This document shows, one piece after another, positions 1 to 64,000 of a stretch of 64,000 nt of DNA. The translations under genes and the position numbers were made by a program. This DNA is from Verrucomicrobiales bacterium (lineage in GTDB: Bacteria; Verrucomicrobiota; Verrucomicrobiia; Verrucomicrobiales; SLCJ01). The notes under the pieces were generated by a model. That model did not search any database, was not told the DNA's origin, and was given only the letters and a program-made list of their open reading frames with translations. Position 1 is the first letter of the stretch, and the number at the start of each line of letters is the position of its first letter. The stretch spans positions 10,953-74,952 of the forward strand of contig JBJTQJ010000124.1 in NCBI GenBank assembly GCA_046075565.1. The letters are read 5' to 3'.

Positions 1-76
1 CGGCGAAACCACGGTTGGCGATGTGAAACGCGCCCTCGCTGCCTCCGGGGTGGCGGTCCGGCCGCCTGTTGCATGA
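1..76 (+). CDS. 3' end of an upstream CDS (partial, product unknown)
   Basis: Open frame GETTVGDVKRALAASGVAVRPPVA* ends in an ATGA overlap (73-76) with the DAHP synthase start. Confidence 0.6.
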   Translation, partial: GETTVGDVKRALAASGVAVRPPVA

Positions 77-1119
77 ATCTCCCGCTCCATGATCTTCATA
101 TCGCGGCCACGCGCCCGTTGATCTCGCCAGCCGTACTGGAAGAGGAGATTCCCCTTCCTTCCGGTTTGGCGGAAACAATTGCCGCGCACCGTGAAACGAT
201 CTCGAATGCCATCCATGGTCGTGACCCGCGGATGCTCGCCATCGTCGGACCCTGTTCCATCCATGATGAAGTGGCCGCCCTCGAATACGCCGGACGTTTG
301 GCCGTGCTCGCACGTGAACTTGAGGACGATTTGATCATCATCATGCGCGTGTATTTCGAGAAGCCGCGCACGACCGTGGGCTGGAAAGGTTTGATCAATG
401 ATCCGGGCATGGACGGAGGATTCCAAATCAACGATGGGCTCCGCATCGCGCGCCGCATTCTGGTCGGGGTCAACTCGCTCGGCCTACCCGCCGCCAATGA
501 ATTCCTCGACACGATCATCGGCCAATACTATGCGGACCTCATCTCGTGGGGATGTATCGGTGCGCGCACGGTCGAAAGCCAGGTCCATCGCCAGCTCGCT
601 TCCGGACTTTCCATGCCGGTGGGATTCAAGAACCGCACCGATGGCGATACCGGCGTGGCCATTGAAGCCATGCTCGCGGCCGCCCATCCGCATGTTTTTC
701 CATCGCTCACGCGTGAAGGTTTGCCCGCCGTGCTTGCTACCTCAGGCAACCGCGACAGCCATGTGGTTTTGCGGGGAGGCTCCCGGGGGCCGAACTTTTC
801 CCCGGCGCATCTTGCCGAATTGAGCGAAAAACTCAAAAAGGCCGGACTGCCGTCGCGGGTCCTGGTCGATTGCAGTCACGCCAACAGCGGGAAAGACCCG
901 GCGCGTCAGCCGCTCGTGGCGGCGGAACTCGCGCAACGGACCGCAGCGGGTGAGTCCGGTTTGTTAGGAATCATGATGGAAAGCCACCTTGTCGCGGGAC
1001 GTCAGGACCCCGGACCGGACGGCAAGCCCGCTGTCTATGGCCAGAGCATCACCGATGCCTGCCTCGGGTGGGAAGAGACCGCAGAGACCCTGCGCGCCTT
1101 CGCGCGGAATTCTAGGTAG
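73..1119 (+). CDS. aroG: 3-deoxy-7-phosphoheptulonate (DAHP) synthase, class I-alpha (AroF/G/H type)
   Basis: Motifs IVGPCSIHD, RVYFEKPRTTVGWKGLINDP, IGARTVESQVHR, VDCSHANS, YGQSITDACLGW; the isoenzyme identity is uncertain. Confidence 0.93.
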   Translation: MNLPLHDLHIAATRPLISPAVLEEEIPLPSGLAETIAAHRETISNAIHGRDPRMLAIVGPCSIHDEVAALEYAGRLAVLARELEDDLIIIMRVYFEKPRTTVGWKGLINDPGMDGGFQINDGLRIARRILVGVNSLGLPAANEFLDTIIGQYYADLISWGCIGARTVESQVHRQLASGLSMPVGFKNRTDGDTGVAIEAMLAAAHPHVFPSLTREGLPAVLATSGNRDSHVVLRGGSRGPNFSPAHLAELSEKLKKAGLPSRVLVDCSHANSGKDPARQPLVAAELAQRTAAGESGLLGIMMESHLVAGRQDPGPDGKPAVYGQSITDACLGWEETAETLRAFARNSR

Positions 1120-1145
1120 GGTGCGCTGGGAGAGCCGGGATCGTC

Positions 1146-1333
1146 GGGATCGCCGACGTCCTCGTCGGCAATGCTAATGAAATAGCTTAATGAAACAGCC
1201 AGTTCATATCCACTAACCAAACTTGGTCATGTCGAACGATTCGAATGGAGAGGAAAGAGAGCTTCCTGCCTGTGCCGACGAGGACCCAGCCTTCGCCGGG
1301 GGCTACGGCGGGCAGGCGGTCGGCGGTCCCAGC
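1146..1333. repeat. Left inverted REP doublet (REPIN-like) of the RAYT locus
   Basis: GGGATCGCCGACGTCCTCGTCGGCA at 1146-1170; an inverted copy at 1273-1333 is split by a 33-bp insertion. Confidence 0.85.
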
Positions 1334-1360
1334 GGTGATTCCGCCCTCGATCGTGAGGAA

Positions 1361-2034
1361 TGGTATTCTCGTGGGTATCTACCGCATCGTGATCGCTTGA
1401 CCTGCTGCAGTTTATCACCTTCCGGCTTGGTGACAGCCTGCCACAATTGGTGCTGGCAGAACTTGAGCAGGAGCTTCGGTTGCTTCCCAAATCACGGCGT
1501 GACAAGGAGAGAAGCGAGCGCATCGAAGAATGGCTGGACAAAGGCATGGGATGCTGTGCCCTGCGGAATTCCGAGGCAGCCGCCTTCGTGCAAAACACGT
1601 TGCTGCATTTCGATGGCCAGCGCTACAGGATGATGGCATGGGTGCTCATGCCCAATCACGTGCACGTGCTTATCGAAGCTAAGGAACCGATGGCGAAAAT
1701 CATTCAGGCTTGGAAATCCTTCAGTGCCCGATGGTTGCTGGCCAACAACCAACGCCTTCGTCTCGGACTTCCGGATCCCCACAACGTGTGGATGCGCGAG
1801 TATTGGGATCGATTTATCCGCGATGAGCGTCACCTCGCCTCCACTTTCGAATACATTCACGACAATCCGGTAAAAGCCGGACTTTGCGCAAGGGCCTCCG
1901 ATTGGCCGTGGTCGAGCGCTCGCGTGTCCGGGAGCGCTGGGATCGCCGACGTCCTCGTCGGCAAAGCCAATGAAGATGCCAATGTGCCACCGGTTGGTTG
2001 CGATGAAATAGGAGATGGTGAAGGGAAGAGGTGA
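1361..2034 (+). pseudogene. REP-associated tyrosine transposase (RAYT, Y1 HUH), frameshifted near 1393-1399; start uncertain
   Basis: WYSRGYLPHRD in one frame continues as DLLQFITFRLGDSLP in another. HUH motif MPNHVHVL, plus WMREYWDRFIRDERH and YIHDNPVKAGL. Confidence 0.85.
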
Positions 2035-2133
2035 TCGGGGGAGAAATCGCATTGCCGACGAGGACGTCGGCGATCCCGGCATTGCCGACGGCGACAACGG
2101 CGATCCCAGCGGTCCCTGCGATCCCAGCGGTCC
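1939..2133. repeat. Right inverted REP doublet plus degenerate copies
   Basis: GGGATCGCCGACGTCCTCGTCGGCA at 1939-1963, its exact reverse complement at 2053-2077, a degenerate copy at 2083-2107, and repeated GCGATCCCAGCGGTCC tails. Confidence 0.88.
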
Positions 2134-2178
2134 TTATCGGAACTTTTCCTCGCTATCCGAGAAAACGAGTGCTAATCC

Positions 2179-5100
2179 ATGGTCATGCGCGAAGCCGAGA
2201 CACCGAGATTGCCCGGAGAGATTTTTGGAACTGCCACCGGATGGGAGGTTTTCGCGTCTGGTGAAGCAACGGGGCGGGTGTCGTGTGAACCTGGGGAAGG
2301 CGGCCATCGGGTATGGCGATTGGAGTATGATTTCAAATCGGGTGGTGGCTTTGTCGTGGCCCGGCTGCCCCTGCAGGCGCTTTTGCCGGAGTCTTTCGCC
2401 TTCAGGGCCCGGTGGAGAGGCGAAGGACCTGCCAACCATTTCGAATGGAAAGTCGTTTCGGCAGGCGGCGCGGATGTGTGGCGTCACCGCCGCGATTCCG
2501 TCGTGTGGCCGAGCGATTGGCAGGCCCTCGGGATCACGGAGAGGGAACTGCACTTCGCGTGGGGACCGGGCGGCGGAGGAACTCCCCGGGAAATCTCGGC
2601 CCTTGAGGTGGCCATCACGGCGGGACCGGGTGGCGCGGGGAGTGTCGAACTAACAGAAGCGGGTTTCTGCGATGAGAGCTTCCAGCAACCGGCGGCTGTC
2701 ATGGCGAGCAGCCGCCAGCCCGGATGCGATCCCACCAAGGTCTTCGGCGAGGGCTCTTGGCAAGCCGCTCCTGACGATCCCTCCCCATGGTGGATGGTGG
2801 ATCTGGGTCAGGTGCACCGCTTCGGTGGATTGATCCTGCGTTGGCCCGACGCACGCTGTGGCCGGGCTTTTGAAGTTTCGACTTCGCTCGATGGCCAGGC
2901 CTGGTCGCTTGCCAAGTCGGTGGAGGATGCGCGGGGAGATTGGACGCCATTGGCCATTCCTGGTGGCGAGGCTCGTTATCTCCGCTTGGGATTTGCCTCG
3001 GCGACCGGTGCCGGTTTGCAGGCACTCGAATTGCAGCCGGATGCGTTTTCGTCATCACCCAATGCCTTCCTTCATGCCGTCGCCTCGCGTTTTCCACGCG
3101 GATGTTTCCCTCGCTACTGGATGAGAGAGCAATCCTACTGGACGCCCGTGGGGTATCCCGATGGAGGAAAACGTGCGCTGCTCAACGAGGAAGGCATGGT
3201 CGAAGTGGACGAAGGTTCGTTGTCACTCGAACCATTCCTGATTTGTGACGGAAAACTGATCACGTGGGCGGATGCCGATTGCCGGGTCTCCCTGCCGGAC
3301 GACGGGGGTCCACAACCGGGAGCGGAGTGGTCGGTGGCGGGGGGCAGCTTGCGCATTTTGCCGGAAGCTATTTTGGTTGGCAAGAAAAGGGTGCTGCGGA
3401 TTTCCTATCAAGTGCGACCACAAGAGGGAGCGCGCTGGCGACTGGCGGTGGCCGCGCGTCCCTATCAGGTGAACCCACCATGGCAACAATTCCGCAATCT
3501 GGGTGGTCGTGCCACCTTGGGCGAAATAACAACCGCGTGTGACTCGGCATCACTCGATGGAAAACCCCTCGCCTTCTCCCATCCGGCGGAAGCTTGGGGC
3601 GCAGCCACGTTCGAGCAGGGCGGGGGATTGCTGGAACTATCGCGGGGTGAAGCTCCGGAGGGCAAAGCATGCGCTGATCGTGATGGCCTTGGTAGCGGCC
3701 TCTGGTTGTGGGATGTTCCGCAGGAAGGCCTCGATCTTCATGCCTCGTGGGACTGGCAATGCGAAACAGATCAGGACGAAGCGTGGGATTCGGCCATCCA
3801 TCGTGTTCATTGGCGAATGCCGGATTCGGTAAGGGATGCGGCGAGTGCATTCCACACTTGTTCGGCGCACATTCTCATCAACCGCGATGGCTCTGGCATG
3901 CAACCCGGACCGAGGAGATACACCCGTTCATGGATCCGGGATTGCGCGATCATGGGCGCGGCGCTCGCCAAAGCGGGACGCCCGGAACCATTACGGGAGT
4001 TTCTCTTCTGGTATGCCGTTTTCCAGCGCGAGGATGGATTCGTCCCCTGCGTGGTGGATCGCGATGGCGTTGACTGGTTGGTCGAACACGATAGTCATGG
4101 TCAGTTTCTGTGGGCGGCGCGAGAATGCCTGCGGCATGGCTTGCCGGCCGAAGATCTAACAAAGCTCCTGCCACAACTGCGCAAGGCCGCCGCGTATCTC
4201 GTCACGCTGCGCGCGAGCCGCTTGGGTGCGGAGTTCCAATCGGGCGAACATGCCGACCGCCGGGGCTTGCTGCCGGAGTCGGCCAGCCACGAAGGCTATC
4301 TGGCGCATCCCGTGCATTCCTACTGGGATGACTTCTGGGGCATCCGCGGGCTGGAGGCGATGGCCGAGATGGAAGCGGGTATGGGAGTTGGTGAGTCGGC
4401 GTCACAATGGCGGAAAGAAGCCGATGCCTTGCGCGAAGACACGCTGGCTTCCATGCAGGCCGTGATCGGGAAACACAAACTCGGACATCTGCCCGGCTCG
4501 GTCGAATGGGCGGACTTTGATCCCACCGCGACATCCAATGCCATCGGCTTACTCGACTTCGCGGATGTATTGCCGCGGAACGAAATGCACCGGATGTTCG
4601 ATACTTATCTCGAGGGATTCCGGAAAAAACATGATGGTTCGATGCCGTGGACCAATTACACGCCCTACGAGATCCGGATCATCGGGGCGATGGCGAGGAT
4701 CGGCCGTCGCGAAGATGCGCACGAGTTGTTAAGTTTCTTCCTGTCCGATCGCAGGCCTCTGGAATGGAATCAATGGCCGGAGATTGCCTGGAAGGATCCA
4801 CGCTCGCCCGGTCATCTCGGGGACGTGCCGCACACTTGGATCTCGGCCGAATATATGTTCGCCTTTGCCTCGCTCTTCGTGCACGAATGCGAGGAAGTGG
4901 ACCAATTTCTCCTCGCCCAAGGCGTGCCTTGGGAATGGGTGGCCGCTCCTGGAGGAACGGGCGTAGGAGGATTGCCTGTCCGCTATGGCGTGATCGATCT
5001 CGACCTGGCCGCGACGGGTCCCGATGAAAGCCGGGTTCGCATTGGTGGTGACTTCGCATTTCCCGGCGAGGGATTGCTTTTGCTGATTCCCTCGCCACCG

Positions 5101-5226
5101 GGCAAGAGCGCGATCCGGGCAACTACCGGTGATGGTATCGAACTTTCGCCCGGTCCTGCAGGAACAGGTTTCCTTCTCCGCTCCCCAGCGGCGGAGGTGC
5201 TCGTGGTTTACGGCCAGCGGGATTAG
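2179..5226 (+). CDS. Putative glycoside hydrolase: N-terminal CBM-like domain, F5/8 type C (discoidin) domain and C-terminal six-hairpin glycosidase-like domain
   Basis: Discoidin signature WWMVDLGQVHRFGGLILRW...ARYLRL; C-terminal QPGPRRYTRSWIRD, EHDSHGQ, ESASHEGY, HSYWDDFW. Confidence 0.75.
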   Translation: MVMREAETPRLPGEIFGTATGWEVFASGEATGRVSCEPGEGGHRVWRLEYDFKSGGGFVVARLPLQALLPESFAFRARWRGEGPANHFEWKVVSAGGADVWRHRRDSVVWPSDWQALGITERELHFAWGPGGGGTPREISALEVAITAGPGGAGSVELTEAGFCDESFQQPAAVMASSRQPGCDPTKVFGEGSWQAAPDDPSPWWMVDLGQVHRFGGLILRWPDARCGRAFEVSTSLDGQAWSLAKSVEDARGDWTPLAIPGGEARYLRLGFASATGAGLQALELQPDAFSSSPNAFLHAVASRFPRGCFPRYWMREQSYWTPVGYPDGGKRALLNEEGMVEVDEGSLSLEPFLICDGKLITWADADCRVSLPDDGGPQPGAEWSVAGGSLRILPEAILVGKKRVLRISYQVRPQEGARWRLAVAARPYQVNPPWQQFRNLGGRATLGEITTACDSASLDGKPLAFSHPAEAWGAATFEQGGGLLELSRGEAPEGKACADRDGLGSGLWLWDVPQEGLDLHASWDWQCETDQDEAWDSAIHRVHWRMPDSVRDAASAFHTCSAHILINRDGSGMQPGPRRYTRSWIRDCAIMGAALAKAGRPEPLREFLFWYAVFQREDGFVPCVVDRDGVDWLVEHDSHGQFLWAARECLRHGLPAEDLTKLLPQLRKAAAYLVTLRASRLGAEFQSGEHADRRGLLPESASHEGYLAHPVHSYWDDFWGIRGLEAMAEMEAGMGVGESASQWRKEADALREDTLASMQAVIGKHKLGHLPGSVEWADFDPTATSNAIGLLDFADVLPRNEMHRMFDTYLEGFRKKHDGSMPWTNYTPYEIRIIGAMARIGRREDAHELLSFFLSDRRPLEWNQWPEIAWKDPRSPGHLGDVPHTWISAEYMFAFASLFVHECEEVDQFLLAQGVPWEWVAAPGGTGVGGLPVRYGVIDLDLAATGPDESRVRIGGDFAFPGEGLLLLIPSPPGKSAIRATTGDGIELSPGPAGTGFLLRSPAAEVLVVYGQRD

Positions 5227-5262
5227 GCCTTCAAACATTCCCGGTGCAGCCTTTGCCGCCCG

Positions 5263-5535
5263 TCACTTCCTCTTCCTAGGGGGAATGCCGGCCTCGGCCT
5301 CGAGTTCCCGCTTTAACTCCGCCGGGAGGCGAAGGCAGTCCTCGTTGGCGATAGCTCCCCCGAGGGCATAGAGAAGCATGCGGTGATGTCGGGTCACACC
5401 GGCAGCGACCAGTTCGCGATAGGCTACCGCCGCTCCAACCTCACGGAACTGGCTTTCATTGTTGATGCCAATCGCCGCCAGCATTTCCTCGCAGCGCGGG
5501 CCGAGGTTGCGCATTTCTCGTATCGGGCGGCTCAT
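5263..5535 (-). CDS. TfoX/Sxy C-terminal domain protein
   Basis: MRNLGPRCEEMLAAIGI...GAAVAYREL...LLYALGGAI matches the TfoX_C pattern. Confidence 0.8.
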   Translation of the reverse strand: MSRPIREMRNLGPRCEEMLAAIGINNESQFREVGAAVAYRELVAAGVTRHHRMLLYALGGAIANEDCLRLPAELKRELEAEAGIPPRKRK

Positions 5536-5752
5536 GGGGACGGGAAGAAACCTCCCAATCATAGGCCGCAGGGGCAGCGTTGCCACATTCGAAAGCGAAT
5601 TTTCTCCGATACGCGAAAACCTTTTTTGAAAATTGGTAAATTTCCGATAATTATTTGGAATTATTGACTGCTTGCTTGGAGTTATCCTTGGGAGGTGTTA
5701 ATCCATGGGTGATTCGCTTGGCAAAGTGCCCGGCGGAAACCGCATTCGAATT

Positions 5753-6307
5753 ATGAAAAAGACACTAGTTTCCACGATGCTCACATTCATTGGTGCGGCT
5801 GCTTTGCAGGCTGGTCCGATGATGACCCCTTATGACGCTATGTCGCAACAGGCGCCGATGCCCGGCCCGATGGGCTGCGAAGCCTTCGAGGGCGGATGGG
5901 CGTTCGCTCCGTTCGGCCTCTTCCTGACACCGGATTCCGACACCGACACGACCTTCGGATTCGGTCTTCAAGGTGAATACTTCTTCAACCGCTACCTCGG
6001 TCTCGCGGCTTCCGCCCAATGGGCTGAAGTGGGTGACGTCGATGTGGGCAACTACGTGGCGGATGCGGTTGTTCGTTATCCCTTCCCGACCGCGTGCCTC
6101 GCACCCTACGCCTTTGCCGGCGTCGGCATCATCGACGCGGAAACCACCGAGTTGCTCGGTCGCCTCGGTATCGGTCTCGATTGGCGCATCTTCAATGGCC
6201 ACGGCATCTTCTGCGATTGGTCCTATGGCATTCCCGGCGGTGGCGGCGGCGACGACGACATCGAGGACTACCAGATCATCCGTCTGGGCGTGAAGATCGA
6301 CTTCTAA
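5753..6307 (+). CDS. Small outer-membrane beta-barrel protein
   Basis: Signal peptide MKKTLVSTML..., alternating beta strands (EYFFNRYLGL, LAPYAFAGVG), C-terminal Phe (VKIDF). Confidence 0.8.
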   Translation: MKKTLVSTMLTFIGAAALQAGPMMTPYDAMSQQAPMPGPMGCEAFEGGWAFAPFGLFLTPDSDTDTTFGFGLQGEYFFNRYLGLAASAQWAEVGDVDVGNYVADAVVRYPFPTACLAPYAFAGVGIIDAETTELLGRLGIGLDWRIFNGHGIFCDWSYGIPGGGGGDDDIEDYQIIRLGVKIDF

Positions 6308-6339
6308 TACTTTCCCGATAGCGGGATGTCTCCTAGGCA

Positions 6340-6381
6340 GGCCAGTGGTTCCCATCGGGGGCCACTGGCCGGTCTGCTTTT
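6340..6381 (+). terminator. Probable intrinsic terminator
   Basis: 14-bp stem GGCCAGTGGTTCCC / GGGGGCCACTGGCC (with G:U pairs) ~30 bp after the OMP stop, followed by a short T run. Confidence 0.6.
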
Positions 6382-6642
6382 AGCCAGGAATCCATTTGCT
6401 TTCCACCGGGCTCAATGAATGGAGCGCAGTTTTGAGGCAAGACCGGGACGGTCTTGCGACGACTGGGGTGGATGCTCGCAGCAAACCGCCTTGGACCTGC
6501 CATGGCCTCTGTAGCAAGACTGTCTCGGTCTTGCACCGTGAGGATATGGCTAAAGTGAAGAAGAGTGTCCTTAGTTTTTTGCTAAGTGAATAGCATTGGG
6601 AATAGCACAATATCCGAAACAGGGTCGTGCCGCGAAGGAAGG

Positions 6643-7389
6643 TCAATTCTTCGCTGTTTTTTCCGGTGGAGCCGTGTTGTTCAAACGCACGACGCAACGC
6701 AGCTTGCCTTCGAGTTTTCCCACCCCGAGGTGATAGTAGCGGCCACTACCTCCCCAGCTTTCGGAGAAGAATGCCGAGCCCTCCGCGATGGTTTCAATCG
6801 GCGGAGGTGCCTGGGCGTTCAATGGTGGACCAGCGAGCGCGGAGAGCATCGGCCGGATGGCCTCGGCGTGCGGGCGCAGTGCGCCGGGGTTTTCGACCGC
6901 GACCTCGGGTCCATAAAGACTCACTTCGGTCAGGCTCTCGGCCGCGTCGAAGCCAAAATAGATTGACCAGTCCACACCGCCGGCCTTGAGCGAATACACC
7001 CCGTTGATGCCGGTGCGGCCGAGCAACTCCTTGGGCAGACCGCCCCCGATGCCGGGCACACGTTTGAGAGCGGCGGTGGTCTCGTCGATGTCGTTACCGA
7101 GTTGGAATCCTTCGAAGGCTTCGAGCTTCGCGGCGCTTGGTGGTTTGGGCTTCAAATTTTCCGCCTCTTTTTTCACGAGGGCTTGATCCGCCGTGCCAAG
7201 TTTGTCGAGAGTGAAGACCAGTTCTTTTCCCTGTCTGTCCTTCATCGTCACGACCTCACCTTTCAAGGAGACAAGCTCCGCTTCCATGGTGCGTGTGCCG
7301 TCGGCGCTATGCCACAAACGAGTTTCCGCCTGCGCGGAAACAGTCAGCAGGGCGAGGAATACAGCCGGAATGGGGGAGCGTTGGAACAT
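6643..7389 (-). CDS. Secreted SHD1-like domain protein
   Basis: Signal peptide, then RLWHSADGTRTMEAELVSLKGEVVTMK...LDKLGTADQALV (SHD1-type pattern common in PVC bacteria). Confidence 0.7.
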   Translation of the reverse strand: MFQRSPIPAVFLALLTVSAQAETRLWHSADGTRTMEAELVSLKGEVVTMKDRQGKELVFTLDKLGTADQALVKKEAENLKPKPPSAAKLEAFEGFQLGNDIDETTAALKRVPGIGGGLPKELLGRTGINGVYSLKAGGVDWSIYFGFDAAESLTEVSLYGPEVAVENPGALRPHAEAIRPMLSALAGPPLNAQAPPPIETIAEGSAFFSESWGGSGRYYHLGVGKLEGKLRCVVRLNNTAPPEKTAKN

Positions 7390-7509
7390 GCGGCGAGGAA
7401 CGCGTCAATTATACGCCCCGGGTGTCCTGAATCTTGGAAAAACTTCCCATTCGCGGAAATTCGATGCCATGCATTGGTCTTCCGGGGCATCAGCTCCGGT
7501 CCTGCGAAG

Positions 7510-8604
7510 TCATTTGTTTTTTCTTGCTGCTTCGGCCTCGGCTGCTTTTGTGGCTTGCACGTGACGGGCGATGAACTGCGGGTCGCGCGCATGGGTGACG
7601 GCTTCGTCGAGGGAAAGGTAACCGCAGGCGGCGAGGTGGGCGAGGCTGGCATCGAAGGTGTGCATGCCGTCGTTTCGTCCGACTTCCATGAGGCCGGGGA
7701 TTTGTTCCCATTTCTTTTCGCGGATGCAGGCGCGGACACCATTGTTGGCGACCAGCACTTCGGAGACGAGCACCCGGCCGCCGGTATCAAGCCGGGGCAG
7801 GAGTTTTTGTGCGATGATGCCGACGAGGCAGTTGGAAAGTTGCGCGAGAATCTGCGGTTGTTGTTCTGGGGGAAAAACATCGACCAGTCGATCCAAGGAA
7901 CGGGGCGCGTCCTGGGTGTGCAGGGTGGCCAGCACGAGGTGTCCGGTTTCCGCCGCCGTGATGGCCGTGCGGATGGTTTCGAGATCGCGCATTTCGCTAA
8001 CAAGGATGACGTCTGGGTCCTGACGAAGCGCGGAGCGCAAGGCTTCGGAGAACCCACGGGTGTCCTGTCCGACTTGCCTTTGTTTGACCAGCCCGTAGGC
8101 ATGGGGGAAAACGAATTCGACCGGGTCTTCGATGGTAATGATGACGCAGGAGCGTTGTTCGCTGATCCGCTTGACCATGGAGGCGAGGGTCGTGCTTTTG
8201 CCCGCGCCGGTAATGCCGGTGACGAGAATGAGGCCCTGTGGTTTGCGGCAGAATTCTTCCACGGTCGGGCTGTGGCCGAGCGTCGAGAGATCGGGAATTT
8301 CCTCCGGGATGTAACGGAAGGCCGCTTCCACGTTGCCACGGGAAAAATGGGCGTTGCCGCGGAAGCGTCCGACATCGCGGATCTGGAGCGCGAAGTCCAG
8401 TTCCCAATCTTTCTCAAGGCGGGCGCGCTGGGCCTCGGTCAAGACGCCGAAAATGAGGTCCCGCGAGGTGTCGCCATCCAAATCAAACTCACCGAGCGGC
8501 TGGAGTTTACCGTGGATACGGGCGGCGGGGGGTGCGCCGACAGTGATGTGGAGGTCGGAGCCGTTCAGCTCGCGGGTCTGGCGCAGGTAGTCGAAGAGGT
8601 CCAT
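7510..8604 (-). CDS. pilT: PilT/PilU-family type IV pilus ATPase
   Basis: SDLHITVG, Walker A GITGAGKST, ITIEDPVE, ALRQDPDVILVSEMRD, AAETGHLVLATLHT. Confidence 0.9.
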   Translation of the reverse strand: MDLFDYLRQTRELNGSDLHITVGAPPAARIHGKLQPLGEFDLDGDTSRDLIFGVLTEAQRARLEKDWELDFALQIRDVGRFRGNAHFSRGNVEAAFRYIPEEIPDLSTLGHSPTVEEFCRKPQGLILVTGITGAGKSTTLASMVKRISEQRSCVIITIEDPVEFVFPHAYGLVKQRQVGQDTRGFSEALRSALRQDPDVILVSEMRDLETIRTAITAAETGHLVLATLHTQDAPRSLDRLVDVFPPEQQPQILAQLSNCLVGIIAQKLLPRLDTGGRVLVSEVLVANNGVRACIREKKWEQIPGLMEVGRNDGMHTFDASLAHLAACGYLSLDEAVTHARDPQFIARHVQATKAAEAEAARKNK

Positions 8605-8608
8605 GGTC

Positions 8609-8653
8609 GCGGGAAATTCCCGCAGTATGGAGCAGGGAGAGCACCTTTGGCAA
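8609..8653 (-). promoter_or_regulatory. Candidate sigma70-type promoter with downstream inverted repeat for pilT
   Basis: Minus strand TTGCCA-18 bp-CATACT, then a perfect 7-1-7 inverted repeat GCGGGAA-A-TTCCCGC (8609-8623) just before the ATG. Confidence 0.4.
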
Positions 8654-8658
8654 GGGGC

Positions 8659-9573
8659 TCATTGGCCGGGCGGTCTGCCACTGAACATTCCGCGCCACCG
8701 ATCGCGGCGCGCCTGCTCGTTCTTCGCATCCTCCTCGTAGATGGCCCGTTGTTCGGGTGTCAGCACGGCCTTGATGGCGGCGTCGCGGTCGGCTTGGGCG
8801 GCGGAGGGTGCTTCCGCTCCCGTGCCTGTTTCGACTTCCAGATTCGGATCGGAAGATTTCACCATGATGCCGAAGACTTTGTCTTTTTGTTCCTCGCTCA
8901 GGTTGAGGCGGCGACCGAGGCGGTCGGTCTGTGAATTGGCCTGGCGTTCGAGGCGTTGGACACGATCAGCCGTCTGTTTCTTGTCGTATTTCTCGTATTG
9001 CTCGGGCGTCAGGGTTTCCTTGAGCGTGGCGTTCATCCCATCGGGCGAGAAGGGGCCTCCTCGTCCTCCCTCTTGGAATAGTTTTTCCGGGGTCATGGTC
9101 GGATCGGCGAGGCGGTCGTTGAATTTCTTCATCTCTTCATCGCCCAAGGCCGCGAGTTTCGTGCGCAGTTCCTCTTTTTGTGCGTCGTTGAGGCCGAGTT
9201 CCCCGGCCAGATCCTCGACCTGGCGGTCGATGCCGCGCATCATACCCTGACGGAACATGGGGGCGAGACGGTTGAGCAGAGGGCGGCTGTCTTGCAACAG
9301 CCCCTGCATGTCCTTCGCCATCGCCGCCTGCGGATCGGCAGCGCGTTCCTCTTCCGTCGGCGCGGCCACCTTCGGGGTGGCGGCGAGTTCGGCGGATTTG
9401 ACCCGTTGTTCCAGTTCGGCGATGCGCTTGTTCGCCGCATCGAGGCCACTTTTGTCCTCCATCGCCACGGCGGCGGGGGCGGTGACGGTTCCCTGTCCTG
9501 ATTGCCAGACATAAATGGCTCCGCCGCCCAAGGCGGCACCGGCTATGACGAGAATGAGTGGTGATGGTTTCAT
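8659..9573 (-). CDS. Hypothetical membrane-anchored or exported helical protein (Spy/CpxP-like repeats)
   Basis: N-terminal hydrophobic segment, coiled coil, and repeated LGLNDAQKEEL / LTPEQ / LNLSEEQKDK motifs. Confidence 0.65.
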   Translation of the reverse strand: MKPSPLILVIAGAALGGGAIYVWQSGQGTVTAPAAVAMEDKSGLDAANKRIAELEQRVKSAELAATPKVAAPTEEERAADPQAAMAKDMQGLLQDSRPLLNRLAPMFRQGMMRGIDRQVEDLAGELGLNDAQKEELRTKLAALGDEEMKKFNDRLADPTMTPEKLFQEGGRGGPFSPDGMNATLKETLTPEQYEKYDKKQTADRVQRLERQANSQTDRLGRRLNLSEEQKDKVFGIMVKSSDPNLEVETGTGAEAPSAAQADRDAAIKAVLTPEQRAIYEEDAKNEQARRDRWRGMFSGRPPGQ

Positions 9574-9674
9574 GGGATGGGGTGAGGAGGTATGCCTGCG
9601 GTCGGCAAGCGTTGCCGATTCAGCGGCCCGTCTGATTTTCGGCCAGACCGGGACGGGTTGGCGTCACTTGGGCA

Positions 9675-9712
9675 ATCTGACATCAAAAATCGGCGATCAT
9701 CAATCGTCAATT
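9675..9712. repeat. Degenerate 7-bp periodic tandem repeat (ATCNNNN)
   Basis: ATCTGAC ATCAAAA ATCGGCG ATCATCA ATCGTCA ATT: ATC recurs every 7 bp in an intergenic gap. Confidence 0.55.
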
Positions 9713-9733
9713 TCCGCCTCCGTGGGGGCCGCA

Positions 9734-11671
9734 TCAGGATTTTTGACTCGCCCCGTTTTGCCCGTTGTGCGCCTCGAATTGCAGATGGTAGAGATGCTGG
9801 TATTCCGGGCAGGTGCGCAGGAGTTCGGCGTGGGAGCCGACGGCGAGCACCCGGCCTTTTTCCATCATGACGATGGCGTCGGCGCTGAGAATGGTGGAAA
9901 GGCGGTGGGCGATGGCGATGACGGTCCGTCCGCGGCTGAGGGCATCGATCGCTTCCTGGATGTGGCGTTCGGCTTCGGAGTCGAGCGCGGAGGTGGCTTC
10001 ATCGAGCAGGAGGATGGGGGCGGAGCGCACGAAGGCGCGGGCGATGCTGAGACGTTGCTGCTGGCCGCCGGAGAGGTTCGAGCCTTTGTCACCAATGATG
10101 GTCTCGTAGCCTTTGTCCTGCGCGAGGATAAATTCGTGGGCGTGGGCCTTGCGCGCGGCTTCTTCGATCTCCTCCTTGGTGGCGTCGAGTTTCCCGTAGC
10201 GGATATTCTCGTAAATGGTGTCGTGGAACAGGAAGGTGTCCTGGTTGACGATCCCGATGTTTTCGCGCAGCGAGGTTTGATTGTAGGCACGGATGTCCCG
10301 GCCGTCCACGAGCACGCGTCCTTCATCAGGATCGTAAAACCGGAGAAGCAGGGCGAAGAGGGTGCTCTTGCCCGCGCCACTCTGGCCGACAAGGGCGTAA
10401 CGTTTACCTGCTTCCATTTTCAGGCTGATACCTTGCACGGCCGGGATGCCCTTTTTGTAGGAAAAGCCGATCTCGCGGAACTCGATTTCCCCATGGCATT
10501 TTTTCAATGGCACGGCGTCGGGCGCATCGGCAACATCCGGCTCTTGATCCTGAATTTCAAAAACCTTGGTGGCCGCGACGACACATTTCTGGAGCATCAC
10601 CTGAAGCTGGGACAAAGCCTTGGCATGAGGATAGATGGCAATGAGCGCGGCGTAGAGGATGAGGAAATTCGAAGCCGGCATCTTGACATACCAGGCATAG
10701 GCCAGTCCGAGAGCGATGCCAACCGAAGCGACCGTTTCAACCATTGGTCCGACAATTTCCACGGCCTTTTTCCAGCGCATGACCAGTTTTTCCAAGAGGG
10801 CGCTGCCTTTGTTGAAACGCTCGATTTCGTATTTCTCGCGCCCCAGGCTCTTCACCACCCGGATGCCGGCAAAGGCCTCGTGCATGGTCACCATGACCTG
10901 CCCGGCTTCTTCTTCCTCTTTTCCTCCGGCCTGCCGCACTTTCTGGCTGATGATGATGACCGGCAGCATGCAGAGCGGGAAAACGACCAGCGCGGCGATG
11001 GCAAAACGCCAATCGAGCCAGAGGATGGAAACCACATAGGTTACAATCGAGATCGGATGTTTGATCATGTTGGCCGCAAGATCACTGCCCAAGGTGGCCA
11101 CCATGCGGGTCTGGTTGAAGACCGTCTGGATCAACTCGCCCGTCTTCTGCTTCGAATAGAAGCGCAGCGAGTGGTGCATGAGCTTCGAAAAAGTCTGCGA
11201 GCGTATGTCGTAGAGAACCTTTTGCCCGACCCAGAGCATGCAGTAGGTGTTAAAATACCCGAGCAAGCCGCGGATGAGGATGAGCAACGGTATTAGCCCG
11301 GCGGAGAGCAGAACCAACCAGATGCCATCCTCGTGTTCAATGCGGGGCTTCGGGACGTGGATCTGCCCGAAGAAAGGCACCGGGATTGTCTCCTCGGTTT
11401 TGTTGTTCGGAAGAACCATTTCGAAGACGAACTTCATCCCGAAAATGACCACCGCGTTGAAGAGGCCGTAGAACACACCAATGAGGATGCCCAGAATGAA
11501 GCGACCCCGGTAGGGTTTCACATAAGAGAGCAGGCGCCCCATCGGCGCCTTGGCCTCCGAGAGGAATTCCGACGTGCTCAGGTTGGCCACGCTCTTGCGT
11601 GACAATTTCTTGATCGGCGCCCGCTTGCCGGTGACGGGCGGTTGCTTGGATCGTGAGGTGGAATCAGCCAT
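9734..11671 (-). CDS. ABC exporter, fused permease/ATP-binding protein (MsbA-like)
   Basis: N-terminal TM region, [42 protein letters not shown]. Confidence 0.9.
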
Positions 11672-12389
11672 GGAAATAGGCCGTCCACTCGGACGGAATG
11701 GTGGCGGCTTCGACACCCGATTGAATCCGCCCTTCGTTGGCCGGTTCAAAGGTGGTCGAAGTGCCATAGACCATGATCAGATCGGTGGAACTGATACTTT
11801 GCAGGGCATGGGCGACACCTGCCGGAATCACCACCCCGGCATTGTCGGGTCCGGGGCGGTCATCTCCTTCAATGACAAAACGCATCCGGCGGCGCGGCAT
11901 TCCCGCCCGCTCGTCGATGAGGAACATCTCGCAGGTGCCCCGGATGAAGAACATGGCATCCCACTGCTCGTCGGCGTAGGGGCGCAGTGCATAATTCGTC
12001 GTCTCATGGACGAACAAGCGCTGGAACCAGTCTTCCGGCTTCACGCCTTCGGGGATACTCGGCGGGTGGATATGGAATCCCTTGGCCGTGCGGGCGAAAG
12101 TCATCGCCGTGGCCCATTGCGCCGGCCACATCCCGATGCGGCCGAGACAACCCTGGCCTTTGCGGGCGAATTCGCCGAAATGGCCGCGCTGACGTTGCTG
12201 GAAAATCTTGCGTCCAAAGACTTCGACGCCGGGGATCCACCATTCCGGTTTTGCCTCCAGGTCCGCCAGTTCGCCCGCGCCCACACCCGGACCCGCGACC
12301 CGGCCGGCCAGGTCGCCTTTGGAATAATCTCGAAGTTCCAGGGCCGCGCGCGCTTCCGCCCGCAGGCCCTGCCATCTGTCATCTTGCAT
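11664..12389 (-). CDS. RmlC-like cupin (dTDP-4-dehydrorhamnose 3,5-epimerase-like)
   Basis: IPGVEVF...[30 protein letters not shown]; overlaps the ABC exporter start. The real start is probably 12389, not the ORF-track start. Confidence 0.6.
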
Positions 12390-12488
12390 GGTGCAACCCA
12401 TAACCCCATCCTCCCCCGATGTAAAACTCCGGATTCTTGCTCGGGCCAGCGCCTGAAAGGACCTCTTCTGGCCGCCCGTTACCGCTCC

Positions 12489-14963
12489 ATGACCATTTTC
12501 CAGCCCATTTCCCGCGTTTTGGCCGGGATTTCCGCCCTTTTCCTCGCCAGCCCGATGCTCTTGGGCGCGGATGTTTCGCTGGGGACCGCCCCTGAGGGAA
12601 AGAAGGTTCTCTGGTATGAGAAACCCGCCACCCGCTGGGAAGAGGCCTTGCCAGTTGGGAACGGCCACCTCGGGGCCATGGTTTTCGGAGGGGCGGGGGA
12701 GGAACGGGTGCAGTTCAACGAGCACACGGTCTGGACCGGACAACCACGTTCCTACGCCAACGAGGGGGCGGTGAAAGTCCTGCCCGAACTCCGGGAAAAC
12801 CTCCAGAAAATGCGCAAGCTCGAGCGGGAGGCCGCCGCCTCGGAATCCGCCGGGAAGAAAGAGGAGGCCAAAAAACTCGCGGACGAGGCGCTGGCCTTGC
12901 AGAAGTCGGCCGAGCAACTGGCCATGGCCGAATTCATGAGCGAACCGCTTCGCCAACTGGCCTACCAGCCTTGTGGCGACCTGATTTTGCAACAACCGCT
13001 CGCCGGCGAGGTCTCCGGCTACCGCCGCTGGCTCGATCTCGAGACTGCCACCACCACTACCGAATTCACCCATGGTGGCGTCCGGTATCGCCGGGAAGTC
13101 ATCGCATCGCATCCCGCCAAAGCCATTGTCATGCACCTGACCGCCGATAAACCCAGTGCTCTGGATCTCGAAATTGGTCTTACGAGTCCGCACAAAGGCG
13201 CGACGACCACCATCGATGGGAAGAACCGGCTTCTTCTCGATGGCATGGTCCAGAAAGACGGAATCCGATTTTGTTCCAGGCTTCACCTCGCGCATGTCGG
13301 CGGTTCGATTGAAGCGGCGGGCGATAAACTTCGTGTCGCCAAAGCCGATGCTGTAACCCTCTTGCTGGTGACGGCCACGAACTTCCGCGACTTCCGGAAT
13401 CTCGGTGCGCATCCCGGTGCGCTCTCCCTCAATCTTCTAGATGCCCCATCTTCCCTGTCCTGGGAAAAACTGGCGTCCACGCATCGCGCCGACCATGCTG
13501 CTTTGTTCTCGCGGGTCGAACTCGATCTCGGAGGCAACGAACGCGGAAAGTGGCCGACCGACAAACGATTGTCCTCCTATGCCGAAGGCGGCGACCCCGG
13601 CCTCGCGGCATTGCTTTTCCACTATGGTCGTTACCTGCTCATCGCCTGCAGCCGTCCCGGCGGGCAGCCTGCCAATCTCCAGGGGATTTGGAACGACAGC
13701 ATGCGTCCACCCTGGGATAGCAAATACACATGCAATATAAACACACAGATGAACTACTGGCCGGCACTGGTCACCGCTTTGCCCGAATGCCAGGAAGCGT
13801 TGAACCGAGCCATCGGCGAACTTCAGGAATCCGGACGCGAGACGGCGCGTCTTCACTACGGTCTCGAAGGATGGGTGTTACACCATAATTTCGACCTCTG
13901 GCGAGGGACGGCACCCATCAACAATTCGAACCACGGCATCTGGCCGACCGGAGGAGCCTGGCTTTGTTACCATCTCTGGGAGCAATTTCTTTTCACCGGG
14001 GATAAGAAGTTTCTCGCCGATACCGCCTATGGACCCATGCGCGAGGCTTGCCGCTTCTTCGGGAATTTTCTCATCCGCGACCCCATCACCGGCCATCTGA
14101 TCAGCGGTCCATCCAACTCCCCGGAACAAGGCGGCTTGGTCATGGGTCCGGCCATGGACCATCAGATCATCCGCTCGCTTTTCCACGCGACTGCCGCTGC
14201 GGCGGAAATCCTTGGACGCGACGCCGCCGACGCCAAACGTTGGCTCGAAATGGCTGAGGCCATTGTTCCGCATCAAATTGGCAAACACGGCCAGCTCCAG
14301 GAGTGGACGGAGGACAAGGATGATCCGAAAAACCAGCACCGGCACGTCAGTCACCTCTGGGCGGTCCATCCCGGTCCCGATCTGACTTGGCGTGATGGTC
14401 CCGCTTTCGCCGCCGCCCGCCAGTCGCTGGAATTCCGCGGCGACGAGGCCACCGGTTGGTCCATGGGGTGGAAGATCAACCTGTGGGCGCGTTTCCTCGA
14501 CGGCGATCGCGCCCACGTCATTGCCCGCAATCTGATCAAACCCGCGCTTGGCGCCAAAGGCGGCCGGGGCACAAGCGGTCTTTACCCCAATCTCTTTGAT
14601 GCCCACCCGCCTTTCCAGATCGACGGCAATTTCGGCTACACCGCCGGGATCGCGGAAATGCTGCTGCAAAGCCATGTTCCGGTGAAACCAAATGTCACCG
14701 CCGGTCCGTTTATCCTGCACCTGTTGCCAGCGTTGCCGTCGGTCTGGCCCGATGGCGAGGTGAAGGGATTGCACGCCCGAGGTGGCTTTGTCGTCGATTT
14801 GACATGGAAATCCGGAAAGCTGGAAAAGGCCCGCGTGAAAAGCAACCTCGGCGGTCCGCTCACTCTGCGCGCGAAGCTCCAAGGCAAGGACACAGACACC
14901 ATATTCCCCACCATCGCGGGGCAAACGTTGGAACTGGATGCAACTCTGAAAGTGGCGAAGTGA
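12489..14963 (+). CDS. Glycoside hydrolase family 95 (alpha-L-fucosidase-like), secreted
   Basis: Signal peptide; [60 protein letters not shown]. Confidence 0.92.
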
Positions 14964-14979
14964 AAGGCCGGGAAGGCGA

Positions 14980-15636
14980 TCACGCTCCCTCCGCCGGTTC
15001 TTCCGGCGGCAGTTCCTCCAGTTCGATCAACTCGCCTTTGAAGTTCTTGACCACGTATTCGAGGATTTGATCCGGGACATACGGTTTTTCTCCTTTGAAG
15101 CCGCCGTATTTCAATCCGTCGATGACACCCTTTTTCTGCGTGCCGTTTTTCTCATACCAGATGGAGGCGAGGCCTTTGCTCATCCATTTCCGAGTGTCCA
15201 CGCGCCGGATTTCGGTGATGTCGATGGGTTCGGTGCCCGGGAGAATGAGTTTTCCCTCGCGCAATGCCATTCGTGTTCCCACGGCGCGGACGGCCAACAC
15301 GAGGATGATCAGCGTGGCGACCGAGCAGACGACCATGCCCCACATCTGCTGGGCGATTTTCGCGTCGTCCACTTTGAAAGGTTCGAGCTTCTTCTCGTCC
15401 TCGTAATCATCCCATCCGTTCTGACGTGCGACATCGGCCCACTTGCGCAGGCCTTCATCTCCATCTTTGGCGTAGCTGAGGTAGGTCTGGTAGATTTCTG
15501 CTTTCTTCGGGTAGCCAATCTTCCAGTCATAGGCGAAATAGGCCGCGAAGAGACCGAACATGGCCAGCATGATGAGCATACGACGGGTATACCACGGCGT
15601 CAGGGGGGCATCGAAAGAGGGAAGTGAAGAACTCAT
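14980..15636 (-). CDS. Hypothetical membrane protein (two TM segments)
   Basis: Two hydrophobic helices; ATGA overlap with the upstream synthase gene. Confidence 0.7.
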   Translation of the reverse strand: MSSSLPSFDAPLTPWYTRRMLIMLAMFGLFAAYFAYDWKIGYPKKAEIYQTYLSYAKDGDEGLRKWADVARQNGWDDYEDEKKLEPFKVDDAKIAQQMWGMVVCSVATLIILVLAVRAVGTRMALREGKLILPGTEPIDITEIRRVDTRKWMSKGLASIWYEKNGTQKKGVIDGLKYGGFKGEKPYVPDQILEYVVKNFKGELIELEELPPEEPAEGA

Positions 15637-16508
15637 GGGTTTCGGCGGTTCCGGAGCCACGAACGGGCGGCAAGCCGGAGTTTGCGATGAAGGGGAGTAT
15701 AGGCGCGGCGGTTGAGGCTGTCGCCTCCGATTTTCTCGATTTGGTTTAGGATGTCGGCGTAAATATCCCGCATCAGCCGGACCGTCAACCTTGAACCGTC
15801 GTTCGCCAACAATGGAATCCCTTCGTCCGCCCGACGGTAGTAAGCGCGGGCGCGTTCGACCTGGATATCGAGAAATTTTCGCCAGACGGCATCAGGTTGA
15901 CGGCGGCGCAGGTAGGCCTCGTCCAATCCATGGGCGGCCAGTTCATCGGCGGGGAGGTAAATGCGATCCCGCTCCAGATCCTCGCCCACATCCCGGAGGA
16001 TATTCGTGAGTTGCATCGCGATACCCAGATCAATGGCGCGGTCGCGGCCGGAGGGGTCCGAGAGTCCGAAAACCGGACAAAGCACCAGCCCGACCACCGA
16101 AGCGACATGGTAGCAGTAGTCGCGGAGTTCTTCCCAGTTCGCGATGCGCACCCGTCCCTGATCGCGACCCACCCCTTCGACCAGTTCAGCAAAAGGCTCT
16201 TTCTCGAGACCGAAGCGCTGGACCGCCTCCGCGAAGGCCGCCGCGAACGGCCAATCCCGTTTTCCCTCGCGGGTGATGGCATCGAATGTTTGCTCCAGTT
16301 CCCGCACCGCCGCCGCCACATCCGCGCCCGGTCCGGCTTCGTCCACCAAATCATCGGCATGACGGCAAAACGCGTATATGGCATAGGCCGCCCGCCTCTT
16401 TTCCTCTGGCAATGGGAACGACGCGAAGTAAAAGCTCTTCGCGTGGCGACGGGTGGATTCCCGGCACCAGACATGGCTGCGCGCCAGACTCAAGGCATCA
16501 TCGGGCAT
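15633..16508 (-). CDS. Phytoene/squalene synthase family protein (CrtB/HpnD-like)
   Basis: SFYFAS, YAFCRHADDLVDE, YCYHVASVVG, LGIAMQLTNILRDVGED, RIYLP. Confidence 0.9.
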   Translation of the reverse strand: MPDDALSLARSHVWCRESTRRHAKSFYFASFPLPEEKRRAAYAIYAFCRHADDLVDEAGPGADVAAAVRELEQTFDAITREGKRDWPFAAAFAEAVQRFGLEKEPFAELVEGVGRDQGRVRIANWEELRDYCYHVASVVGLVLCPVFGLSDPSGRDRAIDLGIAMQLTNILRDVGEDLERDRIYLPADELAAHGLDEAYLRRRQPDAVWRKFLDIQVERARAYYRRADEGIPLLANDGSRLTVRLMRDIYADILNQIEKIGGDSLNRRAYTPLHRKLRLAARSWLRNRRNP

Positions 16509-16568
16509 GAGCCGCAACCATGGAAAGGAAACCCGCCATGGCAAGAAGGCGCGCGAGGAAAATGCACG

Positions 16569-17090
16569 TCACGAACCCGCCAATGCGGTCGCGCGCATGC
16601 GGACAAGCTCCTGATAGCGCTGACGAGCCCGCTGGGTAACCTCGTCAGCTTTTTCGCGGTCGCCCTTGTAGAGCATCGCCAGATTGTTGCGCAGACGCGC
16701 GCATTCCTCGCTCACGGATGAACCCACCGTTTCCATACCCCGGACCGCCGCTTCATATTGGCGCAGAGCCTCGGTGGCTTGGCCGCGCTCTTCCGCAATG
16801 TCGCCCAGTCCGGCCCGTGAGAAGGCCAGTTGCCGACTGAGTGTTCCATAGTCCGAACCCAAACGGAGCACATCCTTGTAAATGGCTTCGGCAATATCAA
16901 GGAAACCGGTATGACGCCGGATATCCGCCTCAACGAGCAGGGAATCGAGCAGGAAGCCCACCGATTCATCGTCGTCCGCCATGAGGAGTCAACGCGCCGA
17001 CTCCACCCCTGCTTGGGCGGCTTCGATGGCCTCTTCAAAGAGTCCCTGATCATAAAGACTTTGGGCCCGGTTCTCGAGAAGCTGGTTCAT
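16569..17090 (-). pseudogene. TPR protein interrupted by an in-frame TGA at 16989-16991
   Basis: MNQLLENRAQSLYDQGLFEEAIEAAQAGVESAR*LLMADDD... continues in frame into TPR-like helices (AGLGDIAEERG...EALRQYEAA, LRNNLAMLYK). Confidence 0.6.
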
Positions 17091-17182
17091 GGGGCTGAGG
17101 GTGGCAACAGGCATGGTTGGAATTGCGAGTAGGGTATCTTATAGTTTTTATAGAAAAATAGGTAATTAGGCAAGTCTTAAAA

Positions 17183-17719
17183 TCAAGAGACCTGCAACGC
17201 AGAAAAGAGAGAAGCCCGACTGGGGGGGAGTCGGTGGAAGGTGTCGAGCAGTGCCGCTGCACCCGGACTTCCGCTCGAAACGAGTCCCTGAATCGCCGCC
17301 ACACGGTCCTCGAAGCGTGTGACCGCCGCCGGGCTGGGTTCATGGTCCGTCAACCAGTCCAAAGCCTTATTTAGCAGTGTATTAAGTTCAGGAATAGGGG
17401 TCTCGGTTTCCGCTACCAATTCAATCAACGATGTGAAATACGAGGCAGTTAATGTCCGCTGGTATCGCTCCCTCAAACCCAGCCGATGAGACTCGACCAC
17501 CACCTCCCGGAGGCTGTGCAAATCGCCCCGGCGGGCGGGTTGCCAGGCGATGTCCGCCTCAAAAAAAAGATCCAATTTTCCTGCAAAAGGGCTTTTTGGG
17601 CCCCTAGCGCCCTTCGCCGCCGTGCGCAAAAGGCCATGGCTGGCCGTGCACCAGACGAGGATCAGGCTCGTCTCCCCGAGGGGATATTTCCGTAAAAGGG
17701 TGGCGCGTGATTGGAGCAT
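17183..17719 (-). CDS. recO: DNA repair protein RecO
   Basis: [44 protein letters not shown] is a RecO N-terminal signature. Confidence 0.85.
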
Positions 17720-17782
17720 CGGTCGGCGGAAAAGTTGCAATCGGGTCGCGATGGGGAGAGATTACGCGCTTTCGCCCGACTT

Positions 17783-18913
17783 ATGGAGGAAAAATCCAAG
17801 ATTCTCACACTCGACAAGCTGAACGACTTCGACGGACAGGGCCTGCGTGCCCGGCTGGAAGAGCTTGGTCGATTCATGGGCCTCGCCCAACGCCGCAAGG
17901 AACTCGAATGCCTCGAGGAGGAAATGAACGTCGAGGGCTTCTGGGACAGCAAGGACGCTGCCCAGAAAAAAATGGGCGAGGTGAACCGTCTCCGCGGCCT
18001 CGTCCAACCCTACGACGCTCTCGTCCGCCGCATCGATGACCTCGAAGCACTCGTGGAACTCGTCCGTGAAGCTGGCGACAACGAAATGGTCGGCGAGGTG
18101 ATGGCCGAGCTGGCCGCTCTGGAAAAAGGCCTGGCCGATTTCGAACTGAAACAATTCCTTTCCGGAAAATTCGACGGCGGAAATGTCTATCTTACCATCC
18201 ATGCCGGAGCCGGCGGCACCGAATCCTGCGACTGGGCCGACATGCTCTTCCGCATGTATCGGCGATGGGCTGAACGTCGCGGCTACCAGGTCGAAGTGAT
18301 CGACTTCGCCGATGGCGATGAAGCGGGCATCCGTTCCGCCACCCTCAAGATTGCCGGCGAGTATGTCTACGGGTTCCTCCAGTGCGAGCGCGGTGTCCAC
18401 CGCCTCGTCCGGATTTCCCCGTTCGATGCCAATGCCCGCCGCCACACCAGTTTCGCCAGCGTGGATGCCACCCCCGAAGTGGACGACGATATCCAAATCA
18501 CCATCGAGGAACGGGACCTCAAGATCGATACCTATCGCGCCGGCGGTAAGGGCGGACAGAACGTCAACAAGGTGGAAACTGCCGTGCGTATCACCCACGT
18601 GCCCAGCGGTGTGGTCGTCGCCTGCCAGGTCGAGCGTTCCCAAGGCCGGAACCGCGAGCTCGCCATGAACATGCTCAAGGCGAAACTTTACCAGATCGAA
18701 GAGGACAAACTGCGCGGCGAGGCCGAACGCCAGTATGGTGAAAAAGGCGAGATCGCCTGGGGCAGCCAGATCCGCTCTTATGTTTTCCAACCCTACCAGA
18801 TGGTGAAAGACCACCGCACCGGCGAGGAATCCGGCAACATCCAGGAAGTCATGGATGGTGCGCTCGATCCCTTCATCGAGGCCAAACTGCGCGGCCAAAA
18901 AGCGCGGGAGTAA
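17783..18913 (+). CDS. prfB: Peptide chain release factor 2, uninterrupted ORF
   Basis: [15 protein letters not shown] anticodon-mimic motif (RISPFD), GGQ motif, [13 protein letters not shown]. Confidence 0.95.
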
Positions 18914-18923
18914 TTCTTCCGTC

Positions 18924-19622
18924 ATGCGCTTCGATATCCTCACGCTCTTTCCCGGCATTTGCGAAGGACCGCTCAATGAGAGTATCCTCAAACGCGCCCG
19001 CGAACGCGGATTGATCGAAGTCGGACTGCACGATATCCGCGATCATTGCACCGACAAGCACCGTCAGGCCGACGACTACCCATTTGGCGGTGGTTCGGGG
19101 ATGGTCATGAAACCCGAACCGGTTTTCTCGGCCATTGAGGCGGTGCGACGGCCGGACAGCCGCGTCGTCTTTCTCACCCCGCAAGGTAGGCGGTTCGAAC
19201 AGGCCGATGCCCGGCGGCTCTCCGCGTCACCGCACCTTGTTTTGTTATGCGGTCATTATGAAGGGCTCGATCACCGTGTCGTCGAATCGCTCGTGGACGA
19301 GGAAATTTCCATCGGTGATTACGTGCTCACCAACGGAGCCATTGCCGCCGTCGTTGTGCTGGATGCCATTGCCCGCTTGCTCCCCGGTGTGCTCGGTGAC
19401 GCCGATTCGCCCGTGCACGAGAGTTTCTCCGAAGGCCTTCTCGAAGCGCCCCAATACACCCGGCCTGCCGAATTCCGGGGCATGAAAGTCCCGGACATTC
19501 TTCTCGGCGGCAACCACGCCGCCATCGCCCGTTGGCGGCAGGAAATGTCCATCGAACGAACGCGCAAGAACCGGCCGGATTTGTTGGAGAAGCGGAAGAA
19601 CACGAGGCCGGGAGAAGATTGA
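18924..19622 (+). CDS. trmD: tRNA (guanine-N1)-methyltransferase
   Basis: FDILTLFP, DDYPFGGGSGMVMKPEP, CGHYEGLD, SIGDYVLTNG, PQYTRP. Confidence 0.95.
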   Translation: MRFDILTLFPGICEGPLNESILKRARERGLIEVGLHDIRDHCTDKHRQADDYPFGGGSGMVMKPEPVFSAIEAVRRPDSRVVFLTPQGRRFEQADARRLSASPHLVLLCGHYEGLDHRVVESLVDEEISIGDYVLTNGAIAAVVVLDAIARLLPGVLGDADSPVHESFSEGLLEAPQYTRPAEFRGMKVPDILLGGNHAAIARWRQEMSIERTRKNRPDLLEKRKNTRPGED

Positions 19623-19657
19623 GCAGATGAACTGGCCTAAGGCCGATGGTTTTACCC

Positions 19658-19819
19658 AATCCCGACAGGATTGCGCTCAAATCCGTGGGTCGTGCCGGTA
19701 ACACTTCTCTCCCCCAATCCCAACGGGATTGTGTCCCAAAGCCCGGGGTTGTCCCGCGACGCGGGGCTACCCCGGGAATGTAAAACCAAGACAATCTAAA
19801 CCCTGAAAGGGTTTTGTCC
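19658..19819. repeat. Left composite palindromic repeat of the Y1 transposase locus
   Basis: AATCCCAACGGGATT...TCCCAAAGCCCGGGGTTG...CTACCCCGGG...AACCCTGAAAGGGTT (19716-19819), with a partial extra copy from 19658. Confidence 0.8.
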
Positions 19820-19868
19820 TGTGGGTTAACAGGCCACACTCTCACCATGCAAAGTCCGAGACATCGCC

Positions 19869-20324
19869 ATGGGCCAGTCACTTTCCGCAGTGTATCTGCA
19901 TCTGATTTTTTCAACCAAGAACCGCGAGCCTTGGTTGATTGACCCCGCCTTTCGCGAGCAGGTGTTGTCATTCATCGGCGGTATTTCACCGGAAGCTGGT
20001 TGCCCTCCAATCATCGTCGGTGGAGTCGCCGATCATGTGCATCTGCTTGCGAGGTTCGGGCGGGATATCTGCCAAGCGGACTGGGTTAAGGAAACCAAGC
20101 GCGTCTCCAGCCTATGGATCAAGGATCAGCGCAATTCAATGGCAGGGTTCTCTTGGCAGGCAGGCTATGGAATTTTTTCAGTCAGCGCGTCTTCGGTTTA
20201 GCAAGTCACTTCCTACATGGCCGGACAGGAGGAGCATCACCGGACTATGACATTCCAGGAAGAATACCGGCGTTTCCTCGAGAAACACGGAGTCGAGTGG
20301 GACGAGCGGTATGTTTGGGATTGA
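19869..20324 (+). pseudogene. tnpA: IS200-like/REP-associated Y1 transposase with a premature TAG at 20199-20201
   Basis: YLHLIFSTKNR, HUH motif DHVHLL, FSWQAGYGIFSVS; after the TAG the frame continues QVTSYMAGQEEHHRTMTFQEEYRRFLEKHGVEWDERYVWD*. Confidence 0.85.
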
Positions 20325-20336
20325 GCGATGTGACCC

Positions 20337-20435
20337 GGACAGAACCCCTTCAGGGTTCAATTTCTTTTTGGCGGTATTCCTGGGGTAGGTCCTGCGGACC
20401 AACCCCGGGCTTTGGGACGGAACCCCGTTGGGGTT
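20337..20435. repeat. Right composite palindromic repeat, inverted relative to 19716-19819
   Basis: Reverse complement reads AACCCCAACGGGGTTCCGTCCCAAAGCCCGGGGTTG...CTACCCCAGG...AACCCTGAAGGGGTTCTGTCC. Confidence 0.82.
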
Positions 20436-20546
20436 CACAGTCGCGGACGCAGCTTGCTAACGAGGACCGTAGTCTTCCAAGTCAGGGATATCCCTGATGT
20501 TGGATTCCCCGTAAAGGCTGGCCTCAAGAACTGCGCGTCATGCCGC

Positions 20547-22181
20547 TTAACGGCAAACCGGGCAGTTATTGATGTTCGTGAAGAAATCGTTCCCTTTGTT
20601 ATCGACGAGGATGAAGGCGGGGAAATTTTCCACGGTAATTTTCCAGACGGCTTCCATGCCAAGCTCCGGGAAAGCGACGACTTCCTGGCTCTTGATATGA
20701 TTCTGGGCCAGCAGCGCGGCGGGTCCACCGGCCGAGCCGAGATAGAAGCCCCCGTGCTTCTTGCAGGCATCGGTCACCGCTTGGGAGCGGTTTCCTTTGG
20801 CCAACATGACCATGGAACCTCCGTGCGATTGGAACAAATCAACGTAGCTGTCCATACGCCCTGCGGTGGTAGGCCCGAAGGATCCCGAGGCCATACCCTG
20901 CGGTGTCTTGGCCGGTCCGGCGTAATACACCGGATAGTCCTTGATGTAGGCGGGCAGCTCGCCCGTTTGTTCGAGGATTTCCTTGATCTTGGCATGGGCG
21001 ATATCACGCGCGACGATGATCGTCCCACTGAGCGCGACCGCTGTCGTGACGGGGTATTTCGAGAGCGTTTTGAGGGTCTCCTCCATGCCGAGATCCAGAT
21101 TTACCGCCACGCCCTTGAATTTCCAATCATGGTATTTCTCCGGAATGAAGCGGCCCGGATTGGTTTCGAGTTTTTCGAGGAAGATCCCATCCTTGGTGAT
21201 CTTGGCTTTCGCCTGACGGTCGGCCGAGCAGGAAACACCAATGCCCACCGGGCAGGATGCTCCATGGCGTGGCAGACGCACGACACGAACGTCGAGTGCG
21301 AAATACTTTCCTCCGAACTGGGCGCCAATGCCGAGTTTCCGCGCCTCTTCGAGCAACTCCGCTTCGAGCGCCCGATCACGGAAGGCCTGGCCATGTTCGT
21401 TGCCTTTTTCCGGCAGGGCGTCGAGGTATTTGGTTGAAGCAAGTTTGACCGTCTTGAGACAGGCTTCAGCGGAAGTGCCGCCGAAGACGAAGGCGAGATG
21501 GTAAGGCGGGCATGCGGCCGTGCCCAGCGAGCGCATTTTCTCGATGCAGAATTCCTTGAGCCGCTTCGGATTCAGCAAAGCCTTCGTTTCCTGATAAAGG
21601 AAGGTCTTGTTCGCCGAGCCGCCGCCTTTCGAAACAAAGAGGAACTTGTAGGCATCACCATCGGTGGCGTAGATATCGATCTGCGCGGGCAGGTTGGTGC
21701 GTGTATTCACCTCCTCATACATGTCCAGCGGCGCGGTTTGCGAATAACGGAGATTTTCCTTGGTGTAGGTCTCGTAGATCCCCTTGGAAAGGAATTCCGC
21801 ATCGTCCACACCGGTCCACACGCGCTGGCCTTTCTTCGCCACGATGGTGGCGGTGCCGGTGTCTTGGCAGAATGGCAGGATGCCCCGAGCCGCGATCTCC
21901 GCGTTCTTCAACATCATGAGTGCGACCATGCGATCGTTCTCCGTCGCTTCCGGATCCTCAAGAATGGCGGCCACCTGTGCGAGATGGGCCGGACGCAGCG
22001 TGAAATTGATGGCCCGGCTGGCTTCATGGGCGAGCATGGTGAGCGCTTCCGGCGCGACCTTGAGGACCGTCTGACCCTCGAATTCGACCGTGGAGACGTG
22101 ATCCTTGGTCAGCAACTCATATTCGGTGGTATCCGGTCCGAGCGGAAAGGGGTCCTGATAAGCGAAGGGTGGTGTGGCCAT
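20547..22181 (-). CDS. fumA: Class I (Fe-S) fumarate hydratase
   Basis: [45 protein letters not shown]. Confidence 0.93.
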
Positions 22182-22324
22182 GCGGTACAATACGTTGATT
22201 CTGTCAGATCAAAAACCCGGAGATGCCGGGCGCAACCGGTTTTGCCTCTTCCGGGCGCAGATGCGCAAGGAATCGGAAAATGCGCGGGGTTTGCGGGGTG
22301 TCGTCCACCTTGGCCATGAATTGC

Positions 22325-23797
22325 TCAAGCGATCAAGTCCCTGATCACGCGCGCGGGTTTGACTCCGACCAGTTTTTGGTTGAGACCCTGGTAGGGGAAA
22401 CTGAAGCGACTGGCCTCGATGCCCATGAGGTGGAGCAGGGTGGCATGTAAATCACGGATATGGACTGGATTCGCGGTGACCTGGTAGCCGAGAGGATCCG
22501 TCTCTCCGTATTGCAGTCCGGGTTTCACGCCGGCCCCGGCCATCCAGAGGGTGAAGGAATTCGGGTTGTGGTCCCGCCCGATGAAGGCGGCGAATTTGTT
22601 ATCCAGACCATCGCGGTTTTCCTTCATCGGGGTGCGCCCGAATTCGCCGGACCAGATCACGAGTGTGTCTTCCATCAAGCCGCGTTGTTTGAGGTCGGTG
22701 AGCAAAGCGGAAATCGGCTGGTCGATTTCACCGCACTTCCGTTTGAAGCCGAGATTGATGGCATGCTTCTCACTGTCGCCGTGTGAATCCCAACCCCAGT
22801 CGAAGAGCTGGACAAAGCGCACGCCATTTTCAACCAGCCGCCGGGCGAGCAGGCAGTTGTTGGCAAAAGATTCTTTCCCGGGCGTGCATCCGTAAGCCGC
22901 TCGCGTTACCTCAGATTCGCGGGTGATGTTCATCACTTCGGGAGCGGTCAATTGCATACGGAAGGCCATCTCGTATTGGGCGATGCGTGTGGCCGTCTCG
23001 GCATCGCCAAATTCCATTTCGCTCTGGCGGTTGATCTCCGCCAGGGCATCGAGGGCGGCGCGGCGGGTGGCGCGATCCGTGCCTTCCGGATTGCGCAAAT
23101 TGAGCACCGGGTCGCCGGCGGCCCGGCATTGCACGCCTTGGTAAACGGATGGCAAAAATCCGGAGCCCCAGACACTTTTGCCGGAGCGTGGCATCTGACC
23201 ACCCGACATGAGCACGATAAAGCCGGGCAGATTCTGGTTTTCCGAACCAAGCCCCCAAGTGACCCACGAGCCCATGGATGGATGACCAAGGACCGAATGG
23301 CCTGTATGGACCATCAGTTCGGCGGGTCCGTGGTTGAACTGGTCGGTCACCATGGTGTGCACGAAGCAGAGATCGTCCACGTGGTTCGTGAGATGCGGAA
23401 GTTGGTCCGACACCCACGCGCCGGAGTTCCCGTATCGTTTGAACGGGAATTGTGGGCCTAGCAACTTGGGGATCCCCTGGATGAAGGCGAAGCGCTGGCC
23501 TTCGAGAAATTCCTTCGGGCAGTCCTTGCCGTCGAACTTCGCCAGCTCTGGTTTGTAGTGGAAAAGATCGAGCGTGCTCGGCGCACCGAGCATGTGGAGG
23601 TAGATGACCCGTTTCACTTTCGGATGAAATGGCGGCGAAGCGGGCAGAAGTGGCGCCGAGGGGTCGGGCGATCGGACCAGAGGCGCCGCAAACGCATTCC
23701 CGAGCGATGAGAGATAAAGAGCCCCGAGGCCAGTCGTGCACTCGCGCAGGAAATGCCGGCGCGTGTGATGCTGAAGTGATGCTTGGTCGGGAGTCAT
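22325..23797 (-). CDS. DUF1501 family protein (Tat-exported)
   Basis: TRRHFL Tat motif, NCLLARRLVENGVRFVQL, WSGEFGRTP, GRDH, HIRDLHATLLHLMG. Confidence 0.88.
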   Translation of the reverse strand: MTPDQASLQHHTRRHFLRECTTGLGALYLSSLGNAFAAPLVRSPDPSAPLLPASPPFHPKVKRVIYLHMLGAPSTLDLFHYKPELAKFDGKDCPKEFLEGQRFAFIQGIPKLLGPQFPFKRYGNSGAWVSDQLPHLTNHVDDLCFVHTMVTDQFNHGPAELMVHTGHSVLGHPSMGSWVTWGLGSENQNLPGFIVLMSGGQMPRSGKSVWGSGFLPSVYQGVQCRAAGDPVLNLRNPEGTDRATRRAALDALAEINRQSEMEFGDAETATRIAQYEMAFRMQLTAPEVMNITRESEVTRAAYGCTPGKESFANNCLLARRLVENGVRFVQLFDWGWDSHGDSEKHAINLGFKRKCGEIDQPISALLTDLKQRGLMEDTLVIWSGEFGRTPMKENRDGLDNKFAAFIGRDHNPNSFTLWMAGAGVKPGLQYGETDPLGYQVTANPVHIRDLHATLLHLMGIEASRFSFPYQGLNQKLVGVKPARVIRDLIA

Positions 23798-23821
23798 ATC
23801 GAGTTATTAAGGAATTTTTTG

Positions 23822-24360
23822 ACCACAGATTTCACAGATGGGCACGGATAAGATTCTGCATGAGTTGGTTTTGCTTTGGAGGATTCGTCTAGCTGGAGAC
23901 GCGTTTTATTCCGAGCTTGGCATGCTTGAAGTTGAGCAAGAGGGCCGTTTTCAATCGCGTGATATTGAGGCAACCGAGCATCTGGGCCAAATGGTTTTCG
24001 TTGAAGTCGCTGACCACTTTGGTGTCGACGATGATTCGGTTTGCGACAATGAGGTCTGGCACGAGTGTGCCTATAAGTTCATTCTGGTAGTGGACGGGGA
24101 ATTGTTTTTGTGAATCGCATTGGCATCCTTGTTTTGTAAGTTCTATTACCAGAGCCCGTTCATAAAGCTTTTCATCCAACCCGGGCTTGAGTGTGTTTCG
24201 CACGGTATAGGACGCGCCAATGATGGTTTCGGTGAGTTGTGTGTCGCTCTGCATATTGGGATGAATGATGGAGGGGGATTTTCACTATACTTCCCAAGGC
24301 GATCTTATGGCGTGCACGTGTTCTCCCCGATATCTGTGTGCATCTGTGTAATCTGTGGTT
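23822..24360 (-). mobile_element. GxxExxY cassette A bounded by ~30-bp inverted repeats (CACAGAT units)
   Basis: ACCACAGAT-TTCACAGAT-GGGCACGGATA (23822-23850) versus the reverse complement of 24331-24360, AACCACAGAT-TACACAGAT-GCACACAGATA; mobility is inferred. Confidence 0.7.
23889..24254 (-). CDS. GxxExxY family protein (PD-(D/E)XK nuclease-like fold)
   Basis: GLDEKLY (GxxExxY), VPDLIVANRIIVDTK, LLLNFK. Confidence 0.88.
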   Translation of the reverse strand: MQSDTQLTETIIGASYTVRNTLKPGLDEKLYERALVIELTKQGCQCDSQKQFPVHYQNELIGTLVPDLIVANRIIVDTKVVSDFNENHLAQMLGCLNITRLKTALLLNFKHAKLGIKRVSS

Positions 24361-24376
24361 AAATTCATGATTCGGA

Positions 24377-27208
24377 TTATTTCACCAGTGCGTCGTCGAG
24401 GTTCAGCAGAACCTTGGCGATAGTCGTGTAGGCGGAGGGCTGGCTGCCGAGTTTTTCATAGAGCCCGAGCAGTTCCTTGAGGCGTGCCTCACTCGGTGGC
24501 CTCGAGGTCGTCATACGATGTCCTGCAGCAATTTTCGCGGCGGGTTCGCCGGGGATCTCTTCAGCCATGCGCCGGGCAAGCGCCCGGGCGAACTCGGCAT
24601 GGGCGGGCGAGTTGAGTGTATCGAGAGCTTGCAGTGGCGTGTTGGAAAGGATGCGCCGGGCGGTGCAGAGTTCGCGGGTGGGCGCATCGAAGGTGGCAAA
24701 GGCCGGATACGGGTTGGTGTGTTTGATATAGGTGTAGAGCGAGCGCCGGTAGCGGTCGGCATGACCGGGCGGGGGAGTTTCCCATTTCTCCTGACTCTCG
24801 AAGGGCGTCCATCCGCCTTCGGGCATCGGTGGGAAAACAGGTGGACCGTAGAGCTTTGGAGCGAGCAGGCCCGAAGCGACAAGCCCATGGTCGCGCACCG
24901 CTTCGGCGCTCAGGCGGACGCGCGGGCCACGGGCCAGCAAGCGGTTGTGGGGATCGACGTCATGGTCGGGGCGCATGGCGGCAGATTGACGGTAAGTGGC
25001 GCTGGAAACAATTTCCCGCAGCATCGCCTTCTGGCTCCAATCGTAGTGGTCGCGGAAGCGCAGGGCCAGATAGTCCAGTAATTCCGGATGACTTGGATCA
25101 TCGCCGGAGGAGCCGAAGTCTTCGAGGGTCTCCACCAATCCGCGACCAAACAATTGCTCCCACATTCGGTTGACGGCGACACGGGCGGTCATGGGATTCT
25201 CGGTGGAAACAAGCCACCGGGCAAAAGCAAGGCGGTCGGCGGGAGCATGTGTGGGCAGTGCGCCAAAAAGCGACGGAATGCCGGGCGACTGCAAAGCTTG
25301 ATCCTTGTCGAGCCAGTTGCCGCGGCGGAAGAGGTGCGTGGGGCGTTGGAGATTCTCCGCCACGGCATCCATGATCGGAACATCGGCAGCTTTGTTTTTC
25401 GCGAGCGCGCCATCGATTTCCGAGATGCGGGCCAGCGAAGCCGCTTCCCCGGGATCATTGGCCAAAGTGGTCCAGCGTGGGTCGTCGGTAAGGTAAACGC
25501 GTCCGCGTTTTGCCACCATCGGGATGCTCAGCGCGGCATTCTGCTTCTGGGAGAGCGTAAGACGCAAGTTCGTGGCTTGAACCGGTTGCGTGAAGATCAA
25601 GATGCAGGAGCGCGGACGGTCAATCTTCGGGAATGCTCCCCAGCCGGTCGCCGAATCGGCAAGGCTTTGCTGCGGGTCGAAGAACGGATCGGGCTCGTCT
25701 CCGATCACTCGCGTGATGGCGATCGGGTTTTCGGTGCCGTCAGCTCCAACGACATGCAGTTGAATCTTTGACAAAATGGCTCCCCATTCCGGCGTGTGGA
25801 TCGCAGTCGCGGGATCCACAGGCAAAACCTCCACTCGCAACGCGGTGATGTTGGTGACGGAGGCCGGTGGAGTGATCCGGAGATCAAAGACAGAACCGGT
25901 GGCCGCGGTGCCTTTCACCAGGAACTCTGGATTACCCTCGCCGGCTTTCACTTCGAGTGTGACTTGCTTTGACTCCGCCCGCATCGCGCCGGCGGGTTGC
26001 CATGCCGTGGCTTCACGGAGTGCTTGCTGGTTGGCATGGTTGGTCTCCAGCAACGACCCGCGCTCTTTCCACCAAGCGGTGAAGTTTTCCGCCATGGCCT
26101 GCTCTTTTGGCGCCGGAAGCAACGGATAGTGCTGGCTCAGATCGTAATCCCGGGTGTTGTTGAAGAAGGCGAAGGAATTGTAATACTCGTGATGCAGAAT
26201 GGGATCGTAGGGATGCGAATGGCATTGCACACAGGCCATGGTAACGCCTTGCCATGCCTCCCATGTTGTGGCGACACGGTCCATGACGGCGGCAACCCGG
26301 AATTCCTCGTCATCCGCCCCTCCCTCACCGTTGTTCTGGGACTGGCGATGGAAATTGGTGGCGAGCAGGTCATCGATGGTGGGGGAGGGAAGCAAGTCGC
26401 CGGCGATTTGTTTGATGGTGAATTCATCAAATGGCATATCTCCGTTGTAGGCCCGCACAACCCAATCTCGGAACGGCCACGCCGGGCGCGGCAGATCGTG
26501 ACCAAGGCCTTCGGTGTCCGCATAACGGGCGAGATCGAGCCAGTTGGAGGCCCACCGTTCGCCGTAGTGTGGCGGGGCCAGCAACCGGTCTATTTCGCGT
26601 TGCCATGCCGCTTCGGGATCGGATTTCCACGCGGACTCGAAGGCATCAACCTCACCGAGGGTTGGCGGCAGGCCGGTGAGGTCGATGGACAATCGACGCA
26701 GCAGTAGCGCGGGCTCGGCTTCGGGATTGGGAGGGAGTTTCTCCGCTTCCAAGCGGGCAAGCACGAAGTGGTCGATGGTATTCTTTGGCCAATCGCCCTG
26801 CCGAACGCCGGGCGGCGGCACAAGGACAGGCTTTACGAATGCCCAATGCTCGTTCCACTTTGCTCCTTCCTGAATCCATTGGCGGAGTTTCCGCACCTCC
26901 TCTTCAGGCAATGGCGGACCGTGCTCCGGTTGGGGCATGACCAGCTCGGGATCCCTCGAAGTGACACGCCGCATCAACTCGGAAGCGTCGGGATCGCCAG
27001 CTACAATGGTTCGTTTGCCGGAATCGCCGGTCGCGAGCGCCTTTTCCTGGAAAACAAACGAGATGCCCCCGGCTTCTTTCACGCCACCATGGCAGGCGGT
27101 GCAATGGCTGGTGAGAATGGGCCGGATATCTCGGTTGAAATCGATCCCATCCGCCATCGCGGGAAGCGCGGCAAGGCTGAGGAGGCCGGCGAGATACTTT
27201 TGGGGCAT
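24377..27208 (-). CDS. PSD1/planctomycete cytochrome c protein (DUF1549/DUF1553)
   Basis: IDFNRDIRPIL..CTACHG, HWAF, YGERWASNWLDLARYADT, CVQCHSHPYDP, HPELLDYLA, NTPLQAL. Confidence 0.9.
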   Translation of the reverse strand: MPQKYLAGLLSLAALPAMADGIDFNRDIRPILTSHCTACHGGVKEAGGISFVFQEKALATGDSGKRTIVAGDPDASELMRRVTSRDPELVMPQPEHGPPLPEEEVRKLRQWIQEGAKWNEHWAFVKPVLVPPPGVRQGDWPKNTIDHFVLARLEAEKLPPNPEAEPALLLRRLSIDLTGLPPTLGEVDAFESAWKSDPEAAWQREIDRLLAPPHYGERWASNWLDLARYADTEGLGHDLPRPAWPFRDWVVRAYNGDMPFDEFTIKQIAGDLLPSPTIDDLLATNFHRQSQNNGEGGADDEEFRVAAVMDRVATTWEAWQGVTMACVQCHSHPYDPILHHEYYNSFAFFNNTRDYDLSQHYPLLPAPKEQAMAENFTAWWKERGSLLETNHANQQALREATAWQPAGAMRAESKQVTLEVKAGEGNPEFLVKGTAATGSVFDLRITPPASVTNITALRVEVLPVDPATAIHTPEWGAILSKIQLHVVGADGTENPIAITRVIGDEPDPFFDPQQSLADSATGWGAFPKIDRPRSCILIFTQPVQATNLRLTLSQKQNAALSIPMVAKRGRVYLTDDPRWTTLANDPGEAASLARISEIDGALAKNKAADVPIMDAVAENLQRPTHLFRRGNWLDKDQALQSPGIPSLFGALPTHAPADRLAFARWLVSTENPMTARVAVNRMWEQLFGRGLVETLEDFGSSGDDPSHPELLDYLALRFRDHYDWSQKAMLREIVSSATYRQSAAMRPDHDVDPHNRLLARGPRVRLSAEAVRDHGLVASGLLAPKLYGPPVFPPMPEGGWTPFESQEKWETPPPGHADRYRRSLYTYIKHTNPYPAFATFDAPTRELCTARRILSNTPLQALDTLNSPAHAEFARALARRMAEEIPGEPAAKIAAGHRMTTSRPPSEARLKELLGLYEKLGSQPSAYTTIAKVLLNLDDALVK

Positions 27209-27336
27209 TTTGTCTTTATGGTATCCGGACACAACGTTGTCGCGAAGCACCAATACGCCCCCGTCCCCCGATTTTTGCAGAAATTGGGCAGATCTGGGGA
27301 AAAGTAGTCCCCCGGCCACGCGTATCCGGCTTCACC

Positions 27337-29745
27337 ATGCCACTACCTCGCCGAATCCATCTCGCCGCCCTGATTGCAGTTTTTGTTGGTTGGTTGATCG
27401 TCGATTGCCCCGCCGCTCCCCGCGGGCAGATGCCGAATCCCGATTTCACAAAAGGCGAGCCGATTCCAGAGGGGGCTAGCCATGATTGGACACTCGGGGC
27501 CACGGGCGCGCGCGGTTGGATGTATTCCAATCGTCTCGAAACCAGCGAAGCCCGGCAAATCGCCATCACTAAAGTCGCCAAGGGCTCCCCGGCGGACGGG
27601 GTCTTACAAGTCGGGGATGTAATCCTCGGTATCAACCGCCAGAAATTCTCTTCCGATCCTCGTTCGGCCTTCGGCAAAGCGCTCACGCTCGCCGAAGCAG
27701 GCGACGGGAACCTCACGCTCATCCGCTGGCGCGACAATTCGGTTTCCGATGTCTCGGTGAAACTCCCCGTGCTCGGTCGCTATAGCGCCACCGCCCCCTA
27801 CGACTGCCCGAAGTCGAAGCGTATCTTCGAGGACGGCTGCAGGTCTTTAGCCAAACGGATGGAGGAATCGGATTACGCGCGGCGTCAGAATCCGATCACC
27901 CGTTCGTTGAATGCTCTCGCTCTTCTCGCGAGTGGTAATGAGGCCTACCTTCCGCTCCTCCGCAACGAAGTGAAATGGGCATCCGAATACTCGGCCGATT
28001 CGATGCAGACGTGGTATTACGCCTACGTCATCATGTTGTTGGCGGAATACCAAATGGCCACCGGCGACAATGGTTTCGAAGCGGGGCTGCGCCGGCTTGC
28101 TCTCGAGGCTGCCAAAGGCCAGAGCAACGTCGGCTCCTGGGGGCACAAGTTCGCGCTTCCGGATGGCAGGCTCGCCGGTTACGGCATGATGAACGCCCCC
28201 GGAGTGCCGCTGACCATTTCGCTGATCATGGCGCGTCAGGCCGGCATCAAGGATCCCGCCATTGATCTCGCCATCTCCCGCAGCTCGAAGTTCCAGCGCT
28301 TTTACATCGGCAAAGGCGCGGTGCCTTATGGTGACCACCATCCGTGGACCCAAAACCATGATGACAATGGCAAGTGCGGCATGGCGGGAGTCATGTTCAA
28401 TTTGCTCGGGGAAAAGGACGGCGCGGAATTTTTCTCCCGCATGTGCGTGGCTTCGCACGGTCCGGAACGAGACACCGGCCACACCGGAAACTTCACCAAC
28501 ATGAGTTGGTCCATGCCGGGCGTAGCCTTGGCCGGTCCGCAGGCCACGGGTGCATGGATGCATGAGTTCGGCGCATGGTATTTCGACTTGGCACGCGGGT
28601 GGGACGGAAGTTTCCGTCATCAGGGACCACCGGAAAAAGCAGGAGACAAATACTTCGGCTGGGATGCCACCGGGGCCTTTCTGCTCGCCTATGCCATGCC
28701 ATTGAAAAAAATCATGCTCACCGGCAAGCAGCCCAACACGGCAACACAAATCGACGCCGCCACCGCCGAATCCCTGATTCGCGACGGGCGTGGATGGTCG
28801 AACAACAATCGCAACAGCGCCTACGATTCGCTGAGCCAGGAGCAATTGCTGGAAAGACTAGGAAGTTGGTCGCCAACTGTCCGCGAGCGCTCCGCCGAGG
28901 CCCTGCAGCGCCGCAAGGGAGAAAAACCGATTGCCGCGCTTGTGGAAATGCTGCGTTCGCCAAATCTCAATGCCCGCTACGGGGCTTGCGAGGCCCTCAA
29001 GCAGATGCGCGGCGATGCGGCCCCGGCAGTCGCGGAACTCACGGCCCTGTTAGATCACAACGATTTGTGGTTGCGTGTGGTCGCTGCGGACGCGCTCGCC
29101 AACATCGGCAAGCCGGCCATGGTCTCGTTGCCTTTGCTGCTCAAGCGTTTGGCCGAACCTCCAGCCAAAGAGGATCCACGGGGTATGGAACAGCGTTACC
29201 TCTGCTTCGCGATCTTCGGACAAATGCTCAAGGACTCTCCGGCGGGCGCTGATCCCGAAATGCTCCGGCAGGCGATCGTCGCCGGTTTGCAAAACGAGGA
29301 TGGACGCGCGCGCGGCACGGTCAGTGGTATCTACGGGAAGCTCCCCTACGATCAACTCAAGCCGCTCCTGCCCGCGATCCATCGCGCGGTCGTCGAACCC
29401 GCTCCCAGCGGTGAAATGTTCGCCGATGGCGTCCGGATTCGCGGGCTCGAATTGCTTGCCGAACACCATATTCAAGAAGGAATGAAAGCGAGCGTGGACT
29501 ACATTCGATCCCAGAACAAATGGGCGAGTGAAAAGCGCACGCCCGAGTTGCTAAAGATCTTGCAAAGCTACGGGGCCCATGCAAAGGCCTTTATCCCGCA
29601 ACTCCTCGAAATCGCCGATACTTTCGACAAAGGAGAGGAGGGATTCCCCGGTCAATTCAGCAAGGACAAGGCCCGGATTGTGCGAGAGGCGGTCAAAGCT
29701 ATCGAAGCAGCGGAAGCCCTGCCCGAACTGAGCAAGCTTCCGTGA
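27337..29745 (+). CDS. Secreted DUF6288-like protein with PDZ-like and HEAT-repeat regions
   Basis: WTLGATGARGW, GSPADGVLQVGDVILG (PDZ-like), GWDGSF, C-terminal HEAT-like repeats. Confidence 0.7.
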   Translation: MPLPRRIHLAALIAVFVGWLIVDCPAAPRGQMPNPDFTKGEPIPEGASHDWTLGATGARGWMYSNRLETSEARQIAITKVAKGSPADGVLQVGDVILGINRQKFSSDPRSAFGKALTLAEAGDGNLTLIRWRDNSVSDVSVKLPVLGRYSATAPYDCPKSKRIFEDGCRSLAKRMEESDYARRQNPITRSLNALALLASGNEAYLPLLRNEVKWASEYSADSMQTWYYAYVIMLLAEYQMATGDNGFEAGLRRLALEAAKGQSNVGSWGHKFALPDGRLAGYGMMNAPGVPLTISLIMARQAGIKDPAIDLAISRSSKFQRFYIGKGAVPYGDHHPWTQNHDDNGKCGMAGVMFNLLGEKDGAEFFSRMCVASHGPERDTGHTGNFTNMSWSMPGVALAGPQATGAWMHEFGAWYFDLARGWDGSFRHQGPPEKAGDKYFGWDATGAFLLAYAMPLKKIMLTGKQPNTATQIDAATAESLIRDGRGWSNNNRNSAYDSLSQEQLLERLGSWSPTVRERSAEALQRRKGEKPIAALVEMLRSPNLNARYGACEALKQMRGDAAPAVAELTALLDHNDLWLRVVAADALANIGKPAMVSLPLLLKRLAEPPAKEDPRGMEQRYLCFAIFGQMLKDSPAGADPEMLRQAIVAGLQNEDGRARGTVSGIYGKLPYDQLKPLLPAIHRAVVEPAPSGEMFADGVRIRGLELLAEHHIQEGMKASVDYIRSQNKWASEKRTPELLKILQSYGAHAKAFIPQLLEIADTFDKGEEGFPGQFSKDKARIVREAVKAIEAAEALPELSKLP

Positions 29746-29835
29746 CTTGGGAACGTGTGGCTCCTGATTCCTGGCACATTCGCCTCCGGCGATCAAAACT
29801 CGCTGCCCTTCGCCAAATCACGCTACATTCCTTGC

Positions 29836-30903
29836 ATGAAACTCGGATTTGGCCTCTACCGCCACCAACTCAACGCGGATCATTTCCAATTCGCCCGCCA
29901 GTGCGGCGCCACGCATTTGGTCATCCACATGGTGGACTACTTCCGGTCCTCGCACTCGAACCGGATTGGCGACCAGCCGGTGGGCGGCGACTCCGGATGG
30001 GGGCTCGCCGGGGATCCCGATGCCTTGTGGTCCTATGAGGAACTTTGTGCCATCAGGGATGATGCGGCATTCCATGATCTCCAAATCGAAGCCATCGAGA
30101 ACTTCGATCCCGCGCACTGGCACGACATCCTGCTCGACGGACCGAAAAAGTCCGAGCAATACGAAAAGCTGAAGACGATGATCCGTACCGTCGGGCGGGT
30201 CGGAATTCCCATAGTCGGCTACAACTTCTCGCTTGCTGGAGTAGCCGGGCGCGTGAAGGGTCCATGGGGCCGCGGAGGGGCGGAAGTCGTGGGCATGGAA
30301 GGTCCTTACGACAAACCGATTCCGAAGGGTATGGTCTGGAATATGATTTTCGACAATGATGCTCCGGCGGGCGATCTCGCGCCGGTGGCGGAGGAAGAGT
30401 TGTGGAGGCGGCACGGAGAGTTCCTCGACACGTTGATTCCGGTGGCCGAGGAAGCCGGTGTGATGCTCGCTGCCCACCCGGACGACCCACCCATGCCATC
30501 GGTGCGTGGGCAACCCCGCTTGGTGAACCAGCCCGGACTCTATCAGAAACTCATCAATCGGCACGCCAGCAAACACAACGCGCTCGAGTTTTGTCTGGGC
30601 ACGCTCGCGGAGATGACCGATGGCGACATCTATGAGGCGGTGGAAAGCTACAGCCGCCAGAACCGCATCGCCTATGTGCATTTTCGGAATGTGCGGGGCA
30701 AAGCTCCTTGGTATAAGGAAACCTTCGTCGATGAGGGCGATATCGACATGCCGCGTGTCCTGCGCATTTTGCAAGAAAACGGTTTTAATGGGGTCCTCAT
30801 ACCCGATCACGCCCCGCAGATGACGTGCGATGCACCGTGGCACGCAGGTATGGCCTATGCCTGCGGTTGGATGATGGCCGCGCTGCAAGGAATCAGGGCG
30901 TGA
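29836..30903 (+). CDS. uxuA: Mannonate dehydratase family protein
   Basis: AAHPDDPP, EFCLGT, YVHFRNVRG, ETFVDEGD, PDHAP. Confidence 0.82.
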   Translation: MKLGFGLYRHQLNADHFQFARQCGATHLVIHMVDYFRSSHSNRIGDQPVGGDSGWGLAGDPDALWSYEELCAIRDDAAFHDLQIEAIENFDPAHWHDILLDGPKKSEQYEKLKTMIRTVGRVGIPIVGYNFSLAGVAGRVKGPWGRGGAEVVGMEGPYDKPIPKGMVWNMIFDNDAPAGDLAPVAEEELWRRHGEFLDTLIPVAEEAGVMLAAHPDDPPMPSVRGQPRLVNQPGLYQKLINRHASKHNALEFCLGTLAEMTDGDIYEAVESYSRQNRIAYVHFRNVRGKAPWYKETFVDEGDIDMPRVLRILQENGFNGVLIPDHAPQMTCDAPWHAGMAYACGWMMAALQGIRA

Positions 30904-31003
30904 CCGCGGCTGTCACATCTTGTGCGACTGCATGATGTGCAGAGCGCGTTTTCTCCCCGAAGAATTGCAAGATGCGACGCGTTGGTCGCGTCATGCTGAT
31001 CGA

Positions 31004-32353
31004 ATGCATCGCATCGTTCATCCGCGTCGCCACTTTCTCAAGACCGCCGCTCTGTCACCATTTGGATTTCTCCTCCCACAGGCTTCGGCTGGAAATGTTC
31101 TTCCTCACATCCCCGATCTTTTCGAGGCGAACTCCCCCGAGGTCTTGGCGTTGGCGGACAGGGTCATGAATCGTTGCGTGCTGGAAAAATTGCGTGCGCC
31201 CTCTCCGCCTTTGAAACGCGAATGGATCGCGCCCGGCGGCCCGCATTACCTCGGCCAATGGATTTGGGACACCATGTTCGTCGTGGATCTGCTCGCTCTC
31301 CTGCTCGGTAGGGAAAAACAAATCAGGGAAATCTTTGCGAACTACTGGGATTTCCAGGATCGATGGAACGCAAATAAACCCGAGCACATGCGCGACATGG
31401 TCACGGTCGCCATCAAGACGGAACCACAGGAAGAACGACAGTTTTCGCAAATTCCTCTTCTCGCATGGGGAGTAGAGAGGGTTTTCCTGCGTAACGGGGA
31501 CAAGGAATTGCTCAACCAGTGCCTGCCGAGACTGGAGCGATTCCACGACTGGTATTGGCGCGAACGCGACCTGCATGACAACGGTCTCATCATCACCGGT
31601 TCCTACAGTGGATTGGAACAACACGCTCGCTGGGAAACCTTCGATTACGAGGTGAACATGGACGGCCTGAAGATGACGAAACACCCTTGGAGGAGCGGTG
31701 CGAACGAGGGTGAATGGTGTGGGAACATCTGTGTGCCTGGGAACAACGCCTACCTCATCCTCGCCGAACGATGCCTAGCCCGGCTCGCCGAAGCCAGCGG
31801 AGATCACGCGATGGCCGAGCGCCGCCAGAAACGCATCGACAAAGGCGTGGCCGGCATGCGATCCCATCTCTGGGATGAAAAAGCCGGAACCTTTCTTTCC
31901 GTTCATCGCGATACTCTCGAGAAAATCCCCGTGGCCACCATTGGAAGTTGGATCCCCTTGCTCGCCGGTGTCCCGACCCAATCCCAGGCTGACCGCATGG
32001 CCGCCACGCTGGCCTCGCCCGCATGGCAGACGCCATTGCCGGTTCCGACGGTTGATCGAACGGATCCTCGTTGGGACCCCAAGGGCTTCTGGCGCGGCGA
32101 TGTCTGGCCCTCCACCAACTATCAAATTGCCACCGGCCTCGCTGCCTACGGCCATCGCGATCTCGCCGCGCTCATTGCCGACAAGACCATCGCCAACGCC
32201 ATGAAAAACGGCCTCTACGAGCGCTTCAACTCGGTGACCGGAGAGGGACTCGGCGTCCCGGACTACAGCATGACGGGCACCTTGGTCACGATGATGCTCG
32301 ACAATCTTTCGCGTGATCATCTGCTCCGGCTGCGCTCGCCCGTTCCAAATTAG
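31004..32353 (+). CDS. Tat-exported (alpha/alpha)6 glycoside hydrolase (MGH1/GH63/trehalase-like)
   Basis: RRHFLK Tat motif, QWIWDT, SQIPLLAW, FWRGDVWPSTNY, GLYERFNSVTGEG. Confidence 0.75.
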   Translation: MHRIVHPRRHFLKTAALSPFGFLLPQASAGNVLPHIPDLFEANSPEVLALADRVMNRCVLEKLRAPSPPLKREWIAPGGPHYLGQWIWDTMFVVDLLALLLGREKQIREIFANYWDFQDRWNANKPEHMRDMVTVAIKTEPQEERQFSQIPLLAWGVERVFLRNGDKELLNQCLPRLERFHDWYWRERDLHDNGLIITGSYSGLEQHARWETFDYEVNMDGLKMTKHPWRSGANEGEWCGNICVPGNNAYLILAERCLARLAEASGDHAMAERRQKRIDKGVAGMRSHLWDEKAGTFLSVHRDTLEKIPVATIGSWIPLLAGVPTQSQADRMAATLASPAWQTPLPVPTVDRTDPRWDPKGFWRGDVWPSTNYQIATGLAAYGHRDLAALIADKTIANAMKNGLYERFNSVTGEGLGVPDYSMTGTLVTMMLDNLSRDHLLRLRSPVPN

Positions 32354-32512
32354 CATTCATTTCTTAAAATGAATCGTTGATTTGCCAGACAGGCTTGAAG
32401 TAGATGCGACGGCGTGTAACCTTTTGGGCATCGCCTTCTTGCCTACCGCGTAGTGGGAAAAGGAGGCGACCTCCGAACCCAAGCCGCCCCCACATCGACA
32501 ACCCTCCCAACC

Positions 32513-35500
32513 ATGGTGTCCCCCCGCATCCACTGGCTGGCCGCGCTCTTTTGCGTTTCGCAAATCGCGGCTCAGACTCCTCCAGCAACCGGCTCAATCA
32601 GCCGGCATGTCTGGACGGGAATCTCGGGCACATCTGTTACAGATCTCACGAGCCGCTCGAGCTATCCGAATAGTCCCAACTCCACCGGCACCCGCACCAG
32701 TTTCCAAGGTCCGACGAATACCGCTGACAACTATGGTTCCAGGATGTTCGGATGGATCCATCCGGTCGTAACTGGAAATCATGTTTTCGCCTTGCATGCC
32801 GACGACAACGCAGAACTTTGGCTCAGCACCACCGAGTCTCCGGACCAGCGCCAACGCATTGCCCGGGTGCCTGAATGGACCGATGCAGGTGACTATGGCA
32901 AGTTTCCAGAGCAAGTTTCCGCGGCAATCCCACTGCAAGCGGGAAAATTCTACTTCATCGAGGCTTTGCAAAAAGAGGGTGGGGGTGGAGACAATCTCGG
33001 GGTCGCATGGTCTTACACCGGACAGTCCCGGGTGATTGTGCCCGGATCCAGGCTCAGTCCATGGCAGAATCTCTCTCCGATGGCCCGTGCGGATGCTGCC
33101 GTTGTGAACCGGGGAGGCGTCGTAGGAGTGAACGTTCTCGTGAATGATTCCGATCCGAATGGTTTTTCGGATTTGAATTTATCCAGCCTAGCAATTGTCT
33201 GGCCTCCTGCCTCCGGCACCACGTCCCTTGATCTGGTGAATGGCCGAGTCATCTACACCCATGGGGGAGGGCCCGGCAGCACCGACACCTTCACCTACCG
33301 GGTGCGCGATGCGGCCAGTCTCCAGTCCACCGCCACCGTCACCATTGATATTCGTGATGAGGTGCGGCTGCCTCTGGCGACGGCGAATCTTCCCTCCCAA
33401 CCACCCGCCACATCGCTGGGCATCATTGATGCGTTTCCGGGTCAGACATTCGCTTCACCCGTCGGCCTGGCCACTCCGCCGGGTGAAACGGATCGTCTTT
33501 TCGTTTTGGAAAAGGGGGGCAACATCGAGTTGTTGGGTGGTGTAGCCGGTGGCACCATCACACGCTCGGTTTTCCTCGACCTTGATACCCTCGTCAATTC
33601 GCGGACCAGCTCTCCCGCCGAGGTTTTCCAGACCGGGAGCGAGCAGGGGCTGCTCGGCCTCGCTTTTCACCCCGATTATGCGGTCAACCGGAGGTTTTTT
33701 GTGGTCTACTCACTTACCGTGGGAGGCACCCGCGTGCAGCGATTGTCCGAATTCCGCGCCTCGTCCTCCAATACCCATGTCGCGGATACCACTTCGGAGC
33801 GTGTCTTCATCCAGCAGTTCAAGGAAGCTGGGAATCACAATGGCGGCGATCTGCATTTCGGTCCCGACGGCTATCTCTATATGAGTTGGGGAGATGAGGG
33901 AAATGCCAACGACACTCTGAACAATAGCCAGATCATCACCAAAGATTTCTGGTCTTCCATCACGCGCATCGATGTTGATCTGGAGGCCCAGGATTACACC
34001 GCATCGGATGGCACGGGAGGAGATGATGCGAACCTTCGCCCGAACAACCATGCCGCCATTGTTCTCCAGGGAGGAAATCCCCGCTACGAAGTCCCGGCCG
34101 ACAACCCATGGGTGGGTGCGACGAGTTTTCTCGGCAGCGCTGTCACTTCCACGAATGTGCGCACGGAGTTCTGGGCTGTCGGGCTGCGAAACCCATGGCG
34201 CATGAGTTTTGATCCGCTGACCGGCCAACTTTGGTGTGCGGATGTAGGACAGGATGCCCGCGAGGAAGTGAATCGGATCGTAAAGGGCGGGAACTACGAA
34301 TGGGCATTTCGCGAAGGAACCCTCACCGGAGTCAAGTGGGGAGACCGTCCGTCCGGATGGACCGGCTCGCATCCGCCGGTTTATGACTACAGCCACGGCA
34401 GTGGGGCGATGCAGGGGAATTCCGTGAGCGGTGGCATCGTCTACCGAGGCACACGTATTCCCTCACTAGATGGGAAATACCTGTTCGCCGACTATGTTTC
34501 CGCCAACGTGTGGTCGCTCGATCCTTCGGTGACGCCCGCCGTGGTGACAAGAATCGGCGGGGAAGGAGCGATTGTCGCTTTTGGACGGGATCCTTCCAAT
34601 GGAGACCCCCTCCTCGTGGACCATGATGGATACATCCGCCGATTGGTGCAGCAGGTAGAAACCACCGGCTTTCCACCTACGTTGGCCGCCACCGGACTAT
34701 TCGCTGATCCAGTGGCGCTGTCCCCGAATCCCGGATTACACGCTTACGAGATCAATTTGCCCTTCTGGTCTGATCACGCCCGCAAACGCCGCTGGTTCGG
34801 CCAGACTTCCCTAACAACTCCAATTACCTTCGCCCGCGAGGGAGCTTGGAACCCTCCGCCCGGCACGATCTGGGTCAAACACTTTGACTTGGAAACCACC
34901 CGCGGCCAACCCGCGACGGCACGGCGTTTGGAGACGCGCGTGCTCGTGCGCACGGCCTCCGGAGCCTATGGCGTCTCCTACAAATGGAATGCCGCCGGCA
35001 CGTCCGCAACGCTGGCGGACACGGCGGGGGAAGAGATACCGATCACGATTACGGAAAATGGACAGAGTTTTGTCCAAACATGGCGTATCCCCTCGATGGC
35101 CGAGTGTATGGTCTGCCATTCCCCGCAGGCCGGGCATGCGCTCTCTTTCCGCACCCGCCAGCTCAACCGCGAAGGATCTATGGGCGGAGTGCAGGGGAAT
35201 TTCCTTTCCCGCTTGTTCGAAGCCGGTTATTTGACCGGTCCGTTTACCGCGCCTTCCGAGTTGCCGCGCCATGCCGCGTCGCACGAGACCGCCTATTCGC
35301 TCGAGACAAGAGCGCGGTCCTACCTGGATGTAAACTGTGCTTACTGCCACAACCAGAACGGAACAGTGCCGGCAGCTTGGGACGCCAGCGCCGCACTCAA
35401 ATTATTCCAGACCGGGTTGGTCAATGCGCCTGCCGGGGGTGGGACCCAACATCCTGATGATCGATTGCTCGTGCCGGGCCAAGAAGAGCGATCGATCATC

Positions 35501-35983
35501 GTGCACCGGGCGGCCGCCCGCTCCGGCTACACCCGGATGCCACCGCTTGGCTCAAATGTCACGGATCAAGCTGGTGTCCAATTACTAATCGATTGGATCG
35601 AAAATGAACTTCCCGGAAGGGAGTCGGAGGCGCAGTGGCGGACACGGATTTTCGGATCATCCCCGCAAGGTGCCCCCAACGAAGATCCGGATGGCGACGG
35701 CCGATCCAATCGTCTCGAATTCCTCGCGCTTACCAACCCTCTGGTCAACGACCGGGCGCCCACTCTCGGTATCGAGCGTCGGCCCTCCGGTTGGTGGCTG
35801 GATCACGTTGCCCGGCCAGGGCGTTCCGCCGTTTTCGAATCATCCACGGATCTGCGCAACTGGTCGCGGATCCAGCATCCGGCAAACAACGGGTTGCCCC
35901 GCTCGCCGGGCCCACCGTGGGGATTCGAAGTTCCCCACACGGGCGGAAGCGAGTTCTTCCGGACCCGGACGACGGAAGAGTGA
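32513..35983 (+). CDS. Secreted multidomain protein: PA14, Ig/cadherin-like, PQQ-dependent glucose/sorbosone dehydrogenase, c-type cytochrome and C-terminal DPDGDG module
   Basis: ADDNAELWLS...KEGGGGDNL (PA14), VLVNDSDPNG/DTFTYRVRD, GLLGLAFHP, HNGGDLHFGPDGYLY, GLRNPWR, CMVCH and CAYCH. Confidence 0.85.
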   Translation: MVSPRIHWLAALFCVSQIAAQTPPATGSISRHVWTGISGTSVTDLTSRSSYPNSPNSTGTRTSFQGPTNTADNYGSRMFGWIHPVVTGNHVFALHADDNAELWLSTTESPDQRQRIARVPEWTDAGDYGKFPEQVSAAIPLQAGKFYFIEALQKEGGGGDNLGVAWSYTGQSRVIVPGSRLSPWQNLSPMARADAAVVNRGGVVGVNVLVNDSDPNGFSDLNLSSLAIVWPPASGTTSLDLVNGRVIYTHGGGPGSTDTFTYRVRDAASLQSTATVTIDIRDEVRLPLATANLPSQPPATSLGIIDAFPGQTFASPVGLATPPGETDRLFVLEKGGNIELLGGVAGGTITRSVFLDLDTLVNSRTSSPAEVFQTGSEQGLLGLAFHPDYAVNRRFFVVYSLTVGGTRVQRLSEFRASSSNTHVADTTSERVFIQQFKEAGNHNGGDLHFGPDGYLYMSWGDEGNANDTLNNSQIITKDFWSSITRIDVDLEAQDYTASDGTGGDDANLRPNNHAAIVLQGGNPRYEVPADNPWVGATSFLGSAVTSTNVRTEFWAVGLRNPWRMSFDPLTGQLWCADVGQDAREEVNRIVKGGNYEWAFREGTLTGVKWGDRPSGWTGSHPPVYDYSHGSGAMQGNSVSGGIVYRGTRIPSLDGKYLFADYVSANVWSLDPSVTPAVVTRIGGEGAIVAFGRDPSNGDPLLVDHDGYIRRLVQQVETTGFPPTLAATGLFADPVALSPNPGLHAYEINLPFWSDHARKRRWFGQTSLTTPITFAREGAWNPPPGTIWVKHFDLETTRGQPATARRLETRVLVRTASGAYGVSYKWNAAGTSATLADTAGEEIPITITENGQSFVQTWRIPSMAECMVCHSPQAGHALSFRTRQLNREGSMGGVQGNFLSRLFEAGYLTGPFTAPSELPRHAASHETAYSLETRARSYLDVNCAYCHNQNGTVPAAWDASAALKLFQTGLVNAPAGGGTQHPDDRLLVPGQEERSIIVHRAAARSGYTRMPPLGSNVTDQAGVQLLIDWIENELPGRESEAQWRTRIFGSSPQGAPNEDPDGDGRSNRLEFLALTNPLVNDRAPTLGIERRPSGWWLDHVARPGRSAVFESSTDLRNWSRIQHPANNGLPRSPGPPWGFEVPHTGGSEFFRTRTTEE

Positions 35984-35985
35984 AA

Positions 35986-38141
35986 TCAGAACTTCCACTC
36001 CGCGCTAATCGTGACCCCACGGCCGGTCGAGTTCACGCCGGATCCATGCACGCGGTAGTCTTCGTCGGTGAAGTTTTCCAATGCCGCCACAACGTTAAAG
36101 CCGGGAAGGACTTCAACACCGCCGCGGATGGTGCCAATGCAATAGCCCGGTGTGCCACCGGGTGGGATTCGCTGCGTGTCGGCCATGTCGCGTGTGGTGA
36201 GTTCATCGGCTTCGGCGGATCCACGCGCGAGGATTTCCGCCCACCAGCGGCCATCACGTGATTCGTGCCGCAAGCCGATTTCGGCGCTCAGTGGGAGCAA
36301 ACGGCTCACGGGTTCGGTGATCACGGGGCCACCGACGCGGTTCGGTGCTTCCGTTTCACCATCTTGCCATGCCACCCATCCAAAAAGCTTCCATCCGGGC
36401 GTGAATTCCCAGCGACCTTCGGCTTCGATCCCTTGGATATATCCATCGGAAGCGTTCACTTTGGTGATCTCGTTCAGGCCGTCGATGACGCGGCCGGTGC
36501 GGATGCCGATGACCTGACCGTCCATGCGGGTGTGGAAATAGGCCAAGGAGGCCTCGACCGTTTCACTCCGATGGCGGAGTCCGATCTCGGTGAGCAGGAA
36601 TTGTTCGGAATCGAGCCCCGGGGAAGGGGTTTCGATTTCATCGCTTCGCGCGCCATCGAGGCGGGAAAGATCGCTCAGATTGGGTGCGCGGAAGCCGGTT
36701 GATACGCCGCCAAATAGCGACCATGTGCGCTCCTGGTCGAGATAGTATACGGCACGACCGCTCCCGGAAAGATTCGCTCAGTCATCTTCGAATGATCTGG
36801 ATTTTCCTGACTCCGGGTCGAGCATGCGGCCGATATCCGCGCGGGCATAGTCCACGCGTCCACCCAACCAGATTTCCAGGCGATCGGTGGCATCGATGCG
36901 ATCCTGCAGGAAAATGCTGCCGAGGTCGTAGGTCGCGTCATCCCCGACCGGTCCCTGGATGCCTTGCGCACTGAACGAACCATCGGCTTTGAAATCGGAA
37001 CGCGAGCTTTCAACCACATCGTGATACCAATTCACCCCGTAGGTGAGATAGCCGATGGGGGTCTCGGAACCCAGTTGCACGGTCGCCCCATAGGTATCGA
37101 CCACCACTTCGGACAAGTTACGGCGCCCGTCGCTACGAATGCGATCCTCCACCTCACCCTGACGGTGATGACTGAGGCTGACGATGTAGGAATCCGCCCA
37201 TCCTTCGGTGGTGCCCTCGAGTTGGGCATAGGTCAGCCAACGATCCTGATCGAAATCGCGTTTTTTATCGGTGCCAATTGTTGTCCCGGACCATGAAACG
37301 GCATCCACGGTGGCGTGGGTGCGCGGAGCATCATCCTGGTGCAATTGCTGGTGGAACAAGGTGAGACGCGAGGTCGGAGAAAGCATGGCCTCGAATTTGG
37401 CATCCGCCGACCACTCATCGTAAGCGGTGTTGGGAAGTTTTCCGAGTCCGGCGGCCTCCATATCTCCGAACGACTTCAAACTCGCACCGATGATGACGCC
37501 GAATCGGTCTTTTTCGCTATAAGTGGTTTCCAACCGGCCCATGAGGCTGTTCTCAGCGGAAGACCATCGGGTAGCGGCGCGGCCGCCGATAGAGTGCTGA
37601 CTTTGGAGGTATCCGCTTGATAAGTCGGCCGCAAGGTCAGCGCGTTGAGCGTGCCCCCGATGGCATCACTCCCGTAGAGCACGGAGCCCTGGCCTTTGAC
37701 AAGTTCGATGCCTGCCAATCCGTAGGGATCAATCGTCCCCCAATACTGGTTCGGTCCTTCGCGGAAAACCGAATTGTTCAGGCGAATGCCGTCGATGAGC
37801 GCGAGGTTGCGGTAGCCGGTGAATCCGCGCACGAAGGGCGAGCCCTGTGCAGGACCCGTGCGCTGGACGAGGATTCCGGGGGTCTCCAACAGTGCTTCCG
37901 GCAGGGTGCGGGCCTGTGTTTCCAGGAATTTTTCGGCATCCAAGGCAACGACGGAATTCGGTTGCTCGAGGATCGAGCGCATTTCCCGCGTCGCGGTCAC
38001 GACGACCGGGGGGAGCGTCTTCACTTCGGGTGCATTCGCGACGGGCTTTGCGTCTTGGGCTTGGCTTCAGGAGGCGGTGCCGCCAGCGGCGAGAAGGCAG
38101 GCGGCGAGATGAAACGGGCGAGATATCTTTGACTTGGACAT
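35986..38141 (-). pseudogene. TonB-dependent receptor with two in-frame TGA codons (38067-38069, 36778-36780) and a frameshift (~37590-37600)
   Basis: Signal peptide, VVVTATR, plug motifs GSPFVRGF and IELVKGQGSVLYGSDAIGG, GFRAPNL, LENFTDEDY, C-terminal EWKF; the pieces join once the lesions are repaired. Confidence 0.85.
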
Positions 38142-38226
38142 GTTGAGGCCGGTGTTCTTGCGATACCGGGCGGAACCGGCACAGGGTGGAAACGCCCTGC
38201 CCCCCGGATTGGTTCACTCGAAAGAA

Positions 38227-39738
<1,512 letters not shown>

Positions 39739-39743
39739 TCAAA

Positions 39744-40169
39744 TCACGCCGCGGTAGTCACCGAGTTCGGGGTGACCCCGAGGGCGTCCCAGTAGTCGGC
39801 TCCGTAATCGAAGAAGATTTCGTCGCCAGGGTGGATCTCGCGCAGGGCATTGAAGCGGGCGGTTTTCCAGCGGGTGGAGACAATCAATTCGGCATTGGGG
39901 TTTCCGCCGTCATGGTTGATGAAGCGGGTGTAGTTGGCGAGCTCTCCTTCGCCATAGACCCAATGGTTCTTGCAAATGTAGAGCAGGTAGAGCGAATCAA
40001 GATAGGGTTTGCGGTCGGCCTGCTTGTCGGTGATGACTTTGCCGGTGTAATACCCGAGGGTATCACCGGGTTTGATGCTAACAAGCGAGAAGAGTCCCAT
40101 CCCGGCTCCGGGCACGGGGGAGGGGCGGACTTCAAAATGCTGTTCAAGGAAGACGCGGGAGCGAGGCAT
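39744..40169 (-). CDS. SET domain protein (putative protein-lysine methyltransferase)
   Basis: GAGMGLF, YTG, RFINH, EIFFDYG..YW. Confidence 0.85.
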   Translation of the reverse strand: MPRSRVFLEQHFEVRPSPVPGAGMGLFSLVSIKPGDTLGYYTGKVITDKQADRKPYLDSLYLLYICKNHWVYGEGELANYTRFINHDGGNPNAELIVSTRWKTARFNALREIHPGDEIFFDYGADYWDALGVTPNSVTTAA

Positions 40170-40218
40170 AGAAAAAAAGCCGAGAACGCAGGAATTGTGC
40201 CGCCGGCGGGAAAATTTT

Positions 40219-41790
40219 TCAGGCCAGTGTGAAGGTGTCGGTGGCGGGATTCGCGCCGGCGACGCGGGTAAGACCAAGATCGTTGGCGGAGGCGTGCAAG
40301 AGGGCGTGGAAAACATCTTCGGCTTCGGCACCGATGGCGGCGGCCACCGAGTCCGCGGTTTGTGCTTGGCCAGGGTTGGCAGCGAGGTGGGTGCGCACTT
40401 TGCCGAGCAAGTCGAGGAAACCGGCGGCGGCTTTTTTCCCCGCTTCAACGCCGGGCTGGTGGTAGGCGTTGATATTGATGAGGCTCGCGTAGAAAGAGAC
40501 GGCGCGTTCGAAAGCGGCAATGAGGGTTCCGAGATAGAAGGCATCCACCCGTGGCACACTGAGGGTCAGGCTCTCGCGTCCCGAGCCGGCAAGAGCGGCG
40601 CGGGTGCCGCGCAGGAAACCTTGGAGGAAATCCGCGGAAGTGGCGCCGGGTTCGACTTCAAGGGGCGAATCGACCCCGCTTTCCCTGACCTCGATGAAGG
40701 TGGCGAAGAAGTTGTTCACGCCGTCGCGCAGTTGTTGCACATAGGCGTGCTGGTCGGTCGAACCTTTGTTGCCATAGACGGCGATGCCCTGATTGACGAC
40801 CCTGCCCTCGAGGTCTTTTTCCTTGCCGAGGCTTTCCATCACGAGTTGCTGGAGGTATTTGGCGAAAAGCATGAGGCTGTCCTTGTAGGGCAGCACGACC
40901 ATGTCCTTTTTGCCTTTGCCACATCCAGCGTGATACCACATGATGGCGAGCAGCAGGGAGAGGTTTTCCTTGGGATCCGTGGCCCTGGTCTTTTGGTCCA
41001 TGGCGCGCGCGCCGGCGAGGAAAGCATCCAATTCGACGCCCTGGAGCGCGGCGGGCACGAGACCAACGACACTCATGACCGAAGTCCGGCCGCCGACCCA
41101 ATCGGCCATGGGGAAACGCTTGATCCAGCCTTGGGCCACGGCATGGCGATCCAGTTTCGAATCGGGTCCGGTGATGGCGACGGCGTGGAGCGGAAAGGAT
41201 AGCCCGGCGGCGGTGAAAACGGCTTCCGCTTCGACCATGCCGTTGCGGGTCTCGGGGGTGCCGCCGCTTTTGGAAATGACCAGCGCGAGGGTGGTGGCGA
41301 GTTCGGGCGCGAGGCTGGCGAGGGTCTTGGCGATGCCGGCCGGATCGGTATTGTCGAGGAAGGCAATCTTCATCGGCGAGGCGGGACCGGCGAGGGCATC
41401 CGCGACCAGTTGCGGTCCGAGCGCCGATCCCCCGATGCCAATCACCAGCACGGTGGTGAATTTTTTCCCGCCCGGCGCGGTGATTTTCCCGGCATGGATT
41501 TCAGCGGCGAAGGACTTCACATCGTGCAGGTCGCGTTCGATCTCCGCGGCGAGTTCGGCGGGCGCGAGTTTGCTGTCGCGCAACCAGTAATGACCGACCA
41601 TACGGCCTTCATCAGGATTGGCGATGGCTCCGCTCTCGAGCGCGTTCATGTCGGCGAGCGCGCGATCGACATGGCCTTGCATCGAAGCGATGAAATTCTC
41701 CCCGTATCCCATGCGGGAGGTGTCGAGCGAGATGCCGAGATCTTCGTAACGGAGAAGGTGGGAACAGTAGCGGGACCAGTGCGAAGCCAT
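40219..41790 (-). CDS. pgi: Glucose-6-phosphate isomerase
   Basis: [54 protein letters not shown]. Confidence 0.95.
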
Positions 41791-41869
41791 GACGGGGAAC
41801 TAGGCGCAAAATTGAGTCGGTTGCAAGCGGAGTGATCGATGGACGGGATGGAAAAGGGATGGCGGGGCA

Positions 41870-42274
41870 ATGACGAAATACCCGAATACCTCAACATTGA
41901 CCAAACCCAAGTGCCCGGCAAGCGACTCAGAGTCCGGCAGATCATGCGGCACATCAGACATCGACCTTTACGACGACGGGGAGATCATTGAGTTGGTCAT
42001 GTATTCTTCGCCGCCGCGCACCATACACTTGATACTACCGAAGCATGGGAATTGATTGGAAGCCATGCCCTACCCGGAGCAACTGGTAAATCCAATGATA
42101 AAGTATTAGTCAGAACCCGCCTGCCGAAAAGTCGGCGAGAAAATCCTCATCAAATTCAAGCGGCTGGATGAGTCTGGCATAGTGATCGGCAAGGAAGCCT
42201 TGCTCGTTGGCCCGGGCCCAGATGGCAAATGGAAATGGGTGATTCAGGCGTCTCAGTCGAGCCGCAACACGTAA
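41870..42274 (+). pseudogene. Probable decayed hypothetical gene (TGA 42053-42055, TAG 42107-42109)
   Basis: A single frame stays protein-like across two stops: ...DIDLYDDGEIIELVMY...HGN*LEAMPYPEQLVNPMIKY*SEPACRKVGEKILIKFKRLDESGIVIGKEALLVGPGPDGKWKWVIQ... Confidence 0.4.
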
Positions 42275-42404
42275 GCTACCACCTTTTTCATGCCCTCTGG
42301 TCGGGTCAGAACGCGGTCCCACTGGATGTCCTCCAAAAGCAATTTTTAGCAAAAATGGCGGAAATGAAGATCAAGGATTGTCTCCGGGCCGGAAATTGGG
42401 TAGA

Positions 42405-42650
42405 ATGCCGGAGATGGATAAGGCCGACTATCCGACCCTGGACCCGAAACTATTGGAAAATCCGGTTTTCCAAGCGCTGGTGGCCGAGGGATTGGCCATT
42501 CAGGACCGTTTTGCCGCCGAGCCAGTTTACGCTCGCACCGGCAAAGGTTATCTAAAAAGCGTCGGCGTTTCCGAGATGGAGAGGGTCAAGGGTGGGACAC
42601 AGTCTCCTCCACGAAACCAACCAAACAAGGGCCGGAGAACTGATGGATGA
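42405..42650 (+). CDS. Small hypothetical protein, candidate antitoxin
   Basis: 81 aa; ATGA overlap with the downstream Fic-like gene. Confidence 0.5.
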   Translation: MPEMDKADYPTLDPKLLENPVFQALVAEGLAIQDRFAAEPVYARTGKGYLKSVGVSEMERVKGGTQSPPRNQPNKGRRTDG

Positions 42651-43051
42651 CGTTGCAACGCCCATGGCTCCGCGAATTCACTTGGGAGATGGTGACTGCC
42701 CAGAATCAGGTGCTGTGCCAGGCAAGGAACGCGTTGCACAAGCCGGCTCCGGACGGCCATGAAACCACCCGGCAACTCTGGGAATCCCAGCATCTGAAAT
42801 CCATGGGACTGGCTGAGGCGGTCCAGCTCTGCCGAAAGTATCACAGGCTCGCGCCTTTCTGCTTCTACAATGGAAATACCTTTGCCTCCATTATCCTCTT
42901 GGTGATCAGGCGGCTGGAACTTCCCCCGATGTAGGCTGCCGCAGTCCGCAGCTTGGCCGGACACATCGTGGCTGGCGTCGCGACGGCGGAGGAAGAAGAG
43001 GCTTTTCGAAAATTTTGCGCAGGAATGGATGCCGGGGACATTGTCCCGTGA
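42647..43051 (+). pseudogene. Divergent Fic/Doc-like protein with an in-frame TAG at 42932-42934
   Basis: HRLAPFCFYNGNTF resembles the Fic HPFxDGNGR loop; the frame continues AAAVRSLAGHIVAGVATAEEEEAFRKFC... after the TAG. Confidence 0.55.
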
Positions 43052-43188
43052 CGCCGGCCTCAAGGGCTTTTGTGAGCTTGCCATGCCGCCCAAACGGTTT
43101 ACGCGGTTTTACGTTGGCATTGGGGTCAATGCGATCTTCCTGTTCCGAGGACCGGGGAACCTCCGTTTCATGTGGTGGATGATTCCTT

Positions 43189-45921
43189 TCAGGAGGTCGC
43201 AGGACGGGCCGGGATACCGATGGCGGTTTCGAGATCCCCCTGCAGGCGTCGAAGGGCGGAGGGATCGGTGAGTTTGTTGCCGCCGGGCAGTGTGGTATAA
43301 AAGGTATCGATGGCGGCGCCCTTGGTGGTATTGATGCGGGCGTGGTCGACTTCGAGGCCGGCGCGTCCGAGCGTGCGGAGCACATCGTGGAGCAGGCCGA
43401 GACGGTCGAGGGCTTGGATTTCGATGAAAGTGGCACGGGGGTCGACATCGTTGTTGATGAAGACGCGCACCGGGAAAGCGGGCAGGCGAGGGTCGGGAGT
43501 TTGGCGCCGGCTGGCACCCTTGCCGATGAGTTCTTCGGAATCGTAATCGTCGGTGGTGAAGATGCGCTCGAGATCAGCATTGAAGTTCTTCAAGGTGCGC
43601 GGGTTGGTAACCGGTTCCCAATTGGTCGTGCAGACGCGGAAGACGTCCATGGCGAGATCGTCGCCACGGGTGAAAATGTCGGCGGCGAGGATGTTCAGGC
43701 CCTGGGCGGAAAAACACGCGCTCAGGCGGGCGAGCAGGAGCGGGCGGTTCCAAGAGACGACGATCACTTTCGAGCAGCCTTCGTCGGGACGATCCTCCCA
43801 GAGTACGGCCGGCACGATGGCAGCCTGACCGCCATCGCGCACTTTGGTGAAGAATTCGCGGAAGACTTTCAGGTGAGTGCTGATGGTGTCCGCCTCCCGT
43901 GTGCGTAAGTAACGCTCCGGCATGAGATGGAAATGGACATCGATCTCGCGGGCGTAACTTTCCGGCAAGCGGCGCGTCACCTCCTGTTTGAGATTCGGGT
44001 CCGCGAATTCGAGGCGACGGCGGAAGGCTTCCTGATCCTCAAGGTAGGAGAGGGTATGCTGGTAAAGTTGGCGCATGAGCGTGGCCTTCCAGCCATTCCA
44101 TGATTCCTCGGAGGTGCCGTTGGCGTCCGCGTAGGTGAGCAGATAGAGATATTTGAGCGTATCGGCATTGCGCACGATGGAAGCGAACTCGGCGATGGTA
44201 TTCGGGTCCTCGAGATTTTTCGTGGTGGCGGTTTTCCAGAAGCTCAAATGGTGGTCGACGAGAAAGAGCAACCGGCGGCGGCGGAATCCGGAGAGTTGGT
44301 GCCTGCTGCTCAGGCGGGAGGCGAGCACGGCAGAGGCATCCTCGTGGTGGCGGGCGTTTTCGGCGCGTCCGGTGTCGTGTAGGAGCAGGGCTAGGTAGAG
44401 AATGAAGGGATCTTCGATTTCCTGGAAGAGATTCCGGAAGGTTGAAAGGGCAGGATCCGTCGTGTCGGCGAGCGTGTCGAGCATGTCGATGGTGCGCAGG
44501 GTGTGCTCGTCGGCGGTGTAGCGGTGGAAAAACTCGTGCTGGACCAGACAGTCGAGGCCGCCGAACTCCGGAAGATAACGACCGAGCACACCCACACGGT
44601 GCATTTGCCGAAGGGTGCGGCCAACATCGCCGCTTCGTGAAAGGATAGCCTCGAAGGTGGTGCGCGCCGCCTTGTTGTATCTGAAGGATTTGTCGATCAA
44701 TCCGTAGCTGGATTCGATCAAGTCTTTCAACTCGGGGGCGAGGCGCAGGTGACGGAGTTGCGTGTGCTGGAAAAGGCGGATGAGACGATGGGGATCTTCT
44801 TTGAACACGCGGGTGTTTACGGGATAGCAGCGACCATCCTCGTGGTAGAAGCCATCAAATTCCTCGCGGGTCGGGCGCTTGCGGGCGAGGAAAGATATGA
44901 TGCCCCGTTTGCGGGTGCGGCGCACGCGTTCGATGTCGAAACCTTCGAGGATCTGCGAGGTGATCTGCCGGATGCAACGCGTGTGGCTGTAGTAATCCCG
45001 CATGAAGGCCTCGCATCGCCGGACCATGGTTCGCTGGGGGTATTTGAAATCGGTGGCCACCACTCCCTGCAGATAGAGGGTTAGCACATCGCGGGCGCGG
45101 CCTTCGGCATAGTGCAGGGAGTTGCGCACGCGCAGGACGAATCCGTAGGCATTCTGGAGTTGTTTGTAAGCGGTGGCCGTGAGGAGCCCGCGATCGACGC
45201 ACATGCGGAGATCCGTGCCTCCGAGTTTCACGAAGGCCGTCCAGACAGCGTTGTGATAGTCGCGCAGGCCACCGACGCCGTTTTTCACGTTCGGTTCCTG
45301 CACGTAAATGGTGCCGAGTTGTTTCTCGTGCCGATCTTTCAGGTCCTGCAAGCGGTTGTCCAGATAGATATCCTCCCGCCCTTTGATGCTCTTCTTGCGG
45401 AAGGCGGCCATGAATTCGTCATAGATTTTCGTCTCCCCGCAAATGGGGCGGGACTCGATGTGGGCGGAGAGGGTTTGGAAGTCGCTGTTTCCCTGGCTTA
45501 TGGCCTCGGGGATGTTGCGCACGGCGTGCCCGAGTTTGAAGCCGATGTCCCAGAGCATATAGAGGATTTCCTCAATGGCTTCTTTGAGCCGCGACGAGGG
45601 TTGGGCCATCTGGTGGAGGAAAAGCAGGTCGATATCGGAATGGGGGTTCAGCAGGCCGCGTCCATAGCCTCCGGTGGCAACCAGGGCGAAGGGGGGGCAG
45701 GGAGCGGCTCCTTGCGTGCCGGCGGCGGCATGTTCATAGAGAGCGGTCAAGATGGCGTCTAACAGGCGCGCCCTCGCCCCGGCCACTTCGATGCCGCCCG
45801 CCCCGCCGTTGTGTTTCATGCGGATGCGCTGCTCTTGCACCCGCAGGTATTTTTTGTAAGCCGAAACCGCCTCCTTGCGGTTCAGGTTCTGGCGGGAGGG
45901 TGGCGGTGGCAGTTTGAGCAT
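43189..45921 (-). CDS. glnD: [Protein-PII] uridylyltransferase / uridylyl-removing enzyme
   Basis: ATGGYGRGLLNPHSDIDLL, EPNVKNGVGGLRD, HRYTADEH, LLHDTG (HD domain), two C-terminal ACT domains (NRPLLL, DRLGLL). Confidence 0.95.
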   Translation of the reverse strand: MLKLPPPPSRQNLNRKEAVSAYKKYLRVQEQRIRMKHNGGAGGIEVAGARARLLDAILTALYEHAAAGTQGAAPCPPFALVATGGYGRGLLNPHSDIDLLFLHQMAQPSSRLKEAIEEILYMLWDIGFKLGHAVRNIPEAISQGNSDFQTLSAHIESRPICGETKIYDEFMAAFRKKSIKGREDIYLDNRLQDLKDRHEKQLGTIYVQEPNVKNGVGGLRDYHNAVWTAFVKLGGTDLRMCVDRGLLTATAYKQLQNAYGFVLRVRNSLHYAEGRARDVLTLYLQGVVATDFKYPQRTMVRRCEAFMRDYYSHTRCIRQITSQILEGFDIERVRRTRKRGIISFLARKRPTREEFDGFYHEDGRCYPVNTRVFKEDPHRLIRLFQHTQLRHLRLAPELKDLIESSYGLIDKSFRYNKAARTTFEAILSRSGDVGRTLRQMHRVGVLGRYLPEFGGLDCLVQHEFFHRYTADEHTLRTIDMLDTLADTTDPALSTFRNLFQEIEDPFILYLALLLHDTGRAENARHHEDASAVLASRLSSRHQLSGFRRRRLLFLVDHHLSFWKTATTKNLEDPNTIAEFASIVRNADTLKYLYLLTYADANGTSEESWNGWKATLMRQLYQHTLSYLEDQEAFRRRLEFADPNLKQEVTRRLPESYAREIDVHFHLMPERYLRTREADTISTHLKVFREFFTKVRDGGQAAIVPAVLWEDRPDEGCSKVIVVSWNRPLLLARLSACFSAQGLNILAADIFTRGDDLAMDVFRVCTTNWEPVTNPRTLKNFNADLERIFTTDDYDSEELIGKGASRRQTPDPRLPAFPVRVFINNDVDPRATFIEIQALDRLGLLHDVLRTLGRAGLEVDHARINTTKGAAIDTFYTTLPGGNKLTDPSALRRLQGDLETAIGIPARPATS

Positions 45922-46064
45922 GGCGGTTCGGGGAATTCATCGCGCCAAGACGGGCTTTCGGCAAGAGCGGGATCGTTTCACCTGTCCCGGTGCGGGTCAG
46001 GATTCCATTTGTAGGGTGGATTCCGGTGAAACAAGCCGGAGCCCCCAAACGTAGCAAGGCCGCC

Positions 46065-47798
46065 ATGATTAGGAAGTTTAAGCGCACATTCTATTTGCTG
46101 GGCATGCTGGCCCTCCTTGCCCGCATCCCGGCGGATGCCGCGGAGGAGCTAACCTATCCGGCCAAGGATTTCGCCAAACTCGACACATTCGAGGGCTTGA
46201 ATCTGGAGGACGCGGACAAATTGTTCACCAAAGGCGATTTCGCGGGCGCTTTTGCCGCTTACAAGGCCTATGCGGCGGAGTTTCCCAAAAGCAAGGCCTC
46301 GTCCTACGCCATGCTGAGGATGGGACGCTGCCTGCACAAACTCGACAAGCGTAATGCCGCCATCAAGGCCTACCAAGACGTGGTGGATTATTACCCCGAC
46401 GATGTGCCCTTCGCCGCCGCCGCCCTTTACCACATCGGCGAATGCCACGGCCAGAATGGAGAGGAGGCCAAAAAAAGCTCCGTCTGGGCCAAGATGGTCA
46501 AGGACGACGGCTACGTGACCCAGCCGAATTCGGGGACGGCGCTGGCCTATCTCGGAACCGCCATGGAAAAAGCCGGGAAATTCGAAGAGGCTGCCGAATA
46601 CCAATGGCGGACGGCCGTGGCCTTCCTCAAGAGTAACCCGACGGCGGCGGCCACCGCCCGGGAGGCCGTGCTCGTCCATTTCGCCACCCGTGCCCCTAAC
46701 CACGAAAAGCTGAAGGAGTTCTATGTGGCCGCCAGTGGCTTTGATGGCAGGGGTGACAAAACCACCCTACCGGAAGATGACCCGAGATACTGGATCACGG
46801 TTCTTTCCCGGGTGCTGAAAATGGAAGGTGATGCGGCGGTCAGGGAACAGGCTTGCGCCTACTGGAGCGCGAAAATGGGTGACCGATTCGTCGAAGAGGA
46901 TGGCCTCCGAAAACTCTGGTTCGATGCCCAGTTCGCCACTGAAAAATCCAAGGAGTCTTGGGTGGCGCGGATGGAAAAACAGTTCAAGGCCAAACCCGCC
47001 ACCATGGATCGTGTTCTCCAATGGTGCGACTTCTACCCCAAATCAGAGGCCGAGTTGCGGTCCGCGTTTTTTGCTGCCCAGGCCAAGGAACTTCTGGGCG
47101 GGCTCAAACCGGCGGAAAAAATCCAACTGGTTAACCGGCTCGGCCACCCGCTTGGCATGCCGCAAGAGGCGCGAATGGTATTGGCCACGATCAGCCCGGA
47201 GGGCATGGACGACCAGACTTTGCGCGACCTCGCCTTCGCCGCCGCCGCCCATGAGCCCGAGGATGGTGTGCTCCGGTATTTTTCCCGGATGAAGGACCCG
47301 GTCTTCGCGGCCAAATCCCGCTTCGATTATTACCGGGATCGGAGCCATAGGAACAATCCATTCAAGGAGAAGGCGCTGGCGGAAATCCCCGCGCTCCAGA
47401 AATCCCCGCAGTATGCCGGCCAGGTCCTGAGCTGGGAGCAGGGGCAGTTGTTGCACGGGCTCGGGCGCTATGAAGAGGCCATCAAGGCCTACCGCGCGTC
47501 TAACAAGGAGCCTGAGGCCAGTTGGGAGATTGCCCAGTGCCTCGAAGGCCTGAAACGTTTTCCCGAAGCCATCAAAACATATCAGGAACTCGAATCCGTG
47601 GGTGGCGGCACCGCCTCCCGCGCCGCTTTGGAAATTGCCAATGTTTACCTACGCGGCGGCGACAAGGGCAAGGAAGTAGATCAACTCCGCATCGTCCTTC
47701 GCCGCTACCCGAAAAGCACCCAGTCCAGCGAAGCCCACACCAGATTGGAACGCTACGGGGTAAAGTTGATCGGCGGCGAAGCCGAAGCCTTGAAATAA
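46065..47798 (+). CDS. Secreted tetratricopeptide-repeat protein (BamD/YbgF-like repeats)
   Basis: Signal peptide; repeats such as AEFPKSKASSYAMLRMGRC, DYYPDDVPFAAAALYHIG, RRYPKSTQSSEA. Confidence 0.8.
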   Translation: MIRKFKRTFYLLGMLALLARIPADAAEELTYPAKDFAKLDTFEGLNLEDADKLFTKGDFAGAFAAYKAYAAEFPKSKASSYAMLRMGRCLHKLDKRNAAIKAYQDVVDYYPDDVPFAAAALYHIGECHGQNGEEAKKSSVWAKMVKDDGYVTQPNSGTALAYLGTAMEKAGKFEEAAEYQWRTAVAFLKSNPTAAATAREAVLVHFATRAPNHEKLKEFYVAASGFDGRGDKTTLPEDDPRYWITVLSRVLKMEGDAAVREQACAYWSAKMGDRFVEEDGLRKLWFDAQFATEKSKESWVARMEKQFKAKPATMDRVLQWCDFYPKSEAELRSAFFAAQAKELLGGLKPAEKIQLVNRLGHPLGMPQEARMVLATISPEGMDDQTLRDLAFAAAAHEPEDGVLRYFSRMKDPVFAAKSRFDYYRDRSHRNNPFKEKALAEIPALQKSPQYAGQVLSWEQGQLLHGLGRYEEAIKAYRASNKEPEASWEIAQCLEGLKRFPEAIKTYQELESVGGGTASRAALEIANVYLRGGDKGKEVDQLRIVLRRYPKSTQSSEAHTRLERYGVKLIGGEAEALK

Positions 47799-47805
47799 TC
47801 TTTAA

Positions 47806-47947
47806 AACCACGAATGGACACGAAGGAACACGAATAAGAAAACAAAAACCGCATGTTTACCAAAGAAACTTCGCTCGCTCGTTTTCGTAGTTTTCATTGT
47901 CTTCTAACCTTTTGAAAATTCGTGCCCATTCGTGCCCATTCGTGGTT
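47806..47947. mobile_element. Gene-less (MITE-like) cassette with the same inverted repeats as GxxExxY cassette B
   Basis: AACCACGAAT-GGACACGAAG-GAACACGAAT, an ~82-bp AT-rich spacer, then ATTCGTGCCC-ATTCGTGCCC-ATTCGTGGTT. Confidence 0.72.
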
Positions 47948-47985
47948 CCGTTCCCGTCCATCTCCTCTCACTTTCCCGCCATCCA

Positions 47986-50373
47986 ATGAAGCCAATCCCA
48001 TTCTCCCCATCCCGTCGCTCCATAAGCCGGAAATCTTCCCCACATCTTGTGCTGGGAACCGCCCTTGGTTGCTGGTTGTCCGTGGCCGCGCCAGGCATGG
48101 CCCAGGAAGCCGCCACTGAACGTCCGCGGGCAACGGCGGAGCTCGATCGCGAGGCCAAACAACTTTATGATCAGGCGATCGAGTTGATGGATTACAAACA
48201 ATATGATCGCGCCGTCGCCATGCTGGAAACCGTGGTGCGCGACAACCAGGGCAGCTTGATCGCCTACATGGCCCACATGGCCATGGGCAAACACCATCTG
48301 GATCAAAACAAGGAGAAAGAAGCCCTCGACCATTTTCTCCTGCTCACCCGCTTGCTTGCTCCTGTTCCCGGCGAACAACAATCACCGGAACTGCGCGAAC
48401 TCTTTAACGAGGCGCTTTTCCAAGCCGGATTCAGCCATTACAAGGCCGGTCAATACGCGGCCGCCTTCCCGCTCCTGCGCCGCTTGACCGAAGTGGCGGG
48501 GAAAACCAAGTGGGCGAACCAAGCCTACTTCTACATCGGGATGAGCCACTACAACCTCAAGAACTGGAATAAGGCCATCGATTCCTTGTCTCTGGTGGGC
48601 ACCGAAGTCGAGGACACCGAAGAAGCTGCCGACGATCTCGGGCGCATCGAGATTGGACAAAGGTTCTATTCGAAGATCGTGGACGCCGACGTCCCGATCA
48701 TGCGCAAGCTCAATGTGGCGGTCACGGCCAAGGTCACGGTTTCCAGCGGCGATGCGGAAACCATTACCGGCACTCCGGTGCCCGGCAAAGCCAATGAAAT
48801 GCTCGCTTCCGCTCCAACCGTGCTCGGCGAAGCGAAGCCGGGCGATGGAGTTATCCAGATGCTCGGCGGCGATACCCTGACCGTTGTTTACGTGGACGAC
48901 AGCACCCAGGACGGACAGAAAGGCATCGAGCGTGTCGGCAAGGTCCGCGCGGTCAGCACCGGCACCGTCGGCTTTTTCCTTGGCGACAACTCCACTCCCG
49001 CCTATCTGGCGTATCCCGGCCAGCCGCAGGTCGTGATGCTGCGCGATGCCGATCTCGACAAATCACCCGCCGCCGAGCAAACCACGCTCACCATCATTTC
49101 CCGTTACAAGGTAGAATCGGAGGAGCCGGCCGAGAATGCCGACGCCCTCGATATCTTCGCCCTCGACGATGCCAACAAGGTGTCGTGGAAAGAACGGGAC
49201 CGCGTGACCATCAAACTGGTGGAAACCGGCGAAGGCCCGCAGATCCGCTCCGGCGCGTTCCTCGGGAAAATCGACCTTGCCCCCGTCGTCCCGGGAGCCG
49301 AACCCGATACCGCCGATGCCTTGCTCACTTGTGACGAACTCGACGAGTTGCTCGTCACCTACACCGATGATGTCCACCTCTATGGCGATGAATCCCGCAC
49401 CAGCGAAGCCAAGATCAAGGTCGCTGGCTCGGTGAACTCGGGCGTGACCGCCGATCAATACGTGGTCTTCGAGGAACAACTCAAGGCGCGCAAGGGTTCG
49501 GTGGAAGCCGAGGCACTCGTCGGCCTGGGAGCCATTTACAAGGACATGGGTCTCGACCAACGGGCCTCCATGCGCGCCAAGGAGGCCCTCGACAAAATCG
49601 ATCCCATCATTCTCAACCGGAGCAAACTCCCCGGCGAATTGGTGGAAAATGCCTTCCGCCTCAAGTGGGAAAGCGAGCTGCTCAAGAACGACTTTGCCGC
49701 CGCCACCGCCACCTGCCTTGCTTTCAACCGCCTTTATCCGGAATCCGTGCTCGCCGACCAGGCCTTGATGACGCTCGGGCGCAGTTTGGCTGATAAAGGA
49801 GATTTCGCCCAGGCCGTTGGTGTTTATGGCCGGGTGCTGCAACTTCAGAACCCGATCTCGGCCGCCGAAGCCCAGTTCCGCATCGGCGAAACCTTGCAGA
49901 AGGAAGCCGAGGAAAAGGCCAAGGCCGCCGATGCCCACAACAGCAAATGGGGAACCGCCGGACTGGGCAAAACCACGCTGCAGAATATGATGAGCCCGGC
50001 CATCGCCGCCTACCGCAAAACCTTCCAGACCTATCCGGAAAGTTCCTATGCCGCGGAGGCCCTCGGGCGGGTGGTCCGATATTTTGTCGAGAGCGAGGAC
50101 TACGCCCAGGCGGTCGAGCTACTGGAGAGTGTCTTCAATGATTTCCCCGACGCGGCTTTCCTCGATGAGATGCTGTTGCTCTGGGCCAATGTCGGCTTCC
50201 GCATGGGCGACATGGAACTGGCCAAAGGCAAACTCCGCCAGCTTCTCTTCGAGTATCCCGCAAGCAACCATGTGGAGGAAGCGCGCAAGCGGCTCGCCTG
50301 CATGGAAGCAGGCAGTGCCGATGCCCCGACCGGGGAGGCTGGAGCCGCCGCCGGTGCGGGAGCCAAGGAATAA
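47986..50373 (+). CDS. Secreted TPR protein with central beta-sandwich-like modules
   Basis: Signal peptide; N- and C-terminal TPRs (YPESVLADQAL, YPESSYAAEAL); central DADLD...ETG..RSGAFLG module. Confidence 0.8.
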   Translation: MKPIPFSPSRRSISRKSSPHLVLGTALGCWLSVAAPGMAQEAATERPRATAELDREAKQLYDQAIELMDYKQYDRAVAMLETVVRDNQGSLIAYMAHMAMGKHHLDQNKEKEALDHFLLLTRLLAPVPGEQQSPELRELFNEALFQAGFSHYKAGQYAAAFPLLRRLTEVAGKTKWANQAYFYIGMSHYNLKNWNKAIDSLSLVGTEVEDTEEAADDLGRIEIGQRFYSKIVDADVPIMRKLNVAVTAKVTVSSGDAETITGTPVPGKANEMLASAPTVLGEAKPGDGVIQMLGGDTLTVVYVDDSTQDGQKGIERVGKVRAVSTGTVGFFLGDNSTPAYLAYPGQPQVVMLRDADLDKSPAAEQTTLTIISRYKVESEEPAENADALDIFALDDANKVSWKERDRVTIKLVETGEGPQIRSGAFLGKIDLAPVVPGAEPDTADALLTCDELDELLVTYTDDVHLYGDESRTSEAKIKVAGSVNSGVTADQYVVFEEQLKARKGSVEAEALVGLGAIYKDMGLDQRASMRAKEALDKIDPIILNRSKLPGELVENAFRLKWESELLKNDFAAATATCLAFNRLYPESVLADQALMTLGRSLADKGDFAQAVGVYGRVLQLQNPISAAEAQFRIGETLQKEAEEKAKAADAHNSKWGTAGLGKTTLQNMMSPAIAAYRKTFQTYPESSYAAEALGRVVRYFVESEDYAQAVELLESVFNDFPDAAFLDEMLLLWANVGFRMGDMELAKGKLRQLLFEYPASNHVEEARKRLACMEAGSADAPTGEAGAAAGAGAKE

Positions 50374-50405
50374 GGAAGCGAGCGAACCCTTCACCCGCAC
50401 ATCCG

Positions 50406-53400
50406 ATGGGACGACTTCCTTCATCCGACAATCAACCCCCGAGCCCACCTGCCGCCGCAAGGAGACGGCGGAGGACGGGAATTTTCCCCCTGCTCCCCGG
50501 TCTAGCTATCGGGTGTATGGTATTTGTTAGCCCATCTCCGGCCGGGCCGTTTGAGGAACGCCGTGCATCGGTGGCGCGAGCCGTGGAGATCCAATCGGAG
50601 GCCGACATGGCTGCCTTGCTCCAGGCCGGGCTTGACGAGAACCTGCCCGCGCCCGCCATCATGCTGGTCCGCCAGTGGATGCGCCAGAATCTTCCCAAGG
50701 ATGCCCGGATGCTCGGTCTGGCCGCCCGCGCGGCCCAATTGAGCGGCGATGCCAAGGAGGCATCCGCGCTTTACCAGCAATTCCTCAAATTAGCCGATCC
50801 AAAATCCGCCGAAGCAAGTGACGCCATCACCGCGCTGCATGGACTTCTGCTCAACCAACTCGCCGATCCCGGCACGGCTTACGCCTTCGCGCGCGCCGAA
50901 GCGGAACGTCTGGCCGTCAATCCGCGCTTCCGCCAATATGATCGCTGGTTCCTCGATCTGGCCAAGGAGCGCCAGGACGCCGAAGGTGTGGCCATCCGTT
51001 TGTTAGCCATCATCAAGGCGGGTGCCCCGCAGGCCGAACTGGTAACTTTTTATGACGGCGACTTCCGCTGGTTGCTCGAGACCGTTGATGGTTATGTCGA
51101 TCGTCCGGGTTCCATTCCGCTGACCCAGGATCTTTTCGATGCCATCACCGAACTTGCCGCCGTCATCAAACACGATGAGGAAATGAAACTCCGGCTCGAT
51201 TGGGCGGCGTCCGTCAAAGCCTACAATCTTTCTTTGCTTGGCGACGATACCAAGCGGGTCGGGAAAAGAAAACGCAAGCAGGGACCCGCGGCGGAAACGG
51301 AGAAGCTCGAACCGACCGCTGCTCCCATCGCCGAGGCAACCGCGCTTTTGACGAAGTATCCCGGCCATGCCAAGTGGGTGCAGGATGGATGGGCCGGCGG
51401 TGGCAATGGCCCATACTACCGGGGCGACCCCAAGAAATATTGGACACCCGATATCGATGCGAAGATGGCCCCCATCCTCGCCGCTTTTCCGAAGCTGAGC
51501 CCACTTCAACAAGCCGATCTTTTGCAATCATGGAAACCATCAGCCTACTCCGGTTTCCCTGATGTCGGCTCGGTCAAGGCCGTGCGCGATTTCCTCGCCG
51601 CCAACCCCGCATTGATGAATAGCCGCGATGGTTTGCTCATCCTGGACAAGGAGTGGAACAAATTAACGCCGGAAGAGGCGCAGCAAATGGCGCCGTCTTT
51701 GGAAAAGGCAACGGATCCAAGGGCTTCGTTGATTCGGTCCATCGCGGCAGGGGGCAAGGACTTGGACAAGGTGATGGCCGCCTTGTTAGGACCGGAGGTC
51801 TGGCGCCTGGGGCCCAACGAATTGAACGGCCCATATGCCGATCTCCTTTGGCATTACTGCGGTCGTCCGGGCGAGGCGGCCAAGCGGGACGCGGAGATTG
51901 CCAAGGCCAAGGCGCTGGCCGCCACCTTCGCCGCCGGCGATGTGAAAAAGGAAGACCCGGCCGACAAACGTCTGGCCGCCCTTCGCATGCTCTGGGTTGA
52001 TTTTAAATCGTCCCAACCGAAAATCCCGGCTGTTTTCACCCGCCTGGTTGCCGTTTTGAAGGTCACGCCGGAAGCGGTGCCGGAATTGCTCAAGGATGCG
52101 AGCCCGGAAGCGCAGATCCTCGTCCGTGACGCCCTTGCAGCTGGATTGCAGGACACTACGGGCATACTGGAACGCGATGACCGTGCAAGGGGCATTTCCT
52201 CCTCGGTTTACAGCCCTTGGTTTTCGCGTCTGATCGCACTCCATGGTGGCCTTGAACGTTTGAAGCAAAGCAGGAAGGAATGGATTGCGCCCCATCCGAT
52301 GGAACCGGCGCTCCGTGCCGCGTTGGCAGCGCAACTGCCACAAGGCAAAGTCGAGCCATGGTTGGTCATGGCTTGGATTAACACGCAGTTTCCCGAAAAC
52401 AATGCCGAGTCGGTGAAGTTGATGCAGACGCTCTTCCAATCTCCGGTCTGGAAGACCCTGCCCACCGAAGCCCGCTTTGCCGCCCGCTCATGGTTCAAAG
52501 AAAACGCCATGACTCCAGCTGAATGGGCGCTCGTGCAGAGCTGTGATCCTGCCAAGCTTTCCCAAGCCTTGCTCGCTCTCCCCAAGGAAGCGGATACCGC
52601 GACCACCGTGGCCGCATTGAAATCCACCATCGAAGCGTTGACGTCCGCGCCGATGCGGGTGGAAATCCAGGGCCTTGAGCAACTCGCCGCCGTGAGCGAC
52701 GAGGTCTTCACCGCTCGGGAAGTCCAAGCGCTCATTCTGGAACTGGTCGATTCGCTCCATTCCTTCGAACCGACCAGAGCTTTCGGTGACCGGCTACTGG
52801 CCCACGCCCTCAAACAAGCCGACACCGCCGCCTTGCTGCGTTTGGCTCCCTATCTCTGGCGGCAAGTTGAAAGAGTGGCCAACCACCTCCCGACGATGCT
52901 CGCCCGCATCGACTCGCTCGCCGATGACCAACCGTCCGCCGCCAATGCCCTCGCCAGCACCGGCTTGGGCACCATCGATCGTTATCGCACCGGCCACTTG
53001 TGGTTCAAACGCGAGAGCGATGTCCCTCGCTTGCGCGCCGCCCGCAGCAAGACCGCCGTCAAACTCGGCCTCGTGGTCATTCCCGTCACCCCCGATGATC
53101 CAACCTTTCCGGTCTATCAATCCCAAGCCGACTGGCTGAACGACAACGAGGACAGCGCGTGGAATCTGCTGGACGCCAATTGGGAGCACTTCCTCAAGAT
53201 CCATCGCGAGTTGTCCTTTGGATACCAAATGTGGACACTGCGCCGGACCATCATCGCCCGCGACGACCTCCGCCAGGAAGCTTTGATCAAATCCCTGCGC
53301 GGATGGAGCAGCGAGCCCGGTTGCCCGCTGACGGCGGTGGAAAAAGCCATGATCGAAATGGCCTACGGCGACATCGCCGTGCAACGCGGACAACTTCCCG

Positions 53401-56400
53401 AAGCGAAGGAAATTTTCTCCCGCATCCAGACCAATGAAGCCAATCTCGGCCTCCCCGTCCGTCATCAGGCTGCGTTGCGGGTCGTAGCCGTGCTGCGTCT
53501 GGCCAAGGATTATGATGGCGCATTGAAAGCCGTCACCGAACTGGAGATGGAACGGGTTCCGGAGATCTGGTCGGATGTCCGTTATGCCCGCGCCGAAGTC
53601 CATTTCGCCAATGAAGATTTCGAAAGCACGAAGGCGGATGTCGAATCGATCCTCGCCCGCGATTCCAACCACGCGGACTCCCGTATCCTGCTCGGCAAAG
53701 TGCAGCTCAAGTTGCAAAAGTTGATGGATGCCACCGAACTCGAATTCGGTTCGACCAGCAGCCAGGATGCATTGGTGCCCGGCGAAAAACTCAAGGTCAC
53801 GCTGAATGACCCGACCCTCGCCGTCTCCGGCGCGGGCACGGCCATCGAAGTGGTGGTCTGGGCGGTCTCCGGTGACAAAGAGACGTTTTTCCTCCGCCAG
53901 TTCGGCGATCAGAAAACCAAGTTCCGCGGGGAAGTGGCCACCGCGCTGGGTGCTCCCGTGCCCGGCGATGGAACCCTCCAGGTCATCGGGGACGACGAGG
54001 TGTTCTACGCCTATGCCGAAAGTTTCCGCGAGCGGATGAACCAGCAGGATGAAAAACGGGGCGGACCGATCACCATCGCTTCCGATTCCATGCTCATGGC
54101 CTCCGCCCGCAAATTGCTCACCGAGGCCGAACAACGCACCGCTGATTTGAACGCGCTCATGGAGACCGTGAAAGACGTGCGAAGCGATCAGCAAGCCGAA
54201 AAAGAGGCGCGCAAGAAGATGGCCGCGCGCGCGCTCGATGCCGATGCCCGCGCCGAAAGATCCGGGGAAATGGACGAGGAGGAATTCGGACGATTCCTGG
54301 TCAGCGTGGTCAAACCCGGCAACCCGATCAACGTGCGGGTCATCGATCCGGATCGCAGCCGGACCGCCGGAGTTGATGAGCTCGCGGTCGGCATCGCCAG
54401 TTCAAGTGGCGACAGCATTTCCCGGATTGTGCTCAAGGAAACCGGCACCCACACCGGATGGTTCGAGGGCAGTGTCCCGACCGCCGGCGCCCAGGCCATG
54501 GCCTTCGCCCGCGCCTCCGAACCCGGGCGCAACCCGAACATGGTCATTAGTCCGGTCGAATCCTATCCGGCATGGAAGGCTGCTCCCGACCGTTCCGGCA
54601 TTTTCGACTTCACCGTTGATCTCAACGACAATCATCCTATCGGCCAGCTCGACATCCTCGCCGCCGAACCGGGAACGAAACTCAAGAAGTTCATGATCCA
54701 AACCGGCATGAACCCGCAGGACATGACAACCGTGGCGGCCTATCCGCGGCATTTCGGGGGTATTCCGAATGCATGGCGACCGTCGGTCACGATCATGAAC
54801 GACGCCGATCGTTATCACAACAACAATGATCGATCGGTCTATGATTTGGGGGAACTCGGAGCGCAGATCGATCGCGGCTGGATGACCCAGCAATTCGCGG
54901 CGGGTATCGCGGAAAACGTGGCCGGCCCGTCGGCGGCGATGGATCCCGCCATTCCGGCCAAAGTGAAGTGGTTGCGCAACAATCAGCACCACAATGCGCA
55001 TGTAGTTTATCGTTTCAGGGGTTATTTCCATGAAGCGGCGGATGTCATGCGCCGGTTCAAACTGGAACTCGGGCCCTACAAAGTCCCCGCCGGCACCCAT
55101 CCGAGCGTGTCGAATCCCCCGCAGTTCCTGCTGGCGGTGAATGGAAAGCCTATCACCAGCAAGGAAAAGCCGGATGAACTTGAGGGCGAGATCGAGCTTC
55201 GCCGCGGCTTGCAGCGGTTTGAAATCTGGGCGACCGGCTGGGATTGCACGATTGGCTTCGGTCGTTCCATCAAGTTGCTGGCCAATCTTTCCCCCGCCGG
55301 CGAAATGGTCGATTGCCCGGATAACTTCTTCGACCCGACCACCTTCCCGGCCGGGCTGCTCGAACACCGCAACGCCCCCGCCACTCTCACACCCGGCGAC
55401 GATGGAACACGCTTCACGGTCAAATTCGCTCCCGATTCGCGCGCCCGTTTGATCCGTCTGGTTTTCCTCGAACAGGAAGGCCCGGTGCCCGCGCTCAATA
55501 AAATCACCATGACCACCCCCGACGGGAAAAAGCTGCTTCCGGTCAAAGAAGACTTCGCCGCCCTCAACAAGAACGAAACTTTGGAAATCCTCGGTGGCGA
55601 CAAGATTGCCGTGCGTTATATCGACGATCGTTTTGTAACAAAAACCAAGGCCAATCAGGAGCGTTTCCTCACGGTTTCCTTCGCCGACGCGAAGGTCGAG
55701 TTCGCCGACATGACCCCGCGGTTTGACAGCCGAAAGGGCGAGGTCGCGCCGTATTACGAGCGACTGCTGCGTTTCCGCCATAACGAGCCGCTGGCCCTTG
55801 CCGTCTTCGACGCTGACATGGATGTGACCGTGCAACCGGACAAACTCAAGGTGAGCCTGACCAGCCAGGCCGGAGGCACCCGCGAATTCGAGGCGATGGA
55901 AACCGGAGATTCTACCGGGATCTTCAAGCTTGTTATCACCCCGGTGCCCGGCACTCCCGCCGGAGAAGGGCAATTCCAGGTTGCGGAAGGCGGCACCATC
56001 AGTGTCATCTACCGGGATATCGACAACAACCGGCCCGGTGTCCCGACCGACCGGCTGGCCTCCATCGAACACGCGGCTTTCACCAAGCCGGTGATCCGGG
56101 TGGCCCATGCCGAAGTGAGTCCGCTGCCCGCCGAAGAAGCCGGTGGTCCGGTTCATTTGCACGACGGATTCTGGCGGAACACTGAGGAACAATCCCAGCG
56201 CGAACTGGCCAGCATGGGGCTCATCCAACCCCGGTGGAAAATCGACCACAGACTTCTCTCCCCGGAAGAAGCTCCGGAAGGTGGTGTCGCCGTGGTCCAC
56301 GGGCGTGAGATGTATCTCGAGGTGGTCGCTCCCCAGTTGGCCTTGGGTGTCCTTTCCGAAATCAAGGTGTATGCCCAGACTGATTCGGGCCGCAAAGCCG

Positions 56401-58226
56401 GTGGTGGAGGTGCTGCTGGTTTTGATATCACGGTTCCCGGCACCATGGAGCTGACGGGCATCTTGCCAGGACCATTGTCTTTCAAAGGTGCCAGGTCGAA
56501 TATCATGGAAATCCCCAGTTACGCCGCCGGCCCAATCCATCCGTCCGGAAACCAACTCACCACCGATCGTTTCCTGGTTTCCGTCCCGCTCATCGCCGCC
56601 ATGCTTCCCGACCACGGGGTTGTCCCCGATGAAGAAAAAGCGGAATTGCGGAAACGGCTGATGGGCATGTATGGCGAGTCGGCAGCCTACGGGATGCAGC
56701 GTGGTCTCGTTGTCCGCCCCGGGGATCGTGTCCATCTCGGATTCCGTTACCAGGATGCCGCCGGGGCCGAACAATGGGCCGCCACCACCGCCAAAGTGAT
56801 TACCCATCCCGTGCTCGACGTGATGGCAGATGATTACCGCACCAAACTGACCAGCGCCTTCGTCGGCGAAACACTTTATCTGCGTGTCGTCGATCTCGGT
56901 GCCGACACCACCGACAACGTGGACGCCCTCTCCGTGACCATCCAAGCCAAATCCGGAGCCAAAGGCCGGGTGGAGCTCCGCGAAAGCGGCCCGCACACCG
57001 GCATCTTCAGGGGCGGGGTCGAGCTCGCTTATGTGAAGGCGATCGAGGCTGCAAAGTCCGACAAGTCCGACGGGTCAGACAAGTCTGACAAGTCCGACCC
57101 TGAAGAAGAGATCCCCCCGACCATTTCCCAAGGCCAAACCCTCGCTGTGATCTACGACGACACCGTGGCCGTGCGCTACACCGATGCCAATGGGCTCAAG
57201 ACCGACACCCATCTTGTGACGATCAGCAAGGGGGCCGATGGCAGCATCGAACCATTCTCCAAGATCTATCAGGATCAGGAGGTGGCCATGCGCACCCAGT
57301 TCTCGATGGCCGAAGCCTATCTCGAATTGGCCAAACGCCACCGCCTGCTCGGGGAGCACGAGGCCGCCGCCTTGGAATACACCACGGCCAAACAACTGCT
57401 GTCCTCGGCCATGGAGCAGTTCACCGATCCCGAGACCCGAGCCCAGGCCGAATATCTGCTCGGCAACCTGACCGCCGAGGAAGCCGACACCACGACGGAA
57501 CCCGCCCTCAAGGAAACCCGTTACCGCGCCGCCCTCTCGCGCTTCTTGAATGTGACCGGAAGTTATCCCAACACCCTGCACGCGTCCAAGGCCCAGTATC
57601 GCATTGCGGTAATTTACGAAGCGCTCAAGGAACCGGAAATCGCCGCCCAAGAATACGTGAAGCTGGCCTACAAGTATCCGGAATCGGAATTTGTCGCCAC
57701 TTCCATGGCCCGGCTCGGAAGCCATTTCCTTAAGTTGGCCAGCGCCTACGAAGAAAAAGCCAAACCCCTGCTGGCCAAAGGCGAAGCTGAAGGAAACCAG
57801 GATGCCCTCTTCGAAGGCCAAGCCATGCAAAAGATGGCCGAAGCCGAATACCTCAAGACCGCCAGCATTTTCGGGCGTCTTCAGGAAAGGTTCCCCGGCA
57901 ATCAACTGGCTGGCCAAGCCGGATTGCGCGCCGGACAGGCCTTCATGCGCGCCCGCCGCGATCAGGATGCCCTCGATGCCTTCCTGAAGGTCGTGGACGA
58001 GGAAAACTACGATGGCGTGAAGATCCGCGCCCAGGCCATGTATTGGGCGGGCATGTGTTACCAGAAACTGCGCCAACAGATGGCCGCCTACGCCATCTTC
58101 AAACGCCTGACCTACGACTTCCCCGAAAGTGAATGGGCCGCCTTCGCCCGCGCCCAGTTGTCGCAGGAGAGCATGATCAACTTGGAAACGAATCTGGAAC
58201 TCGAACGGTTGGAGGGTAAAAAATGA
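50406..58226 (+). CDS. Giant (~2600 aa) secreted TPR / multi-beta-sandwich protein; start uncertain (50406 or 50517)
   Basis: Long uninterrupted ORF; TPR clusters; repeated V.D.D...ETG..TG.F modules; PA14-like and discoidin-like segments. Confidence 0.85.
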   Translation: MGRLPSSDNQPPSPPAAARRRRRTGIFPLLPGLAIGCMVFVSPSPAGPFEERRASVARAVEIQSEADMAALLQAGLDENLPAPAIMLVRQWMRQNLPKDARMLGLAARAAQLSGDAKEASALYQQFLKLADPKSAEASDAITALHGLLLNQLADPGTAYAFARAEAERLAVNPRFRQYDRWFLDLAKERQDAEGVAIRLLAIIKAGAPQAELVTFYDGDFRWLLETVDGYVDRPGSIPLTQDLFDAITELAAVIKHDEEMKLRLDWAASVKAYNLSLLGDDTKRVGKRKRKQGPAAETEKLEPTAAPIAEATALLTKYPGHAKWVQDGWAGGGNGPYYRGDPKKYWTPDIDAKMAPILAAFPKLSPLQQADLLQSWKPSAYSGFPDVGSVKAVRDFLAANPALMNSRDGLLILDKEWNKLTPEEAQQMAPSLEKATDPRASLIRSIAAGGKDLDKVMAALLGPEVWRLGPNELNGPYADLLWHYCGRPGEAAKRDAEIAKAKALAATFAAGDVKKEDPADKRLAALRMLWVDFKSSQPKIPAVFTRLVAVLKVTPEAVPELLKDASPEAQILVRDALAAGLQDTTGILERDDRARGISSSVYSPWFSRLIALHGGLERLKQSRKEWIAPHPMEPALRAALAAQLPQGKVEPWLVMAWINTQFPENNAESVKLMQTLFQSPVWKTLPTEARFAARSWFKENAMTPAEWALVQSCDPAKLSQALLALPKEADTATTVAALKSTIEALTSAPMRVEIQGLEQLAAVSDEVFTAREVQALILELVDSLHSFEPTRAFGDRLLAHALKQADTAALLRLAPYLWRQVERVANHLPTMLARIDSLADDQPSAANALASTGLGTIDRYRTGHLWFKRESDVPRLRAARSKTAVKLGLVVIPVTPDDPTFPVYQSQADWLNDNEDSAWNLLDANWEHFLKIHRELSFGYQMWTLRRTIIARDDLRQEALIKSLRGWSSEPGCPLTAVEKAMIEMAYGDIAVQRGQLPEAKEIFSRIQTNEANLGLPVRHQAALRVVAVLRLAKDYDGALKAVTELEMERVPEIWSDVRYARAEVHFANEDFESTKADVESILARDSNHADSRILLGKVQLKLQKLMDATELEFGSTSSQDALVPGEKLKVTLNDPTLAVSGAGTAIEVVVWAVSGDKETFFLRQFGDQKTKFRGEVATALGAPVPGDGTLQVIGDDEVFYAYAESFRERMNQQDEKRGGPITIASDSMLMASARKLLTEAEQRTADLNALMETVKDVRSDQQAEKEARKKMAARALDADARAERSGEMDEEEFGRFLVSVVKPGNPINVRVIDPDRSRTAGVDELAVGIASSSGDSISRIVLKETGTHTGWFEGSVPTAGAQAMAFARASEPGRNPNMVISPVESYPAWKAAPDRSGIFDFTVDLNDNHPIGQLDILAAEPGTKLKKFMIQTGMNPQDMTTVAAYPRHFGGIPNAWRPSVTIMNDADRYHNNNDRSVYDLGELGAQIDRGWMTQQFAAGIAENVAGPSAAMDPAIPAKVKWLRNNQHHNAHVVYRFRGYFHEAADVMRRFKLELGPYKVPAGTHPSVSNPPQFLLAVNGKPITSKEKPDELEGEIELRRGLQRFEIWATGWDCTIGFGRSIKLLANLSPAGEMVDCPDNFFDPTTFPAGLLEHRNAPATLTPGDDGTRFTVKFAPDSRARLIRLVFLEQEGPVPALNKITMTTPDGKKLLPVKEDFAALNKNETLEILGGDKIAVRYIDDRFVTKTKANQERFLTVSFADAKVEFADMTPRFDSRKGEVAPYYERLLRFRHNEPLALAVFDADMDVTVQPDKLKVSLTSQAGGTREFEAMETGDSTGIFKLVITPVPGTPAGEGQFQVAEGGTISVIYRDIDNNRPGVPTDRLASIEHAAFTKPVIRVAHAEVSPLPAEEAGGPVHLHDGFWRNTEEQSQRELASMGLIQPRWKIDHRLLSPEEAPEGGVAVVHGREMYLEVVAPQLALGVLSEIKVYAQTDSGRKAGGGGAAGFDITVPGTMELTGILPGPLSFKGARSNIMEIPSYAAGPIHPSGNQLTTDRFLVSVPLIAAMLPDHGVVPDEEKAELRKRLMGMYGESAAYGMQRGLVVRPGDRVHLGFRYQDAAGAEQWAATTAKVITHPVLDVMADDYRTKLTSAFVGETLYLRVVDLGADTTDNVDALSVTIQAKSGAKGRVELRESGPHTGIFRGGVELAYVKAIEAAKSDKSDGSDKSDKSDPEEEIPPTISQGQTLAVIYDDTVAVRYTDANGLKTDTHLVTISKGADGSIEPFSKIYQDQEVAMRTQFSMAEAYLELAKRHRLLGEHEAAALEYTTAKQLLSSAMEQFTDPETRAQAEYLLGNLTAEEADTTTEPALKETRYRAALSRFLNVTGSYPNTLHASKAQYRIAVIYEALKEPEIAAQEYVKLAYKYPESEFVATSMARLGSHFLKLASAYEEKAKPLLAKGEAEGNQDALFEGQAMQKMAEAEYLKTASIFGRLQERFPGNQLAGQAGLRAGQAFMRARRDQDALDAFLKVVDEENYDGVKIRAQAMYWAGMCYQKLRQQMAAYAIFKRLTYDFPESEWAAFARAQLSQESMINLETNLELERLEGKK
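57054..57098 (+). repeat. In-frame 5 x 9-bp tandem repeat (AAGTCCGAC) encoding KSDKSDGSDKSDKSD
   Basis: AAGTCCGAC AAGTCCGAC GGGTCAGAC AAGTCTGAC AAGTCCGAC. Confidence 0.85.
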
Positions 58227-58624
58227 AACTCGAACCACGAATGGACACGAATTCACACGAATTGCTCTTAAAGGATGAAGTGTTTGCCGTCGTCGGCTGC
58301 GCTTTGGATGTTTTGCGTGAACTCGGTCATGGTTTGCATGAGAAACCTTATGAAAACTCGATGGTTGTTGAGTTCGGCAGGCGAGGGATCCCTTTTCAGC
58401 AGCAGCCCCGGTTTCCTATCAACTACAAGGGTGTCCACGTGGGCGAGTATGTTCCGGATCTGATCACGCACGGCCAAATCGTCATCGACACCAAAGTCAT
58501 TGATCGGATCACGAGTCATGAATTAGGGCAGGTCATGAACTATCTGAGGATCACAGGCCTCCGGGTCGCGGTAATCCTGAATTTTAAAAACGCAAAACTG
58601 GAATGGAAAAGGGTCGTTCTATGA
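58223..58624 (+). CDS. GxxExxY family protein (PD-(D/E)XK nuclease-like fold)
   Basis: GLHEKPY, VPDLITHGQIVIDTK, QVMNYL, ILNFK; ATGA overlaps at both ends. Confidence 0.9.
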   Translation: MKLEPRMDTNSHELLLKDEVFAVVGCALDVLRELGHGLHEKPYENSMVVEFGRRGIPFQQQPRFPINYKGVHVGEYVPDLITHGQIVIDTKVIDRITSHELGQVMNYLRITGLRVAVILNFKNAKLEWKRVVL

Positions 58625-58658
58625 AAAAATTCGTGTTCATTGGTGTCCATTCGTGGTT
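58233..58658 (+). mobile_element. GxxExxY cassette B bounded by 30-bp inverted repeats (CACGAAT units)
   Basis: AACCACGAAT-GGACACGAAT-TCACACGAAT (58233-58262) and ATTCGTGTTC-ATTGGTGTCC-ATTCGTGGTT (58629-58658); mobility is inferred. Confidence 0.72.
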
Positions 58659-61600
58659 TGCCGTGTCAGCCTTCGCCGCGCCTCTGGACGATCAAATCAC
58701 CGCTTTCAAAGGTGCGGCTGCTCAGACCGAGGCATCGGTTTCCGTTATTCTCCAGTCCGGGCTCAAGGAGGGGCGCAGCGCACAGGCTTATGCCGCGGTC
58801 AAACCTTGGTTGAGCGCCCAACCGGCGCTTTCGCCCAAGGCCATGTTCGAAGCCGGACAGGTCGCGGAAAGGGCAGGGGAGTGGTCCGACGCGGTTGGGT
58901 TTTACCGTAAGTTTCTCAACCAACCGACGCTTGATGCTACGCTGGCCGCCGAGGTCGTGCCTGCCACCTATGTGCTGCTGATCAACCATCTCGCGGATTC
59001 GGAAGGCGCGTATCTCTACATGCGCGAGGCCGGTGATCGCTTGCGCGGATACGGACGCGCCCGGCAGTTCGACACGTGGTTTATCGAACAGGCCAAGTCG
59101 CGCTCCGATGTGCCCGCGCTTTGCCTCCGGTTGTCCAGCATCTTGGCCGAGGACGCTGGCAAAGCCACCACCCATGCCGCCGACCTCGCGTGGGTCTGCA
59201 CCCAGCTTGAAACACTGGCCGCTCCCGATGAGGCGTGGTTCGAAGCGGCCGGGAAGTTGGCCGGATTGCCGAATGTTCCCCCCGCCATCAAAGCCCGCAT
59301 CGGCTGGTCGATGGCCATTCTGCCATTCAGCACGGAAGCCACCGAACTTTTCCGTGCCAAGAAGCCGGTTCCGGAGACCTTGCTGGATAAACCGCGCGCG
59401 GCCGCCGCGGCGCTTTTGGCTGCCTCACCTTACGAGGGCTCGATTTCGGTCGCCCGGGGTTGGATGAACATGAACGAGGGTCATACCCCGAATTTGCAGG
59501 ACTATGTCGCCCAACATCGAGAGTTCAAAACCGCGCCGCTCCTCGCGGCACTCGCGACTTTGTCCCCGGCGCAAGTTCATTCCGTGCTCGTTTCCCGGGG
59601 ATGCCCGCGCGGGCGCCCGATCTCGATGCTATTTTCCACCGCCGAATTGCGGTCGTTGGTCCAGAAGATTCCGTCCGCTTTCAACTCGTTGTTGGCGGTT
59701 GATGTCCCGCTTCTGGATCCCACCCTCACGGTCGAGGAGGCCCGCGCCCTGGCTCCCCATCTCGCCCGCAACCCGCACCCGCAGGCCGCGATCATCCGTG
59801 CCATCGCCGCCGCCGGTTCCCTCGAACCGGAGCTTCTTGTTCCGGCTTTGATCAAGTCCGAGACCTGGCGGTTCAGCACGATCAAAGATGTTGCCAAAGC
59901 GCTGACCGACAACAGGATTGCCGAAGGAAAAGTGAACCAACTTCTCAAGGATGTCCCCGAAGCTGCTCCTGACCCACTGGCTGCCCAAGTCCAGGCCTCT
60001 GCCAAGCCGGAAGACCGACGCGCTGCCTTTGAGAAACTCTCCAAGGAACTTCTTTCACCCTCGCCATCGACCAGCGGGTTACTGCAACGATGGAAGGATC
60101 TTTTCGCCAATGCGCCGGATGCCGAGTTGAATACCATGCTCAAGACCCTCTCCGGGAATTTGCAGGGCGAAGGCGAAATGCTCTTCCGGTTCACTTTGGA
60201 TAACACCACGATTAGCAAGAGCGGCCGCCTGCCTTGGAGAGCGTATTTGCATGGCAACCACTTTGCCTACCACCGGGGGCCGACCCAAAAAGGGGGAGCC
60301 GACTTTCTCGCCCATGTGGAAATTTTGCTGCGCCAGCAAATGCAGGCGGGAACGATCAATGAAACGATTTTCGGAGTCTGGCTCCATTCCAATAATGTCG
60401 GCAAACCGGAATCCAAGGCCTTGTTCAAGGAACTGCTCAATTCGCCGGCCATGGCCAAACTCAATCCGGACTATCTGAAGATCGCCGGCGATAGCAATCT
60501 TTTCCCCGACCTTGTGTTATCGGCTTCCGTCGCGACGGTTTCTCCCGCGGTGATCAGCCGTGAATTGATCGATCTCCCCGGCAACGCGAACCCGGCTCAA
60601 GTGGAAGCCGCCTTCAAGGCCGTGGTCGATCGTTTGGCCACCAACCCACAGCCGGTTGCGCCCATCGCACTCCATAAGGTCGCCCAACTGCCCGAATGGT
60701 CGGCCCAAACCCGCGATCTCGCCGCCCAACTCTTCGGCAAACACCCCCCCATCGGAACCTTCCCGCCCAAACAAGGATGGGAGCCCATGGTGATCCGCGC
60801 GACCAAGGAACTCAAGGCTGGCCAACAATGGGGCGCCATCGAACCCTGGGCCGCCGGGCTCTGGCACGCCGCCGCCGCCACCGACGATGAGCGCACCTAC
60901 GATGCCGTCGAGGCTATGATCGCCTATGCCGAAGCGGCCTTGGAAGCGGGCGCGCCATCCTCCGCCATGACCATCGCCCGCGGCGGATTACGCAGCACGG
61001 CCGTGAAAAATCTAACCACCCGCACGGAACCAAAATTGGCCACCATGCGCGCGCGCTTGCAGAAAGCGGTCGGCATGGCCGCCGGTGCCATCGGTGCCTT
61101 CGAGATTCCGGTGGACGAAACCGATCCCGCTTTCCCCATTTACAAATCGCAGGCCGAATTCGTGCAAGGAAACCTGGATTCCGCGTGGGAGCTTTACACC
61201 GCCCATGCCGCCAAACTTCCGGAAGTGCTGCGCCAATTGCCGGTCGATTATTCGTTCTGGCTCTTGCAGCGGAACATGGAAACCAACCGCGCCGAAGACG
61301 CCGAAGCACTGATCAAAGAGCTGACCATCTGGTCGCGCCAGGCCGAAGGGACTTTCACCGCTGAACAGGATGCCCGCCTGAGGATCGCCTATGCTGATTT
61401 GGCCCTGCGCAAGGGTGCTTATCCGACCGCCCGGGCCTGGTATCGCCGGGTCGCGGATGCCGCTGAATACCAGGGCACCGAAATGTATCTGCTCGCCGCT
61501 CTTGGTTCGGTGAAAGTGGATCGAGTTTCGAAGAACTATTCGGCCGCCATGGCCGAACTCGACAAACTGGCCAAACTCACCAATCCCGCCTTCCGTAGCC

Positions 61601-64000
61601 GTGTCAGTTATGCCCGCGCCGAGGTTCTGATGGACCAGGAGAGTTACCAGGAAGCGCTCGATGAAATCGAGACCGTCCTCCGCCGCGAACCCAAACATCC
61701 CGACGCCCTGCTTCTCCAAGGACGAATCAATTTCTTCATCCGCAAGTTGGTCGAGGCCAGCGAGATCGAACTCGGACCTTCGGAAACCGACACCGTGATC
61801 GTGCCCGGCGAAGCGGTGAAGATCAACCTGCGCGACCCGACCCTCCGCGTCTCCGGCATGGGAGCGGACATCGAAGTCGAGATCTGGGCCAAGTCCGGCG
61901 ACCGCGAACGGGTCATGCTTTACCAACTCGGTGACAGCAAGGACAAATTCCGCGCCGAAATCCCCACTGCCCTCGGCCCGCCCACTCCCGGCGACAAAGC
62001 CCTACAGATCCTCGGCGTGGATGAAATCCGCTTCGGCTACTCGAAAGAGTTCCGGGCCAAGATGAAGGACCTGCCCGCCGATCCGGATACCGTGATCAGC
62101 GTCGCTTCCGATGCTTATCTCGCGGTGTCCGCGGGGGCCTTCCCTCCGCGGGAAGGGGAACGCAAACTCGCCATCGAGGAACTCGGGTTGTCCACCGCCC
62201 AGGCCGCCCTCGGCACCCGCAGCGTGCGGCCCGGCAATCCGGTTTTCATCCGCGTGACCGACGCCGACCGCAGCGTGACGAGCGGCCAGGATGAAATTGC
62301 TGTCAGCATTACCACTTCCTCCGGCGATGAAATCCGCCAACTGCCGCTCAAGGAAACTTCTCCCTACAGTGGTGAGTTCGAAGCGACTGTTCCGACCAGC
62401 GGCGGCCAGGCCCTCGCCTTTGCCTCCGAAAGCGCCCCCGGCCGCGACCCGAACATGGCCATCAGTTCGCGCGAGTATCCAGGATGGCAAGGTGAAGCCG
62501 GCAAAAAGGATGTCACCCGCATTTTCGGCGTCGATCTGAACGACAATGCCGCTCCCGGCACGATGACCATTGAATCCGGTGGTGCCGGCAGTGCGCTCAC
62601 CCACTTTGTCCTTCAGACATCAATGAGCGGAACCCATTGGAAAACCGGCGTGCGTTTCCCCTCCGACCCCGCTCCCTGGGATGGTCGTCCGCATTTGTCC
62701 TCGATTCCCATTTTCCGCTCCGGCCTCGAGGTCTCGGATCCGGTCGATCGCACCTTGCCCGAAGATTGGAAGGAAAACCTGGAACTGAAGTCCGCCCGGC
62801 CCGGAATGAAGTATCTCGCCGCCTATGTGCCCAAACTCTCCGATGGCAACTTGCCCGTGGTCGATACCGGTCATCCCGGGTATAGTGCGCTTGTTAGGTA
62901 TCGTGCCCTGTTTTACCAGCCCGCTGCCGCCGTCCGGCGTTTCCAATTGGCGGGGCTTCCCGGCAGTGATGGAAAGACCATCAACACCATCTTCCTGCTC
63001 AATGGCCAGCCCGCCGAAGCCGACTCCGAGGATCCCTTTTCCATCACCCGCGAGTTGGCTCCCGGTCTCCACGAGATCGAATTCTGGCACCGCGAGGGCC
63101 GGGACAATTTCCTAAAACGCCGCCCGGTGATCCTTTGCGACGAACCGGGCAAACAGGAATTGGTGCCTTGCCCGGATTCCATGTTTGATCCCGCAAGCTT
63201 CCCCGAAGGATTACGCGCCCAACTTCCCGAGCCGCCCGTTATCACATCGTCCGCGCCCGGCAAATTCGATGTGACCTTTGGAAAAAACACCCAAACCCGG
63301 CTGCTGCGTTTGGTCATCCAAGGGTTCGAAGGCTTGGTTCCCACCATCACCAAGGTCAAGCTGACCGATCGCTCCGGAACCGCATTGTTGCCGGTGGCCG
63401 GCGACTTCCTTGAACTCCGCCAGAATTCCCAGCTCGAAGTCCTGCCCGGCGATCAAATCACCGTCCGTTATATCGATCCGGTCACCGCCACCCCGCGCCG
63501 CGAGCGTCATGAAGGCAGACTGACCGCCGCCTTCAACACCGGCACCCTCACCGCGTCTTTCCTCAATTACGAAATGAACAAGGAAGGCGAACGTGTCCTC
63601 GTGCTCGAACCCATCCGCCGCTTCCGTCATGACGACGCCGTGGCCCTGGTCGTTGACGATGCCGATCTCGATGGCGGCCCGACCCGCGACACCGTGGACA
63701 TCAAAATCAAGAGCAGTGCGGGGGCCGAAATCACCATCAAGGCCGTGGAAACGGAAGATCAGAGCGGGCGATTCATCGGGCGAGTCTTCCCGGTCAAAGG
63801 ACAACCGGAACGCGATTCGGAAATCCACCTCCCGGAAGGCGGAACCCTGACCGCCCTATACCGCGATGTGGAAAACCTCGATCCCGGCATCCCAACCGAT
63901 CGTTCGGTCACGATTACCCAGGCCAAATACGAGGTGCCCGGCATGCAGGCTTACGCCATGGCATCGGAAGCCTTGCCACCCCCGCCGCCGAGCAAGAAAG
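58621..64000 (+). CDS. Second giant secreted TPR protein (>1790 aa, 3'-partial), paralog of 50406-58226; absent from the ORF track
   Basis: MKKFVFIGVHSWFAVSAFAAPLDDQITAFK...; spot-checked in frame to the window end. Shared blocks IPVDETDPAFPIYKSQAEF / IPVTPDDPTFPVYQSQADW and PGRDPNMAIS / PGRNPNMVIS. Confidence 0.85.
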   Translation, partial: MKKFVFIGVHSWFAVSAFAAPLDDQITAFKGAAAQTEASVSVILQSGLKEGRSAQAYAAVKPWLSAQPALSPKAMFEAGQVAERAGEWSDAVGFYRKFLNQPTLDATLAAEVVPATYVLLINHLADSEGAYLYMREAGDRLRGYGRARQFDTWFIEQAKSRSDVPALCLRLSSILAEDAGKATTHAADLAWVCTQLETLAAPDEAWFEAAGKLAGLPNVPPAIKARIGWSMAILPFSTEATELFRAKKPVPETLLDKPRAAAAALLAASPYEGSISVARGWMNMNEGHTPNLQDYVAQHREFKTAPLLAALATLSPAQVHSVLVSRGCPRGRPISMLFSTAELRSLVQKIPSAFNSLLAVDVPLLDPTLTVEEARALAPHLARNPHPQAAIIRAIAAAGSLEPELLVPALIKSETWRFSTIKDVAKALTDNRIAEGKVNQLLKDVPEAAPDPLAAQVQASAKPEDRRAAFEKLSKELLSPSPSTSGLLQRWKDLFANAPDAELNTMLKTLSGNLQGEGEMLFRFTLDNTTISKSGRLPWRAYLHGNHFAYHRGPTQKGGADFLAHVEILLRQQMQAGTINETIFGVWLHSNNVGKPESKALFKELLNSPAMAKLNPDYLKIAGDSNLFPDLVLSASVATVSPAVISRELIDLPGNANPAQVEAAFKAVVDRLATNPQPVAPIALHKVAQLPEWSAQTRDLAAQLFGKHPPIGTFPPKQGWEPMVIRATKELKAGQQWGAIEPWAAGLWHAAAATDDERTYDAVEAMIAYAEAALEAGAPSSAMTIARGGLRSTAVKNLTTRTEPKLATMRARLQKAVGMAAGAIGAFEIPVDETDPAFPIYKSQAEFVQGNLDSAWELYTAHAAKLPEVLRQLPVDYSFWLLQRNMETNRAEDAEALIKELTIWSRQAEGTFTAEQDARLRIAYADLALRKGAYPTARAWYRRVADAAEYQGTEMYLLAALGSVKVDRVSKNYSAAMAELDKLAKLTNPAFRSRVSYARAEVLMDQESYQEALDEIETVLRREPKHPDALLLQGRINFFIRKLVEASEIELGPSETDTVIVPGEAVKINLRDPTLRVSGMGADIEVEIWAKSGDRERVMLYQLGDSKDKFRAEIPTALGPPTPGDKALQILGVDEIRFGYSKEFRAKMKDLPADPDTVISVASDAYLAVSAGAFPPREGERKLAIEELGLSTAQAALGTRSVRPGNPVFIRVTDADRSVTSGQDEIAVSITTSSGDEIRQLPLKETSPYSGEFEATVPTSGGQALAFASESAPGRDPNMAISSREYPGWQGEAGKKDVTRIFGVDLNDNAAPGTMTIESGGAGSALTHFVLQTSMSGTHWKTGVRFPSDPAPWDGRPHLSSIPIFRSGLEVSDPVDRTLPEDWKENLELKSARPGMKYLAAYVPKLSDGNLPVVDTGHPGYSALVRYRALFYQPAAAVRRFQLAGLPGSDGKTINTIFLLNGQPAEADSEDPFSITRELAPGLHEIEFWHREGRDNFLKRRPVILCDEPGKQELVPCPDSMFDPASFPEGLRAQLPEPPVITSSAPGKFDVTFGKNTQTRLLRLVIQGFEGLVPTITKVKLTDRSGTALLPVAGDFLELRQNSQLEVLPGDQITVRYIDPVTATPRRERHEGRLTAAFNTGTLTASFLNYEMNKEGERVLVLEPIRRFRHDDAVALVVDDADLDGGPTRDTVDIKIKSSAGAEITIKAVETEDQSGRFIGRVFPVKGQPERDSEIHLPEGGTLTALYRDVENLDPGIPTDRSVTITQAKYEVPGMQAYAMASEALPPPPPSKK

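What the first reader, a model, noticed from the sequence alone, without database searches (positions are those of the whole stretch)
23822..58658. Candidate undescribed element family: GxxExxY nuclease-like genes bracketed by periodic inverted repeats, with a gene-less derivative
Seen: three cassettes (23822-24360, 47806-47947, 58233-58658) have ~30-bp imperfect inverted ends. Each end starts (A)ACCAC and is made of three 9-10-bp units with a CAC(A/G)(G/A)AT core. Two enclose a GxxExxY gene and the third encloses only ~82 bp of AT-rich DNA. All lie between co-oriented operon genes, each enclosed gene is co-oriented with its host operon, and I see no target-site duplications. Established: GxxExxY proteins are an uncharacterised family with a PD-(D/E)XK nuclease-like motif. 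Inference: this is an autonomous/non-autonomous selfish element system, analogous to RAYT/REPIN or rRNA intervening sequences but using a PD-(D/E)XK protein. The ends could pair as a long stem in mRNA or ssDNA, looping out the gene without breaking the operon.
Basis: partly seen in the sequence, partly recalled or inferred. Interest (0 to 1): 0.9.

Follow-up and report, generated by a model that had tools for sequence, protein, structure and literature searches.

The report
Nuclease gene boxed in hairpin repeats
Small nuclease genes of unknown function sit between inverted arrays of a repeated 7-base word, and gene-less copies of the same hairpins have spread through this genome as tiny jumping elements, which points to a nuclease-and-repeat system that I could not find described in print.

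Summary
All three cassettes have 30-33-nt inverted arms (85-90% complementary), each made of three spaced copies of one 7-nt word. Two enclose intact GxxExxY (PF13366, PD-(D/E)XK) genes.

- **Gene-less copy:** the one at 47806-47947 is one of 24 full-length copies of a ~175-bp family in this 3.9-Mb genome.
- **Target-site duplications:** 9 of 19 complete copies carry perfect 5-bp direct repeats just outside an outer inverted repeat (0 of 20000 permutations). A sister family in another genome shows 6 of 13.
- **Site occupancy:** sites 1 and 2 are empty in relatives. Site 3 is shared with another genus, where the gene is internally deleted.
- **Spread in the order:** 51 of 85 GxxExxY genes carry such arms, with word types that follow protein clades.
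- **Concerted change:** at one orthologous site all six words differ by the same two bases while the spacers are kept.
- **No RNA signature:** arm mismatches show no G:U bias on the sense strand.

Best reading (about 0.5): a DNA-level nuclease-plus-cognate-repeat system built like Ssn/SRM and RAYT/REPIN, but with a different nuclease fold. Who moves the copies is open.

The scan has noted this theme before on other DNA (553 notes, at least 472 genomes). My literature searches found no description.

The parts
23818..23850 (.). Cassette 1, arm on the 3' side of the enclosed (minus-strand) gene; three 7-nt words (AG/GG core)
   Evidence: 33 nt, 85% complementary to 24331-24363
23889..24254 (-). 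GxxExxY / PF13366 nuclease gene of cassette 1 (121 aa)
   Evidence: groups with the gene at G000:C82:84190 in the tree
24331..24363 (.). Cassette 1, arm on the 5' side of the gene
47803..47950 (-). Cassette 2: gene-less type I element (arms 47806-47835 and 47918-47947). Its vestigial gene direction is the minus strand, opposite to the host operon. Its outer end on the right has decayed and it has no TSD
   Evidence: nhmmer 121 bits over model positions 2-149; TSD 2 of 5; no ATG left
58233..58263 (.). Cassette 3, 5' arm. It is read through in frame by the ORF that starts at 58223
58223..58624 (+). GxxExxY / PF13366 nuclease gene of cassette 3. The family core starts at the GTG at 58280. The ATG at 58223 overlaps the stop of the 2606-aa upstream gene
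58628..58658 (.). Cassette 3, 3' arm. It also codes the hydrophobic N-terminus of the downstream 1799+ aa ORF (start 58603 or 58621)
   Evidence: same arrangement in relative G003

Best explanation
The cassettes belong to a nuclease-plus-cognate-repeat system that acts at the DNA level.

The unit is a 115-aa PD-(D/E)XK nuclease gene (GxxExxY) with inverted arms. Each arm carries three copies of one 7-nt word about 10 bp apart. The word is specific to the lineage and is kept the same at all six positions. That is what a single sequence-specific reader would impose, and the nuclease is the only protein the unit encodes. So I infer that the nuclease binds the words, on duplex DNA or on an extruded or single-stranded hairpin, and cuts nearby.

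Gene-less copies arise by internal deletion. They multiply as ~175-bp MITE-like elements that insert with a 5-bp staggered cut into AT-rich pentamers, often the stop codon of a host gene.

Shown here: the association, the word-to-clade correspondence, concerted word change, the TSDs, empty sites, origin of gene-less forms by deletion, and intact catalytic residues.

Inferred: that the nuclease reads the words. Also inferred, at about 0.3 on its own: that the nuclease, rather than an unlinked enzyme, makes the cuts that move the copies. Strand joining would need host repair or an unknown partner.
For: 1. **Linkage.** 3 of 5 GxxExxY genes in G000 lie within about 100 bp of arms. This holds for 0 of 11 Y1_Tnp hits and 0 of 7 DDE/rve hits within 1 kb. 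Across 31 genomes of the order, 51 of 85 genes have significant flanking inverted repeats. 45 of 85 have one 6-mer four or more times in the two arms.
2. **Words follow protein clades.** The tree needs 46 label changes against a shuffled mean of 56.2 (0 of 200 shuffles as low). One clade of 17 has no arms, occurs once per genome, and is grouped largely by host family.
3. **Concerted change.** At an orthologous site in two genera, all six words differ by the same two central bases (GA against AG), while the spacers and arm tips are conserved.
4. **Only matching words are abundant.** An unbiased scan of G000 for triple-periodic 6-mers gives at least 94 of 148 loci with the word types of the resident cassettes. 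No other word occurs more than twice.
5. **Co-occurrence.** Genomes rich in arms usually hold a gene of the cognate clade: 5 of 6 genomes for one word type and 2 of 2 for another (read).
6. **Arm conservation.** Arms are 90-100% identical over 28-37 nt between families whose flanking genes give no DNA match. The interior and outer ends of the elements differ.
7. **Mobility.** 5-bp TSDs in 9 of 19 copies (0 of 20000 permutations) and in 6 of 13 copies of the G034 family (1 of 20000). Sites 1 and 2 are empty in relatives.
8. **Active-looking enzyme.** E21, D60 and K72 are invariant or at least 90% conserved in 47 sequences. The model has pLDDT 97.7. Best fold matches are PD-(D/E)XK nucleases: Cas4 Z 8.4, 3ijm Z 8.1, Hjc Z 6.9.
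9. **Not an RNA signature.** Sense G:U 48, A:C 70 and other 131 among 249 mismatched arm positions.
Against: - No biochemistry exists for any family member.
- A PD-(D/E)XK nuclease cannot join strands by itself (established knowledge of the superfamily).
- The TSD-bearing gene-less elements have outer terminal repeats that the gene-bearing cassettes lack. A separate transposase could therefore be acting on those outer ends.
- I found no TSD around gene-bearing cassettes. The generic scan I used also failed on the positive control, so this tells nothing either way.
- Word match between gene and gene-less copies is not strict. G008 holds 11 matches to GA-core arms but its only GxxExxY gene has AG-core arms. 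G022 has 14 arms of another type and no cognate gene among its 3 hits.
- Linked DNA is inherited together, so the clade-to-word correspondence alone does not prove recognition.
Confidence: 0.5

Rival explanations
1. Ordinary MITEs with a passenger. The gene-less elements are moved in trans by an unlinked DDE-type transposase that recognises the outer terminal repeats. The periodic arms are only a hairpin module carried inside different MITE shells. GxxExxY genes are cargo or neighbours and do not recognise the arms.
For: 5-bp TSDs and outer terminal inverted repeats that differ between genomes while the arms stay the same. In G034 the targets look like a defined pentamer, CTNAG-like, as many DDE transposases prefer. 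G000 does hold 3 DDE_Tnp_1 and 4 rve genes. Earlier scan notes describe hairpin cores inside IS-derived MITEs.
Against: None of the 7 DDE/rve loci in G000 has ends like the element's outer ends or lies near arms; the assembly is a draft, so this is weak. The rival does not explain several results: why 51 of 85 GxxExxY genes are bracketed by arms, why words track protein clades, why all six words changed together at one site, or why arms are far better conserved than the shells.
Confidence: 0.2
2. An RNA-level device like the intervening sequences of 23S rRNA. The arms pair in the operon transcript and are cut, for example by RNase III. This releases or insulates the enclosed mRNA without harming the host operon.
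For: The two gene-bearing cassettes are co-oriented with their operons and overlap host stops and starts. A crude strand call on 48 related cassettes gives 61 of 88 called neighbours on the same strand. Long stems are possible.
Against: No sense-strand G:U excess, 48 against 70 A:C. Identity of the three words within an arm is not needed for pairing. Spacers between words are often unpaired. Neither 23S rRNA copy has an insert: 2823 nt match the whole model. 18 of 23 gene-less copies with a called gene on that side have it converging on them, against their vestigial gene direction.
Confidence: 0.08
3. Host-useful REP-like hairpins. The arm pairs are kept because they end or stabilise transcripts at the 3' ends of genes. 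The GxxExxY gene is a domesticated repeat-binding nuclease that polices recombination or incoming DNA at these sites, as SsnA does, and plays no part in spreading them.
For: Gene-less copies sit at gene 3' ends: 20 of 21 copies with both neighbours called are not between divergent genes. In 8 of 24 the host stop codon lies in the duplicated pentamer. In the direction of the upstream host gene the hairpin is followed by a T-rich tract. SsnA is a published precedent for a repeat-specific nuclease that modulates transformation (PMC11893778: abstract and sections 7 and 12 read).
Against: TSDs and empty sites show that copies insert as mobile DNA. Several distinct gene lineages coexist in each genome, 5-7 in some, which is unlike a single domesticated gene. 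The one clade that does look domesticated (one per genome, grouped largely by host family) has no arms.
Confidence: 0.15

Closest known systems
Ssn nucleases with SRM/NTS hairpin repeats (NTS-ssnA-NTS; Chenal et al. 2025, PMC11893778; abstract and sections 7 and 12 read)
   Same: A small single-domain nuclease gene flanked on both sides by its own hairpin-forming repeat. There are many gene-less copies in the genome, the gene and repeat co-occur across genomes, and many lineage-specific nuclease/repeat pairs exist. The authors note that the layout looks like an insertion sequence.
   Different: Ssn is GIY-YIG; this is PD-(D/E)XK. An SRM is one 20-50-nt hairpin with an oriented upstream sequence, not arms of three spaced copies of a 7-nt word. 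Ssn activity (site-specific ssDNA cutting) is shown; nothing is shown here. The gene-less copies here carry 5-bp TSDs.
REPIN/RAYT systems (Bertels & Rainey 2011, PMC3116915 and PMC3337134; abstracts read)
   Same: The gene is flanked by inverted hairpin repeats. Gene-less doublets that form hairpins are the abundant replicating unit. Each repeat family pairs with its own gene. In some relatives the GxxExxY gene lies between two complete hairpins, as a RAYT lies between REPINs.
   Different: RAYT is a Y1 HUH transposase (PF01797). The 11 Y1_Tnp hits in this genome are at least 2991 bp from any arm. The periodic triple-word arms differ from REPs. There are several gene lineages per genome. REPINs are not reported to make TSDs (recalled).
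Bacterial MITEs such as Neisseria Correia elements (recalled, not looked up)
   Same: 100-200-bp non-coding elements with terminal inverted repeats and short TSDs. They sit between genes and are often co-transcribed, with no transposase inside.
   Different: A MITE normally matches the ends of a resident insertion sequence, and none was found here. The internal arms here are shared with a nuclease gene family and are kept across bacterial families, while the MITE shell changes.
23S rRNA intervening sequences that carry an ORF (Leptospira, Coxiella; recalled)
   Same: A small ORF enclosed by inverted repeats and inserted in a transcribed host unit without destroying it.
   Different: Not in rRNA. 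The ORF family is different. There is no RNA-pairing signature. TSDs point to DNA insertion.
Tn7 (TnsA/TnsB) and Mu ends (recalled)
   Same: 5-bp TSD, element ends that hold several spaced copies of a protein-binding word, and in Tn7 a PD-(D/E)XK nuclease (TnsA) that takes part in cutting.
   Different: Those systems need a DDE strand-transferase encoded in the element. These cassettes encode one 115-aa protein only.

Membership tests
GxxExxY / PF13366 (PD-(D/E)XK superfamily) | Score above the curated cut-off of TIGR04256 and PF13366 | tested here: met
   121.5 and 119.9 bits (cut-off 35); 114.3 and 112.1 bits (cut-off 22)
GxxExxY / PF13366 (PD-(D/E)XK superfamily) | Acidic and lysine catalytic residues (E in helix 1, D, (D/E)xK) and the nuclease fold | tested here: met
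   E21 invariant; D60 and K72 at least 90% conserved in 47 sequences. Model pLDDT 97.7. PD-(D/E)XK nucleases top both fold searches. Activity itself is untested
REPIN/RAYT | The associated gene is a Y1 HUH transposase (PF01797) | tested here: not met
   The enclosed genes are PF13366 only. Y1_Tnp hits lie at least 2991 bp from arms
REPIN/RAYT | Gene flanked by inverted copies of the repeat that is abundant genome-wide as hairpin doublets | tested here: met
Ssn/SRM | Single-domain GIY-YIG nuclease | tested here: not met
   Pfam gives PF13366 only; the fold is PD-(D/E)XK
Ssn/SRM | Gene flanked on both sides by its cognate hairpin repeat, and gene and repeat co-occur in genomes | tested here: met
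   51 of 85 genes flanked; co-occurrence in 5 of 6 and 2 of 2 arm-rich genomes
Ssn/SRM | Site-specific cleavage of single-stranded DNA at the repeat | not testable with these tools
   Needs purified protein and oligonucleotides
MITE | Short non-coding element with terminal inverted repeats and target-site duplications, in many copies | tested here: met
   24 full-length copies; outer inverted repeat and 5-bp TSD in 9 of 19; 6 of 13 in G034
MITE | A resident autonomous insertion sequence with the same ends | tested here: inconclusive
   None of 7 DDE/rve loci has similar ends. The genome is a 129-contig draft and other transposase families were not searched
23S rRNA intervening sequence | Inserted in a 23S rRNA helix | tested here: not met
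   Both 23S copies match the whole model in 2823 nt with no insert. All three cassettes lie between protein genes
23S rRNA intervening sequence | Stem excised from the transcript by RNase III | not testable with these tools
   No RNA run holds the locus. Indirectly, there is no G:U signature

The most novel reading that the evidence does not exclude
GxxExxY proteins are a large natural library of 115-aa sequence-specific nucleases. Each reads its own 7-nt word, which is written three times in each arm beside the gene, so the specificity of any family member could be read off the genome. They drive a previously unrecognised class of bacterial mobile DNA, in which a PD-(D/E)XK enzyme rather than a DDE, HUH or serine/tyrosine enzyme makes the 5-bp staggered cuts.
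Probability: 0.3. Interest if true: 0.9.

Novelty: new variant of a known kind. Interest (0 to 1): 0.75.

Why it matters
PF13366/GxxExxY is a widespread family listed as 'function unknown' (PMC3424549, passage read). My full-text searches for its names found only passing mentions.

If the protein reads the words next to its gene, three things follow:
- Hundreds of small nucleases with predictable and diverse specificities become testable at once, as happened for Ssn.
- A large share of unexplained intergenic hairpin repeats in PVC-type and other bacteria gets an explanation.
- A third, independent nuclease fold joins HUH and GIY-YIG in the 'gene boxed in its own repeats' layout, which would suggest convergent evolution of this lifestyle.

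Locally, the elements matter for annotation. They insert at stop codons, add spurious N-terminal extensions to ORFs, and one arm has become the signal-peptide coding sequence of a giant host gene.

Tried and rejected
- **RNA evidence.** No RNA holder is listed for window:49100-59000. Contigs of four DNA runs laid on 44000-60000 gave one 18-kb contig that carries both cassettes. The joints at the arms come from other copies of the repeat. No contig bridges an empty site, so nothing can be concluded.
- **Homodimer prediction for the nuclease.** No verdict.
- **Sequence search of solved structures.** No hit with the single protein. With the profile only non-significant hits at E of 0.3 or more, among them T7 endonuclease I.
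- **Rfam.** Nothing at gathering score in the window. One sub-threshold plant microRNA-precursor match on the hairpin (25.5 bits against 211), which I take as chance.
- **Generic TSD scan around 48 gene-bearing cassettes.** 0 hits, but the same scan found only 1 of 19 in the positive control, so it is uninformative.
- **Applying the type I TSD rule to type II copies and to cassettes 1 and 3.** No signal. Several type II copies are part of a larger 400-600-bp composite repeat.
- **Longest-common-substring TSD test.** Too noisy.
- **Large arm-bounded segments.** G000:C76:7326-8680 and C21:51871-53840 hold ordinary host genes between separate elements, not a transposase.
- **Empty-site search for site 3.** Only 1 of 40 relatives has the downstream gene at all.
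- **Literature.** 'GxxExxY' (3 papers, none on function), 'PDDEXK_3' (1), 'PF13366/TIGR04256' (2), and MITE/Verrucomicrobia/hairpin/TSD (nothing relevant among the 10 papers listed, of 94 that held the terms). One search was malformed.
- **Invalid control.** The reversed-genome control is invalid, because reversal keeps periodic repeats. I use only the distribution of words from that call.


Full report
**What is in the window**

The three cassettes are as described. Inverted arms lie at 23818-23850/24331-24363 (33 nt, 85% complementary), 47806-47835/47918-47947 (30 nt, 87%) and 58233-58263/58628-58658 (31 nt, 90%). Each arm begins (A)ACCAC and holds three copies of a 7-nt word with a period of about 10. 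The word has a GA core in cassettes 2 and 3 and an AG or GG core in cassette 1.

The ORFs at 23889-24254(-) and 58223-58624(+) are clear GxxExxY/PF13366 members. Both are co-oriented with their neighbours. Cassette 1 sits between a DUF1501 gene and a PSCyt/DUF1553 gene. Cassettes 2 and 3 sit inside a run of giant TPR genes.

**More than chance**

The window lies in a 3.9-Mb, 129-contig genome. Genome-wide there are 66 three-word chains and one four-word chain of this word, against 1 in a reversed-genome control. An unbiased scan for any 6-mer repeated three times at 8-11-nt spacing found 148 loci. At least 94 of them carry the GA-, GG- or AG-core words, and no other word occurs more than twice.

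**The gene-less cassette is one copy of a family**

A profile built from 12 copies finds 43 regions, 24 of them full length, with a conserved interior. Conservation runs beyond the arms, about 8 nt outside one arm and about 19 nt outside the other. These outer pieces form a further short inverted repeat.

Immediately outside that repeat, 9 of 19 complete copies have perfect 5-bp direct repeats and 3 more match at 4 of 5. Mismatched left/right pairs are perfect in 9 of 342 cases, and 0 of 20000 permutations reach 9. An inverted-repeat control gives 1. The duplicated pentamers are AT-rich. In 8 of 24 copies the stop codon of the adjoining host gene lies within 9 nt of the profile match, at the place of the duplicated pentamer (distances; the overlap is my reading). 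So the family does make target-site duplications.

The window's own copy (cassette 2) has lost its right outer end and shows no duplication (2 of 5).

The result replicates. Genome G034, from another family of the order, has 13 copies of an element with the same arms but a different interior and different, longer outer ends. Of these, 6 of 13 have perfect 5-bp duplications of CTNAG-like pentamers. Mismatched pairs give 11 of 156, and 1 of 20000 permutations reaches 6.

**Gene-less forms come from gene-bearing ones**

In 13 of 19 complete copies an RBS-like stretch and an ATG lie 6-8 nt before one arm (6 nt in 11 of them). In 12 of the 13 they read into it in the same frame, and with a closely similar opening peptide, as the N-terminal extension of the cassette-3 ORF. 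The ORFs stop after 1-51 codons.

Relative G003 (same family, other genus) has the cassette at the orthologous site 3. There the gene has an in-frame internal deletion. About 18 N-terminal and 21 C-terminal codons remain, and the motif and catalytic residues are gone. I read this; searches give the context.

**Presence and absence**

- Site 3 is shared by G000 and G003, so it is old. No other of 40 relatives has the downstream gene.
- Site 2 is empty in G003, where the intergenic region is 72 bp with no arms.
- At site 1, the closest DUF1501/DUF1553 gene pairs in G002 and G003 have 80-bp and 13-bp spacers without a cassette. These gene families have paralogues, so orthology is likely but not certain.

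**The association across the order**

TIGR04256 finds 98 matches in 31 of 41 genomes. I fetched the 80 best of the 93 matches outside G000 and added the 5 of G000. That left out 13 weaker or partial matches.

Of these 85 genes, 51 have a flanking inverted repeat well above shuffles. About 10 more are visibly periodic but fall below my threshold. In 45 of 85, one 6-mer occurs four or more times in the two arms. At least a dozen different words occur.

In a tree of 83 proteins (two shorter than 100 aa were dropped), word labels cluster: 46 changes against a shuffled mean of 56.2, with 0 of 200 shuffles as low. One well-supported clade of 17 occurs once per genome, is grouped largely by host family, carries a changed motif, and has no arms at all. 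G000:C68:5511-5861 belongs to it. This clade serves as an internal control, because it shows that arms go with the multi-copy lineages.

In some relatives the gene lies between two complete hairpins rather than inside one.

**A reader of the words**

G034 and G008 carry the cassette at the same site, between the same two aldehyde-dehydrogenase-like genes. Their arms align base for base, including spacers and tips. Yet all six words have GA in one genome and AG in the other. Six separate identical two-base changes that leave the spacers untouched are not what drift or simple conversion gives. They fit selection by one sequence-specific reader, or replacement by a sister cassette at the same spot.

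Arms are 90-100% identical over 28-37 nt between families whose neighbouring genes give no DNA match.

Arm types are abundant mostly where a gene of the cognate clade is present. For one word, 5 of the 6 genomes with four or more arms have the gene. For another, 2 of 2 do. For the GA-core word it is 3 of 6, plus the decayed G003 copy.

**DNA or RNA**

Among 2073 aligned arm positions of 51 cassettes there are 249 mismatches. Of these, 48 would be G:U on the sense strand, 70 would be G:U only on the antisense strand, and 131 are neither. So there is no sign of selection for a sense-strand RNA stem. Both 23S rRNA genes are uninterrupted. No RNA data exist for this organism in the runs I could reach.

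**The protein**

E21, D60 and K72 (window numbering from 58280) are invariant or at least 90% conserved. The AlphaFold model is confident, with pLDDT 97.7. It is a minimal PD-(D/E)XK fold. The nearest structures are Cas4 SSO0001 (Z 8.4), the uncharacterised 3ijm (Z 8.1), the BpuSI nuclease domain (Z 7.9) and Hjc (Z 6.9), and none stands out.

**Who moves the copies?**

G000 has 3 DDE_Tnp_1, 4 rve and 11 Y1_Tnp hits. None is within 1 kb of an arm, and none of the DDE/rve loci has ends like the element's. The assembly is a draft, so this is weak evidence.

The gene-bearing cassettes lack the outer ends of the TSD-bearing copies. A separate enzyme acting on the shells therefore remains a live rival.

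**Comparison with what is known**

The layout matches Ssn/SRM (PMC11893778) and REPIN/RAYT (PMC3116915, PMC3337134), but the enzyme fold differs from both, so this is not a member of either. The gene-less copies meet the descriptive definition of a MITE, except that no matching insertion sequence was found.

I rate it a new variant of a known kind. The scan's notebook shows that the same theme was noted many times on other genomes. I tested the claims here independently. I also took from those notes the lead to the Ssn paper and the idea of hairpin cores inside MITE shells.

Noticed in passing
window 58603-58700; L002:2488-2620: The 3' arm of cassette 3 is translated as the hydrophobic N-terminal (signal-peptide-like) segment of the downstream 1799+ aa ORF. 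The arm-coded residues align with the orthologue in another genus (57% identity over 87 aa). Mobile-element DNA has been taken over as host coding sequence.
   Followed up: partly
window 19884-20228 and 1621-1866: Two Y1_Tnp (IS200/RAYT-type, PF01797) matches lie in this window, one with an in-frame TAG. They are among 11 such hits in the genome, several of which are partial matches inside 200-480-aa frames. None lies near the periodic arms.
   Followed up: partly
G000:C68:5511-5861 (outside the window): A divergent GxxExxY paralogue sits inside a 288-aa open frame, with the glutamate of the motif displaced. It belongs to a clade found once per genome, grouped largely by host family and without arms. 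It may be a domesticated or fused form.
   Followed up: partly
G000:C36:3118-3252, C19:25015-25139, C16:814-948: Hybrid hairpins pair one GA-core arm with one GG- or AG-core arm. This suggests recombination between repeat families, or tolerance of one-base word mismatches.
   Followed up: no
G000:C82:73290-73920, with copies on C68, C37 and C103: A 400-600-bp composite repeat contains a type II hairpin and recurs with its flanks, often at contig ends. It looks like a larger mosaic unit built from several modules.
   Followed up: partly
L114:178-560 (G034:C100): Two copies of the G034 element lie head to tail and share one pentamer between them. This looks like a second insertion into the duplicated target of the first.
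   Followed up: no
G000 type I copies, e.g. window 47948-47970 side; The 19-nt outer piece (the reverse complement of an RBS plus ATG) also ends other repeat families in the genome that have different arms, for example on C38, C104, C129, C88 and C105. It may be a shared end module.
   Followed up: no
G000:C4:16172-18994 and 63515-66337: Two 23S rRNA genes with equal model scores lie in inverted orientation on one contig, about 44.5 kb apart.
   Followed up: no

Follow-up and report, generated by a model that had tools for sequence, protein, structure and literature searches.

A cassette made up of a repeat arm, a small nuclease gene and a second arm was probably inserted at the 5′ end of a giant gene of a freshwater Verrucomicrobium, behind the ATGA that couples this gene to a giant neighbor, and the outcome would be a translational relay and a leader that is in part read from the arm. 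In the window, as the whole stretch of 64,000 nucleotides analyzed is called here, the nuclease gene with its inverted-repeat borders stands between two giant genes, referred to as giant1 (upstream) and giant2 (downstream). The genes, overlaps, arms and leader at this junction lie on the + strand, and coordinates are those of the whole stretch.

The cassette at the giant1/giant2 junction

The upstream TPR/BamD-like gene giant1 (50406..58226, 2606 aa, P0003) ends with a TGA that falls within a first ATGA overlap (58223..58226), at which the GxxExxY gene starts (58223..58624, 133 aa, P0001), a member of the PD-(D/E)XK nuclease superfamily by motif and profiles. This ATGA occupies the position of the giant1-stop/giant2-start ATGA of cassette-free orthologs. 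The GxxExxY stop codon (58622-58624) lies within a second ATGA overlap (58621..58624), where the A that ends the last Leu codon, CTA, and the TGA together form an ATG for giant2. The downstream TPR gene giant2 (58621..63999) is cut by the window/contig end, with 1793 codons seen, and its orthologs are ~2450-2520 aa in length. A second in-frame ATG at 58603 would likewise put the giant2 start upstream of the right arm. The two inverted arms, each composed of three CACGAATNNN units, are 31 nt long and 90% complementary, with 364 nt between them in the window. The left arm (58233..58263), AAC followed by the three units, is read as PRMDTNSHE, residues 5-13 of the GxxExxY protein and N-terminal to the Pfam/NCBIfam domain that starts at residue 18-20; an ATG inside it (58241), in the same frame, is where most family members are annotated to start. 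The right arm (58628..58658) is the reverse complement of the left, has ATTGGTG instead of ATTCGTG as its middle unit, covers giant2 codons 3-13 and is read as (K)FVFIGVHSWF. An earlier note on this DNA had proposed that the right repeat encodes FVFIGVHSWF and the left repeat the N-terminus of the nuclease, and that ATGA stop/start overlaps tie the cassette to both neighbors; the ORF and arm coordinates bear out all of this.

The GxxExxY protein matches TIGR04256 with 119.9 bits (cutoff 35) and PF13366 (PDDEXK_3) with 112.1 bits (cutoff 22, E 2.5e-32), and it holds the motif G37xxE40xxY43 together with D79, D89 and K91. In the 38-row family alignment A2, G37, E40, Y43, D79 and K91 are invariant or nearly so, and D89 is nearly invariant. 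The AF2 model of the protein has a pLDDT of 85.9, and the best rows of Foldseek against the PDB are restriction-endonuclease-like proteins, Hjc, lambda exonuclease and Cas4, all weak matches (TM 0.29-0.47, none with E <= 0.001). A sequence search of the PDB gave no match for P0001, and PADLOC fitted it to no defense family. One paper gives the function of PDDEXK_3/PF13366 as unknown and mentions multiple transfers, and judging by titles and the beginnings of abstracts, mobility is not a topic of the listed papers naming GxxExxY.

Regarding orthologous junctions, the same cassette is found at the same place in five other Verrucomicrobiales genomes, giving six copies with that of the window. Four of these are full length (window, L072, L239 and L240), and two have in-frame internal deletions (L065 and L040). 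In 6/6 cassette loci, 6 nt separate the giant1 stop from GAACCACG; the ATGA is kept at the left junction in four of them and at the right junction in five. L040 has lost both ATGAs and has TAA stops, the next ATG lying 14 nt past the second stop. As for the two deletions, the only ones seen, both would be in frame by chance once in nine times. Among orthologous loci in general, ATGA stands at the giant1 stop in 46/58, and L045, missed by this automated count, also has an ATGA with an open path. Where the distance to PLDD, the conserved start of the mature giant2 protein, is <=150 nt, giant1 and giant2 are joined directly by ATGA and giant2 carries an ordinary leader in 34/34 loci. This comparison with orthologs that have no GxxExxY insert, which the earlier note had suggested, together with the ATGAs kept in the cassette loci, supports its claim of translational coupling into the operon. 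Because cassette-free orthologs join the giant genes directly, the comparison indicates that the cassette entered a conserved coupled junction, which was rebuilt as a two-step relay.

In the proposed mechanism, the small cassette (arm, GxxExxY gene, arm) would have entered the 5′ end of giant2 directly after the coupling ATGA. Sequence and comparison show that its ORF has taken the ancestral ATGA start and that the giant2 start has moved to the second ATGA, formed by the last Leu codon and the GxxExxY TGA. The right arm supplies the next ten giant2 codons, which, with the short native tail AVSAFA, make up a putative 19-aa Sec-like signal peptide ending before APLDD. Ribosomes ending giant1 are expected to restart on the GxxExxY ORF, melting the 31-bp long-range stem across the left arm, then to stop at the GxxExxY TGA and restart at the overlapping giant2 ATG, so that giant2 output would still be tied to giant1, as in cassette-free relatives. 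Such a relay may also be the reason why both arms and an open in-frame mini-ORF are kept in the two lineages that have lost most of the nuclease gene.

The putative arm-coded leader and other readings of the arm

The putative leader MKKFVFIGVHSWFAVSAFA (58621..58677, 19 aa) is arm-derived at residues 4-13 and has an AFA site before APLDD. Heuristically, it shows the Sec-type (SPase I) pattern of a positive n-region (K2 and K3), a hydrophobic h-region (best 11-residue Kyte-Doolittle mean 1.75) and small residues at -3/-1 (A-F-A). Its hydrophobicity lies at the low end of that of 34 ordinary leaders (1.57-3.24, median 2.29), and its core holds His, Ser and Trp. For the arm-coded leaders as a group, the same heuristic approach gives best 11-residue Kyte-Doolittle means of 1.52-2.21 and an n-region with a net positive charge; positions -3/-1 mostly show AxA or VxA. 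Arm-coded N-termini of the form MK[KTV]F[VM][FS]IGVHSW occur in 6 of 66 database orthologs, the protein of the window included, and every ortholog has a signal-like N-terminus that ends right before PLDD. All six cassette loci keep the right arm in the frame of PLDD across four spacer lengths, the distances from arm end to PLDD being 22, 25, 25, 34, 28 and 25 nt. That these distances vary and yet all equal 1 mod 3 makes translation of the right arm almost certain.

The contrary reading, that the arm is untranslated, that giant2 starts downstream, for example at GTG 58663, and that the leader-like reading is coincidental, seems very improbable. It gains something from the weak SD-like sequence ahead of 58621 and from the long spurious frames that, in this G+C-rich genome, cross arm copies in many other places, but it does not account for the frame kept in six loci despite the length changes. 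A start at GTG 58663, the only in-frame start codon between the right arm and the mature domain, would do away with the hydrophobic core and keep five residues ahead of the cleavage-type site, whereas all 34 ordinary orthologs have a leader of 21-47 residues before PLDD. The earlier note had named a true start downstream of 58658 as the finding that would speak against it; no usable start stands 3′ of the arm, as the GTG leaves no leader. Among the frames across 49 full-length arms in the genome, the giant2 leader alone looks real, and the ORF adjoining the other repeat copy of the window (47932) most likely starts downstream of its arm. A look-up of sequencing runs listed no RNA run containing the stretch.

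Translation of the arm is to be distinguished from selection on the peptide. Among cassette loci, nucleotide identity is ~91% for both arms versus 59-68% for flanking coding DNA, and conservation of the peptide may therefore only mirror that of the arm. Read from these identities, the arms would be conserved by something besides the peptide, or the insertions would be young. The proposal in the earlier note that the repeat was exapted as the core of a Sec signal peptide thus stands in part: the arm lies within the leader, in frame in every cassette locus and with a heuristic fit to a signal sequence, but selection on the peptide is unsupported, given these arm and flank identities. The ATTGGTG unit was also considered as a local adaptation, in which an Arg-to-Gly change (ATTCGTG to ATTGGTG) would have "repaired" the leader. 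This was rejected, as the variant is frequent in metagenomes, with >121 stretches of which 80 were examined and none was this site, and the right arm of L240 retains the Arg-coding consensus unit.

Alternatively, the arms could serve mainly as an RNA element, forming, as in 23S rRNA intervening sequences, a long stem that RNase III would cut or that would regulate both cistrons; the leader reading would then be incidental. When 58205-58690 is folded as RNA, one arm pairs with the other in the MFE structure and also in the centroid, and the 166 nt around a related 136-bp copy (47809-47944) form a hairpin (z = -4.3). Coding needs do not account for all of the conservation of the two arms, which for the left arm extends to the two nuclease-remnant lineages. 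Four-helix-bundle genes, which we take to be of the family of the ORF borne by intervening sequences (S23p), occur at the same site in five loci. In size and layout, the cassette resembles the 428-nt ORF-bearing intervening sequence described in the available text of PMC4990558. On the other side, a cut in the stem would remove the giant2 start codon and first codons, and the whole-region fold is only marginally better than shuffled sequences (z = -1.97; 3/100 shuffles fold as well). Within the arms, the heptamer units are conserved and the spacers between them poorly complementary, a pattern that looks more like protein-binding sites, and an Rfam scan of the 136-bp copy returned no family, just microRNA noise below the gathering score. 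The RNA reading is accordingly held to be improbable, and a translated arm inside the giant2 leader is retained as the preferred reading.

The repeat family and the history of the junction

The arm pattern CACGAATNNNCACGAAT has 8 matches in the window with <=2 mismatches (0.65 expected; 0/100 shuffles reach 8), and 99 matches in the genome with <=1 mismatch versus 0 for a reversed control. The same arms border a palindromic repeat family of ~136 bp in this genome, from which 23 paired copies of ~131-145 bp were extracted; terminal inverted repeats, small size and many copies give the family a MITE/REPIN-like character. By inspection of the flanks by eye only, no target-site duplication was noted at the repeat copies. 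No transposase gene was found between arms, leaving aside the unscanned 359-aa ORF enclosed by C76:7328-8678, the only large arm pair looked at. An origin of the MITEs as internal-deletion derivatives of the cassette was rejected: an nhmmer profile of repeat interiors, for which 20 of the 23 paired copies were used, found nothing better than E = 1.4 in the six cassette interiors. L065 shows that deletion can yield a MITE-sized cassette derivative. Several MITE copies have, by eye, a AGGAAAATGGAAC flank with an SD-like sequence and an ATG immediately before the arm, and in L118 an arm of this family may hold the start of an amidohydrolase gene that is unrelated. Skips of 362-367 nt in contigs of four DNA runs were considered as a cassette-free allele and rejected, as they are other copies of the repeat family; they therefore give no evidence either way on such an allele.

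As for the age of the insertion, the cassette may be a currently mobile homing-type element that has repeatedly entered, or been recombined into, the junction, its arms being conserved as the copies are young or homogenized and not by ancient exaptation; the coding outcome would be the same. The scattered distribution speaks for this: on a 64-row ortholog tree, the arm-coded state requires 8 changes, at least 7 of them forced by well-supported branches, and 39/500 shuffles are as low. P0006, which is arm-coded, and P0008, which has another repeat family at its N-terminus, are 88% identical over 2440 aa. Further points in favor are the nuclease nature of the cassette gene, the contrast between arms and flanks described above, and the presence of the arm family in all relatives tested except one (17-55 matches versus 0-2 in the control). 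The best 119 GxxExxY homologs are 66-86% identical and are assigned by their sources to several phyla, and 83 of these 119 have an arm-coded M[DN]TNxHE start. The arms, which belong to a widespread repeat family, form a conserved and integral component of this GxxExxY subfamily. Against repeated homing stand the identical junction spacing in the six loci and the two independent decayed remnants, which imply long residence. The close subfamily is single-copy and located at the giant1/giant2 junction in G222 and G331, and in the GxxExxY tree the four site copies fall within one 26-28-row clade, with support of just 86-91. GxxExxY relatives also occur in thousands of unrelated contexts, and there is therefore no single homing site. 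Repeated homing is considered unlikely overall. Protein identity was rejected as proof of orthology, as the window GxxExxY is 74-75% identical to the L072, L239 and L240 copies, within the 66-86% family background; among locus pairs, L072 and L239 have both the most alike GxxExxY (87.6%) and the most alike giant2 (57.6%). The claim of the earlier note that the element cannot be lost cleanly finds no support, because the arm-coded state is scattered on the ortholog tree and P0006 and P0008, at 88% identity, carry different N-terminal elements.

Other lineages have four-helix-bundle cassettes or repeat insertions at the junction, mostly ATGA-stitched or read through in frame; the giant1/giant2 junction is an insertion hotspot. 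The four-helix-bundle cassettes, found at the same site in five other loci, are bordered by a second, unrelated arm family with ATACCCAA-type units, which are read as a hydrophobic stretch before PLDD, e.g., in L062, L074, L085, L101 and L113. In L085 and L113, which are four-helix-bundle cassette loci, it is likewise the right arm that is read as the hydrophobic N-terminal stretch. ATGA chains join these cassettes as well (L113, L089 and L097, the last with three successive ATGAs). A tentative and rather doubtful generalization is that GxxExxY and four-helix-bundle cassettes, whose arms consist of 10-nt-periodic units, belong to one class of selfish element with translation-compatible ends: on the left, an SD-like sequence and an ATG followed by a hydrophilic leader, and on the right, a stop overlapping an ATG and a hydrophobic, signal-peptide-like reading. 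The leads for it are that two unrelated arm families both become the hydrophobic core of the leader of the same protein, the AGGAAAATGGAAC flanks of the MITEs, the ATGA chains in both kinds of cassettes and the amidohydrolase gene of L118. If true, such elements could settle in coupled operon junctions or at the 5′ ends of exported-protein genes without silencing them, and harm would be minimized at the level of translation, by a logic comparable to that of introns and inteins.

Significance and relation to known systems

The junction would represent a selfish cassette absorbed into an essential-looking expression relay, in which it takes a coupled start, returns a new start and donates part of an export signal. 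As a natural system, it lends itself to tests of translational coupling through a long-range stem; it illustrates how repeat DNA can give rise to signal peptides, and it connects two uncharacterized, highly paralogous families, GxxExxY and the four-helix bundles, with a single insertion hotspot. It also carries a warning for annotation, as HEWTRM-, FRVFRGS- and LGYWVFG-type N-terminal extensions of giant Verrucomicrobial proteins would be translated or mis-called repeat arms.

Overlapping ATGA stop/start codons are a known form of translational coupling of adjacent ORFs. As in such pairs, the shared ATGA of giant1 and giant2 is conserved across orthologs, and both junctions in the window are of the ATGA type; unlike plain coupling, an inserted selfish ORF is spliced in with an ATGA at each end, and up to three ATGAs occur in a row. 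In REPIN/RAYT systems, inverted pairs of short repeats form hairpin-shaped non-coding copies of ~100-140 bp, and the same repeats flank a protein gene. The present repeats share both of these features, but the flanked gene encodes a small PD-(D/E)XK protein and not a tyrosine transposase, and the interiors of MITEs and cassettes are dissimilar. We know of no mobilizing activity for this repeat/cassette system. As with free-standing homing endonuclease genes, a nuclease ORF is found at the same junction in phylogenetically scattered lineages; in contrast to them, GxxExxY relatives occupy a multitude of unrelated contexts, and target cleavage is so far hypothetical. To our knowledge, GxxExxY is not among the recognized homing-endonuclease families.

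The 428-nt 23S rRNA intervening sequence with its S23p ORF (PMC4990558, as far as its available text goes) is comparable to the ~430-nt cassette in having one small ORF, and the inverted repeats of the window cassette can form a long stem. However, the cassette is situated between two protein genes in an operon junction and not in a 23S rRNA helix, its ORF is a PD-(D/E)XK GxxExxY protein, and RNA excision would destroy the downstream start. A literature search found no case of a prokaryotic signal peptide coded by a repeat. A close parallel is given by Rickettsia palindromic elements (RPEs) and other MITEs, for which in-frame fusions with host ORFs are described in a review (PMC10969869), the term "signal peptide" being absent from that review. 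As in RPEs and MITEs, a short palindromic repeat family has copies inside coding sequence that are translated in the host frame. In the present case, by contrast, the part read is just the terminal arm of an ORF-bearing cassette; placed at the extreme N-terminus, this arm would give a start codon as well as the hydrophobic core of the signal.

Anatomy of the cassette between the giant genes

The upstream giant gene (giant1, 50406-58226, + strand) and the downstream one (giant2, from 58621, + strand) are paralogous, both encoding giant TPR/BamD-like proteins. The cassette at their junction consists of two 31-nt arms (58233-58263 and 58628-58658; 90% complementary), each composed of AAC and three units of CACGAATNNN, with a 133-aa ORF (58223-58624) between them that gave a clear match to the GxxExxY/PDDEXK_3 family. 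This ORF opens within an ATGA that also holds the TGA stop of giant1 (2606 aa), and its own TGA overlaps the ATG at 58621 of giant2, which is cut off by the contig end after 1793 codons. The right arm constitutes codons 3-13 of giant2, whose product begins with MKKFVFIGVHSWFAVSAFA followed by APLDD, and the left arm is translated as PRMDTNSHE, N-terminal to the conserved domain that starts at residue 18-20. The arms, ORF, overlaps and right-arm reading described in the earlier note were borne out at all coordinates.

The GxxExxY product (P0001) retains the catalytic residues of the nuclease. Its structure was predicted with confidence (pLDDT 85.9), and the structural neighbours of the model were generic PD-(D/E)XK proteins only. 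A protein database contained 5551 matches to P0001 (E <= 1e-10); among the best 119 of these, which are 66-86% identical, 83 have the arm-coded M[DN]TNxHE at their N-terminus, indicating that the left arm is an integral part of the gene of this subfamily and not a peculiarity of the locus. Other GxxExxY paralogs of the genome have arms of the same design made of other heptamers, CACAGAT and CACGGAT. A second paralog in the window (23898-24227, - strand; contig C124:34850-35179 of the genome G000), 40% identical to P0001, has inverted arms of CACAGAT units, the upstream one about 130 nt and the downstream one about 50 nt from the ORF.

Ancestral coupling and the arm-coded leader

Residues 1-400 of giant2, used as a database query, yielded 66 orthologs, nearly all of which have a signal-like N-terminus ending just before a conserved (A/S/T)PLDD. 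The arm-coded string occurs in six of them, including the protein of the window (P0004, P0006, P0007, P0011, P0014 and P0046), and the remainder have ordinary leaders or read-through of other repeat families (FRVFRGS, SDRSVRSV and LGYWVFGY types). A scan of species-representative genomes gave 169 relatives, from which 75 distinct loci were retained, 62 after exclusion of 13 in which the match lacked the N-terminus; CACGAAT arms were present at the site in three of these (L040, L065 and L072), and tblastn detected GxxExxY in the same three only. Among 401 searched genomes of the order, 11 gave a match, and L239 (genome G222) and L240 (genome G331) were added from these. Within the family to which the window belongs, only one of three further genomes has the gene pair.

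Junctions were surveyed in 58 loci (55 genome loci, the window, L239 and L240), seven having been dropped for short upstream flanks. ATGA overlaps the giant1 stop in 46 of the 58, and an open in-frame path leads from the junction ATG to PLDD, the conserved start of the mature protein, in 45 (L045 counted), the counts not being independent as many loci come from close relatives. In the comparison with the N-termini of cassette-free orthologs proposed in the earlier note, all 34 loci with <=150 nt between the giant1 stop and PLDD have ATGA and an ordinary leader of 21-47 residues. The ATGA junction is ancestral, and the cassette therefore entered giant2 a few codons from its start, downstream of a conserved and coupled junction. 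The old giant2 start was taken over by the cassette, which provides a new one.

Six loci carry the cassette at this site. The GxxExxY gene is full-length in the window, L072, L239 and L240; L065 and L040 have different in-frame internal deletions, each keeping both arms and an open mini-ORF. The spacing of giant1 stop, 6 nt and GAACCACG is common to all six. The left junction is ATGA in four (the ATG lies 3 nt later in L072, and the stop is TAA in L040), and [CT]TATGA forms the right junction in all except L040, where a TAA stop precedes the next ATG by 14 nt. An additional left arm plus 20 nt lies ahead of the right arm of L240; in that right arm the consensus unit is retained, giving the reading FVSIRVHSWF. 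Between the arm end and PLDD lie 22, 25, 25, 34, 28 and 25 nt, in every case 1 mod 3. Of all the evidence, this constant phase speaks most directly for translation of the arm in the frame of the mature protein. The earlier reading of coding and translational coupling was thus largely right (frame in six of six, ATGA in 46 of 58).

Of the mechanism, the sequences show the pair of ATGA overlaps, the reading frame and the coupling in the ancestral state. Ribosomes leaving giant1 would restart on the cassette ORF, would open the arm stem while crossing the left arm, and would then terminate at the GxxExxY TGA and reinitiate on giant2, 5 nt ahead of the right arm. The arms are paired in both the MFE and centroid RNA folds; the fold of the whole region gave a z of only -1.97, with 3 of 100 shuffles folding as well. 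Signal-peptide character was assessed by heuristics (Kyte-Doolittle hydropathy, n-region charge and -3/-1 residues). The best 11-residue mean was 1.52-2.21 for the six arm-coded leaders (window, 1.75) and 1.57-3.24 (median 2.29) for the 34 ordinary leaders. The n-region of the arm-coded leaders is net positive, and their -3/-1 residues are AxA (window, L065), VxA (L239, L240), LxA (L040) and LxS (L072). By these heuristics, the arm-coded leaders are plausible, weakly hydrophobic signal peptides.

Repeat families and the junction as an insertion hotspot

The arm pattern has 99 matches genome-wide (<=1 mismatch) versus none for the reversed control, and 8 within the window versus 0.65 expected. 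Copies are mostly inverted pairs spaced by about 100 nt, and 23 paired elements of about 131-145 bp were extracted from the genome; no Rfam family matches the repeat. One 136-bp copy in the window (47809-47944) has two inverted arms of three CACGAAT-type units each around an interior of about 80 nt, and the hairpin fold of the 166-nt stretch around it gave z = -4.3. This copy adjoins the ORF 47932-50373, which probably begins in reality at MKPIPF, further downstream. Relatedness between the interiors of the short copies and the cassette was rejected (nhmmer best E = 1.4), the arms alone being in common. Read by eye, copies in G000 (e.g., C123:4019-4154, C96:19862-19997 and C118:10983-11118) are asymmetric outside the arms, with AACCTAGAAAC at one end and GTTCCATTTTCCT at the other; the reverse complement of the latter, AGGAAAATGGAAC, contains a Shine-Dalgarno-like sequence and an ATG reading into the arm as MEPRMDTN. 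G222:C1:1957332-1957408 consists of eight or more CACGAATGAA units in tandem, the usual arm having three, with a normal inverted arm about 100 nt downstream. At G000:C76:7328-8678, two arm-plus-inner-stem halves lie 1.35 kb apart around a 359-aa opposite-strand ORF; the arrangement may be a split or composite copy. In L118 (1880-2080), a CACGAAT-family copy of MITE size extends into the 5' end of a gene for an amidohydrolase (PF01979, 2.6e-21); if the start is GTG 2005, the right arm would again encode the first part of a leader-like N-terminus (FIGVHSWLVAALL...), the alternative being a start at a downstream ATG. In the long extensions at the giant2 N-terminus of P0008, P0009, P0012, P0058 and L045, a sibling family with CACGGAA/T units encodes FRVFRGS-type strings; L045 has an uninterrupted frame running from the ATGA junction across the repeat to PLDD.

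The junction between the giant genes is an insertion hotspot. A four-helix-bundle gene (TIGR02436, E 2.4e-13 to 2.8e-20) occupies it in five other loci: L085:2356-2769, L113:1813-2208 and, as double-length forms, L087:2075-2866, L089:2117-2890 and L097:2168-2914. In the two checked, L085 and L113, the gene is bounded by inverted arms, 31-39 nt long, from an unrelated repeat family whose units are of the ATACCCAA type. These cassettes are stitched in by ATGA, at the giant2 start in L113 and L089 and by three consecutive overlaps in L097. The right arm of the ATACCCAA family gives LGxWVFGxLGIS-type strings directly before PLDD in L062, L074, L085, L101 and L113; thus, two unrelated families form the hydrophobic part of the leader of the same protein. 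L097 also contains a 212-aa ORF (1533-2171) built from tandem repeats about 33 aa long (RDKVARLGSTIKYGRPC...LIELLNLLGPW) and linked by ATGA both to giant1 and, at its other end, to the four-helix-bundle gene; it has no family match in NCBIfam.

History of the cassette and known systems

Across the six loci, both arms (the left arm of the remnants L065 and L040 included) are 91% identical versus 59-68% for the flanking coding DNA, so conservation of the leader peptide is not creditable to selection on the leader; the Gly-coding arm unit is a common variant of the repeat family. The proposed exaptation of the repeat as a leader core stands as to in-frame coding by the arm (six of six), selection on the leader being hypothetical. 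On a 64-row ortholog tree, from which four near-duplicate rows were left out, the arm-coded state requires 8 changes, at least 7 of them forced by well-supported branches; as few changes were obtained in 39 of 500 shuffles. P0006 and P0008 are 88% identical and differ in their N-termini. This scattered state and the P0006/P0008 difference indicate that the element was often gained, lost or replaced, and the earlier assertion that it cannot be lost cleanly fails on both; interior deletions retaining both cassette ends do occur. Vertical descent of the cassette is favoured by the identical junctions, the single copy of the GxxExxY subfamily in G222 and G331, and the position of L072 and L239 as the closest pair in both proteins. 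In the GxxExxY family tree, the four site copies fall inside one clade of 26-28 rows with a support of only 86-91.

Intervening sequences carrying ORFs are known (PMC4990558), and PF13366 is given as "unknown, multiple transfers" (PMC3424549). Of the papers listed as naming "GxxExxY", judged by title and the start of the abstract, none deals with cassette mobility, and the portions of the literature searched contained no report of a bacterial signal peptide encoded by a repeat arm. Rickettsia palindromic elements, as described in the review PMC10969869, are palindromic repeats likewise translated in frame, whereas in the window the repeat arm encodes a putative signal peptide.
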